A DNA stretch of 64,000 nucleotides from Okamejei kenojei (GCA_035221665.1 CM069138.1:71486001-71550000); one strand, 5' to 3'; shown: positions 1 through 64,000, counted from the stretch's first letter. Translations and numbers: made by a program. The notes: a model not told the origin generated them from the letters alone.

Positions 1-681
1 TCTTGTCTGGGTAGAAGCATCCAGGGGGACATTTGTCTTTCCCTCACTCTGAATGGTGGGCCCAGAGCAGCATGCTGGCAGAGGTACTCTGCGAACAGGA
101 AGGGAGAAAACCCTGGAGTGAGGCACCTCCGAGCACTTGCCCCCTGCCCTACCCTTGGTAATTAAAAAAAAAAAAAATTCTGTTTAGCTGAGGCAGTGCT
201 ACCACTGTTTCCCATAATCAAGTGGATGATCAATGTTGCATGGTATGTTGCAATTATTGCAATGTATAAGGTACACAGACTACACCGAACATTCAGGTGA
301 TATAGCTAGTGTGTTCAAGGTGATAATGATCCGAAAATAGTGTTGGCTTATTCCCCTGTTTATTTTGCAACTCGTGCTATAGACATGATGTGGCCTTACA
401 GTAAATGCCCGATTGTTAATAAGTAGTGATAAGATCTTTTTGTGTGGAAATTGAGTACGTTTTTGTCGTTGCTGTAATTCTCCATGCATTTGGCCCAAGC
501 TGCAATTTTCAAAGACGCCCGTATGTCTTAATTCCATTTTTTGAGTTTCTGCAGTCTGTACAGATGTACTTTGGCGTGTTTACCAACCTACACCCCCAGC
601 ACCAACGTCTACAACCCCACCTACATCCCCAACACTAACACCTACAAGTACAACCATGATCTTTTCTCCCCATCACCTACA

Positions 682-990
682 GGGCTGCACAGTGGCACAG
701 CTGGTAGAGCTGTTGCCTCAAAGCACCAGAGACCAGAGTTTGATCCTGATCTTGGGTGCTGTCCATGTGGAGTTTGTACATTTCTTCCTGTGGATTTTCC
801 TCGGGGTGCTCTGGTTTCCTCCCACATTCCAAAGACGTGCGTGTTTGGAGGTTAATTGAGCTCTGTAAAATTGGCTTCACTGTAGGGACGAGAAATTGGG
901 ATAACATAGAATTAGTCTGAACAGGTGGTCGATAGTTGGCATGGACTCAGCAGGCCTAAGGGTCTGTTCCGTGATGTATCTTTCAATCAA
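682..990 (+). mobile_element. tRNA-derived V-SINE (HE1-like)
   Basis: tRNA-like head with A box (tggcacagctggtagag) and degenerate B box (gagtttgatcc). V-domain-like core ggggtgctctggtttcctcccacattccaaagacgtgc. LINE-like 3' tail. Homologous to 8 other copies in the window. Confidence 0.85.
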
Positions 991-1912
991 AAAAAAAACC
1001 TGCTGGCCAGCAGAGGATCCTTCTCCAGTATCAATTTCAGAACTGTTGGAGATAAGTATATTTTGACCTAATGGTCAACATTACATTATAGTCAAAACCA
1101 TTGTTATCTCTCTCCTCCATGAAACCCATTGGTCCCAATGTTGTGTGATAACCACTTAGCAGAATGCGAGGGAGTTTGGGTATCTGCGTAGATGTGTTTG
1201 TTTGGGTGCAGGATAATGGGGCCAGAGGATGTGGATATTTACATGATATTAGTTGACAAGGAGTAAATTTGCTTTCTTTTAATTTTCAGGAGTTTCAGGA
1301 GAAAGTAATTTCCATGAGCTTTAAAATTATTCATGGTGAAGAGGTTTTGCTGTCATTGCCCGACAATTTAAGGCTGTACCTAATTATTGTTTTGGTGGAA
1401 AAGTCCATCAATAATTGATGCAGCAATTGAGTATTTGAACATATGAAAATGGCCCGTCTCTAAACTAGAACCTGTCATGCCTTGTTCTTTTTTTTTACAG
1501 CCAGATAGACATTGTTCAGTTTAAATTAGTCCAGTTGCCTTGTTAAATATCGCAGAATTAATAAACACATTGAGGTTACTAATGTTTTCATTGAAGTAAT
1601 GTCAATTGCCGAATGCAGATCAGAACTTGGGCAGTAGTTCCTGACCCATTGGCAACCATTTTGAAATTTGAAGTCAGAAATTGAATGTCCAGTTGGGTAA
1701 TTAATCATATCCTTTATTTCAATTGAAACTATGAATTCTTAGTTATTTTCCACCACCCTGTCATTTTCCCACTTGAACCCTGATTTATTTTTGGGATTGT
1801 TGTAAAGGAATTGTGAGTATTAGTGCAATTTTCCAGTATTAGTCTACATCTCTTCCAACCTCCAAAAAGGAAGAAGTGCACAATTGTACAACTAAGAGAG
1901 CTATTCTGTTTG

Positions 1913-2126
1913 TGTGTAGGAAGGAACTACAGTTACTGGTTTACACCAAAGATAAACAAAATGCTGGAGTAATCAACGAGTCGGGCTGCATCTCCGGAGA
2001 AAAAAAAATGGTGACATTTTGGGTGTGATGAAGGGTCTCGACCCAAAACCTCTCCTTTCCTATTCCTTTTCTCTGGAGATGCTGCCTGATCTCCTGAGTT
2101 ACTCCAGCATTTTGTGCCTATCTTCG
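1913..2126. mobile_element. PLE-derived fold-back element with degenerate hammerhead motif
   Basis: Inverted arms (aaaatgctggagtaatc...gcatctccggaga / tctggagatgctgcc...ttactccagcatttt) around tgatgaagggtctcgacccaaaac. Confidence 0.75.
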
Positions 2127-2749
2127 TTATTCTAAGTTCTCTCTGCATTATTGTTAAAATGGTTGTAAATACATGCACATCGGCAGGATGAGCGGCATCT
2201 GCGTCACTTTCAATTGCTTTTCCTTGGTGCATCTAGAGAAATTCTTCCTTTAATTGGCTGTTAAACACCTCACAGAGAAAGGCTTATGGTGAAAAACTAG
2301 TGAAAAACCATTGAGTTTAATAAATGGGTTGTTTTTCTGTGCTCCTAATCACTATTTGCCTAATTTGTAACTAATGGTTACCAATCTTGAACTTTGTCTC
2401 TCATCCCCTTTCTTGCATCCCGTCAACCTCCATTTCTTATTTGCAGAAAACAACTGCGCCTGAAAGTAAAAATTACCACAAGTTTACAAAACAGAAATGA
2501 TTGAGTGAACAAAAGCAATGACAGTCTGTTGAATCAGGTACCGGACAACCTAAAAGCTAACAATCAAAACTCCCACTGGCTGCAGTTCAAACCTATTTGG
2601 AATTGGAATGATGCATGGATCCAGTGCAGGCAATGTGTTCTCTAGACAAGCAAATACATTATTTGAATGTTAGTAGATAAAAAAGAACATTGATCTGTGG
2701 GGAGAGACACCTATAGTCAGAGACAGGAGGACCCTGTGAGGATCAGATG

Positions 2750-2976
2750 ATGTGTAGAAAGGAACTGCAGATGCTAGTTTACACAAAGATAGACAAAAAG
2801 TGCTGCAGTTACTCAACGGGTCATGCAGCATCTCTAGAGAAAAGGAATGGTTGATGTTTCACGTCAAGACCCTTCTTCAGATTGAAGATGGGCATTGAGC
2901 CGAAAGGTCACCTATTCCTTTTCTCCGTAGAAACTGCCTGACCCTCTGAGTCACTCCAGCATTTTGTGTCTATCTA
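2750..2976. mobile_element. PLE-derived fold-back element, hammerhead-like motif on both strands
   Basis: Left arm ends tttcacgtcaagacccttcttcag (antisense motif). Right arm starts ttgaagatgggcattgagccgaaaggtcacc. The arms are mutually complementary. Confidence 0.8.
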
Positions 2977-3129
2977 TGGGGAAGAGATGAGACTGGGGAA
3001 GAGAGAGCTGATGACTTGTTTGTGATCAGGCATGAGATCTCCCAACATAACCTAAAATTTGTTCTAACCAAAACAAAATTTACAAAACATTATGGCCTGT
3101 TCTGGGAGGGAGATACAGACAGTAGAGGC

Positions 3130-3330
3130 CTTAAGAACAGAGAAGGCAGAACAGTACATCAACATGGGAGCAGTCCCTTCAGCTCACATTATGCCAATCA
3201 TAATTCTCATCTAATTAATCCATCTGTCAGCATATGTTCCATATCCCTTTGTTAATGTGTCTGTCAAAATGTTTCTTAAATGTTGTTACTGTATCTGCTT
3301 CTGCGATCGTCTGCACCATCTCCACAAGTC
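3130..3330 (-). mobile_element. degenerate CR1/L2-type LINE 3' end
   Basis: Resembles the better-preserved minus-strand tail at 19125-19345 (gtcccttcagctca...ccatatccc...gtttcttaaatgt). Confidence 0.5.
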
Positions 3331-4618
3331 TCCAAGTCCCTCTTATGATGTGACCAGACCTGCATACAATAAACGGGCTTCTTTGACATAATCTTAAACT
3401 GATGTTATGACTCTGACCATATTGGATTGTGACTTTTTAATTTCAGCAAGTCTTCCGTGCTCCTAAATCTGTACCATTAAAATTATGCTACCAAAGAATA
3501 TAGTCAGTTGAAGTAAAGAACTGAACTTTTCAAATTTCAACATTTTCCATGCAGTGTCCTTGAAATAGAACTGGTGTTAAACTTTCAGCTCGAGTCTACA
3601 TGAGATTTACTTTCATGTATTGGTTTACTATTAACTTTCCAGAGAATTTTTCCAACTGATCACTTTCTTCTGATGGTTTATTTTAAACTCGGAGAATTTT
3701 TAAATATAAGTTAGTTGAACAAAAGACATCTTCACGTGTGTCTCTTTAACTCTGAGAGAATTATGAATAAGAAATGTACAAATAAAACACAAAATGATTG
3801 CACGTGAATTGGATTGACTGCTGTCCACCTTGCTGGTTTGTGTTGTCTACGTTGTGCCATCTATATTGGCAACTAACTTACCAAAATACTGAAGCACTTT
3901 CCTGAATGAATCCCTTTCATGACAGAATATAACCAATTCCATGTTGCATTCTTATGACAAAAATGTTCTTAGTAATTGCACGCTAGTATGTTTTTGTAAC
4001 ACTTAGCATTTTATCAAGAAGCTCTGTTTTTCTTAGAATGATGCCTGCCAATATTTTTTTTAATTAATTCCATAAAATTTATGGAGATTATACTTTGTTT
4101 CAGAAAATTTGGGAATTTTATACTTTAACATTTTTTTCAGTCATTTGGCTTGCAGTATAAACCTAATCAGAACTTTATATTCTTTTACGCATTGGATAAA
4201 CCTTTTGATATTTAAATTAAAACTAACATTCCAGTGATAACGAGAACAAGTGAGTAGTAAAGTGCATCCTTTTGATCTGTTCCAAGCATGTATTGTAAAA
4301 CAGTTTATTTTAGATAAGTGCATAGGAAAAATGAGATTTTATTTATATATTTGATAAGTGCGTTAATTGCATCGAGGCTATGAATGCTATCAGTGTGCTT
4401 TTCCTATCAGCATTTGAAAGCAATTCCACAAATTTAGTGATAATATTTTGAACTATATTTTTGCGCAACATTCATGTTTTGCCATTAGGTGCACAAGACC
4501 AGTCACTTTTGATAAGGCTAACGACTTGGAGTCTGCTGTCTGTGTTTTTGTTCGACAAATTAAAAAAGGAACAGTGACATGCCACACATATATAAGTGCA
4601 TTTTCAATTATGGCTCTA

Positions 4619-4772
4619 GAAACATAGAAACATAAAAACATAGAAAATAGGTGCAGGGGTAGGCCACCAGCCCTTCGAGCCAGCACCGCCATTCAATATG
4701 ATCATGGCTGATCATCCAAAATCAGTACCCTGTTCCTATTTTTTTCCCATATCTCTTGATTCCGTTAGCCAG
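4619..4772 (-). mobile_element. CR1-clade (HER1-like) LINE 3' end with TSD
   Basis: (agaaacat)n tail. Homologous to 41230-41370. 8-bp TSD tggctcta at 4611-4618 and 4773-4780. Confidence 0.8.
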
Positions 4773-5804
4773 TGGCTCTATGTGGATAATGTATGCACGT
4801 TTGTCAAGTCAAGATATTTCTCCTGCACTGGTACTTTTATACGATATTTAGACATTTAGGTAACTGATGCTTGTCGATGTTTTCAAAACTGAAGGGAGGC
4901 TTAGTCATATTTATATTATTTTAATTCTGAGTACTACATTAAATAAGTGATAGTACATCTGAAAAGTAACATTTAATTTTATTGCTATTCAATACTTCAC
5001 TAGAATTTTATGTTTTGTAAATGTCTTTAATCACTACACTATTGGTTAAATGTGTTCTCTTTTCAATTCATTCCCAACTAAATCCAAAAGCATTTGGTTA
5101 TTCTATCCACTGTAATCACGTGTATGGATGAATGCCAGGCTTTTATTTTCCATAAGATACAATTTTCTTCAGATGTCTGTATCATTTGAGACTTCAGTAG
5201 CATGTTTAATATTTTGCCTTTAAAATGGGAGCTGCATTAATCAACATTAATGAAGCTATTAATCAGGAGTGGTGAATGAATTTTGTTGATGGCATTAGGC
5301 AGAGGAGCAAAATCATTAAAATAAATGATGAACAACTGGGAAAATAGACCAGTGGGCTTGTTGAGGTTGGCTAACTTCTAGATGGAGCCCATCTTTGTCA
5401 GCAGTGGAGAGATACGGCTAGACAGTCAAAAGTTTGGCTGGGGCTGCAACAGATGATCGAATGTTTAAAATTGATCCCTCTGCAGACTCCAGGAACAAAA
5501 CAATGCAGTAGCTGCAACTCAATGATGAACAGCAATAGAAAAGGCCATATTCAAAATCATAAACAAAGTTTAATACCCTAGAAAACTATTGTTATTGAAC
5601 ACTTGATTTAACCATGTTCCAGTTCAATGCCCCGTGTCTTTTAGTGCGGGCAGAAGTATAAAAAAGGAGTAGACTTTACAAAGTAACTACAGTGAAGGGG
5701 TGAAGCTAATTTACCTGTTTTGCATCTTTAGTCATAGATGGTAATACAGTACAAGATCAGGTAGGGAGTAAACTTTGTACTACAAGCAATGAAAAAGGAT
5801 ATGG

Positions 5805-6055
5805 AGAGGAATTTCTATAGTCGGAGGGTAATGAATCTGTGGAATTTGTTGCTATAGACGGCTGTGAGGCCACTGATGGATATTTTTAAGGTAGAGATTA
5901 ACAGATGCTTGATTTGTAAAAGGGTCAGGCTTATGGGGATAAGGCAAGAGAATGGAGTTGAGAGGGAAATATCGATTAACCATGATTGAATGGTGGAGTG
6001 GATTTAATGGGCCGAACGGCCTAATTCTGCTGCTATAACTTATGAACCTATGAAC
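5805..6055 (+). mobile_element. CR1-clade LINE 3' end
   Basis: gagggtaatgaatctgtggaatt...ggccgaacggcctaattctgct...(tatgaac)n tail. Reverse homologue of 51965-52290. Confidence 0.8.
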
Positions 6056-7412
6056 TACTGCCAAAAACAAATTTAACCCACAGGAATTCTTACTCATTTA
6101 ATTTGTAATGGGAAAACAGTGAGGAATAACAAATATTTTTCACATTCCATTTTGCTCTGGCATCAACATTGATTTTATTTTAGAGGGTTATTTCTGAGTC
6201 AGATTCATGACTCGCCAATCCTTGGTGCCTTTGATAAATCTCTGCTGCATTCCCCAACCTGTTAATGCTTCCTGGAGAGGTTCCCTGCAAATTAAAAGCA
6301 AAATCATGAATTCTGTCTTCTGGTAAACTAATTCCTGAAGGATCGGTGTGTTTGAGTCGCCCTCATGAGATGAGCTATATTCTCAAATGAAAAAGTCATA
6401 AAGATAATGTTTACACACAAAACAACCTCATCGAGAAATATAAAATCAAAACAAAGCTAACTTCCCACAGAAGAAAACAAAGATAGTGCTTGGCATATCC
6501 AAGACCCTGAATAGTCATAGATGTAGTCTTTTACCAAACACAGAAAGTGCATTGATGATCCATTGGAAATGGGATGCAAGCAGCAAAAAACAAACAAAAG
6601 TTGGCAAGGAAAATTAATTACCTATAAAATCTGCATGTAAAAAAGATGACTATTTGACTGACTAAGCCCTTTCCTTCAATTTATAAACCACAAACGATCT
6701 ATTGTTTTAATCCCTGATTCCTACCTTGCTCCATATCCTTCAATAATCTTATTTCCAAACAAAACTGGCAAACATGAGTTAGTTAACTATTAAGTACCTT
6801 GTAAGACAATTTAACCTTGACTTTATTTCTAATTAAAGAATAGTTAAGGATATCGTTTCCGAGGGATCAGGTAATGCTGTGCCTATATGTTACGTACATT
6901 CAAAACTTGTATTAATCTTAAGCTGATTTTTTTTTTTTTTTTTAAAGTCCCCTCAAGATTCAAATGTGCTAAAATAGTAATATGTGCCAGTTTGTTCTAC
7001 TGCCTTTATTGTGTGAATCTCATGCATGCACCTTATGTACTTAGAAGGTACTGATTGTGAAGATTCCCCTATTAGCATGCCCAGGAGCCTGTGCATTCAG
7101 CTGAAACTAACCCAAACAGGCTGACATGTTGCCTTCACCTCTTAAACTGAAATCAGCTACTGTATCCTATGTCCCTAAAGGGAACAATGAAATTCTCACT
7201 TGATAGCTGTACATACACCAGACTCCTACTCACAGATGCCAATCCTTGAGAAACTGGTGGAAGAGATTGGAGGTCCTGCAGATGAGATGGTCCTAGAAGC
7301 CACTGAGGACTGAAATGAAGCTACAGTGGGATAATATGTCAGAGAGATCCCAACTTGCAGAGATGCCCTGGGGATGAGGGGGAAAATTGGATGTGTGAAC
7401 GATTAAGTAAGA

Positions 7413-7521
7413 ACAGTCTCCGTCTGAAGACTTAGTCTGAAGAAAGGTCTCGACCCGAAACGTCATCCACTCCTTCTATCCAGAGATGCGGCCAGAGTTA
7501 CTCCAGCATTTTGTGTCTATC
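7413..7521 (+). mobile_element. PLE-derived short element with the best-preserved hammerhead core; TSD-flanked
   Basis: CTGAAGA at 7437-7443, stem II ggtctcgacc, GAAACGTC at 7457-7464. 10-bp TSD ttaagtaaga at 7403-7412 and 7522-7531. Confidence 0.8.
7437..7464 (+). ncRNA. minimal hammerhead ribozyme-like motif (PLE type)
   Basis: All core nucleotides present: CUGAnGA, stem-loop II, GAAA, palindromic ACGU helix III, GUC cleavage triplet. Helix I pairing is very weak, so activity is uncertain. Confidence 0.6.
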
Positions 7522-8014
7522 TTAAGTAAGAGCATACCGTGATCCTCAATAGTATTCAAAGTGCCACTAGCTTTTGAAAATAACCTTGTGCTTGGTTAAG
7601 TACAATGAAATTAGCAACAGATTTCCTCCATTAAATGTGAATTTCACTCTAAATGAACACCTGGCCACTATTTTTGGTACATTGACATACATCTCTCACC
7701 TTAACCACACCTACCGTTAGTCAATTTTGCTAGGTATATCATAGTAACACATTGTAGCACAGTCACTAATACTTTCCCTTCTCTCTTGCAGGGCAAGGTT
7801 GCTTGCGAGCACAGGTTGCAACAGCATGTATGGGGTTGGGAACCTTATCATGGTCGTAGGCCCTTTTATTTGGCAAAGAGTGTAGTGGCCATGGGCTCAG
7901 TTGTCACTGAATAATATTGAGGATCACAGTATGCTCTTATTTAATCCCCCTCATACTCTACACTCCCCTCATCCCACAATTCATTTTGGGTTTTTGATAT
8001 CTACTTGATTCAAG

Positions 8015-8335
8015 TATGCATAGAAAATAGGCGCAGGAGTAGGTCATTCGGCCATGGCTGATCATTCAAAATCAGTAACCCATTCCTGCTTTTTCCCCAT
8101 ATCCCTTGATTCCGTAAGTCCTACAGGCTAAATCTACCTGTAACTCTCTCTTGAAAATATCCAGTGAATTGGCCTCCATTGCTTTCTGTGGCAGAGAATT
8201 CCACAGATTCACATTCTGGGTGACATTTTGTTTCCTCATCTCAGTCGTAAATGGCCTACCCCCCCTTTCTTAAACGGTAATCCCTGGTTCTGGTTTTCCC
8301 CAACATTGGTACCATTTTTCCTGCCTCTAGCACTC
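8015..8335 (-). mobile_element. CR1-clade LINE 3' fragment
   Basis: Colinear homology with 41240-41580 (ggcagagaattccacaga...ccctggttctgg). Confidence 0.8.
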
Positions 8336-9702
8336 CTGCCTGCCTCTTCCACCATCTATTTTTACCCTTCTTCTCACTTTGAATACTCAAGATGTAGGAG
8401 CTGTCCAACCCTGGCAGCAGAGCTGAGGAATTCGGAGGAGGAAGTGAGTCCCGCATTCAGTGCATCCACAATTTGCATCCACCATCTCGGATCGTGACAC
8501 TGACTGAATATAGAGGACAGGTTGAGGCAGAGGCTGCATGTGGTAAATCGCCTGAAATGAATATATCACCATGCATGAGTGGATGGCAGACAAAGCAGAA
8601 GAGAAGGTAGCTTGTATGGTGGTTCCCACAGCGACAAGGTCACATTCCAGTTCTGATCTTTAAGAATCAGATGAGTCCCACTTTGGGGCAACCTACAGAT
8701 GCAGATTGATGAGCCTTCAAATAGAGATGCTTGGGGCACTGAACCATCTACCTGAAAGCCTTGGAGAATGCCAAAGAGCACCAGTGGAATGCAACCTGGC
8801 TCTCTCCTCTCAGGGTAATGGCACACATGCTTCCAAAGCGGCAAGTCCTACAGTCGATTTGCCCAGACTGTTGCCGCTCATAATGAGATAGTGCAGTCAG
8901 AATCGGGGTCCTGGAAGCCCAGAGCTGTGCTCACTCACTGTTATTTGCTCATTTGATTGGTTTGCAAGGATGAACACGTGCTTTTTGACAGCGCATCTTT
9001 GTGTGTGATCAAAACACACCATTTGCTCACAACAAAACCATTTAGCAATTTTTGCTGTGCTGCAATTGCATAACACAAAAAAATCGTCCTTTACTTGATT
9101 GAATTTCTCAGCTCTGCTGTTTTGCTACCAAACTGCAGACAACATTCTCTTCCGCATAATGAATTATTCCATGTTTTGCAGCGATCTTTCTGACCTTCCA
9201 TATTACCAATTTTGGTCAACTTAATAGTGATAAGCTGCAGATTATGGCCACTTTTCTGCGGTGGACTTGCAAAAGATCAGAACAGAAATTAGGTTTCCTA
9301 AATTCACTTTGCCTCAAAGCCTGCAAAGGCGAGAGAGATTCCTCTGCTCAGAGTTAGCTTGATGAAAAGTTCCTCCAAAAGAAGAAAATAAACATTTCAG
9401 ACCCCACTCCCTTTTTTTATAGGGAGTTTAATGTTTTTGTTCAACCTCTTCTCTCTTTGTTAAACATTTTATTTTCCTCACACAACGACAGGGGTTTAAT
9501 TAATAATCCTGTTATTATAAATGTATACCAGCGTATGCCTCAACACAGTACGGATAGCTATAAAAGTGGTGGATACTCAAATGACCTCCTTGATACAGTA
9601 GCAGGCCTGCCAGATACGCTGTATGTGTTCTCAAGGTGGAAGGGAAACGTACAGCTTTTGCCATGCTCAGAGATTTGCATGGAATCCAGGACCCATCCTT
9701 TC

Positions 9703-9980
9703 AAGGGAGGCACAGTGGCACCTTGCATCGCCAGAGACTTGGGTTCGATCCTGACTATGGGTGTTATCTGTTCAGAGTTTTACGATCTCCCTCGCGGGTT
9801 TTCTCCGGGTCCTCCGGTTTTCTCTCACATTCCAAAGGCGCACAGGTTTGTGAGTTAATTGGTTTCTGTAAATTGTCGTCAGTGTGTCGGATAGAACTAG
9901 TGTACAGGTGATCGATGCTTGGCGTGGACTCTGTATGCCAAAGGGCCTGCTTCCATGCTGTATCTCTAAACTAAACTAAA
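9703..9980 (+). mobile_element. V-SINE (HE1-like)
   Basis: B box gggttcgatcc, V-domain-like core, (ctaaa)n tail. Confidence 0.85.
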
Positions 9981-10689
9981 AGTGAAGAGGTGGTGGTCAC
10001 AGCTGTACCATGCTTATTTATCATGAAGTGACCTGTGGTCAATGTCTCAGCTCCCAGAGCAGGAGAAGCAGAATCTACCTGCAGTGTAAGTCTTCCCCCA
10101 TAACCAGGGCACAGGGCTCAATGTGATCTTGGGATGAGAGGATGGGGGTGGCGAGACGCAACAGTTCAGCAATCTAACCTCCAGAGATGGAAGAAAGGCT
10201 ACTTTGGGGAAAGATAATGTCTTTGTGGATCATGAATTAACTGTTCTCCAGTCGGGTGATGAAGTTTGTGATCCTAGAACTTCTCCAGTGCCTTTTGTTG
10301 CAGCCAATTAACCAGACAGTCCAAATAGCTGCCGTCATGACATAAGGGCTGCCTACCTACAGGGCAGCTTGTGGTCTTCCTCCAAATCCACCTGCCCACT
10401 CTTTCTTTGTTAGCTATGTGGCTTCCAGCTGTCACCTGCATTTATCGGAGAGATTCTGCAATGAATTACCAGGCATTTCTTTCCAACCCAACTTTCTCAT
10501 ATGATGACATTTAAGGCAATTAGTTGATAATTGTATCAGTTTTGTTGAAGTTGGACTTTTTAGAGATGATTTGGAACATATATTTAGAATGGTTTTCTTT
10601 CAACGATATCAAGCACTTGCTAAGATGATCGGTAATAGATAATGGTAAAATAGAAAGAATTGAACTATTTTATTGAAATTGCACCTTGT

Positions 10690-10905
10690 TTAACAAACAC
10701 TTTGTACTTTGTTTGAGATACCATCCCAACTTCTGCTTCATTACTCTGTGCAACTCTGACAAGTCCTCCAACGATTGAACAATATTTCCCTGCCACAAAC
10801 CCTCCTTTGGGTCTGTCAGCAAGTGTGAAGAAGGGTCCCAACTCGAAAAACATCACCCATCCTTTTTCACCAGAGATGCTGCCTGACCCGCTCAGCTACT
10901 CCATC
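10690..10905 (+). mobile_element. PLE-derived 3' element with degenerate hammerhead motif
   Basis: gtgtgaagaagggtcccaactcgaaaaacatcaccc followed by ccagagatgctgcctgacccgctcagctactcc. Left boundary uncertain. Confidence 0.65.
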
Positions 10906-13900
10906 TTTACCACACTCCAATAATTGGGGTTCTATTTAACTAAAACAAGTGGGGGTGCCTTTCTGCAACCAAATGAACACCAGGATTTAGCTGTATAATT
11001 AGATCCAATCTGCTCACATCCACACTCTGCCTACCTTGCACATCAGTTACTGCTCACATCAATAAATGTGGTTGGGACTGGGAGCATAAAAGAATGTGCA
11101 TGTTGTGTTTAAATTTGAGCCAAAGCAGCATCTGTGATACCCGGACAACGGACGTTATGGAGCCCAGTATCATGCCCTGCAACTGTTAAGTTATTTAGGA
11201 TGATATGATTTGAACTGAATGCGAGTCCTATGTCAACGCAACTTAAGAGGCTTATTTCCCAAGCTGTTCTTTATTAGCTGAAATTATTGTCCACCAATGT
11301 GCATGTTACAGCTACACAGCATGCCACTGCCAGCGAAGAAATAAACAGCAGAAATTGCAGAAGCAACTCAAATAGCAGGGCATGGAGTTCAAATGCAAAA
11401 ATATTGGCAACTCGTTTTTGCAATACCTCCTACTGCAATAGAGGCATTTATTCAGGTACCCAATTACAGTAATGTGGTATGCAGTACGTACTGTAGATAG
11501 GTGTTTCTGCAGCATGCCAGAAGAAACAATTGTAATCCTTTAAATGCACTTAGGAAATTGATGTTACAGCCTACAATCTGTTGCCGGACTTGCTTCCTGG
11601 CTGATTGCAAGCATTTCTATCTTAATTGGATCACTGGAATGTGATCTGTATTTTGGTTTTAAGATTATGTAAGACTGTGACTTTGTTGTGACAGCCTAAA
11701 ACAGCTGCTGAATTGATGGATATTCTGACCCTTAATGTAGATAAGTGGTATTTGCAAATCTGTCCACATAGATCCTTGGAAAAACTGCTTAAAAAAGACA
11801 GTGTCCATCTTATGTAGGACCTTTAACTTAATTTTCATTTCTTTAATTTAATACCATTGCTACGCAGAACTACCATCGATCAGCCCAACAGATTCTGAGA
11901 TGAATTGTTTATTAATCCATTTTTAAATTGTACTGAAAGTGGATTTATAGCAATGACATTTTTATGGTATCGTATGTGGTATTTGGTTTAGTTTATAAGC
12001 TATATTGATTTTCTTACATCATCAGGCCCAAAAGGACAACATATGTCCAGCTATTATTAATATCACCCCCACAGCATAACTAGTCATGAAGTATACGATC
12101 GGTGTCAGAGTTAGATTTGTTTCTCATGTCTTATGCAGTTTTGTTAGGGCCGGATATTAACCTTGCCTATTATCATGTTTGAACAGAGGTATGTTCCAGT
12201 GTATGAAATAAAACTCACTGCTTGTTAATAGAATTTTGAAGAACTAAGAAGAAAACATCACTGCTGGAATTGTGAATGTGAAAAAGTTCATTTAACAGTG
12301 AGTTTCATTATGAAATACCAAGAATGAACCTGCATGTGTCATGCTTATTTACAGCCATGGGACAGAGAAGATGAATAGAACTGATAGGTTTACTCTTTAA
12401 GAGCTGGCATTGCCCCAATGGGCCAAATTGCCCTTTCTCTGCCTTAACAATCCAATATTTCTGTGAATAAAAATTACTCAAAAATATGATTTTGTGTCGC
12501 ACAAATCTGAAAAACTTTGAAGAGAAGAAGTAGCAATGAGATTGTACTCAAAACTGAAAGGAATGGTTTTTTTTTTGTCTTTTCCATTCAATCTGCCTTT
12601 GGCAACAGGTCCACATAAGAGTACCAGGTACTTTATTATTTTAAGGCCACTTTAAAATTAATAGACGGCACATTGGACACACTGCAACAATCAATTTAAC
12701 TGTAGACTTAATCTAAGATGCATAATTGTTATCAGGTTCCAATCCCTTATAAAATGTATTCCATTAAAAAATATTGATATGATTTGACTCCTTACCCTTG
12801 AAATTAGGCACTGTTATAAAAACGTGATAAAATAATCTGGGGAGCCAGGTGGTGATAGTTGACTGAAGTTTTTCATCGCCAGCCTGTTGTATATACAGTG
12901 CACCAACATCAAGGGCAATGCACATTTAGTCACATGAGGTTGCAAAAGGTGTGCTAAGAATGCCTTTGATAGTGTCCAAATGACTACCTTCCCTTCATCC
13001 TGCCCCAGGTCTAGCAAAGACTTTGCAATATTAAGAGCATAAGTGCAGAATGGTCAAAAGGTAGAAACAGAAGAAAAAGGCAACTTGTTATCAGATATTT
13101 AAATGATGGTATAATTTAATGTTATATGAAATATAGCTGAAGAAAGAGGAGACCAATTCTGCTCAAACATCAGAAAATAAATCCAGCAAATACTGTAGAA
13201 GCTGTGTGAAGCTCAGCTGCTGATTTGTAGCAGCAAATATCTTGGATAGTTGAGTTTTGTTGTGAGGTATTTTAGTCCATCAACATACTCGGTAAAATGG
13301 ATATTCCTGGTGTGATCCATATGTAACTTGGTGTCTGAAGGCCTTATCTTTAAGATTTTAGACCACCCTTCTTAATGGGTTCCCCTTATGGCAAATGTGA
13401 TAACAGGACAGGATGAATTGGTTGCCCTTGGTTTTACGAATCACCTCACTTTTTTTTATTTAGAAGGATGTGCAAGCTCTTGATTGTGTTACAGAGAGTA
13501 ATCACCTGTTTCTTCTTGCAGTAAATATATAGTTTTGTGGTTTTAAGTCTTGTAACTTATCCATTATTTAAACAATAACAGTTATATTTTTCTTTTGTGG
13601 TTCATATGAGGATTTTACTAATATTCCCAGTCTTTTTCTTGTCATTTCTTACAATGTTTCCATGTTTTCACTCTAAAGCAGTTTTATTGTTTTTTTGCAG
13701 ATGAATTAGAGTTAAATAATATAAATATAGTTATTCTATAAATTAATTAATATAAAATCAATTAATTTGCCTGTCATCAAACTAACAGTTTTTGTACTAG
13801 GTACAGGTGTTCAAATATTTTTTTTAACAGAAAGGGCACTCGCATTTTGATAAAATGCAGATCATATTAAGTCTAAATCAGTTTGCTATCAATTAAATGC

Positions 13901-14029
13901 AACTTTATTCTCTGGTGAGTAAGGTACCATTCATTCACCTGTAATGTTAACAACTAAATGATCAATAATCCATTGGATATGTCAGATTTGCCACACATGG
14001 GACAAATCTCATATATCCCTGTACCATCT

Positions 14030-14300
14030 GAAAATGGGCTTTGTCCCACCCAGTCTCTTTTCCAGTTTTCTCCCTCCCTTCTACAATGAGTCTGAAGAAG
14101 GGCCATGACCCGAAGCATCACCTATCCATGTCCTCCAGCGATCAGTCTGAAGAAGGATCTCAACCCAAAACGTCATCCATTCCTTTTCTCCAGAGATGCT
14201 GCCTGGCCCGCTGAGTTACTCCAGCATTTTGTGTCTATCCTCCAGAGATACTGCCTGACTTGCTGAGTCGCCCCAGCAGTTTGTGCTTTGATCTGAATCC
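14030..14300 (+). mobile_element. nested pair of PLE-derived hammerhead elements
   Basis: Motifs at 14092 and 14147. The inner copy 14143-14237 is flanked by tcctccag(c/a)gat at 14131-14142 and 14238-14249. Confidence 0.75.
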
Positions 14301-15174
14301 AGTAGCAGGCTTTAACTCCTTTCTAGATTATACATAAACTTTTTTAATGAGGTAAAGTGTTAAAGGTGTGGAAATAAAAGTGAGTTGTTTTTCTTTACCA
14401 TAAGGCCTGCAGAGTAGAAGCTTCAGAACGTGAATGAAGCTATTGCTAACACAAGGCTCGGTCGCCATTTTCCTGCGGGAGGAGAATCCCTGATTTCTTT
14501 GAAACATTATAAATCGCACTAAATAATTACATAATTATTTTATGGTCATTCTAGATGGAAAATATGCAAATTTCCTTGTCATGGTCTGCTACAGAAATAA
14601 ATCTTTGAACTTATTAACTTATACTATGATATGAGGAACATGACTGATCGCACCAACTAAATTTATGTAGAAAAATGATTCTACTAAAATGATTGTGCTA
14701 AGTAGTTTAAATTGCACTAATAAACTATTAACCAGATAATTCAGAGAGGATTTTTTTTTCCTTAAATGTGTAATAGCATGTAATAAATTTTCATTTTTTA
14801 AATTTGGTTTTCTGTTTTTAGTTTCACATTAATTTGGGATGAATAAAGCAATGGTATTGCCATTATTGGTTTATTTAATTATTTCAGCACAGTAATTTGT
14901 TTGAGTTAAGAACGTAAATAAATTTATATAACATTTAAAGATGTAATGATTGCAGCTTTTTTTTTAGATGGATGAAACTATAATATATTATGCCCAATGT
15001 TTTCTTTGGAAATTGCAAATATAAAGTATTCTGTTGCAGACATCAATCTATTAAAACAAAATACTGACTGGCATTTTATAATCTTAGAAAATTTAAAGTA
15101 AAGAAGAAGGCCATTTGATCTACTCTAAATATAATTACACTGACTAATCCCACCATCCAGCAATAACAAAGCAG

Positions 15175-15565
15175 ATCTCGGCTCACACCTCCGCTCAGTC
15201 CGTCTTAACATATCCGGTGGCCCAGTACTTTGACTACCCCTCCCATTCCCAATCTGACCTTTCTGTCCTAGGCCTCCTCCACTGTCAGAGTGAGGCCCAG
15301 CGCAAATTTGAGGAACAGCACCTCGTATTTCGCTTGGGTAGTTTACACCCCAGCGGTATGAACATTGACTTCTCTAACTTCAGATAGCCCTTGCTTTCTC
15401 TCTCCTTCCCCTTCCCAGTTCTCCCACTAGCCTTACTGTCTCCACCTACAGTCTATCTTTGTCCTGCCCCCTCCCCCGACAGTGTGAAGAAGGGTCTCGA
15501 CCTGAAACGCCACCCATTCTTTCTCTCCATAGATGCTGTCTCTCCCACTGAGTTACTCCAGCATG
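15175..15565 (+). mobile_element. Penelope-like retroelement 3' fragment (GIY-YIG C-terminus + 3' region with hammerhead motif)
   Basis: Coding remnant followed by a pyrimidine-rich tract, then gtgtgaagaagggtctcgacctgaaacgccaccc and the same tail as the short elements. Confidence 0.85.
15217..15387 (+). pseudogene. PLE GIY-YIG endonuclease C-terminal remnant
   Basis: Hand translation VAQYFDYPSHSQSDLSVLGLLHCQSEAQRKFEEQHLVFRLGSLHPSGMNIDFSNFR*. This matches the PLE pattern VA.HF...H...R...E...L..L.P.G.N. Upstream HLRSVRL is in a shifted frame. Confidence 0.85.
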
Positions 15566-15589
15566 TAGTTGAAGGTTTCTGTCTCTCTT

Positions 15590-16320
15590 TCAGGTAGTGA
15601 GTTCCAGATTCCAATCGCCATTGCTACCTGAGTGGAAATATTTTCCCTCATCTCCTTTCTCATTCTTTCATCACTTATTTGAAATCTATGCCCCCTTTTT
15701 GACCACCCTGCTAAGATAAATATTTCCTCCTCATTAATTCTATCCAGTGCTGCTTTAATTGCAGCCTTCTCTGTTCCAAATAAACAATCCTAGCTTATCA
15801 CAATTTTCCTCGGAGCTCATTTTTTTCGGTGCTGGCAACATCCTTATAAATCTATTCAGCATTCTCTCCAATGTAATCATATATTTCCTGTAGTGTAGGG
15901 ATGAGACCCATACACATTACTCAAGTTACGCTCTGACTAGAATTATGTGCCACGCTGGCATGATCACCCTGCTCAAATATTCTATTCCTCAGAATTTCAT
16001 TTGCTTTCTAATCACCTTCTTGACCTTATCTCTTTCATTTTTAAAGATCTTTGGGTGAACACTTTCTCGATCACTCAATATCATCCTTATTTATTCTTTC
16101 ACATCTCCACATGCCTACACTACCTTACACTATGAGTTAAATTATATTTGCCATTTTTCTACCCAAATGACAGTACATTTTTGCCATTTTTCATTATCAT
16201 TGCCAATCTTAGAGACAATGTCTGTATCTTCTGCAATCTTCATTATCATTGCTCCTATATTTAGGTCCAAATCATTAACAGATATGGTAACAACTAAGGA
16301 ACTGAGTGCTGAGCATAGTT
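15590..16320 (-). mobile_element. old degenerate CR1/L2 LINE RT C-terminal fragment
   Basis: gagttccagattcc...cctagcttatc...ctggcaacatccttataaatct...acattactcaag parallels the 41315-41983 LINE. Confidence 0.6.
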
Positions 16321-17728
16321 ATCAAAGGAATGCAAGTCCAAATCCTTTGGTTAAACATACTCTGGGAAGAATGTTGCTTCTCTGGAGTTGTTTTAGACCT
16401 CATCGATTAAAGTTGCTGCAAGAATATAACTCAAAAATACTTTTACAACTCTTTTTTCTTAGATTTGCAAAATCACTTTCACCATTGACAATCTCCTTTG
16501 TCTCTCTACCACTCAAAGTATTCCAACCCTATGCCAATTCTCACGTGGCATAATAGTTTCTGTTTTGCTGGTGCCTTGTCAAGTTTGATTCAGCAACACA
16601 AGAGCTTTAAATTAGCTGGGACGTTACCATGCAGGCAGGGTTCCTGTGCTGCCACAGATAGCTGTAGATCTGTTGAACCACTCAACGTTCAAATTGATGA
16701 TTACACTGAAAGAATAAGAAATTGCTAACGGCTGACACCTTTATGCATTCAGGTTCGCCCAGCTAAAAACGAGGAAAATTCCTTTCCTTTTTTGCTGCCT
16801 TACTGCTTGTCTTATTGTGTTGCTGCCAGCTTCCTGCCATGTGATTACAGCTTGGCTGTGGTGGGTAGTTCCTTTCAATTTTGATTCCAATGGCTTTTAC
16901 AAACGTGCCACCAATTTCAATACTTGCACCACTCTTTTCAGGAGACAGACCATTTATCACGGCTATTAATGTGATTTTTAAACTGGTGGGGAAAATGCAC
17001 ATTTCATTGGAAAAGATGGAAAATTGTTCTTATGTTAAGTATAGGAAAATTCATTGCAATCAAAGGTGGTCATTTAAAAAAAAAAATTGCTGACAATAAA
17101 TGCAAAAGTCTACAATGCACTGATCAATATAATTCATAAATATGCACTATATCGGTCACTTATACAATTGGGCAAACTTCAGTAGCCAAAGCCAAAGAAA
17201 GATAATATTCAGCAGAATGTTGATTTTATTTGGCAGATTTATTTGAAATTTGGTTTTTCAGAAAGGCACTAGCCAATAATTTATCTGCAGTTCATCTCAG
17301 CAACATTTGTTTTGTATTAAGAGTATATAGTAAGTTAATTAAAATGACCCCCTTTCCTCATTGGCACACTATACTTCAAGCAACCAGCAATACAAGGATA
17401 CAAGAATATGTGTTCGTAGACAAATTAGCCGCCTGGCTTGCGAGTCAGTTTTATTAGACTCGTCTTCCTAGCAGTTAGGAAGTTTCAATATTGTTTCTTG
17501 AATCAGTTCCAGTTTATTTACAGCTAATTTATTTACACTTGGCTGTTGTTGTGGATCGCCAGGAAAGCAAACCAAAACACAACACAATCTCAATCTCAAG
17601 GCTAGTTATTAATTTGACTAGTATGCTTTGAAGGAAGATACAGGTTCAATTGAAGTCAAACCTACAGTGGAGTTAACAATAGTCATCTGACTATATACAC
17701 TGATTCGCCTCAACTCTTTGAACACTGC

Positions 17729-18028
17729 CGGGCGGTGCAGCGGTAGAGTTGCTGCCTTACAACGCTTGTAGCGCCAGAGATACAGGTTCAATCCCCACTA
17801 TGGGTGCTGTTTTTGTATGGAGTTTGTACATTCTCCCCGTGACTGAGTGCGTTTTCTCCGAGATCGATTTCCTCCCACACTCCAAAGACATGCAGGTTTG
17901 CAGATTAATTGGCTTGGGTTTGCATACTTGGATAAAGTGTAAATTGTCCCTAGCTGTACGATGGTCAGCACAGACTCGGTGGGCCAAAAGGCCTGTTTCC
18001 GTGCCTAAACTAAATAAACTAAACTAAA
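17729..18028 (+). mobile_element. V-SINE (HE1-like)
   Basis: gcagcggtagagttgctgcc head, ggttcaatccc B box, V-domain-like core, (ctaaa)n tail. Confidence 0.85.
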
Positions 18029-19124
18029 CGTGTCACCTTTGAGCTGCAATGGCCAAACTATTTAGTCAATAAATATATTTGATAGAGTTTATAAAACTGG
18101 CAGGCAGATTTTCTTCATTTGATATTCAATTTTGAACTGAACAGTTATTTTAATGTACATTTTTATCCCAGATTTTAGGTAATTGGATTAATCACTGAGG
18201 AAGTTATTTTCTTGAGGGATAAAATTGGCTCAGAGTCATTTCTGAGCTATTGACAGTACAACACTGTTCAGCCAAAGGGAGTTGTTCTTGGAACATAGTA
18301 AGTAGGATTTTGGGTTTTTTTATGCTTGCTCTAGAATTGTAGGTGCCAAGTGAGGTGTTACAAGCTACAAAGTTCCAGCATGGAAGTAATAAATAAGATT
18401 ACGTCCCAGTGTTAAGAATTGTCTGCGTAACAGCGCATGTAGAATGGTGGATCTGGAACTTCGATTGACCAAGATAAGAAGCACAGATGAACTGGCAATG
18501 TGCTCTTTGCTGTCGTTCAATATATTAGAAACCTGCACCTGCAGGACTTGTAATCTTCCACCGACATCACCAGTTCACCATGACTGCATTTTAGTATGCC
18601 CTTGAATTAGTTGGAATTTCTCCAAAACGTTTAGTGTTAGCACCACTTACTTCCTAAAGGGTGTTTATCAGAAGGAAAATTATCGAGCATCCTGACAAGT
18701 CATTTCATCTCCACTGCTTGTCCTCTGATTTTACTTTCATTCACATATATCCCGTGATTCCGACATTAATTTATGCTGTCGCCAGTTGGTTTGTGTTTTT
18801 CTCTCTTGCTCAATCTAAGTTCTAGATCTGCCATCCTACATAATCTGTAATATAGATTCTCATTTCATTGAAATTAATTCTTAATAAACAACAAAATGAC
18901 CTATTCTTAGTTTTTATTTTGTATGCTAGAAAGTAGTAGCTCCTAATTCTTGCTTGGCATCTGCAATGCTCAGTTTTTTTACAATCATGGTTGGTGTGAC
19001 CTAATTATTTTTTCTACATGCATTTTATCATCATTTACAGCATAGTCATTGTCTAGCAAAATTAATCTTGATACATCATTATTATTTCCCAATTTAAGCT
19101 TGTCTTTCTTAACACCAAAACTGG

Positions 19125-19345
19125 TTATAGAGTGATACAGTGTGGAAACAGGCCCCTTGCCCAAACCTGCTCACACTGGCTGACAGGTCCCAGCTACACT
19201 GATCCCACCTGCCTGCATTTGGTCCATATCCCTCCAAACCTGTTCTATCCATGTACCTGTCTAACTGTTTCTTAAATGTGAGGATAGTCCCTGCCTCAAC
19301 TACCTCCTCTTGCAGTTTGTTCTATACATCCACCACCCTTTGTGT
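19125..19345 (-). mobile_element. CR1-clade LINE 3' end
   Basis: atagagtgatacagtgtggaaacaggccc...ggtccatatccctccaaacc...caccaccctttgtgtg. Confidence 0.75.
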
Positions 19346-20153
19346 GACACTAAATAACAATTGAAGCATTTTTCTATAACACCAGTTTACTATAATTGAC
19401 ATCAGCCAATTGAAGATTGTAATTCAGTATTTGGAACACTGAATAAAGTGTGCTGGGGTTATTTCCCTATTAGAGGCACAGATGGTGTCTATCTTCTCTA
19501 GCCTCCCACAATGTGCTCAGATATATCTGATCAGGTCCAGGAGATGTATCCATCTTTATTTGCCTGCAGATGTGCAGCACCTTCTACGCCATAATATGGA
19601 CTGTCCTTAAGACATCTCCATTAACTGTCCCGTTCTCCATGTCCTTCCCTACGGTAGGAGGAGAAATATAATTGAGGACCTTGTCCATACAACGGTGACC
19701 ACTTTAGTTTCTTTCTCTAGTCACCCTCTTTCCTTTATTGTATGTAAAATCTCATAATCTTCCTTAATATTATCTGTTAATTAATTAATCATTCATTCTT
19801 TTCACAAAAGTCGGGGCATTGAGTATAAAAGTCAGGAAGTCACAATGCAGCTTTATAAGATTTTGTTAAGGACACATTTGGACTATTGTGTAGTTCTGGT
19901 CACCCTGTTACAGGAAGGGTGTGGAGGCTATGGAGGTTTACTAGAATATTGCCTGGATGCGAGGGTATAAGGACAGGTTGGACAAACTTGGATTGTTTTC
20001 TCTGGAGCATCGGACAATGACGGGAGACCTGATTGAAGTATATAAAATTTTGAGAGGCATAGATGGGATAGACAGTCAGAACCTTTTACCTAGGGTGGAA
20101 ATGACAAAGACTTGGGCGCATAACTTTAAGGTGAGAGGGACAAAGTTTAAAGG

Positions 20154-20337
20154 CAAAAATACACAAACTATTTGAGTAACTCAGCATCTCTGGATAACAT
20201 GGACAGATGACATTTTGGCTTGGAACCCTCCTTCAGACCGAACGTCATCTCTGTTCTCCAGAGATGCTGCCTGACTCGTTGAGACACTCCAGCACTGAGT
20301 CTTTTTTGTAAACCAGCATCTGCAGTTCCGTGTATCT
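20154..20337. mobile_element. PLE-derived fold-back element, 12-bp TSD
   Basis: TSD aaagtttaaagg at 20142-20153 and 20338-20349. Inverted arms with remnant motif (accctccttcagaccgaacgtca). Confidence 0.8.
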
Positions 20338-20427
20338 AAAGTTTAAAGGATATGTGCAGGGCAAGTTTTTCTACACAGAGTGGTGAATGACTGGAACGTA
20401 CTGCCAGAGATGGTGAGGACTTGGATA

Positions 20428-22012
20428 CAGTGCCCTCCATAATGTTTGGGACAATGACCCGTCATTTATTTATTTGCCTCTGTATTCCACATTGTCAGAT
20501 TTTAATAAAGGCCATTTTTATGCATTTTGGTTTCACCATGTAGAAATGACAGCAGTGTTGATACATAGTATCTCTCCCCCCCCCCCCCCCCCAATATCAG
20601 GGCACCATAATGTTTGGAACACAGCAATGTCATGTAAATGGAAGTAGTCATGTTTAGTAAATGCTTAGTATTTTGTTGCATATCCTTTGCATGCAATGAC
20701 TGCTTGAAGTCTGCCAGGTGTCTTCTCTGGTGATGCTCTGTCAGGCCGGTATTGCAGCCATCTTTAGCTTGTGTTTGTTTTGGGGCCTAGTCCCCTTCAG
20801 TTTTCTCTTCAGCGTATAGAAGACATGCTCAATTGGGTTCAGATCGGGTGATTGACTTGGCCACTCAAGAATTTTCCAATTTTTACCTCTGAAAAACTCC
20901 TTTGTTGCTTTAGTAGTATGTTTGGGATCATTGTCTTGCCGCAGAAAGAACCGCTAGCCAATGCGTTTTGAGGCATTTGTTTGAACTTGAGCAGGTAGGA
21001 TGTGTCTATACACTTCAGAATTAATTATGCTACTATCCATCAGCAGTTGTATCATCAATGAAGAAAAGTGAGCCATAACTTCCCCCACCACCGTGTTTCA
21101 CAGATGAAGTGGCATGCTTTGGATCTTGGGCAGTTCCTTCTCTCCTCCATACTTTGCTCTTGCCATCACTCTGATATGTTAATTTTCGTCTCGTCTGTCC
21201 ACAAGACCTATTTTCAGAACTGTGGTTGCTTTTTTAAGTACTTCTTGGCAAACTGTAACCTGGCCATCCTATTTTTGCCGTTAACCAGTGGTTTGCATCT
21301 TGCAGTGTAGCCTCTGTATTTCTGTTTATGAAGTCTTCAACGGACAGTGGTCATTAACAAATCCACATGACTCCTGAAGGGTGTTTCTGATCTGTCGAAC
21401 AGGTGTTTGAGGAGCTATCTTTAATCTAGAGAGAATTATTCTGTCATCAGCTGTGGAGGTCTTCCTTGGCCTGCCAGTCCCTTTGCGACTAGAAAGCTCA
21501 CCAGTGCTCTCTTTCTTCTTAATGATGTTCCAAACAGTTGATTATGGTAAGCCTAAGGTTTGGCTGACGTCGCTAACAATTTCATTATTGTTTCTCAGTC
21601 TCATAATGGTTTCTTTGACTTTTATTGGCACAACTTTGGTCCTCATGTTGATAAACAACAAGAAAGGTTTCCAAAGGTGATGGAAAGACAGGAGGAAAGA
21701 CTGGGTGCTGAGAGCTCTCTTATACCTGCATTAAGGAGGCAATTAAACACACCTGAACAATTACAAACACCTGTGAAGCCATGTGTCCCAAACATTATGG
21801 TGCCTTGAAATGTGGGGGTGGGGACTATGTATCAACACTGCTGTATTTTCTACATGGTGAAACCAAAATATATAAAAATGGCCTTTATTTAAAATCTAAC
21901 AATGTGCAATTTAACCACATGTGATTATTTATATTACAAATCTCAAATTGTGGAGTACAGAGGCAAATAAATAAATGATGGGTCTGCGTCCCAAACATTA
22001 TGGAGGGCACTG
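20428..22012 (-). mobile_element. Tc1-like DNA transposon (long IR/DR-type TIRs), decayed
   Basis: TA|CAGTGCCCTCCATAATGTTTGGGAC ... GTCCCAAACATTATGGAGGGCACTG|TA. About 200-bp TIRs with internal direct repeat. TA TSD at 20426-27 and 22013-14. Confidence 0.93.
20665..21646 (-). pseudogene. Tc1 transposase pseudogene
   Basis: Reverse homologue of 26273-27283 (MRTKVVPIKVKE... to ...GYATKY*), with frameshifts and deletions. Confidence 0.85.
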
Positions 22013-22409
22013 TATGATTGTGGCATTCAAGAGGCTTTTAAATAGGCACATGTATGTGTAGGAAATGGAGGGATATGGATCATGCGCAGGCATACGAGAT
22101 TAGCTTTACTGACATCATGTTTGGCACAAACTATGTTGGCTGAAGGGCCTGATCCTGTGCTGTCCCTTGTTCTTTAAGGCATAACTTGGGAAAGTATGAA
22201 CTTGTTGGTGTCCAATTACATTTTTTAATAGAAGTGTTTACATAAAAGCCATAACAATCCTTTGAGATCATCAATGTTTTCTTTCTTCAATTTGCCTTGC
22301 AAAAGGTATTTTGAAAAATATTTTGTTCTGTTCTTGTGGGAAGTTTGAGGTCTTATCAAATTAGAAGCATGCTGTAAATGTCTCAACAATGATGATAGGT
22401 TTTGGTGTT

Positions 22410-23040
22410 AGAGAGGGTACAGAAAAAGATTCACAAAGATGTTGCCAAAATGTGAGTGCTTGAGTTACAAGGAGATACTTGATAGGCCGGGACTGTTTTT
22501 TCTGGAGACCATGGGGCTGAGGGGAGACCTTATAGAGCTGTATAAAATAAAATCATAAGATGGATTGTCACAGTCCTCTTTCTCGGGCAAGGAGGTCTAC
22601 AACTAGAGAACATATGTTTAATGTGAGAGGAAAAATATTTATAGGAAATCTTACAGGCTCGTTTTTCATGCAGAGAGTAGTTCGTATATGGAACAAGCTC
22701 CTCGGAAGAAGTGCTAGAAGTAGTTGCGATTACAACGTTTAAAAAACATTTTAAGGCATATGGATAGAAGGCATAAAGAGCTGGAGTAATTCAATAGGTC
22801 AGGCAGCATCTGTGGGGAGAGTTAGAGAGAGGGAGTTAGAGTTAGATAGAGAGAGAGAGCGTTAGAGAGAGAGTTAGAGGAACCCCTGTAGGGTGACATT
22901 TTGGATCGGGACGTTTCTTCAGATTTTGAGCGATATGGGCCAAATGCAAGTAGATGGGACTCAGGGAGTTACGTTGGTCGACATGGATGAGCTAAGCTGT
23001 GGGGGCTATTTCCATTCTGTGTACCTCTATGACTCTCTGA
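22410..23040 (+). mobile_element. CR1-clade LINE 3' fragment interrupted by a PLE-derived element (about 22770-22925) containing a (GA)n tract
   Basis: ggctgaggggagaccttatagag...; ORF STTREHMFNVRG..FFMQRVVRIWNKL. The tail resumes gatatgggccaaatgca after ggtgacattttggatcgggacgtttcttcag. Confidence 0.75.
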
Positions 23041-23679
23041 TGCTTAGTTCTTGAACACTGAAAATATTCAACTCAATACCTCTATGTGCAAATTTCTAAA
23101 TTTCCTTTTGAAACAAAACATTTGACAGCAAAGACTGGTGTAAATGCAACTCTTGTTTTATATTAGTGATAAAGGCTACAGCTGGTAAATATGGTTTAAA
23201 ATAAATCAAGATTGAGATTTAAGTAAATATGGTTTCAAAATTACTTATTAGAGGGGAGTGAAAGGAAATGTCTCATTTCAGATTGATTTATGGAAGTTTT
23301 CAGAAAGGTACTGGATAGATTTTAGTTGCAGATAAATTGCCAATTTCTAGACAAGATAGTGGTGTAACAGAGTATAGTCTTCCACATGAACTAATTGGAG
23401 GACAAGAATGAATTGCTACATGAGCTGAATCAATAAACTGACTATGAACTGAATGATTATTTCTGGTTATGAAGATTTATGTACCATAAAGCTCCCCAAT
23501 GCTAACAGCTGCGTAGTTATCACAGAATACATTGCATCTCAACTTCTCACCTGAAAACAAATTAGACTTGTTTCTGTGATATTGCTTGCATTGTTTGCTT
23601 ATCACACCTTTGCACAGAATTCTGTGTTTTACATTCTTCCTTGAACACAGTCCCCTCGTTATTGGTCATCTCAAATATT

Positions 23680-23988
23680 AGGCCAGAAATACAGCGCGGA
23701 AACAGGTCCTTCAGCCTACCGAGTCCGCGCCGACCAGTGATCCTCACAGCGCTGACCCTGCACACTAGCACCAACCTACGCACTAGGGACAATTTACAAA
23801 TTTTATATAAAGCCAATTAGCCTACAAGCAATTACTTCTTTGGAGTGTGGGAGGAAACCGGGGCATCCGGGGAAATCCCAGCCAGTCACACGGAGAACGT
23901 ACAGACTCCGTGCAGACAGCACCCATAGTGAGGATCAGGACTACGGCACTGTAAAGCAGAAACTCTACCGCTGCGGCACTGTGCCACG
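23680..23988 (-). mobile_element. V-SINE (HE1-like)
   Basis: Reverse complement of the SINE consensus (ttggagtgtgggaggaaaccgg...ctctaccgctgcggcactgtgcc). Confidence 0.85.
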
Positions 23989-25925
23989 CCCATTGAAGGG
24001 ACTAGATTACAGAAACTTATTCACAGGCAAAGTAAGTGAACAGCTTTAGACTGATGAATCTCACCAGATTTCCTCACATGGCTAGAGAATCCTAATTGAG
24101 AATAAATATTGCAATAAGTTTTTTTAACTTACCTGTCCTATACTATCATCTTAAGTATATTGTCATTATAGCATCGATCCAGTGTAATAATCTTAAACAT
24201 TTTAGATGTTACTGGCATCCATCTCTGTGGCATCTTCCAGTCCGACAAATCTCTTCTCCTTAAATGTTGCTTTCGTATGTATTTGTGTTTAATTGCGGGC
24301 AGCAGAGCTATTTGCTGTCAATACCCTACTTTAGGAATTTCCTCCCAGAGAATCAGTGTTTCTGCCTTTTTAAAAGTACAACCTTATTAACCAAGCTTTT
24401 GATCATCAGTCCTGACATCAATTTTATGGCTTGATGTTCAATTTTGTCATAATTCTCCTATGGGGCACTTTAGGACATTTAACTGTTGAAGATGCTATGT
24501 AAATAAGGCAAACACTGATGGCAAGAGTATGTGTTTTACTGTATACTTACTAGTAAAGACCATATCCTCTCCCGCTAATTCAATGTTCTTATTATTTTGA
24601 GTGAGAACTATGGAAAGGAAATTCAGTACATGATAGGGTTAAATTAATTCAGATTAATGCCCTAGCTACCAGCCACATTTATTGCAGTTGTTGTGGTTCA
24701 AGGGCTGACCAAAGCAGTTGTTGAACAGTTGTTTTGCACTCTAGAGCTTTCCCACTGTCTTTAATTTGTTAAAAATCATCAAGAGCTGGCTGTTTGTGGT
24801 TCTCCTCATAAATTCTGTACATCCTCTTGTTAGCAAAGTGTTGTGTACACTAAATACAAAAGTGCCTTGTGTCTTGGGCATAAATTACCTCTGTGCGTTA
24901 CTGTCTCTGAATGGGCTCCCCAGTTATGGATTACTTTGTTCTAGACTTGACAGGAACATAATTAGAGCTGTTGATGAAATCTACAAAATTGTTCCTCAGC
25001 GGCTTCAATGGTTCAGAAATTCAGCACAGCTATATTTGTCAGCACCAAAGGGCTCTAAACAATTTATATTAACTATATTATTATGTACGAGTCATTATTC
25101 TTGGCTAATATTCTTTGCATTTTCTTGCCAGCGCACTTGATCTATTTGTTCACATGTAGTTTTTCAGTTTGTAATTTTTATCATGTAGACGAGGGCTATG
25201 CAGATGGATCGATAATGCTGATGGTTCATTTGTCTAAGTGATGCATTTTCTTCGGATATCTCTCAGGCATGCATTCTTGTTTTCTTTTGTTTCAGTCATT
25301 ATAGAATTAGCATTTTTTCTTTAGCAGATAAAGATTTCCCTGATCAAACCCACTTTTGAATTCATACTGTCACAATAGAAACAGCAATATAATAGAAATC
25401 CATTTCCCATTTTTCAAAAGGCATATAATCCTCAAGCCTTTCAGAACGGAATTTCTCATGGACAGCATCTATCTTGTAATGTACAGTTTAAAACACTTTT
25501 TTTAAGTAAATATCCTAATATTTGTAGAACAGGAAGGGATTATCTAAATTACTGGCCAATGCTCTGCTTATTAATCTAAAGTGGCTGTGTAACATGGTGT
25601 TTACGAAACAGTAAGGTCTGCAGTACCTACAGGGTGCTAGGGTGCCCACTGACGTTTGACATTTTTGATGGGTGCTTATAAATTCTCGGATGCAATCAGT
25701 GGTTGCCATTTCAGTGGGGGGAAGGTAAAGAAGTTCTGGTATGTTCCATTAATTTGTTTGACTGTAGATCTAAAATGGCCTTCGTTGAAATATGCAGAGG
25801 ACAGCTGAGCAGTGGATCAAAAACTTTGAGGGGCCTGTGCACAATTTGGTATGCAGCAAAATGATTTGTTTTTGTTATGTCCTTGCATTTAAAAGAGCTT
25901 CACTGCACAAATGGCTGTTTCCCAA

Positions 25926-27537
25926 TAGTGCCCTCCATAATGTTTGGGACAAAGACCCATCATTTATTTATTTGCCTCTGTACTCCACAATTTTAGATTT
26001 GTAATAGCAAAAAATCACATGTGGTTAAAGTGCACATTGTCAGATTTTATTAAAGTCCATTTTTATACATTTTGGTTTCACCATGTAGAAATTACAGCTG
26101 TTCCCCTATTTCAGGGTGCCATAATGCTGGGAACACATGGCTTCACAGGCGTTTGTAATTGCTCAGGTGCGTTTAATTATCTCCTTAATGCAGGTATAAG
26201 AGAGCTCTCTGCACCTAGTCTTTCCTCCAGTCTTTCCATCACCTTTGGAAGCTTTTATTGCTGTTTATCAACATGAGGACCAAAGTTGTGCCAGTGAAAG
26301 TCAAAGAAGCCATTATGAGACTGAGAAACAATAATTAAACTGTTAGAGACATCAGCCAAACATCAGGCTTACCAAAATCAACTGTGTGGAACATCAATGA
26401 GAAGAAAGAGAGCACTGGTGATCGCAAAGGGACAGGCAGGCCAAGGAAAACCTCCACAGCTGATGACCGAGGAATTCTCTCTATAAAAAAGAAAAATCCT
26501 CAAACACCTGTCCGACAGATCAGAAACACTCTTCAGGAGTCGGGTGTGGAATTGTCAATGACCACCGTCCACTGAAGACATCATGAACAGAAATCCAGAG
26601 GCTACGCTGCAAGATGCAAACCACTGGTTAACGGCAAAAATAGGATGGCCACGTTACTGTTTGTCAAGAAGTACTAAAAAGAGCAACCGCAGTTCTGGAA
26701 AGAGGTCTTGTGGACAGATGAGATGAAGATTAACATATCAGAGTGATGGCATGAGCAAAGTATGGAGGAGAGAACGAACTTCCCAAGATCCAAAGCATAC
26801 CACCTCATCTGTGAAACTCAGTGGTGGGGGTGTTATGGCCTGGGCATGTATGGCTGCTGAAGGTATTGTCTCGTATGGCAGTTGCATAATGAATTCTGAA
26901 GTGTATAGACACATTCTATCTGTTCGTTCAAACAAATGCCTCAAAACGCATTGACTGGCGGTTCATTCTACAGCAAGACAATGAACCCAAATATACCGCT
27001 AAAGCAGCAAAGGAGTTTTTCAAAGCTAAAAAATAGTCAATTCTTAAGTAACCAAGGCAATCACCCTGAACATGATCACATGATCAATCTGAACACAATT
27101 GATCATGTCTTTCATATGCTGAAGAGAAAACTAAAGGGGACTAGCCCCCAAACAAGCATAAAGATGGCTGCAATACAAGCCTGACAGAGCATCACCAGAG
27201 AAGACTCCCAGCAACTGGTGATGTCAACGAATTGCAGACTTCAAGCAGTCATTGCATGGAAAGGATATGCAACAAAATACTAAACATGACTACTTTAATT
27301 TATATGACATTGCTGTGTGCCAAACATTATGGTGCCCTGAAATGGGGGGACTATGTATAAACACAGCTGTAATTTCTACATGGTGAAACCAAAATGTGTA
27401 AAAATGGCCTGTATTAAAATCTGACAATGTGCACTTTAACCACATGTGATGTTTTCTATCACAAATCTCAAATTGTGGAGTGCAGAGGCAAATAAATAAA
27501 TGATGGGTCTTTGTCCCAAACATTATGGAGCGCACTT
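25926..27537 (+). mobile_element. Tc1-like DNA transposon, same family as 20428-22012, decayed
   Basis: TIRs (t)agtgccctccataatgtttgggacaaagacccatc ... gatgggtctttgtcccaaacattatggagcgcact(t)|TA. Confidence 0.93.
26273..27283 (+). pseudogene. Tc1 transposase pseudogene
   Basis: MRTKVVPVKVKEAIMRL..., GRPRKT motif, VLWTDE, GGGVMAWACM, QQDN.PK, ending GYATKY*. Multiple stops and frameshifts. Confidence 0.9.
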
Positions 27538-29606
27538 TATGTGCTTTGTGTAAATGCAGTCGTTACCATGTAAGGTATAAACCTTCCAAAAGTGAAAACA
27601 AACATGAAATCCGACTTCACAAGAATTTTAAGTGAATCATTACCAGGGCACCTGGGAGACGGCTTTCTACATTATACATTAGATATTTAACTTTAATAAA
27701 CTGTAAGTAAATGAACAGAATTAGGAATTCAAATTTGACCAGTTAATTTTGCCACTGTACCCTTTATGTATTATTGCAATTATTTGTTAATCTGTTTCAA
27801 TTTTAAAGAATCTGAGAATTTTCCATTATTTTCTGTAGCAGACGTTGAGCTGATTGTGTCCTGATTTAACCAGAAAGGATTAAAGGTGCAACAGCACAGT
27901 GAATGATCTAGCTCAATAGCAGACAATATCCTGGCAAACATCTGTACCTGATATTGATGTTCAATATGTTGTTTTTCCCTGAAGTGAAAACGGATGGGGA
28001 CCAAATTTTATTTTGGATTTTGAATTCAACTGACAAACATAATGTTTCAATATATTATTTTGTTTAAGACAACACTGCATTGTGGTCCCTTCATTTCAGC
28101 TGGAGAAAAAAAAAATGCTAACCTTGTCATATTGGATGCGATGGTGCGGAAATGATAACTGTATGTTTTAGAAAGACATCTTATTTAAATCCTGAATACA
28201 GGCATGCCTCACATTCATTGCTCAACAGCTCCTGAAAAAATGCATATGGATTAGGAGGATGAATATTCCATTATTTCAGTATATTGAGCTGATCTTCTTA
28301 TTGGGACTTTATGTTAAAACAAAATCTGCAAGGAATTTAGCCTTGCCATCTTAGACAGTAATTTTGACTGTGTCTAAAGCACTTGATATTGTATTATTTG
28401 CGTGCTGGGGCATCTTATTGTGCCTGAATTTGCACTTGTTAACTTTCTTTAAAACACTACTTCAATATTTCTGGATATTAAAGATGTCAGTTATTACCAA
28501 AAGTAAATAAAAATGCAGAATAGAAGGAAATGCAATATTGAACCTTCCTTTAGTGTTAATCCTTATTGAGTAATCACAAAAGATGATTAAGTATTGTGTA
28601 GTTCCCACATTGGTGTTTTTCTGTAGCCTTTAAGCCCATTTGTCTTGTGGTTTAGAAAAAAAAGTTAATCTTATTTGCTTTTAGACTTTGTGCGTGAGCA
28701 TGGGTTGAAATATCTTTATTTGTATTTTACGCACATATACATTCCTCGTGTTTATTATGCATTCCTGATCCATAGGTTATCTTGAGCAGGTCTGTGGCGA
28801 TTAATTGATTATAATTGATTGAAACATTTTAATCAACAGAAATTTAATCAATTAATTGACTTGTTATCGAGTAAAATGGTGCAGATCCAGACCGGTACTG
28901 TCTGCTCATTTGTTTTTGGCTGTTCTGATACTATTCTTCAAAGAACTATTATGATTGTTACAATAAAACTCCAGGACAAATATAATTTTAGACCAATGAC
29001 TTCAGTTTATTAACAGCAAAAGGGATCAGTAACCCAAGGCCATTAGTTTCAATACTGCTGATCCACTGCTAAGTTAATGCTTTTTGCATCATTTGATGTT
29101 CAATAAGTTTTCTCCATATTATAACATCTAGTGCAATCTTCCATAAATGTGGCAATTATCACGAGTTTAATCACCAACAAAAAGCAGCAGAACCACCTTA
29201 ATGGTAAATGATACCATTGTTGAAATTTAGGCCGAACTAGTTGTTTCCTATTGACATTTTTATCAACCTCTACTTCAGTCCACTCCTCCTTTTCTTTGCT
29301 GCCATCTTCATGGCAACTGCCTTCGTCATTCAGTTTTTGATTAACAAGGAAAGGATTTTATGATGTTATTGCATGAACCCCCAGCCGATCGATCTGCTTT
29401 TTATTCTCAAGACAAAAGACTGATGAAACCTGTTGGATTCATGTGGCTAAATAACTGCATCAAACTTCATTGTATTCAGATCTCTATCCTCCGATTTATG
29501 TTAATGCAAGTTAATAACCTTTGGTCATCCAAAATGTGCACTATTTTCATGCTAATTTGAGGATCAGGTTGCGGTATTTTTGACGTATTATTATAGAATT
29601 CATGAA

Positions 29607-29950
29607 TGGGTGCAGCTGGTAGACCTGCTGCCTACCAGTGCCAGAGACCCAGGCTCGATCCTGACCTTGGGTGCTGCCTGTGTGGAGTTTGCATGTTCTC
29701 TCTTGGACTGTGTGGCTTTCCTACAGGTGCATCCGTGTCCTCCCAAATCCCATATATATGTGGGTTTGTATGTTAATTTGTCTCTGTAAATTGTCCCTAG
29801 TGTGTAGTGGGTGGGAAAGTGGGCTCACATGGAACTAGTGTGAACGGTTGATCAATAGTCGGCATGGACTTGGTAAACCAAGGGACTTGTTTCCATGCTA
29901 TATCTCTAAACTAGACTAAACTAAACTAAAGTACTGAGCTAAACTAAAAT
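29607..29950 (+). mobile_element. V-SINE (HE1-like)
   Basis: gtgcagctggtagacctgctgcc...ggctcgatcctgacc...gtggagtttgcatgttctc...(ctaaa)n. Confidence 0.85.
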
Positions 29951-30774
29951 GCTCATTGGAACTTTGCAGGAAAGGAATATTACAATGTCAAATGCTGATT
30001 TATAGTGCAGCCATTTTGAAACACAGTGCTCCAGCTAATACCATCTCATAATGGTGCACTGCTTAATGTACATTAAACAGAAGGAAGGACGCTCAACCCC
30101 ACAGTGACCCCACCGTACCATGCCATTTAAAAAAAAAAAAAAAAAAGATGATAAGCTACTTATGGGTCAGTTGCTAGTTTATTTCTTCTGGTAGCTGATT
30201 TGATTCCGCAAGCATTTGGTGCTGTCTTTCATTATTTCAAGTTGCAAAGTCTACAGGGAGCAATGCGGCACTGAATGACTTTGCTGACTTCGAGCCTTTT
30301 GTACAAATGAGTTGCTCAGAGGTATGAGTACATTAGTAAATAATCCCCACGCATTGCCGCATGACAAGGAGAATGAATGAAGGGCACGCAGAACAGGTCT
30401 AGCTCCAGGAAGAGGCAAGAGCAAAAGATGGTAGTGAAAGATGTGCACGCATCTTTTTCACAGAGGGAGTCTGAGGAACAAGTCACCAACATGAATACAT
30501 TACAACATGTAAGCTTTGATGAGGATGGGTTTTTATTGATGGCTTCCATACTGCAGCCACAATTGAGACTTCAGAAGAGGACATGCGCTGCATTTCATGG
30601 GACTATCAATGTGAGTTGGGCAGTGAACTCTTGTCTTTCAAGAGATTTCCAGAGATGCTGATTTACCCACTCCAACACTTTGTGTCCTTTTGTGGAAACC
30701 AGCATCTGCCGTTTCTTGTTCCTTCACAGGGCACAAAGTTTCCAACCGCTTCCTTACAGTAAGATGAGCTTGAA

Positions 30775-31068
30775 ACAGTGCACACGGCTTGATACCATGA
30801 CCATTTTGAACTCCACTGTGCTCCCTGACAATGAATGCAGGTGTCAGGCAGACTACCAGGTGTTGTTCGCACACACTTCGCCCATGGAAGCACTAAGCTG
30901 AGCCCTCTGGATCACAGTCTCACCTCCACTCTAAGCCAGCACAGTTCTTGTTATTTTTCTTGTATTGTCCATGGGTCATTTGTGCTGAAAATCACACCAT
31001 ACGCAGATCTTCCCAAATATGCAGTTGATGACTGGGAATGTGAAATAGAGAGATAGTGTGCCTTCAGA
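30775..31068. repeat. copy 1 of a ~295-bp dispersed direct duplication
   Basis: aacagtgcacacggcttgataccatgacc...gtgtgccttcaga, also present at 32736-33036. Confidence 0.92.
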
Positions 31069-31517
31069 TTCACTGCTTGCTTTCTTTTGTAGCACTGCCA
31101 ATACTTGTATGTCTGTAAGGCAAAAGATATCAGGGTAGTCTTGTAGCAAATTATAACATTCCTTCTGACAGAGAGACAAGATTGTTTGACTCTGACCCAC
31201 TTGTTTCATATGTCTCAGTTCTACACTGATCAGGATCTTGCCGACTGAAGGAATTGGGGAAGTACCAATTAAATGTAGTGAATTATTGAAAGTCTTCACC
31301 AATATGCAATGAACAAGACTGAATTGCTTTAAGCATTATTGATGAGGCATTAACGGGCTCACTGCTAAATAGTCTTCTGAGTGTTTGGAGCAGTTTCAAA
31401 GAATTTGTGCATTTATTATCAGTAAAAGGTTTGCTTGAATACTCGGTACAGATAATGAAAGTTAAATCAATGATTTGGGTGTGTTTCTGTTAACAAGATT
31501 AGATAATATAAAATGGG

Positions 31518-31900
31518 GACACAAAAGTCAGCAGATGCTGGAATCTGGAGCAAAAAAATAAACTATTGGTGGAGCGTAACGTGGAGGGAACTTAAAACAT
31601 CAAACAACAGTACAACACAGCAACATGCCCTTTGACCCACAATATCTGCCAAACACTGATGCTGTTAAACTAATCCCCTCTGCCCGCAGGTGATCCATAT
31701 TCCTCCATTCCCTGGATATCCTTGTGCCTAACCCAAAGTCTCTAAAATGATTCTATCACATCTGCATCCAAATGGACAGTCACTGGTTTGGATCAAGACC
31801 CTTTCTCAGCACTGGAGCGGTCTCAACCTGAAAGCCCAACTGTCCATTTGCTCCACAGATGCTGCCTGACCTGCTGACCTCTTCCAGCAGTTTATTATTT
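31518..31900. mobile_element. PLE-derived fold-back element with a nested LINE tail (about 31590-31770, minus)
   Basis: gcagatgctggaatctggagc ... ggatcaagacccttt ... tctcaacctgaaagc ... gctgcctgacctgctga. Confidence 0.65.
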
Positions 31901-32134
31901 GATGACATCACACATTATGAGGAGATCTTTAAAGAGAGAATGTCAAAGGAAAATAGAGGCAAGGGCAACATTATGCATCAGTCTATTTAGTTTTATACAA
32001 TAAATGTTTCTTAATGTAGCTGAAAGGTTGGGACAGCTAACCTGCAAACAGCCAGGGCCACCGCTGCCTATGTCAATTGTAAGGTTCATTCTGTAAATAG
32101 TTTATAAAAGTCATGAACCATCAGCAGCGAACTA

Positions 32135-32575
32135 GTGCTTGTGTGTGTGTGTGCGCGTGACTGTGTAGATGCATCTGTGTGTGTGCACGTGTCTGTGCTT
32201 GTGTGGGTGTGTGCAAGTATGTGTGTACGTACGTGTGTGTGTGCGCGTTTCTGCGTGTCTGTGCTTGTGCGTGTGTGCATGCATCTGTGTGTGTGTGTGT
32301 GTGCACTTGACTGTGTGCGTGCGTCTCTATGTATGTCTGTGCTTGTGTGGGTGTGTGCAAGTATGTGTGCACGTGTCTGTGTGCCTGCATGTGTGTGTGT
32401 ATGACTGTGTGCACACACGTCTCTGTGTGTGCGTGTCTGTGTGCATGCCTGTGCTTGTGTGGGTGTGTGCGCGTGTCTGTGTGCCTGCATCTGCGTGCAA
32501 GTGTGAGTGTCTGTGTGCACATATCTGCATGTGGGTGTAAGTATATGTGTGTGAGTCTGTGTGCATGTACACACA
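32135..32575. repeat. degenerate (TG)n / purine-pyrimidine alternating minisatellite
   Basis: About 440 bp of GT/GC/AT alternation, with recurrent unit gtctgtgcttgtgtgggtgtgtgc. Confidence 0.95.
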
Positions 32576-32735
32576 TTGCTCTATTTTACCTACGTGCATA
32601 TTTGTGTTTCCCTCATCCCTTCTTTTGATCTTGCCTTTCAAGTTTTCTCTTGTTATTATGCACCTTGTTTTAGCTAATTTATTTCTTGTTTATACCACAT
32701 TGCTTCCTTCAAACCATTTTTGACCACATCTTACC

Positions 32736-33036
32736 AACAGTGCACACGGCTTGATACCATGACCATTTTGAACTCCACTGTGCTCCCTGACAATGAATGC
32801 AGGCATTAGGCAGACTACCAGGTGTTGATCAGCACACGCATCACCCATGGAAGCACTAAGCTGAGCCCTAGGGATCACAGTTTCACCTCTGCTTTGAGCC
32901 AGCGCAGTTCTTGTTATATTTCCTCGATTGTCCATGGGTTATTTGTGCTGGAAATCACACCATACGCAGATCTCATCTTCCCAAATATGCAGTCGGTGAC
33001 TGGGAATGTGAAATCGAGCGATGGTGTGCCTTCAGA
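32736..33036. repeat. copy 2 of the ~295-bp direct duplication
   Basis: Colinear with 30775-31068. The first ~65 bp are identical; the rest is moderately diverged, with small indels. Confidence 0.92.
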
Positions 33037-35887
33037 GTCAAGCCCCCACTCTGCTCCCACATATCGACACCCCCTTCTACTTTGATTTTTTGTGAAACTT
33101 TCCTCTTTGGTTTTTTTATTCATGTTTCCTCATGTCCCATCTCTAACCTGCTTTCCACTTCATCAAGTAGAGAGGCCAAGAACTGATGAAACTTGATGGA
33201 AGCAGGTGGATGTGAACCTTGGGAATCAACATCACAAAGACAAATGCATATTACTTCTTTGTTATTCAAGCTTATTCTGCTGCCAGCTGAAGAACACATT
33301 TTTTGGCACAATATTAAATATGCTATTGCGATTGGGAAAAAAACCCTAAATATTTTGATATATTGTTAACATCTTTTTTTTGCATTTGGCCCTAATTAGT
33401 AAAAGATTGTGTTATCAAATCCATATCTTTTCCATCTGGCAGGCCAGGTTTCCTTTATTTCTGCCAGCTTTTTTCACAACTGATGGTTGGAAATCTTAAT
33501 AAGATTTCTGAATGAGCATTTGGTGTAAGGTGACTGCCGAGATCCCTTTTATTCACCGAAGCAAGTAAAAAAAAATAAAGAAGAAACTCTTTGCAAAAAT
33601 GTTGCCAAAATATGCTTTGTTATTAAAAGAATTAAAGACAACTTGAATCATTGAAAACGCAAATCTGAGACGTGTGCGCAGGTGCAAATGTGTGTGTAAA
33701 AAGAAGTGGGTAATTTACCAGCACCAGTGAGGGTGGCTTCCCTTCACAAACGCCGTGGGTACATGCACAGTGTGTGGCGCAAGTGGGAGAAGCCCCTGGG
33801 ACTCCCACCTTTCCCACCACTACGCTGAGAGGTCCTTTTATTCTGTGGGCACACCGTTCCTTTCAACGATGTAAGCTTTTCCGTTTAAATTTAATAGTGC
33901 AGCATGCTGCTGCTGACACTTAAGTGTTTCACATGCGGGAGTTATTTTTCGATTTGTACACTTATGAAATGATGGTCCCTTTAGGCAGTGAAGTGATCAG
34001 CCATGCCCACAGAATAAACTGGTTTGTATTGGAGCTGAGTAGTGATCATTGCCTGTTCACGATGTCACTGCGGCCCTGTGATTCCCTGGGAACTTGCCTA
34101 TCTTTTCGCAGTCATTTCCACATTCTGTTTCCTGCTCTGAATCCCCTTTCTGTCGTGGGGGGGGGGGGAGATGATTTGAAGATCGCCCAATTTGTTTTGA
34201 CATAAAGAGATGTTTAGCTTTGTGAGAGAGGGTGGCAGTGGTGGTGGGCTCTGTCTGACTGACAACTGAACAGTGTGTCTGCCGGGCCAGTTCACCACAT
34301 GTCCTTTCATATTCTCACCATGTCCTGCATGAGTGGTGTTTGATCTCTGCGGCTAAATATCAACAGACCCGGAGATTTTAGCGGAAAAAAAAAAATCCTG
34401 GAATTTAACACCTCGCTGTGCTGCGATGTGGGCTGAGAATTCGCAGGGAAACACACAGTGAACGTGCAATCCTGATAATTTAGAGAGCAGCAATGCCGCA
34501 CTAGATTCTGTACTTTGTTTCTTTTGAGAATCGTGTTAAATTCAGGTCAAACTGATTCAGATTTGATCAGTCAGTACAGGTTTCTCTCTCCCAGATTACA
34601 ATAGAAAGTTAAGTGTTTGCAAGGAGCGATCAGTTGAATATCTCAGGGCTGCACAGCCTTTAAACCACCGTGCTGTTGTGTGTATGTCACATGCTAGTTT
34701 TGTTTTAAGAGTCTTATTTCCTTATACGGGTGCATGCTGATATCCATTTCCAAACCACTTGTAAGGCCTGAAATTATTTCAATATTTATTTTCTCTCTGG
34801 AGGGGAAATCTACCTTAGAATTCTCGTCAAGTCTCAGCTGACGTATATTAAGCATATTGAATCCAAATAAATAAGTTATGAAAATATAACCGGCAGAGCC
34901 TTATTGTATTTCTTTGTGCCTTTTAAACTAGAGAAATTATTTGGAGTCCGTTTTAAGTGATCACATTTTATAGTAATCTGTTATGATATAAAAGTCGAGA
35001 AATAAGCTACCAAAAATTGTAAGAGAGGATTTATTTATTTATTTATGTAAATTGGAAATGGGCCGCGTAGCAGAGAAATGTAAAGATTCCTTCAGTGTTA
35101 GAATGTGTTGAATAATTTAAGATCTGACATAAAAAAAACTTGGTTACTTTTGCAATTTAAAATATTTCCAAAACTGTCTGCAATACACAAACATATTGTA
35201 GCCTCAGATGTGTCCTTTTCTTTAAAGCTGCAAGACATAAAATTACTTGTAGTAAGCACTAAGCCAAATGGTCAAACCAATCTAAATCATGCATTTTAGA
35301 CAGTGGCTGTTTTCTTTTAATTGGCTTGCTGCAACATGACATTTTGAATCATCTGGTGAAATTATATAGTACCTTACAGAAAGAAGCGTCTTTAGTTTGT
35401 TTTGATGGAAGAACAATCAATTTGATAAGTGGTAACACATCTCATTGTCTCAGATTAATTATACTAATTGCTTGATGTTAGCCTTCAGAACAAGCCGAGC
35501 CTGAAGAGGAGTGAGGCTGTGGCCCCCCCTTTGCATGCAGTGTGAGTGCCAGTTCCAGTTGCCTGCACACAGGCTGGATACAGCATTGTTAGAATTCAGG
35601 TCTACACCTTCGCTGTCAGTACTGGTTCTGCTGTAGTCAAGTTCCTGCTCTGAGCAGAGCAAATCTTTGCTCAGTTAAGTGAGCCTCAGTCACTGTTGCA
35701 CTTTCAAAAGGCTTGGCCAACAGCCCAGCTTTGTTAGGCTTTTTGAAACTTCACCTGAATGAGATATTGACGGAGCTTTGTTACCTGAACATCTCCAAAT
35801 AACACAGGGGAAAACAAGATTTGATAATTAAATTGTTATAGAATAACAAAGTCTGTGGATTTCAAAGCCTGTGCCCTCCAGAGAGAT

Positions 35888-35941
35888 TGTCATAGAAAAC
35901 ATAGAAAATAGGTGGCTATTTGGTCCTTCGAGCCTGCACCA
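35888..35941 (-). mobile_element. very short CR1-clade LINE 3' tip
   Basis: catagaaaacatagaaaataggtg...ccttcgagcctgcacc, as at 4619-4690. Confidence 0.65.
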
Positions 35942-36037
35942 CGTTAAGGTTAATTTTGACTGGAATTTGCTTGTGTGAGCCCTAGATTCCAACATTTGTA
36001 CACTTTTCTTGATTTTATTCAACATTGGTTTATTTTC

Positions 36038-36095
36038 TTGGTTCATCACCATTGTGATGACACTATTTGTTGGTTCATCACCATTGTGATGACAC
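36038..36095. repeat. two exact 26-bp direct repeats with internal hairpin
   Basis: ttggttcatcaccattgtgatgacac at 36038-36063 and 36070-36095. Each has a tcatcac-catt-gtgatga stem-loop. Confidence 0.9.
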
Positions 36096-37409
36096 ATGAG
36101 GGACTCCCATTTAAAAAATAATAATTCTGAAGTGTTTGCAGCCTCACACAGTATCCTATGAAGCATCAAAGTGTTGATTAGCAGGAAGGCAAACCCATTC
36201 TGGGTGTGGCACAATTTCCTGCCCTCTTGTAAATTCAGAACAGCTGAGCAACCCTATATATCTGAAGCACCTGGTCTGTAGGATTGGGTTACAGCAGCTT
36301 TATTGTGTTTTTAAAGGTCAGTACTCGGCATGTGCTGCATCTCTTCAGAGGTGCTTATCTAGCAGCTTATTCCATGATAACACATTTGCCGACTGAAGTC
36401 ACAACTAACCATAAAGAATGAAAAGCATTTCAAGCATCTCACCTTCCCCAAAGCAAGCGTGCAATAGTAACAAGCTCTGCCTCTGACATGCAGTCTAGTG
36501 CCTTTAAATTTACTGTATGAAAGGTGGGATTGGCTCTTTAAAAGTTACTGCTGGCATCTAAATTTGAAATAGAAACAATCGGAAGAATTGTTGTATAATT
36601 AATGTATTATCCCCCGCTTTCATGTGCAATATTGCGGCTTCACGCCAGGAAAATTTTTAATTGGAAAGCACTGTAGCAAGCAAAAACTTCCCTTATCGAA
36701 TCATCTTTGTCGATCAAATATCAGAATGTACCGGGGAATGAATTCATGCCTCAGCAAATGCACTGTTAATTGTGCATAAGCATCAATGGAATGTCAATTA
36801 AATGACATGAATGGTGTCTATGAAAGTTTTTGATATTTTCACACATTGGTTTACTTTCCATAGTCTCTTCTCTTATTTCACCCCATCCTCCTGTAGTAGA
36901 TGAATTTTTGAACAAAGCTGTGCACAACCCTATCACCATAACTTTTTTATTTGCTTACATTTAACCCAAGTCGGATCACCTCGGGTTTCACTGCGAATAA
37001 GATCGACAGGTTGTTTGCTCTGCTTCCCTTTAGCTTCCCACTTGATAGAATGGGTAAAAATTGCTTCCTGATATTCTAAAGTCACATTTTTGATGCAAAG
37101 GACGATAATGTGCGTTAGGGACAGTGGGATTAGCTGTGGATTGCTGTAAAATAAAATTAGTATAACCGTGATATACAAATGGCCTTGTTCTTTGCGTTAA
37201 ACTCGCATGCTCTACTTTTCTTACTTGATGTTTGCGTAAGACTGATTGCAGTCAATGCAAGCTGGTAATCTGAATCATGATCCTTCAGCTCAATATAGTC
37301 ATAGAGTTATGAAGCGATACAGCACAGAATCAGGCCCTGTAACCCAGCGTGCCTGCAATGAACATCAAACACTCAATTATGCTAATGAATCCTTTTTAAA
37401 AAAAATGTT

Positions 37410-37706
37410 GGTTTAGTCTTAGTTTTGAGATGCAGCGCGGAAATAGTTCCTTCAGCCCACCGAGTCCACATCGACCATCAATCACTTGTTCAAACTAGTT
37501 CTATTTTACCCCACTATCATATCCACTCTCCTATACACTAGGGGTAATTTTACACAGGCCAAGTAACCTACCCACACATCCTTGGGATGTGGCAGTTAAC
37601 TAGAGCACCCGGAGGAAACCTGCAAATTCCACACAGGCAGCACCCGAGGTCGCGATCCAACTGGGATTTCTTATGGTGTAAGGCAGCAGCTCTACCAGCT
37701 GTACCT
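37410..37706 (-). mobile_element. V-SINE (HE1-like)
   Basis: (tttag)n tail through ggcagcagctctaccagctgtacc. Confidence 0.8.
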
Positions 37707-37764
37707 CTAAGAAGCCCCACCTCACATTCCCATGAACTCCCCATGGTTTCTGCAACTCGTCCGA

Positions 37765-37961
37765 CTGTAAAGCCAATTTGCAGTGGCCAATAAACCGACT
37801 GACTCGCACATCTTTGGAACATGGGAGGGATCAGAAACATCTGGAGGAAGCACACGCAATCACAGAGATAACATGCAAACTCCACACAGTCAGCACCCTA
37901 GGTCAGGATTGAACCCAGGTCACTGATGCTGTGTGTTAGCAGCTCTACTAGCTGTGCCACC
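37765..37961 (-). mobile_element. V-SINE, 3'-truncated or interrupted
   Basis: catgcaaactccacacagtcagcacc...ggattgaaccc...gcagctctactagctgtgccac. Confidence 0.8.
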
Positions 37962-38180
37962 TAGTTTGTTGGAGTAAAGACATAAAAACATGTACAAATG
38001 ATTCTCTTTTCTAAAGATTTAGAGGTTTTGCTGTTTGAACCTGGTCAGGAATAAGCAATAACCTTTTCAAGGGATAAAACTGAACTCATAATCCTCTAGG
38101 CGAAGAAACTAGCATTCTAGAATAGAGTTTCCACTGCAGACCTCTGTCATAGGAATAATCCTTTGCATCTGTATGGAAAT

Positions 38181-38476
38181 GCTTTAGTTTAGTTTGGTTA
38201 TTTTGTTTATTGTCGCGTGGTACAGTGAAAAGCTTTTGTCACGTGCTAACTAGTCAGCAGAAAGAGAATACAAGGTTACAATCAGGCCATCCATGGTGTA
38301 CAGATACATGATAAAGGGAAAAACGTTTAGTGCAAGATAAAGTCCAGTAAAGTCCAATCAAAGACAATCCATGGGGCTCCAATGAGATAGATAGTAGCCC
38401 AGGACCATTCTCTAGTTGTCGTAGGATGGTTTAGTTGCCTGATAATAGCCGGAAGAAACTGTCCCTGAATCTGGAT
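38181..38476 (-). mobile_element. Rex1/Babar-type LINE 3' end
   Basis: Minus strand reads SRFRDSF..AIIRQLN, a typical ORF2 terminus. It is followed by a 3' UTR and a short tandem tail. Confidence 0.7.
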
Positions 38477-39867
38477 TGCATTTGTTCTTATTGCAAAGAA
38501 GATAGATATATTGTAAAATATTTTACCGTTCAGCACTATCATAGAAAGAAATTAAACATAAAATCTTATCTCCATTTGGCCAGTAACGAAGAGAGTTTTA
38601 AAAACAGTTTAGCATAAATATCCTTACATCACTGTGGGCAACCTCAGAGCTGTAACACATTGAATGGGTTGCAGTATCCATGTTCCACCTCTGAGGTCAG
38701 TATGCATTGACATGGATGAAGCTCCATCAATTCACCCTGGTTATTTTGACAGTTTACCTTTTGTATTATTTCTACAGTGCCCTGCCTAGCTCTGTCTTGT
38801 CTGTATGATTAAATTTGGCAGATGGCACTTTTCAGGCCAATAAATTAACACTGTGTTGAACTTTGATACGGTGTGTGGTGCAGGTTATAATTTAACAGTA
38901 CTTGCTGAGAACTCATTTTCAATTACGTTAAGTGTGATTGCGTTTCTTTTTTATTAATTTTGCCATAGTTTTAATTTTATAGATCTAATATACAGTATAT
39001 CTACTAGTTTAAAATTCTAATGTTTCATCTGTCGATTGAAGCACAAAATAGTGAAAGTAACTAAATCCAAAGCTGAGGACATATAAATTCCACAATATGT
39101 CACTTAAATTTGTAAATTTAGAAGTACTTGGATTAGTGAAGATTTGGAGTATCTAACACTTGGCTTGAGACTTGATTCTAAAGTTAAATATATTAAATGA
39201 ATTTGAGTGGAGAGAACTGGCAACTTCTAAGATGGCATAAAAAATCCTCCAGAACTGTCGAGATTTACAGCACATAAACCCACTCAGCTGCTTTTGCCTG
39301 TTGGCTTTGTGTCGGCTTGTTGGCTTCAGCAATCCAAAAACTAATCTCTCGTTCCACAGTTCTATTTGTTCTGGTGCATCAAAAATTTTTTTTCCAATTT
39401 TCCCTTCAAAGTTTCAGTAGTTTCTTCAAACTACTCACTTGCAGCAGAGTATGTGGTCTCCGTTTAAATAACTTCTGCCTGTTATCTTCATTTATTTGCT
39501 GTCAATTTTGAAATTTATTGATCCTTCGTGAATGATTCCACCGTCTCAGAAAATAATCTTTGCTGATTAGCTCTTTCCAAATTGTGGAAGAAAAATTGGC
39601 ACAGGGGCTAAATCTTCCATAAGCATGGATCTTACTCGTAGCATTTCTGCCTGTTACAACAAAGTCTCCATGGTCCTTGATCCCATGGTCAGTAATACTG
39701 CAGACTGGGCCCTGGTCAAATCCTTGCTACATGAACAAAGTCTGCTGATGTCCAAATCCCACTATTAGCACATTCTCAATGGGGCATTAAGGAGCGGATT
39801 CAGAGAGGTTTCTGAAATCTGTTTCCCTACCCTTGTTTATATGTAAAGAGTTAATCAACCTATTGGA

Positions 39868-40550
39868 GACATAAGAGATTGCAGATACTGGAATTTTGCA
39901 CAAAATCAAGCTGCTGAACAAACTCAGTGGGTTAGGCGGCTCGTTGCAGGAAAATGTTCGTCCAGCAGTCTGTTTGGATCCATTAGCACGTTTGTCGGAA
40001 CAAGTGTGCACAAAGTGGCCTTTGTTCTCCCAGTTGCCAATCAACCTCCCCCCCCCCCCCCCCCCGCCCTGACTTGTATCCACCTATCACTTGTCAGACT
40101 TTGTCCCACCCCCATTACTATTCTAGTCTCTTCCCCACCACCAAAATCAGTCTGGAGAAGCGTCTTTACGCTTTGGACTTTAAAGATACAGAGCGGAAAC
40201 AGGCCCTTCAGCCCATCAAGCCCGCACGGACCACTGATCCAGCATTAATAAACTGGCACTATCGTACACACTAAGGGCAATTTACAATTTTTAATGAAGC
40301 CAATTAACCTACAAACCTGTACGTCTTTGGAGTATGTGGGGAAACCGGAGCACTCAGAGAAAAACCCACGCAGTCGCAGGGAGAACGTTCAAACTCCGTA
40401 CAGACGGCACCTGTAGTCAGGATCGTACCCGGGTCTCCGGTGCTACAAGGCAACAACTCTACCGCTGTGCCATTGTCCCAACCCAAAACATTGCTTATGT
40501 TTTCCAAGATGCTGCCTGACTTGCTGAGTTACTCCAGCAGATTTGTGTAT
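39868..40550. mobile_element. PLE-derived element split by a SINE inside the hammerhead motif
   Basis: cagtctggagaagcgtc | SINE | cccaacccaaaacatt...gatgctgcctgacttgctgagttactccagca. Inverted left arm at 39870-39940. Confidence 0.7.
40165..40476 (-). mobile_element. V-SINE (HE1-like)
   Basis: Full-length reverse copy ending ggcaacaactctaccgctgtgcca. Confidence 0.88.
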
Positions 40551-41084
40551 CTTTTCAAAGATCGCTTTAACAATCATTTCCAGGTGAAATTGTGTACACC
40601 AGGAACTTGGGGGAGGTACATTTGTACACAATTCACCCTAGCACAGCTGATCTTTTCCTCTGTGTCAGTTAGTCATCTAATAACATCACAAGAAGCGTTT
40701 CCTACATTGTCGACATCAATTGAAGCTCCTGGCTGCAGCCTATAATTTGCGCTGAACACTCGCGATGCAACTAGAATTGGTGCTTTGTAGCATTTGTATC
40801 CATTTGCAAAGGGAACTCTGCAGACTGCTGGAGATCTAACTGGGCTCACTGCAGGCTCTCCAAGCATCTTCCAAAGTCTGCAGAATGTGGTTAATCCAAC
40901 AGGGTGTGTTTCTTATTTCAGCATTTAGTGGTTCCGTTGGTTCAAGCACCTGTACAGTGGTCAGTTTATATCTGCACCTAGAAGAATGTAATTTTAACAT
41001 GACTAAAAAACCATTTCAACCAGACTAGAATTTAGAACTAATTAAGGCAGGAAAAAAAAAAAAACAAATGTAGGGAGTCATAAT

Positions 41085-41226
41085 GTAGAAACAAGAAACC
41101 GCAGATGCTGTTACCTAAGAAAATAACAAAGTCTGAAGAGGTGTCCCCACGCAAAACAATATCTATTCATGTTTTGCAGGAATGCTGCCTGATGTGGCCT
41201 GACCTGCTGAATATTTCCAGCATTTT
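41085..41226. mobile_element. PLE-derived short element
   Basis: gcagatgctg...gtctgaagaggtgtccccacgcaaaac...tgctgcctga...ttccagcattt. Confidence 0.65.
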
Positions 41227-42080
41227 AGACAATAGACAATAAGTGCAGGAGTAGGCCATTCGGCCCTTCGAGCCAGCACCGCCATTCAATGTGATCATGG
41301 CTGATCATCCCCAATCAGTACCCAGTTCCTGCCTTCTCTCCATATCCCCCGACTCCACTATCTTTAAGAGCCCTATCTAGTCTCTCTTGAAAGTATCCAG
41401 AAAACCTCTGAAACCTCAGAATTCTCTGCCTCCACGGCAGAGAATTCCACAGACTCGCAACTCTCTGTGAGAAAAAGTGTATCCTAGTCTCCGTTCTAAA
41501 TAACTTACTCCTTATTCTTAAACTGTGGCCCCTGGTTCTGGACTCCACCAACATCAGGAACATGTTTCCTGCCTCTATCGTGTCCAAACCCTTAATAATC
41601 TTATATGTTTCAATAAGATCCCCTCTCATCCTTCTGAACTCCAGAGTGTACAAGCCTAGCCACTCCATTCTCTGAGCATATGACATTCCCGCCATCCCGG
41701 GAATTAACCTTGTAAACCTACGCTGCACTCCCTCAATAGCAAGAACGTCCTTTCTCAAATTAGGTGACCAAAACTGCACACAATACTCCAGGTGTGGTCT
41801 CACTAGGGCCCTGTACAACTGCAGAAGGACCACTTTGCTCCTGTACTCAACTCCTCTTGTTATAAAGGCCAACATGCCATTCACTTTCTTCACTGCCTGC
41901 TGTACCTGCATGCTTATTTTCATTGACTGATGAACAAGGACCCCCAGTCCCGTTGTACTTCCCCTTTTCCCAACTTGACACAATTGAGATAGTAATCTGC
42001 CTTCCTGTTTTTGCTACCAAAGTGGATAAGCTCACATTTATTCACATTAAACTGCATCTGCCATGCATCCGCCCTGTCCA
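41227..42080 (-). mobile_element. CR1-clade (HER1-like) LINE, 5'-truncated, relatively young
   Basis: The 222-aa ORF 41315-41983 contains LYRALVRPHLEYCVQFWSP, VQRRFTRLIPG, RGDLIETYKI and TRGHSLR. The upstream frame has WQMQFNVNKC..IHFG. (tagacaa)n tail. Confidence 0.95.
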
Positions 42081-42084
42081 TGTC

Positions 42085-42222
42085 ACATTTAGACAGGTAC
42101 ACGTTTAGAGAGATATGGGCCAAATGCAGGCAGGTGGGACTAATGTAGATGGTACATATTTTCCGGTGTGGGAAGTTGGGCCGAAGGGCCTGTTTCCATG
42201 CTGTTAGGCTCTATGACTCTAT
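42085..42222 (+). mobile_element. CR1-clade LINE 3' tip
   Basis: catttagacaggtac...gatatgggccaaatgcaggcaggtggga...gggccgaagggcctgtttccatgctg...ctctatgactcta. Confidence 0.75.
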
Positions 42223-42600
42223 TACTCTGTGTCATGTCTGTTTCCGGAAGGAGTCTGTGCTACTTCTGCATAGCATCTCTCTGCTCTTTCAAGAGAACTA
42301 GCTGTTCATGTGCAGCATCCTTTCGCTCCTGTGGAACTGTAAGCTGCTCACAGGTGACGACCTTCTGATCTTTGATGCTGCAATCTGCTAACTCCTGGCA
42401 TCTCTTTGCTCAATGAAGTCATCAAGCAGCTCGCTGGTGTCTTATTGAGTGTCAAGATGCTTCTGGGTGTCTGGGACCAGACCTCTAATGGATCAGAGTG
42501 AGACTGCACAGAATCAGCCAAATTGTGTGTGGCTTTCGTCTCTGCATTCAGATAGGCACTGTGCAATATGATTTTAGCTGATACCCAGCAAAGAAGTGTG

Positions 42601-42923
42601 CATGGACAAGGAGCTGCAGATGCTGGAATGATGAGTAACCCAGTGAGTCAGGCAGCATTTTTGGAGAACATGGACAAACAACTTTTCAGGTCGGGAAAGG
42701 ACACAAAGTGCTGGATTAACTCAGCCGATGAAGCAGCATCTCTGGAAAACATGACTACACAAAAGGACATAAAATACTCCCGAGATGTTGTCTAGAGGTG
42801 CTGCCTGATCTGCTGAGTTACTCCAGCACTTTCTGTCCTTTAGTGTATTAATCTGCATCTGCAATTCCTTGATTCTACATTTCAGTTAAGGACCCTTCTT
42901 CGGACTCCATCACTTTGTGTTTT
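42601..42923. mobile_element. nested PLE-derived fold-back elements, 11-bp TSD
   Basis: TSD aaagaagtgtg at 42590-42600 and 42924-42934. An inner copy (about 42697-42879) interrupts the antisense hammerhead motif. Confidence 0.75.
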
Positions 42924-44339
42924 AAAGAAGTGTGAAGGACATGGTCTCTTGGCAATGCAGAATCCTCTGTGAGAAATTGAAGACTCTGTCCTCCAGGTTC
43001 TTAACACCTCTTGCAACTGTCAGATCACTGATCATTTCCACCCACACTTGTGCATCAGCCTTGTCATTAAAGCATCCCAATCATGAACCTCACCTGAATC
43101 CGTGCAGGTAGGATGAATACATACACCTCTCCCCAGTGTGAGTGCTGATATCAGATTCCCTGCACCATGCGACAGACTGTAGTCACTCGTGCCTGGTTTA
43201 TCATCTTGTGTTCTGCATCCCTCTAACCTTATACCTTTCTGAGAATGAAAGAGCAGCATTTCTGTTACACTGAACATTACCATGATATGAATTGAGAGAT
43301 AATCAAGTTTACTTGAGATCTAGTCTATGGATTTTGTTGTTCTGGAAAATACTGTAACCACCTTCTGCAACATTCTTTAATGTTGACCCCTGATATATCT
43401 CATGGCCGGGACCCCCTTCTTCTCACGGCCACCAAAGCCTAACGTGAATATCACCAAGCTGTCTCCCTTTTGCCTGCAGTCTCACCCTTCACCAGAGCTG
43501 CCTTATGTGTGTTGCAGTTTAAGGCTGTGATGGGGCATGTGCCTTTAAGAGATGTGCCCCTACTCTGTTTTTCTTTTGCACTAAATAGGAAATAAGGTCC
43601 CGTGCAGATCCTGGTTTTATGCATTAATTCCGAGTGCAAACTAGCGAGGCATTATTACCATTGGCCGTTATCGGGAAGTTTTGCAGGTGATCTAGTTGAG
43701 GAGTAGCACCATAAACAGCACGTGTTTAGTGCATCAATAAAGGGCGAAATTCAATTTCTAGCATACAAACTTAATCCAATAATAATTGATTGCTTCATTT
43801 CAACTTCGACTCCAATTCATGTTGATTTCCAATCAGAGCCTATGGCTGTCAGTAACTTATGAATAGCTTTCACATATCAGCACCAGAACGGTTAAGAAGT
43901 CTTTAAACTCTGCTTACTCCTGCTTTATAGTGGAGAGCCATAGGTCAGAGCAGACCTTACGGTTGTTCTGATTATAGGCTTAAATAATAAATTCCAAAAC
44001 TATCCAATTTTAAGTCCAAAAAGAATCTTATGTTTTTGAGTATTAAATAGCTTCAACAGAAGACAACATAGCTTAACTATGTTATTTCCAGACTTTGGTC
44101 TTTAAAGTGTTTAAGAGTTTGTGTATTTTTAGTTGACCCAGGTCAGAAATCTCAAATTAAAGCTTTTGGTTGTGTCCGTATAACAACTGGCAGACACAAA
44201 TCATTTTCCTAACTGCATTTTGCGCTTACTGACAACAGAGCTCTATCAGTTTTCACAGGAATGTCAGTTCTTCACACCAATGAAACACACGTGGAAATGC
44301 TTATTTTCTTCTAATATCGAAAACAATGATATATAAATT

Positions 44340-44437
44340 TAAGATCAAGAGTCGAGGGTTTTTACAGACAGACATATATCCCGAAACGGAACAATAAAAT
44401 TCTTACTTGCAGCCAGCACAACAGATATGTAAACATA
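44340..44437 (-). mobile_element. short Rex/L2-type LINE 3' tip
   Basis: ggaacaataaaattcttacttgcagccagcacaacag, similar to 7180-7210. Confidence 0.45.
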
Positions 44438-44623
44438 AGATAGACACAAAAAGCTGGAGTAACTCAGCGGGACAGGCAGCATCAGAAGGGTCATTCTTCA
44501 GAATAGCCTCGACCTGAAACGTCACCCATTCCTTCTCTCCAGAAATGCTGCCTGTCCCGCAGAGTTACTCCAGCTTTTCGTGTCCATCTTCAGTTTAAAC
44601 CAACATCTGCAGTTCTTTCTTAC
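44438..44623. mobile_element. PLE-derived fold-back element, 17-bp TSD
   Basis: TSD acagatatgtaaacata at 44421-44437 and 44624-44640. Near-perfect arms aaaagctggagtaactcagcgggacaggcagcat / atgctgcctgtcccgcagagttactccagctttt. Contains ctcgacctgaaacgtcacc. Confidence 0.88.
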
Positions 44624-47600
44624 ACAGATATGTAAACATAGTACTCGGAGGTTTCAATGGACTCCCTGAGCATATAAAAAATGACACTTTGCTCGTAACT
44701 GGAGCTTCACTTCAGCGAGTGTGAAATTCAAATAAAGCGTGGTTACTCATTGGTTCTGATTTCACATCTTTTTCTTCCATCTGTCTGTGAATCAGGTGCT
44801 AATCCGTGTCCTGAGTAATGTCGGAACTACTGTGACAGCGTGCACTTATAACCGTTTTGCATTGCTGCTAAAATGCCAGTTTGAAGTTCCGTCAATTCAC
44901 CACAATAGTTTCAAAAGTTTGAGGTGGCTTCTTAATGATTTCAATAAATGTAATTATATTTTAAAACCTCTCAAAAAAAGCATGTGTCTTTATATCAAAA
45001 CCATACGTACTACAAATAGTAACATGAACAATAATATATATGTTAATGTGAGCTTTACAAATAATAATTGATTGTATGGATGTAAGCAAAAACTTTTACC
45101 AAATACAATAGTTGGCACTTTCAGCAGCTTTTGACTCCCTGCATGCCAAGTACCTATAATCATACAGTTAACTGTAAATATTAGTCCCTTTCATAAAATG
45201 TAATTGACTGTTACTTTTGACGATCACCACTGGAGTTCCACTAATAGGTAATCTCTTAACGTTATTGGAAACAAAGTGATTTTCAGGTTTATTGTAAATC
45301 TAGGAATTAAAGCCGCAAAATTAAGTCATCGTTCCCCCTGCGTCTCACTGAAATAATCGGCAATTTGATGTTTCTCTAAATATAATGCAAAGTCGGCTTC
45401 TGCTTAGATATAAAATTATGGGACTCTTATAAACTATCAATCTCGCAGACCTACCCAAATAGAAGAGACGATTTGAATAGCTGTTTCTTGATCAAGTAAC
45501 TCGAAAATGCTTAAATATGTATATTGCTTGAGAGAAATGCAGGATATGCCCAGAGTTGGTTAAAAAAAAAAAGGCTGACGCTCACATGATGGACAGAAAA
45601 TGGACTTGTGTGAGATACAGGAGCCAGCAAGGACTTTAGATGGAAATCTGCACTGTCAGGGTGGAACGAAACAAACACACAATTAGAATTGTCAAGTAAG
45701 AGTATCCACATGCACAGTGAAGTTCTACAATAAACAGCCATTGTCGATAATTACAGTTATAAATACGTGTACTGTTTCAATTCCAGGATTTCGGAATATT
45801 AGGAAAACCATTATGTCTTCATTTTTTTTTGAGAGGTAACAACTTTGATAAAAATGCACATTCTTTGAAAGCTTTTTTTTAAAGCAGAAACGTTCAATGC
45901 ATTAAAAACATATATTTTGCAACTCATAAGTGAGCCTTTGCACCAATAATGTATTTGCTGGGCATTTTGACATTGTTGAAGGTCAGTAATAATAAGAAAT
46001 ATTGATACAGTTCAAAACTTTTGAAAATACTTATTGCTCAAGACAATTGCTTTTTGGGCTGGAGCATGAAATTCCATGCATTCTCCCTTGTATTGAATAG
46101 ACCTGTATAAACGATCAAAAGCATAAAAGGTTAAAGTTAGAACACTGTGCAAGAAACTTTAATGGCATTTTCTTGTAGAACACTTATTCAGTGGGTGGAG
46201 CATTGGTGACTGCATGAATGCTCTGCAGTTCACTGTGAGTATTGAACTGACAAGCTTTATATGGGATTAACAGAGAAACCCTAGAATTTGAGTGTTGTTT
46301 ATCATTTTAAAAGAGTCAAATGCTTTTATTGTTGTGGGTGATTAGGGTTAATTTGGATTTGCTTGATCTTTTTCCAGAATTCTCTTATTCTTAATTCTGC
46401 GGCAACTGTCATGCCAAAACGCTTCATTGTACATTGTACATTGGCCCTTTCAGTGCATATTGTTATGTGATGCAATCAGGCTCTGTGGTGTACAGATAAA
46501 TGCCTGTTTAATATTGCAAGCCAAGTTGCAAAAATAGCTTTTAAATCAAAACTACAGTATGACTTTTCAGATTTGCTGCTAAACCTGAAACTCCTTTTTC
46601 AGGGCAGATACCTTTCCATTCTGGTCGATTGGAGCTGCTTGAGCTGTTTATACAGTGGTCTCTCTATATTTATCCCATTATACAATGGTTGCACTCACTG
46701 AATTGAACTGGTGAGAAACAACTTACATTGGCCAAACTAATTAAAGATATTTTAATTGTATTACTTTAAATGAAATATTGAACTGTTTGAAAAATATTCA
46801 TAATCTATGAGGCATTATTTTGTGTTTTTTTATTTTAATTTTGCTCGTTTTCTATATTTTCCTGCAATGTTGTATATTGATGGAGCTTCTGTGATCATGA
46901 AACATCATAACTTGAACAACTTGATGCTGGCAAGGTAAACAACGGTGGTTTTTCTGTGAGCTGATGTGGTTCTCTCCCCTTATCCATCTTCGTACAATTT
47001 CAAAGTTTATTTTTTTTATATATTTCCCTGTAAACATTTATCTTAAAAATGATTCATTATATAAATAATAATTGCTGATCAAACAATTCTTGCTTTGAAC
47101 TAACAAATTAATTCAAGCATTTTTTTTTTTTTTAAATAAACTTTAGATAAGCTTTAAAAAATCGTAAATCCAATTTATACCAGGAGTCAATCGACAAATT
47201 TAAAAAAATAACTAAATGGTCTACATTACGGTGTTAAAATTTGGCCTGACTTACCATCATTTCCTCTTTGATGTGTGATCCATCAAGTTAACCATGAATG
47301 GCAAATAAAGGAATGTAGGCTTCCAGTACATTAAGAGTTCATGTTGCACCTTTCAAACTTGTTTCACCTTTCTCAGCCATGCCCAAATCTCTATTGACAA
47401 TACAAACATTGGCTGCTGTTTGGGAGGCTCTTGATTATTGACCCAAAGGTTACAGGAAGGTGCCAAGATAGTTTTAACATCTAGTGCCAAAGAAGGAGGG
47501 CATTTCTCCACGCTTGAGGTCACTTCCATAAACCAGAGAGAATAATTTAGCAACTGCAGTCAACAACTTGGAGCCAATTAAATCTTATTGCCCAAGATGT

Positions 47601-47749
47601 ACAAGTATTTTCTAAAGAAAACGTGTTTTTGATTGCTGAAGCTAGGTACTGGGCAACAGTTTGCAACATCAGTGGGTAATTAGGAAATTATGTGTACATA
47701 TTTGTTTGCCTGGACATATTGTAAATACACTCAAATCTAAGAAGCCTAA

Positions 47750-48275
47750 AGGGCTTGTCCCACTTGGGCGACCTAATCCGCGAGTTCTGGCGAGTTTTCC
47801 CTCGACTCATACTCGCAGCATGGTCGATACGAGGTCATTGGAGGTCTTCGTAACTCTCCTTCATGCTCGAGAGTGATCTCCGCGTACTCGAGGCCTCAGC
47901 AAGGTCGCTGCGTTGTTTCAATATGTTAAAAAATGCCTGTGAGTAAAAAAAGGTTGCCATAGCAAAAATCAAAACTTTTTTTACTTGTTGGTTTAGTCCT
48001 AGTAGGTCGTAGTAGGTCGGCATGTTAGTCGTACGTAATCGAGGGTAGTCGAAGGTAGTCATAGTCTTCATCATAGTTGAAGGGAGGTCGAAGGGGGGTT
48101 GAAGGAGATCGAAAGAGGTCGTCTTCACTCTCCAGTATTCGGTGTCCAATTTTTCTCGAAGTTAGTCGAAGCTGGTGTTCAACATAGTCGAAGGAGGTTT
48201 TCTACATAGTTGAAGGAGGTTTTCAACATGTCATTTTTTCAAGCTCTTCTAAACTTGCCCAAGTGGGACAGCCCC
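47750..48275. mobile_element. non-autonomous PIF/Harbinger (Tourist-like) MITE, CpG-rich
   Basis: TIR AGGGcttGTCCCACTTGGGC / GCCCAAGTGGGACAgcCCCT. TAA TSD at 47747-49 and 48276-78. No coding capacity. Confidence 0.8.
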
Positions 48276-48904
48276 TTAATACTGCCAGAAGTTAGTCCAT
48301 AAACCTAATTCAGAAAAAGTGTTGACCTGACTTCATCACTCTTCGGTCCCCCCAGATTGGGGAAGTTAGAGTTGGAATAGAGTGTGGGAAGATTGGATAA
48401 CTGTCCCTGGATCCAGCAGGAGGGAAAAAACACACACATTTCTAACACCTTCCTTTCGTTGCATATTAGTATAAGCTGTCCCAGTTGATATGTTTTACAC
48501 CTAGTTTACAATATTGAAGGCAGCCCAAACGAGTTTATGTTATCCCTAGTATCCAATGCTTTCACTTACACCATGAGTTCCCAACTGTAGTTTCAACATA
48601 ACCAGTTAAAGAAAAAAATCCAAAGTTATCAAACAAGTTACCTTCCAGGGCCCACATTTGGCCTTGGATATTGGCCACACATCCCACCCCATCCAGTGAA
48701 AGACAACAGGCTGACTACTTCCAATTGCCCACTCTGTCAGATATCCCATCCCTATTCATGCTACACAATGAAGCACATATAATCTCAAGGCACAGGAGTG
48801 AAGACAGCACTGGCCTAATGTCTTACTGATAACCAGTGACTGAAGACAATGATGCGCTTCTCTAACTTGTGTTGCTTTTCTATGTGCAAGACTGCAAGAT
48901 TTCC

Positions 48905-49192
48905 ATGGGGAAGAATGAGGGAGAGAGAAAAGGTGAAGAGTGAAGCAAGGGGAGGAGGGTGAGAGAAATGTTAAAGAAGCCGATAGGGAAGGAGGGATGG
49001 AAGGGAGAAGGAGCAGGAAATAAGTGGAGAGGAAGAAAGGAGGCCAACAAGGAATTGTGAAGGAAGGAAAGAGTAAGGAAAGGAAGATAACCTTGTGGGG
49101 ATGGACAAAAGAGAGACAGAGAGAGGGATTTTGGAGATGAGGAAGAGTGAGATGAAAGGGTAAAAGAGGAGATAAAGAGAAAAAGGAGTGAT
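48905..49192 (+). repeat. purine-rich (GA) low-complexity tract
   Basis: About 290 bp that is predominantly A/G. It explains the three overlapping Ser/Leu/Phe/Pro-rich minus-strand ORFs. Confidence 0.9.
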
Positions 49193-49552
49193 TGAACAAT
49201 TATTTGAAAATGTCCACACTTTAATAATGACAACTAATGTTATTACATTGCTGTTTTGCTTTGGTCAGCATTGTGGTCATGTGAGAGTTTAGATATTAAA
49301 ATTGGATTATAATGAAAAACACTTTGGGAAAAATCAGTTAAAGGTTTAAGCCCCAGGTCAGGAATATTTGCACATATATGTCATTCCCAATTGTTTTGTG
49401 CTTATTATTGAGATGAGTTATGCCAAATTTGAGATCTGGAAATATATTTTTCTCGAATTTGAACATTTCTCAGGTAAGAAGTCAATGCCTGAAAAATTAA
49501 ATTCCTATAATCTGTGTGCCTTAACCCTGATTTCAAAAACTTCCTCTGATCA

Positions 49553-49802
49553 GAGGTGTAGTGGTGCAATTGTAGAGCTGCTGCCTCACAGCACCAGTGA
49601 CCCTGGTTCGATCCTGACTACATGTGCTGTTTGTTCGTTCTCCCTGTGACTGTGGGTTTACTCCCACATCCCAAAAACGTGTAGGTTTGTAAATTTCTCA
49701 TGTGTGTAGGGAGTACCGAGAAAGTGTGAATAGGTGATCGATGGTCAGCGAGGACTCAGTGGGCCGAAACGTCTGTTTCTATGCTGTATCTTTCAATCAA
49801 TA
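49553..49802 (+). mobile_element. V-SINE (HE1-like), internally deleted
   Basis: gtggtgcaattgtagagctgctgcctcacagc...ggttcgatcctgac...gtgggccgaaac...ctgtatctttcaatcaa. Confidence 0.82.
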
Positions 49803-50544
49803 GAGACACAAGATAATCCTACATTCTAAATGGTCACAGGCAAGAGATTCATCAGAATGAGTAAGGATCTTTCAGTTTTTCATGGAGATTTTAAAACCTC
49901 CTCAAAGTGTTTTCTCTGTCCTCCTGGAAATCTCTTGCCATGATGGAGCATGGAGTAGAGAGCATGTATTAGGCATGTGGATCATATGCCTATACATTAG
50001 CATGTGTGAGGAAACAGGCCTTACTCCATTTATCTACCCTGCCAATTCATTTGGAGGATTGTACAAAAATCCTCCAAATGAAGGATTTCATTTGTAGGAT
50101 TCAAATTTGGAGTGTACCTGGCGATACTGCTCCAATTCATTGAGGTATCCATTACAATGTTTAAGGTTTTAGTCATTGAACACCATTTTCCTCAGTCAAC
50201 TGAAGGCTCTCTAGCACATCGGTGGGACCTTGATCAACACTTGACTGAGAGGTCACTCCTGAGCTTTAGAAGTTATCATTGTTTCCCTGATTATGGACCA
50301 TTATTGGATGGGACAGTTTCTCAAGCAGTAAGCTGTTATACCCTTTCACCTGTTTAACTCCTTACTTTCTTTAATGCAACTATGCGCAGGTGTCAGTTGA
50401 AATCAGGCATCACACAGCAAAAAATATCAAGTATCAGGAGAAAATCCCCTTTTATTCCGAAAATAGTGAAAATACAAAACACACTATTCAAAGGAGTTGT
50501 TGATTTTAAGGCCATAAAAGAGAAGGGAATGGAAGGAAATGGTG

Positions 50545-50990
50545 ATAGATTCAGAAAACAACAAACACTCAGCAGGCCATGTAGCCTATGTGAGAAAAAC
50601 CACATTTCAAATCTGGGGCTCTTCATCGGAACTGGGAAGGAGGCAAAGCATGTTAGTTTTCACTAGCAGAGGAGGTGGGGGAGGAATGGTGAGAACAAAG
50701 GGAATATCTCTGATAAGAGTGACCGATGACCTAATTTAGTTCTTATTATATCAAAGATATTCTCTTTGTTCTCGCTGCCCACCCCCACCCACCCCCTTCC
50801 TCCAACACTGCCGAACCCTCTCTGCCACTGAAAACAAACTTGTTCCTCTCCTTTCCAGTCCTGATGAAGAATCCCAAACCTGAAACGTCAGATTCTCTTT
50901 CCACAGATGCCGCCGGACTGGCTGAGCTTTTCTTTTAGCATTTTTTATTTTTATTTCTGATATACAGCATCTGCATTTTCTCTTTTATTT
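50545..50990. mobile_element. long (~440 bp) PLE-derived palindrome with hammerhead-like motif on each arm
   Basis: Left arm acatttcaaatctggggctcttcatcggaactggga...gagaacaaagggaatatctctgata. Right arm tatcaaagatattctctttgttctc...ttccagtcctgatgaagaatcccaaacctgaaacgtca. Confidence 0.75.
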
Positions 50991-51964
50991 TGATACTGTG
51001 ATAGAGGTAGGTGAGGAAGGATGGGAGTGGGGCAATGAACCAGTGGGGCAGAGTGTTTTTCTGTGCTGTACATTTTAAGTAATCAATGTAAAGTTGCATC
51101 ACCATCAATAGCATTGATCCATAAATGAGTGCTCTATATTTAAAGACTCCAGCATATCCTTGGGAGAGTTATATCTGTATTCTGTGCATTTGTATGCAGT
51201 GCATAGTAAAATTCCTCAAAACAGATTTTTAGATGTTCACAGTCACAGTGGTGCTATTTTGTGTTGAAAGTTAAAATCTGCACTCTATTATCTTCATATC
51301 TAATTTCACACATAATTTAGATTTTCTTACTTCAAGAATGTAAGCACAGTGGAGAATTGGTCAACTCTCTTATTGCCCGTTGCCACCTTACATAGATTTG
51401 TATTGTCAGACAAATGGGGCCTTTGAACATATAGTAATGGCCTTGTACATATAGTAATGAGTACAAGGCCATAGGAAAAAAAACATGCAGTTGTATCAGA
51501 ATGAAGTAAGCTGCCATTTGAAACCACTTAAAATGTCAGTGACTACATTAAAGCTACCTAAAAATTGATTTTTATTTTGTACCAGGTGACTTAATAAAAC
51601 TTTCTTTTCTGCTTTCCTTCTTTCCGCCTCACATTACAACTGTAAAAAGATTGTCATTTAATACATCCAAAGAAGTTGAAAAGGTTAATTGATTTCTTCA
51701 ATAAATATATACAAGGTGATCCAAGTCGGAAACTATTGTATTTTCTGTATTCCTTCCTCCCATTAATGGGGGTTGTCTTGTCCACACCCACCCAATATCA
51801 CATGCTGCATATCTTTTTACCGACTTCCATCTGAGTGAAAAACATATTTTGCCTCCAACCATTGATCACAAATTCACCACTGTTATAGAGAAGCATGCCA
51901 TATATAATAAGTTCTAATATCAAAACTATATTTTAATATCCTTTCTTCTAAAGCATTTTTGCTT

Positions 51965-52290
51965 TCACAAGTTCTCAAGTTATATGAATAGAATTAGGCC
52001 ATTCGGCCCATCAAGTCTACTCTGTCAGTCAATCATGGCTGATCTCTGCCTCCTAATCCCATTTTGATACCTTCTCCCCATATCCCTTGACACCTATTCC
52101 AATCAAGAATGTGTTTATCTCTGCCTTAAAAATATCCACTGATTTGTCTTCCACAGCCCTCTGTGGCAATGAGTTCCACAAATTAACTACCCTCTGACTA
52201 AAAAAGTTCCTTTCTAAAAGAGCGCCATTTAATTCTGAGGCTATGACCTCTGGTCCTAGACTCTCCCACCAGAGGAAACTCCCACCCACC
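51965..52290 (-). mobile_element. CR1-clade LINE 3' end
   Basis: ORF 52053-52289 contains FFSQRVVNLWNSLPQRAVE..SVDIFKAEI..FL...GVKGYGEK. Confidence 0.88.
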
Positions 52291-54599
52291 TTTGTTTTAG
52301 CAGATCTCAGGACTCAACATGAGGAAATGTGCAAAATTAAAAAAAGATAGATTGAGTCTAAATAAGCTTCCACACATATATTCTGTGTGTAAAAAAATTA
52401 AACAGTAAATATAAAATGGCTTTCAATCCATCTCCTCCTAACTATTGATGTTCCTCAACCACTTTATGATCAACGATGGCATATTTTTACGCATCTCTGC
52501 CTCTTCCTTAGCACTAAATCTTTGTTGTGGGCATTTTATTTCTCCTGCGTCCCAAGTCTAATCCTCCTTGTGAGTGCTATTTATCTGTGCTCGTGTCAGA
52601 TGGTGATACTTTTCAAAATTCTGATATTGCTGTATTTATGTGGAATTTTGCGAGCAAAATCCTGTGAGAAAGTTAATCAACTGCCGGATTTATTTATCAA
52701 CTTATTTGCATTTGCTGTAATATGTTTCGAAACAATAATTTGCCATAACAGCATTCAAACACTTCACCTGTTATCGTGTAAAAAATATTAAGGACAGTGC
52801 GACATAGAATGTTTCTCATTCATTTATTTTTTAAGCGAAGATTATTTAAATTACGACTTTTATTTTAAGAACCTTGAAAGCCACTTCCAGAATGCAGTGT
52901 AGAATTCAGTTTAAAACCCAGGAATACAGATTTTGTATTCTTTAGTACTTTCTCTTTTTCTCTTTAGATCTGGAAAATAGAAATTTTATTGGCGAGTAAC
53001 TGTATTGTGATATTGTTTATTGTACAGTACATGTATTTTCAATTTGAATTATAAATATATTTTGAGACTGAAAGTGCAACATTGGATGAATAAATCATTG
53101 TAAAGTGCATCCATAAATCTGGCAGTTTCAAACTGGCAGGATAAAGCTACCCTTCATTGGGGAAAGGTGGCGAAGAGTTATAGTAATTAACCCATTACTG
53201 CTATTGCATTTGGACATTTCATCTTGAGCATCTCTTAGTGTGTCTAGTTAGTATTTAAACCATGCCAGATGTGGTTTCATTATAGGTATTGTGATTATTG
53301 TGCAGCATACATTTTATAATAATGTGTTGGATGGGACATGGCGTTAAATTAAGTTTATAGAACACACTGAATATATAACAAAGTAAGACAAGTTGATTTT
53401 TAACAATGTAAAAAATAAGTTGTCAGAAAAGATTGCAGAAATGTTGCCAAACAGATGCGAACGGATTAAAGGATTAACTTCAGGGTCAGGCCTATTCACT
53501 TGCTAATATATTCATGGCGCTAATGATAGGACAGTTCACACCTACTGTCAACTAGAAGCAGAAAACGGTTTAGCGTGTTTGTGTGCATTGAGGTTTTAAG
53601 TCACTAGTGTATTTTGACATTTGATGAGACTCAGCCATAATGAAAAAAATAATAAGTCGTTTCAAAATACTGTCTTTTGAAAATGGGTTGACATTTGGAA
53701 ATTATATACTAATCGGATTAAGAAGCATAATAGTAGATTGAAAATTGGTTTTCAGTTTATTTCTGTAATTTCTGATTTTCAAGTTAAAATAGCACTAAAA
53801 TGTGCACCATCATAGATTTCAGCCTAAAGTATTTAACAGTGAAGAGGAGACACTTAATCCCAGTGGATGGCAGTATGCTGCTTTTGTATGAAATCACTGT
53901 AACTAAAGCCCTAGATTGATTTGGAACATCTTATCTCATTTGTTATGTATATTGCAATTTCCCATCCAATATATTAACAGCAACATGGTCTTTGCAGCAG
54001 ACTTGGCCCTTGCATTTCTCAAGAACAATGGTGCATGCTAATTATCTCTTGATATTAAAGTATAACATTGTGAAAGTTCCTCATTAAAAAGTGGTGAATA
54101 CCATCAGACATTTTGAATAATGTCATAAATAAGTGGAAAATAAAGCAATACTTTTGGTGCTTTGGTATCGTGTTGCAAGCACAAATAGAATGGACACAAA
54201 TCTGATGTAATTGTAGGTTTCATTGATGCACAAGCATTGGGGGATATGGGTCAATGGTGCTGCAGATTCACCCAGGAAATTGGACACTGCTCTTCCTTAA
54301 TTTATGGAGCTACATAGACTTTTTGTTTGGAAGACTGGTGCTCTGAAAATTGAATCGATAGTAAACCTGTTGTTGAAAAAGTATGATTTCACAAGGAAAT
54401 GTAGGCGATATGCTTCCATGGCATTGTGGTGTTGCTTTGCAGTAACGGGTGGAATTGTATTTGTTGTAATTTGCTGGAGGGATGGAGGTAAATCCATATC
54501 CAGAATCTCCTTTCAGTCTTGTTTTACCCTTAAGCTGAACTCTTCACAAAGTGGCTATAATCAGTAAAAGAATAACAATGTGCACCAAAAGCAATAAGC

Positions 54600-54900
54600 A
54601 ATAAGAGGAACTCAACTGTTTAAGAAGGAACTGCAGATGCTGGAAAAATCAAAGGTAGATAAAAATGCTGGAGAAACTCGGCGGGTGAGGCAGCATCTAT
54701 GGAGCGAAGGAATAGGAGCTCAACTGGTTAGGCAACATCTGTGGAGGGAAATGGACAGGTGGGGTTTCAGCATGGGGTAGGGTCCGGGCCTGAAATGTCA
54801 CCTATCCATTTCCCTCCACAGATACTGCATGACACACTCTTTTCCTCCAGCATTTTGTTTTGCGCTCAGGATTCCCGCGTCTGCCGTCTCTTGTGTCTAC
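54600..54900. mobile_element. nested PLE-derived elements
   Basis: An inner arm (aaggaactgcagatgctgg...ggagcgaaggaatagg) lies between imperfect repeats aggaactcaactgtttaag and aggagctcaactggttagg. The outer copy has gggtccgggcctgaaatgtcacc. Confidence 0.7.
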
Positions 54901-56323
54901 AAAATGCACTTACATATATTGTAAGTTGTATTTTGTATTTGCTGTTGTTGTTTGCTCCATGCAACAAATGTGCTGAACATTACCCTAACGAAAGATTTGG
55001 AGATTGTTTCTAAGTGAATTCAGTATCATTTTCATATTTTGTAATGAAGGAAAATGTTTTTTTTTTAAATAATGATCTCATTGGGTCAGGGGAGAATGAG
55101 ATACCAAGCTAATTATTTTTTCAACCAAATAGTGAATATTCAAAGTTCATTTATCCTCCCCAGGGAACATTTTTGCCGCTACAATTAATGTCAGTATTTT
55201 TTTTACATTGTATATATGTTAATTATTACATTTACAAAGTAACGGAATTAGTTGTTTATGTGCTGCCTGATGGAGCATAGAAATAGTGGCAATGTCCCTG
55301 TGAAGGCCTATACTGTTATCAAGTAACGAGAAATATCTATTTTTGTAAGCCATATCATCAAATGTAAGATGCAGACCCCTCTACAATTACTGGCTGTGAC
55401 CAGGAGGACCGTGTTCATCCAGGCTCGCTGGGAGTTCTCCAAGGTAATTGAAATTCTACCTCCATAGAGTTCAGATGAGAAGTGATATGAAGATGTGGGA
55501 AAACCTGAGCTGAATTGATTTTTTTTCCCCTTAATGTTTGGACAAAGAAATAACTTAGCTAAGTGTAGCAGAGATGATAAGCGCATTCAGTAATGGTAGA
55601 TTAAGAGGCCTGCATCAGTTAACACAGACTGTATTTTATTCTCCCTCTATGTGCTGCCATGTTTAGATTGGAGATTAATTGCAATAGAATTACTGTACGT
55701 TTGTTTGTTTTTTTAACAATTGCAAATTACATTAAACAGCCAATGTGTTTTCTAATATGATTGTTCTTACCTGATAATTGGGATGGCGCCACAAGAGATT
55801 TTGATAAGAAATTCATAAACACTCTTTTATGAAGCCCTCGTGACTTCATTTTGTGACTATCTAGAGTGACAAATTATTTGAAGAAAGCAGACATACACAC
55901 AAAACACAATGCTGTTCCTTTCAGCGTTATGGCTCATTGTTTATTTTTTCAAATATTTGCCCTGTGTTATCTTGCATATGATGAGGAATATCATGAAATG
56001 CTATACAGCGGCAATGTTTCCTGGCTAATTTCTTTTTTTTTGCTCCTCCTGTAGCCTGATAGCTGTACTTGGGCAAAAAGTATGAAATTGTTATCTGTTC
56101 TTGCAATTAGAGATCAGCCTTTTTCATTCCAATCCTATTTGAAGATTGATTTGATTTTCGTCTAATAACAAAAATATAACAGAACACAGCTTGGGTTTTG
56201 TGGAGATATCTGCAGCTGTGAAGTGTTAATTGCAATTTAGATAAGGATTAGAAGGACCATATCTCAGTAGACCACATTTATTTGCAAGTGTTGTACTGTA
56301 ATGCATCATGATTTCTTGGGGTT

Positions 56324-56360
56324 GTGTGTGTCTGTGTGTGTGTCGGATGGTCTGTCTGTC

Positions 56361-56393
<33 letters not shown>
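56324..56393. repeat. (TG)n microsatellite
   Basis: Direct observation. Confidence 0.95.
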
Positions 56394-56395
<2 letters not shown>

Positions 56396-56710
56396 ACAGA
56401 CTGCCCCCGTACATCCACATTCAGGCCACATTTAGATCATGTGGATGTGGCAAGCCCTCCTGCCAGCATTACCACACTACATGCAGGGGTTTGGAGAATG
56501 GTAAAGTGGACTTCTTGAATGTGCAAAATGTCAAGTTCTAAAATAACTTCCAGTCTGCTGAATTGGCCTGATTTACTTGACTTTTCCCTCACTGCCCTTT
56601 CTGTCTCAACTTATTCGGCTCTGATAACTACAGTCATTAGCTTAACTGCTGTGTTATCTGCTTTCTTCAACTCGGCTGGGTACTTAGTGACTGACCAGTT
56701 GTTTAAGTGA

Positions 56711-56870
56711 TGTTTAAGAAAGAACTGTAGATGCTGGAAAAATCGAAGGTGAAGTTAGACCCAAAATGCTGAGTAACTCAGTGGGTCAGGCAGCATCCCT
56801 GGAGAAAATGGATAGGTGACGTTTTGGTTCGGGACCCTTTTGCGGACTGGTCCTGACCCAAAATATTCTT
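56711..56870 (-). mobile_element. PLE-derived element, 15-bp TSD
   Basis: TSD cagttgtttaagtga at 56696-56710 and 56871-56885. Antisense motif ggtgacgttttggttcgggacccttttgcgg. Confidence 0.82.
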
Positions 56871-57481
56871 CAGTTGTTTAAGTGAGTTGGGCAGAAGGTG
56901 TATTCCACTTTCCACAGTACAGTTTTAAATTTGTTTTATTTACATGCAAAATGCCATAGAAATACCAGTTATTGTGTCCGATGTATGTTTTAATCTACTA
57001 TTGAATTATTATTTGAGGATTGTCCATTGCTTCTCTTCCCAGAAAATAAAAAACATATACATATGTACAACTAATAAAATCTTTTAAATTTAGTTTAATT
57101 AAATTGAACATTACAATATTTTTTTTTCATCTGGTCCCAAGAGATGATAATGTCTGAACTGATTTTATCCATTTGGTTTAATCTGATCTATACTCTATTT
57201 GAGAAAGAACTTCATAATTTTAAATCCAGTCTCATGAGCGTGCCCGTTTTAAATAGGTTGTGACTGTTATATGGCACTAAACAGGGTAGAGGACAGTGTA
57301 AACATAGGTTTCTGTGGGATTGGGGATCACAATGAGTTTACAACTTGTACAGTAATTAAGGGGAGAATATCATCATGATGGTTTTGATGCCCGCTCAGAC
57401 ATGAGAAGGTTGAGAACATTGGGTAGGGGCTGGGGCAAGTCCAACACTACCTCCCTGAAGATAATCACAAAGATATTAAAA

Positions 57482-57681
57482 CGAAAATGCTGGAGTAACA
57501 CAGCAGGTCAGGCAGCACCTCTGGTGATGTTTTGGTCGAGACCCGAGTCTGAAGAAGGGACTTGACCTGAAACGTCACCTATTAATTTTCTCCAGAGGTA
57601 CTGCCTGACCCACTGAGTTACTTGAGCATTTTGTATCTATCTTCGGTATAAACCAGCACCTGCAGTTCCTTCCTACTACAT
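57482..57681. mobile_element. PLE-derived fold-back element with hammerhead-like core in the loop, 9-bp TSD
   Basis: gtctgaagaagggacttgacctgaaacgtcacc between inverted arms. TSD atattaaaa at 57473-57481 and 57682-57690. Confidence 0.82.
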
Positions 57682-60600
57682 ATATTAAAAAGTACCTCTG
57701 ACTTAAGCTTACAACTTTGTATATTTCCATACTTTATTTGAATTATATATTACCTATGAGTGAGGACATTTTGTAAACGTGAATAAAAAAAACTATATCC
57801 AGATGGTGAAGTACGGTACAGAAACTTTTAGTTTGTCCTCTTAGTATTTCATGGAAATGCAACAAAGGAAATTACAGGAAGCGGAAAGATTTGGTTACCC
57901 TCTGTAAATGAAATCTTGCACAATTCCATCTTAAACATGTTTCTATAATGTGTCAGAAGTAACATCTCTTTCAAAATCTTCAACTGCAACAGACGTTTAG
58001 ATCAGGGACACGCAAATAAAATGATCTGTGAAATGTGGCCTGGGAGAGAAGGTGCTGGGGCTCTGCTTGATTCCTAATTAATTGACTTTTTTAATTACTT
58101 GCATGCTATGCATTATTTGGAGCGCGTATGGAGTGTGGAATTAAATGTATTGTAGTGGTTAAAGAATTATGTCTCATGATTAGCTGATATGAAATGGGAA
58201 ACCACAATTCACTTTGCTTTGCCAGTTTAAAGAAGCTAAATGATGCATCTATAAAGTTGATGTATAGTGTACCGATATAGTGCATACAAATGCAGTGTGA
58301 GGATTACTCTGCGTTAACCCTGCAAGTACTCCATGGTCAGTTTGTGAAATCACTTTTTTATGAAAGTCCTAAAATTAAATTAACATGGTATGCAAGACAG
58401 AATAATAGTTAGTCGATTTCAGAAATCCCTTTGCTGCATTCTATAGTTCCATCGTGCCATAGTGCTGGTTTATCAAATCATCATGATTTGTGGGGATACC
58501 TCTATAGAGTCAAATTAAAGAAAGTTGCACATTACTTTTACCTTAAATATATGTAGATTGTTTTTCCTATTATTTTAGTATTATCATAGTTTAAATGGGG
58601 TGAAGGTTTTTGAATCTATTCCCCTGAACATACCTGTCACTTGATTTAGTGTTGAAGTTGTTAATAGCATCAGAAGCAGACCACCCACAGTCCACAAAGA
58701 GCTATTAACATATCAAAATGGTAGGGTGCCTGAGACCTGTCACCTTTTTTTTGCTATGTGACAATTGCATTGCCTGATGCACATGGAGATTATTTTATCA
58801 GTTGCTCATAACAGTTGGGCAGCAATGTGTCTTCTGAGGGTAGGCTGAGTATCTGATGCCAGTGGGCTTCCTTTAATTCTCTCCACTTTCTAAATACAAG
58901 TGCATGTTGGCAGAGCCTTGGTTGCGGCATGAAACATTGTGTAAATTCATTGTGCCCTGGAAAGAAGCTTAGAGTCACTACTGCCCTCTATTGCCAGAAA
59001 TGGAACGGCAGGACATTTTAACGACCAGTGTTAAAATTCCCCACGATGTTTCCTAGCGCAACGTTCCTGGAATGGCTGCTGCTGTTTTTTCCCTGAAATA
59101 AAAAAACAATAGTGCTCATAATGCCTTTGACCAAATAGTTCCTATTACTTTTCATCAATGAGATACAAAACATTTTAGAGCATCACATGAGACCTAATTA
59201 TTGGTGATTATTAAATAGACAAATGGCTTACTTAGTCACCTGTTTAATAGCAACAGAGATTACAAGGTGTAGATCAAAATTTCTGATGACAACCCTGGCA
59301 TTGCGAGCAAAATGGATATGAATACACATTTGCCGACAATACTGACATCCATCTGCAGACTCTTTCGAGAACTCTCTGTCATCAACAGAAACATTCCACA
59401 ATCTACTGGTTACAAAACAAGTTGAAAGTACTTTTCAAAAGCACAATTTTAGATATCAAGTATTTTTTTTTGTGTGCATTGATAACTTCCCAAAATGCTT
59501 CAAAAGAGAGTACCCAAAATAATATTTATCTTCCAATAATTTACTGCATGAGGATAAAATGTAAGGAACAAAATGTTTAAAATACATAATTTGCCATTTG
59601 AAACACCTCCGTATTTTTTCAATGGTCGGGTAATGTTCACACGTGCAATGGCTGGAAGTGATCTCAATCTTTGTACATGTATATCAGTCTTAACATGAGG
59701 TGTGTTTAGATTGTTTCTCAAGCCTAAATGCCTTTGATCTTGCAACAGTAAAAACAGTTAGTAAATGCTCTTAAAAATGTAAATTTACATAGCCTTTAAT
59801 AATTTTTTTGCTTGGTTGCAATGATCTACAGTATATCACCAAGTTAAAATATTTTTCAGAATTGCATTGCATCACACTGAATACTTTGCATTAATGTTGC
59901 AGAGAACCATGAGCACCTATGAATAGTTCTGCGTCTATTCTAATCGACAGCAAGAATGACTGCAGGAGATTTACAAGACAAAGCATTGTATTTACATCCA
60001 TTGGAATGAAATTTTGTTTTATTTTAGCGATTATTGTATCTAGTTAATGCTTTGCTCCGTGTTAGGTTTTTGAATTTACGCATCAGTAGGGCACAGGAGC
60101 AAAGAAGCGAAGTTAATTTTTTCAAGGAACATTCAGTACATTACCTGTTATGATGACTTTGCCATTAATGGAACAATCAAAATTAATCTGAATAAATTTA
60201 GAAATTAATAACCTATGAAAACCAGAGAAAAATCATATTTGTAGAATGTGCAATCCACTTCACATTATAAACGAGTATTCTGGATGCTTGGGTGTAATAA
60301 TGATACTGATATCATACCACACTGATAACATTTGGAAAAAATAAAAATGCAAGGAAATGCCAACAGATTTCTGAAATCTTGTGTTTAGAGATCTTGTAAA
60401 GGTGTTTGGATTCCTGGTTTGGAGTTGCGTGAAATGCTGCATTGTTTGATGTGGTAAATTGCACTGTTTCTGTGGCATTGTGTTAATGCTTTGTGACCAC
60501 CTCCCCATTCCCTTAAAGGAGTTGTTCTGAGCGCAAAATACATTGCTGTGGTAAGTGGGCTACTTTCATTGTAGCTCTGTTGATCGTTGTTTTGTGTGCA

Positions 60601-63287
60601 CAGGCTTTGTGAAGCATTCTGTATACAAATACACAGCACGTTTCATCCATGCTTATTGCCAAACATTGGGTTAATGTAAAGTTTGTGTTCAGAAAGGATG
60701 CGGAATTCTGATGCTGACAAGTGCAAAGCGGTTGGGTCTAAGATGAGGCAGATTTTTGCAGGTTCTGTTTGTACCTGTTGTGGTTAGTTGATTCAACCCC
60801 ACCAAAAATCAGGATTCTACACAAATGTGAAATGGGTCGGGCTGGTCAATACCATATGATCAAGGCCATTGCGCATGATAACATTTCTTCTAAGCAGCAA
60901 ATCATAGACAAAATGGATTGAGGTGTGTACTGTCAGTACAAAATATAACGATATCACGGGGCGGTCATGTGCGATTGATGGAACTAGGTGCACTGTTGTT
61001 CCTCCTGTTTGTAGCCAGAAAGGATTAAATAGAACTTGTCCTTAACTATGTGCAACGGCTCTTTAAAGGGAAGGGTCTGAAGAAGATAATGTTTCTATTT
61101 AAAATGTTCTCTTGGGTGATTTGAAAGTCAAAGAGACTGGATGCAGTCATGTGGCATTTTATCTAAAGAAGCATAATGTGGTTGAGGAAGAATGTGTTTC
61201 TGAACTGTGGAAACGACTATGCTTATACTGATTATTAAATGCTCAGATCTCCTAATAATGTAGATTTTATGTGTGCCATTTTTGTGTGTTGGTGTGGGGG
61301 GTTGTGTGCGCCAGATGAAATCCAATAATATTAATTAACTACATTTAATTTAGTAATTGGATAAGTTGAATTTAAATTATAAAATGAGGAAGCGTGAAAC
61401 CTCAAAACAATGACGTTTAATTTCTGGATTATTGTTTGTTAATCATAGGTATTAGTTTAGTCGACCCCACCAACAGTCTTTGATTGCATAATAAATATAC
61501 ATAGACATTTTTTTAAATTAAGATTAGAGACAATGCAATCAGAAATTGATGAAATCCACAAATGTACGTGAAGCTGGTCGTCAGCCATTCGATAATTAGG
61601 CGGAATTTTTGTTGTTAAATATTTTCAACTTTCCTGACTGATTACTAGACCTTTAGGAAACCCTTTCAGGAAAGCAACTGCCAGCAACACTGTGCCTGCT
61701 GAATGGTTAATTTAACATCAGAAGCAATTCTGAGACAGCCTTGTTTTTGGACACTAAAAAGGGTTTACATTGGGTTAACGGAATGCAGAGGGACAGCCAG
61801 CTGTTGGAGCTCACTTTATTTGAAGGAAACCATGATTGGAGGAGCTATATTTCAGAACAGTTCCTGCAATGGCTTTGACTACGCCGGTTAGCCTTTCCAC
61901 AATTGCTTCGAGCCACATTGTCGTATTGCTCTGTAGCAGGCAATTCATGTCAACACAGTAAAGATATCGGTACTTGCACAAGGGAAGCATTTGTCATCAT
62001 ACTTCTGGAACATCCAGAGTTTTCAAATTGGGTATGAAGACGTGAAGCGCCCTGATGAGTTTTTCTCTCATCGTCATTCCTGAACTCTCAGCTCCATGCT
62101 AAATTTGCAAGTGGCATTTAAAAAAAAGGCTGTCAGCGTGCAACACTTCAGCAAAATGAAATAACATGCAAGACCTATTATCCAATACAAACTTGAATTT
62201 CAGAGGTAAAAATCTCAAGCCTTCCCTTCAAAATGACCTAAAATTTAGATTTTATTATGTTTAATACATTTCTAAAAAGTGTTTGACTTAAAATATTTAA
62301 TCGAGTCACATGAATCTTCTCATAGGAAAGACCATTCAGTTCAAAAAGGATTTGCCAATGCCATTGCGTTTTATAAAATAAATAATGCTAAAAAGAATTT
62401 GCCGTTGTACTTTCAGCGATAAAATATATAAAATGGTATTGAGAAACTGAGGCAAAGTAATGATCAAAACTTGTAAAATTATTTGTCAGCTCAAGCTGTC
62501 ATTTTCACAGAAACTTTTGCAGCGGTGTTTGAGCAAGGTCCCTTTAATTTTTTTTCTCGCAGTGCTTTAAGATTAATAAAAATTGTGCTTTAAATGCTGT
62601 AAAACATATATGGTTGTGGAATTTTGTTTCCCTCCTCCCAGTTTACTGATTTCCCGCCTACTGTACCTGCATTGCTTCCCTTAGCCAGTGTAGGAATTGT
62701 CCTGTCTGCAGTGCTTTGCTCTGAGTGGCTACAATCCCACCAATGCGAAGACTGGTGAGGTCGGGGATTGCATATGTAAAGACCTGCTTCATATTAATAA
62801 GCTACAATCGGGACTTTAAGACCTTGATTAGGAGAGTGCGAGCTTGGTCCCAGCTGGCTTTGCCTATAGGCTGTCACCAGAGAACATTTGTGTTAATTGT
62901 GCCACTCTGTCAGGGAACTTTGATTTATTGCCAGGAGTGTGGACTCGAATAATGGTGCTGAGCGCACATGGATTTTGTAGAACTTTGTCTCCCTGAATCT
63001 TTTTCTCTCCGCTACAACGAAGAGTAGGTACCCTTTTCTTTCCATTCCGGGCTTTTTTTTTGTTTTACAGGGCTACTGGGGATTTGTTGTATATGTGTCT
63101 GTCGTTGTGTGTCTGTGCTGCCTGCTTGCATGTTTTGTGCCAGGATTATGTCCTACTCTTCTGTGTAACGGATGTTCTCTGAATTATCTCCAGATTCCCA
63201 GAAGCAGTCTACTGTTACTGCATATTGTGCTGCTATTTGTAATGTAGCCAAAGATGTGAAAAAGCCATTGGAATGGACAAGGTCTCT

Positions 63288-63352
63288 GCTGTGTGTATGT
63301 GTCTGCGTCTGTGAGTGTGTCTGTGCCTGCGTGTATGTGTGAGTGAGAGAGA
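63288..63352. repeat. degenerate (TG)n/(GA)n microsatellite
   Basis: Direct observation. Confidence 0.85.
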
Positions 63353-64000
63353 AACAGATATTACCTTTATTTTAAATGGTGTTTTATTTTATTCTCAAAG
63401 CAAATTACTATGATTGTCTTTTATAATGCACTTGATGTAGTAGCATCCAAATGAAATTTGTACAACATAGCTTTTGTTACTGATTCTAAGCAGAGATTTT
63501 TTTTAACAGGCAGCTTGCCGCAAACGAGGAAAGGGAGAATAAAATCTAGCTGACAACTTGTATCAAGTTCTCTCACTTTTCATTGTACTATTTAAACGAT
63601 TGTCCCTTTAAATGATCGCCCCTGTTCCAGGAGCAACAGGCACGGGCTATGGGAAGAACGTCACAAACCTGTATGAAAATACCTTCACATCTTGAAATGC
63701 TTCAAATAGAGTTTTCTCCCGCTGTTCGGCAGGTTTTGCATATTTGCACGGAGCTTTAAATATTGCAAGAGGTCAGATGCTCCGTTTGAAAGATGCAAGA
63801 TGTACTCTATGACAACCTTGTATTCCGAGGGAAGAGGCTATTTAGTGTGTTCATTTGAATGCTTTTTGCTGCACCTCTTTTGTTGTCAGAGCCTCCAGTG
63901 ATATAGTAATTAACCTGCAGTAAAAATAAAACCCATGCGACTCCTGGTTTCATTCCCACACAAAAGCTTTTTTTAAAAAAAATAAATGTATTCCCTGGCT

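Follow-up and report, generated by a model that had tools for sequence, protein, structure and literature searches.

Abundant short inverted repeats of hammerhead ancestry in a skate genome window are probably dead insertion products of Neptune-type Penelope-like elements

Penelope-like elements (PLEs) are known to leave inverted copies of their pLTRs (pseudo-LTRs) with a tail on one side only (PMC8557442, PMC3846280), and a 30-40 bp tail as well as dual start sites for reverse transcriptase (RT) have been described for them (PMC11167929). RT initiation at two internal sites, cutting and extension of both strands and use of an uncleaved RNA template were shown for a Poseidon-clade element rather than for Neptune (PMC11167929). 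PLEs of A. vaga generate target-site duplications (TSDs) of 8-10 bp, and pLTRs on their own have been reported to be enough in cis for trans mobilisation (PMC3846280). Minimal hammerhead ribozymes (min-HHRs) that are mostly solo have been ascribed to truncated PLEs, dual ones lying 100-700 bp apart on opposite strands (PMC4209133). The origin of inverted pLTRs and the role of the hammerhead have both been stated as open (PMC8557442, PMC11167929). Here, we describe a ~135-nt unit that is common to about 20 loci, or 35 arm pieces, in a 64-kb window (the whole stretch of DNA analysed) from Okamejei kenojei. We consider it likely that these loci are dead products, 5'-truncated and twin-primed insertion by insertion, of autonomous Neptune-type PLE subfamilies, so that the decayed mirror-image ends would largely reflect known PLE behaviour rather than a new parasite.

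An iterated nhmmer profile recovered 31 arm pieces in 20 clusters, and a tail-extended profile gave 37 matches, 35 of which were retained (two weak ones, at 40913 with E=0.28 and at 56841-56867 with E=0.16, were left out); with either profile the reversed window, our control, gave no match. All counts come from this one 64-kb window, 4.9% of which (3110 bp) is taken up by the 37 aligned pieces. A first-pass annotation of the same DNA had counted about 18 copies, correct once interrupted pairs are merged, and had seen many head-to-head inverted dimers, in line with the 10 inverted pairs that we found next to one partial tandem (E) and one complex locus (M). The tree of arms is poorly resolved. 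Tc1-like elements are present near family copies. One exact-pattern scan of bacterial and archaeal genome contigs returned no stray copies, a tRNA gene search of the window found none, and a Pfam scan of 150 of the 226 stop-to-stop frames of at least 62 aa brought up no convincing host exon. Our literature search, with subscription journals outside its coverage, found no published description of this skate family.

The link to PLEs is provided by locus F, where the C-terminal end of a GIY-YIG endonuclease ORF plus its stop (15214..15387, plus strand; coding match 15214-15384, stop 15385-87) is the only piece of family ORF that the window yielded, 75-79% identical to skate proteins and Neptune-type by its relatives. 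After the stop come a 96-nt pyrimidine-rich spacer and, at 15484, a hammerhead-like core, and the region 15388..15566 (plus strand) as a whole comprises a pyrimidine-rich 3' UTR, the core (15484-15511) and the body of an ORF-linked pLTR without tail. Motif and tail had both been reported right behind a GIY-YIG remnant at 15217-15565; the motif is indeed linked to it, while the copy ends near 15566 and the true 3' tail is absent. In EN+ PLEs the ORF ends with a GIY-YIG domain and the terminal repeat follows directly, and the PLE origin proposed for the short copies is upheld, as the unit adjoins a GIY-YIG C-terminus with PLE relatives. Pfam gave no match for the remnant itself (57 and 79 aa). 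Its relatives carry GIY-YIG, some also RVT_1 (RT is present in P0053, P0107, P0108 and P0133), and a CX2-5CxxC linker, which occurs in P0003, a close relative from skate, and also in 15 of the 30 matches of at least 140 aa showing the GIY-YIG motif, within a region that lies upstream of the remnant. Such a zinc-finger linker between RT and EN is common to Neptune and Nematis. The RT of the top match, P0001, was rejected as PLE evidence since it matches a LINE fragment of the window instead. No PLE RT piece was detected outside 15100-15500 by tblastn with all retrieved proteins of at least 200 aa, long Neptune relatives included, and a search for the 3' UTR elsewhere gave as sole match the two arms of locus O to each other. 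The unit is the pLTR of a PLE that is probably Neptune-type, a clade assigned via relatives, RT and linker being absent from the window.

Single arms are found at C (7413..7521, plus strand), a tail-less monomer (model 1-96) that has on its 5' side a further 21 nt duplicating part of its start, at D (10822..10908, plus strand; model 1-85), at H (22763..22924, minus strand), which is split by a CT-rich simple repeat, and at I (30646..30728, plus strand), a 5'-truncated tailed arm (model ~44-133). P1 (54619..54713, minus strand) is a tail arm whose first position, model ~33-35, falls immediately 3' of where cleavage is predicted; it is inserted into P2. E (14030..14306, plus strand) is a partial head-to-tail tandem with a pyrimidine-rich lead followed by model 1-54, 1-96 and ~43-112, and M (42601..42923) is a complex insertion with multiple switches, made up of about six pieces that lie in both orientations. 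Among the inverted pairs, A (1913..2122) joins a tail arm on the minus strand from model ~19-22 to a tail-less plus-strand arm from ~2-5, and in B (2752..2974) both arms start at ~1-6 with a tail on the left arm only. The tail is on the right in G (20154..20337; 2, ~22-24), N (44438..44623; multi-piece junction), the older P2 (54727..54903; ~22-24, 1-4) and R (57482..57681; 11, 1). J (31518..31898; 9, 1) belongs to an old subfamily and has its junction near 31813; its minus-strand arm (31772-31812) was identified by eye, not by profile, and its tail arm is apparently interrupted by another repeat (~31602-31749). L (41084..41226; 2, 85) adjoins another repeat at its right end, and Q (56711..56870) combines a full tail arm on the minus strand with a 22-nt inverted piece (model ~13-31). 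O (50567..50987) is an old long fold-back with the junction near 50740 and the tail on the right, both arms reaching ~110 nt upstream into the pyrimidine-rich UTR. At K (39866..40551), a minus-strand tail arm (39866-39953) and a plus-strand tail-less arm (40475-40551) enclose a SINE-like repeat, their pairing being uncertain.

Six flanking direct repeats had been reported, and all are exact: 10 bp at 7403/7522 (C), 12 bp at 20142/20338 (G), 11 bp at 42590/42924 (M), 17 bp at 44421/44624 (N), 15 bp at 56696/56871 (Q) and 9 bp at 57473/57682 (R), the last being doubtful as a TSD because family-like sequence runs through and past its left copy. A seventh candidate of 13 bp with one mismatch flanks P1 (54606/54714). 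The doubtful repeat aside, TSD lengths range from 10 to 17 bp. Among random flank pairs, the best exact repeat reached at least 9 bp in 3/400 and at least 10 bp in 1/400. The six claimed repeats are 76% AT as opposed to 61% for the window (p=0.006). A search at 22 boundary sets revealed nothing beyond this null at 15 of them, and neither A nor B has a significant TSD. Variable in length and AT-rich, the TSDs support the earlier view of a retrotransposition signature rather than a MITE.

Truncation is non-random, as had been suspected: the monomer has recurrent ends, on the 5' side near +1 and on the 3' side at model ~96 or ~131-135, the two 3' classes lying 36-43 nt apart in the five arms measured. 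Each inverted pair has one tailed arm and thus a tail on one side only, and clean pairs share a single architecture, an antisense tail-less arm plus a sense tail arm. The two 3' ends are accounted for by the tail and the dual RT start sites published for PLEs, and the tail-less arm has its outer end at the first of these sites, as independent priming would predict. Coding sequence is present at just one of the 20 loci, and by hand tally 11-12 of the 17-18 arms that reach model +5 end within 8 nt, a +1 pile-up with p~2e-10 against constant-hazard truncation by a crude estimate. Together, these data are more skewed than smooth 5' truncation predicts. 5' ends concentrate just ahead of the hammerhead and junctions inside it. 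No common short exon upstream of an AG before the core was seen in 17 upstream contexts, nor was an extra G opposite a cap evident by eye at 5' junctions.

The nine junctions that we decomposed read (2-5, 19-22), (4-6, 1-3), (2, 24), (9, 1), (2, 85), complex, (22, 4), (13, 1) and (11, 1), the top-scoring fit for Q having been rejected by eye. None of the nine is letter-identical between loci, ungapped junction identity is at most 0.63 (45 pairs), and A and G form the only pair that may be the same after decay. The proposal of a discrete non-autonomous fold-back family is not borne out, because junctions differ between loci save for the ambiguous A/G case. There is clustering nonetheless, with A, G and P2 using the same short complementarity and J, Q and R all at (9-13, 1). 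Minority variants are shared more often by arms within a locus (21/173 comparisons) than between loci (370/6799; pairs are non-independent). The short pair N has C35, C43 and T63 in common with the ORF-linked pLTR F, and several subfamilies, old and young, each produce short inverted pairs.

The majority sequence of the family has the core boxes of a minimal type I hammerhead together with its helix II and its palindromic helix III, and these column majorities support the hammerhead ancestry previously inferred; 75% of helix II cells are paired. The whole core is spanned by 15 of 35 arms, yet core and helix II are intact in 0 of 12 full arms. The CTGAAGA-A motif, said to be retained in many copies, is recognisable, but only four places match within 3 edits. 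Catalytic G12, which is A in 9/24 arms, decays like neutral CpGs (other CpG Gs: 6/22, 6/25, 7/30). While pooled conservation is slightly higher in the core than in the body (203/222 vs 1217/1417; p=0.025), special conservation of the core could not be sustained, as a paired test across arms shows no significant excess over the body (p=0.23). Covariation in the helices does not exceed that of shuffles, a generic min-HHR descriptor found no family copy, an Rfam scan of the whole window (E<=5) had no hammerhead among 11 weak matches, and the fold of the family profile sequence (z=+1.0) does not have the hammerhead as its monomer minimum. There is no sign of tandem retrozyme organisation or of a ribozyme-cleaved template.

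A unit behind a GIY-YIG C-terminus, two 3' ends, AT-rich TSDs and junction diversity all point to PLE insertion products made locus by locus. In a plausible sequence of events, the GIY-YIG endonuclease would nick AT-rich DNA on both strands ~10-17 bp apart to give the TSD, and RT would initiate internally on the pLTR RNA, at either of two sites ~35-40 nt apart to produce a tail-less or tailed 3' end, usually halting at or within the hammerhead near the pLTR 5' boundary. If both nicks were primed, one per start site, two short cDNAs would be joined head-to-head, often through short complementarity inside the hammerhead, leaving an inverted pair with its tail on one side. The rarer longer copies F, O and E may reflect the same process reaching further upstream. 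Twin priming is what we infer here, along with a +1 boundary set either by the 5' end of the transcript or by arrest of RT.

Recurrent ends on both sides and a ~19:1 ratio of short to ORF-linked units might instead indicate a discrete non-autonomous RNA of ~135 nt (pLTR start to tail) that comes from solo source copies and is trans-mobilised by PLE RT/EN as a SINE-like monomer, pairs being formed per insertion; pLTRs contain promoters and are able to support mobilisation in trans (PMC8557442, PMC3846280). However, an autonomous mRNA 5' end would yield the same end points, N equals the ORF-linked F at subfamily markers (in a weak tree with one ORF-linked copy), old and young subfamilies both give short units, and O and E extend upstream. 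Moreover, an Anolis element needs RNA ~55 nt 3' of the RT start (PMC11167929), whereas no common sequence 3' of the tail is seen among the ends displayed. Hence, we regard such a monomer as unlikely. Very unlikely, to our reading, is amplification of one or few fold-back dimer masters as a unit, which the first-pass annotation proposed: the uniform architecture of all clean pairs, alignments of A with B and of N with R that are colinear over >200 bp, and A and G junctions compatible within decay would suit it, but junctions otherwise differ, A and G differ at subfamily markers, the tail-less arm ends at the first RT start site and variants are common to arms within a locus.

Less probable still is a non-LTR retrozyme, in which a monomeric or circular RNA processed by the hammerhead would be inserted in head-to-tail arrays. 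A type I hammerhead of PLE pLTR origin, a report of retrozymes in one chondrichthyan (bioRxiv 10.64898/2026.07.22.740005), the partial tandem E, the start of P1 1-3 nt past the site where cleavage is predicted and an end of the short Q arm close to that site could be taken in its favour. Yet the window has no array of complete hammerhead-to-hammerhead units, E as its sole tandem consists of partial units with non-intact cores, the two ribozymes of an inverted pair cannot share one RNA strand, most arms continue past the cleavage site and no copy has an intact ribozyme. As for a DNA-transposon MITE with TIRs that only happen to look like a hammerhead, the short, inverted, repeat-flanked structures and nearby Tc1-like elements may evoke one, but variable TSD length and the direct link to a PLE endonuclease exclude it, and asymmetric arms, monomers and tandems also speak against it.

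Returning to locus-by-locus PLE insertion, we tentatively raise the option, which we hold to be unlikely, that the hammerhead works not by cutting but by pairing RNAs and arresting RT. Two pLTR RNAs might bind each other via palindromic helix III, with a dimeric RT/EN priming one per staggered nick at the two start sites and cDNAs stalling at the paired ribozyme or transcript 5' end and joining there. If true, this would explain why tails are one-sided, why 5' ends pile up at +1 and why junctions cluster in 7/9 pairs, and the ~135-nt pLTR leader (possibly also transcribed alone, SINE-like) would be the dominant mobile unit in this genome. Start and fold-back positions of the copies hint at the PLE insertion mechanism, and with a short insertion every ~3 kb there should be thousands of junctions and end points for testing twin priming and ribozyme-linked RT stop. 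In practical terms, about 5% of the window is PLE terminal debris at risk of being mislabelled as MITE, SINE or retrozyme.

How do the skate loci compare with known systems? With Neptune-clade PLEs (PMC8557442, PMC3846280) they share a C-terminal GIY-YIG followed by a hammerhead pLTR, inverted partner copies, a 30-40 bp tail at one end, partial tandems and variable TSDs, but the window insertions are nearly all restricted to the terminal ~100-135 nt, at about one locus per 3 kb. Metazoan PLE min-HHRs (PMC4209133) have the same core boxes, extra base before helix II and G-C at its foot, palindromic 15-16 positions and no loop 3, and likewise occur mostly as solo copies and in some opposite-strand pairs. 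In contrast to these, helix II is 4-5 bp here and 7-8 bp in Schistosoma (PMC4209133), young subfamilies have only 2 bp of helix I adjoining the core, and no window copy is intact. The Poseidon element PAc of Anolis carolinensis (PMC11167929) resembles our family, as reconstructed above, in two internal RT start sites that define the tail, AT-rich targets, cutting and extension of both strands and an uncleaved RNA template, although it is from a different PLE clade and its ORF begins within the hammerhead, whereas here the ATG in the body begins just a short frame with its stop codon in the tail. Finally, non-LTR retrozymes (PMC7229834; bioRxiv 10.64898/2026.07.22.740005) are similarly non-coding, with a type I hammerhead and PLE pLTR kinship, but they form head-to-tail arrays in which every unit has a complete ribozyme, and they give circular RNAs, while the skate loci are solo or inverted and their ribozymes dead.

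A profile search of the window bore out the repeat family claimed in the first-pass annotation, with 31 arm pieces (an arm being one copy of a ~135-nt unit) in 20 clusters; a tail-extended profile gave 37 matches, 35 of them used, and the same profiles found zero matches in the reversed window. Unit pieces occupy 4.9% of the window. Counting model positions from the A three bases 5' of the first hammerhead box, the unit carries a minimal type I hammerhead at model 4-31, whose parts are a pair of core boxes, one additional base, a helix II of 4-5 bp and what is left of a palindromic helix III. The unit's body reaches ~96, and a last stretch runs on to ~131-135. Arms finish at ~96 or ~131-135, end points that lie 36-43 nt apart in the five arms measured, and in inverted pairs A (1913-2122), B (2752-2974), G (20154-20337), J (31518-31898), L (41084-41226), N (44438-44623), O (50567-50987), P2 (54727-54903), Q (56711-56870) and R (57482-57681) the extension is present on one arm and absent from the other, the extension-less arm in L, O and P2 being shortened by decay or another insertion. 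This extension is the tail of Penelope-like elements (PLEs), described as a 30-40 bp extension often on one end only (PMC8557442; PMC3846280) and, in vitro, as the stretch separating two internal sites at which RT starts (PMC11167929). A similar 7-mer lies ahead of both 3' end points (model 51-58, 78-84 and 105-113; e.g. window 57596-57662); each copy is able to pair with 52-58, folding prefers 51-58 with 106-113, and such predicted pairing is possibly an RT-positioning structure.

The unit starts 96 nt past the stop of a GIY-YIG C-terminal frame, which identifies it as the pseudo-LTR (pLTR) of a PLE, probably of Neptune type judging by relatives of that frame. At 75-79% identity, the frame (15214-15384) matches the C-terminal ends of proteins labelled as from Leucoraja erinacea and Rhinoraja longicauda, pointing to a skate as the probable host, and a library-wide protein search returned 233 relatives at E<=0.001, the best 150 of which were listed. 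GIY-YIG matches, mostly under Pfam's cut-off, occur in nine of 14 relatives scanned, four of these also matching RVT_1, and among the matches listed 15 of 30 longer ones with the GIY-YIG motif have CX2-5CxxC upstream, a linker reported as a mark of Neptune and Nematis and missing in Penelope/Poseidon (PMC8557442). No PLE RT fragment was found within the window. Skate gene models P0001-P0003, one named neuromedin-U receptor 1, terminate in this PLE endonuclease C-terminus, probably through mis-annotation or exonisation. Our literature search found no description of the skate unit family; prior annotation of it as Penelope is likely.

All six direct repeats named in the first pass are exact, and five of them (10-17 bp) stand clearly above the null, where one of 400 random flank pairs gave 10 bp or more; the 9-bp one is doubtful as a target-site duplication (TSD), because family-like sequence passes through its left copy. 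Arm P1 (54619-54713, minus strand) sits between the copies of a seventh TSD, 13 bp long with one mismatch, and a repeat beyond the null was absent at 15 of the 22 boundary sets tested. AT content of the six claimed repeats is 76% versus 61% for the window. Duplication and tail end have ~8 nt in common at Q (56696-56720) and ~3 nt at N (44421-44440 / 44615-44640), which suggests that some insertions were primed with the help of microhomology.

A discrete fold-back master with a shared junction could not be upheld: among nine junctions decomposed in common orientation none repeats another letter for letter, and ungapped comparison yields an identity no higher than 0.63. Given as the model positions at which two head-to-head arms meet, they lie at 2-5/19-22 (A), 4-6/1-3 (B), 2/24 (G), 9/1 (J), 2/85 (L), 22-24/1-4 (P2), 13/1 (Q, the top-scoring fit rejected by eye) and 11/1 (R), that of N being multi-piece; the fold of O lies ~110 nt farther upstream and locus M (42601-42923) comprises about six pieces. 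The junction of A comes within two score units for G, which tells against our reading: their junctions may once have been identical and have decayed apart. Since A and G carry different subfamily markers and the short complementarity they use recurs in P2 with roles swapped, we read the likeness of all three as a putative hot spot. Minority variants are shared at 21 of 173 variable sites within a locus versus 370 of 6799 between loci (pairs not independent). Old and young subfamilies alike produced pairs, short pair N has three markers in common with the ORF-linked copy (15388-15566, plus strand), and the arm tree is weakly supported.

By hand tally, 17 arms reach the first positions: four run on into pyrimidine-rich upstream sequence, 11 abut another unit piece and two have unassignable flanks. 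A crude constant-hazard model makes this pile-up at the model 5' boundary very unlikely; as the profile was seeded there, only abutting junctions count. Both breakpoints fall within model 1-24 in seven of nine pairs. By consensus patterns, the boundary is initiator-like in two of four genuine upstream contexts and acceptor-like (pyrimidine tract plus AG) in all four, and its cause may be a transcript start, a splice site or an RT stall. An intron end at helix I is reported in Drosophila virilis (PMC4209133), and a start site inside the pLTR is noted elsewhere (PMC8557442). TSD-bounded P1 (window 54606-54726) begins 1-3 nt past the predicted cleavage site and the short arm of Q (56849-56870) stops near it, possibly reflecting rare use of cleaved RNA.

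The hammerhead itself is not maintained: core and helix II are intact in none of 12 full arms, and a relaxed descriptor run on the window matched no family copy. Pooled non-CpG positions are 91% conserved in the core versus 86% in the body (p=0.025), the pooled body including subfamily differences; paired within arms, the excess in the core is not significant (p=0.23). Catalytic G12, in a CpG, is A in nine of 24 arms, as for non-catalytic CpG Gs, and helix covariation is not above shuffles (66/500 as high). Source elements had the hammerhead; genomic copies decay neutrally. An old-subfamily copy (31772-31812, minus strand) has a possible 5-bp helix I with 4/5 pairs left, young subfamilies having 2 bp beside the core.

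Other repeats share the window. Two decayed, mutually inverted DNA-transposon copies (20425-22015 and 25927-27541; 83% identity over 1575 bp, ~230-bp terminal inverted repeats) have DDE_3 and HTH_32 matches that suggest Tc1/mariner. A SINE-like family of ~300 bp that has a B-box-like motif (682-997, 9721-9981, 17738-18024, 23685-23986, 29609-29924, 37408-37960, 40179-40480, 49584-49806) presumably resembles the shark/ray HE1 SINE. A LINE RT C-terminal fragment (41247-42063, minus strand; 232-codon open frame), which we take to be CR1-like, has related, shorter 3'-end copies at 4654, 8020, 5804-6054 and 51964-52214. A 305-bp duplication (30774-31072 and 32736-33040; 89% identity) flanks a degenerate TG-rich simple repeat (32086-32600).

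We consider it probable that the autonomous PLE gave rise to every locus independently. Staggered nicks would open the target, internal priming would start from one or both RT start sites, synthesis would halt early at the pLTR 5' boundary or within the ribozyme, and two short cDNAs would be joined. The two-nick step can be likened to L1 twin priming; unlike there, both arms copy the same sequence, so two pLTR templates would be needed. Most arms read through the predicted cleavage site. PAc, the Poseidon-clade PLE of Anolis carolinensis, is described as using AT-rich targets, extending both strands and using uncleaved RNA (PMC11167929).

A separately transcribed short monomer seems to us unlikely; it gains from the A. 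vaga case, where pLTRs brought about trans mobilisation of a host gene (PMC3846280), and is weakened because PAc requires RNA 3' of the start sites (PMC11167929). A fold-back master we hold to be very improbable, a retrozyme more so and a MITE barely credible. Tandem retrozymes derived from pLTRs, one chondrichthyan included, are described in a preprint (bioRxiv 10.64898/2026.07.22.740005), a tandem organisation that the skate units at these loci do not share. Solo minimal hammerheads genome-wide, put down to truncated PLEs, and opposite-strand pairs 100-700 bp apart have been described before (PMC4209133).
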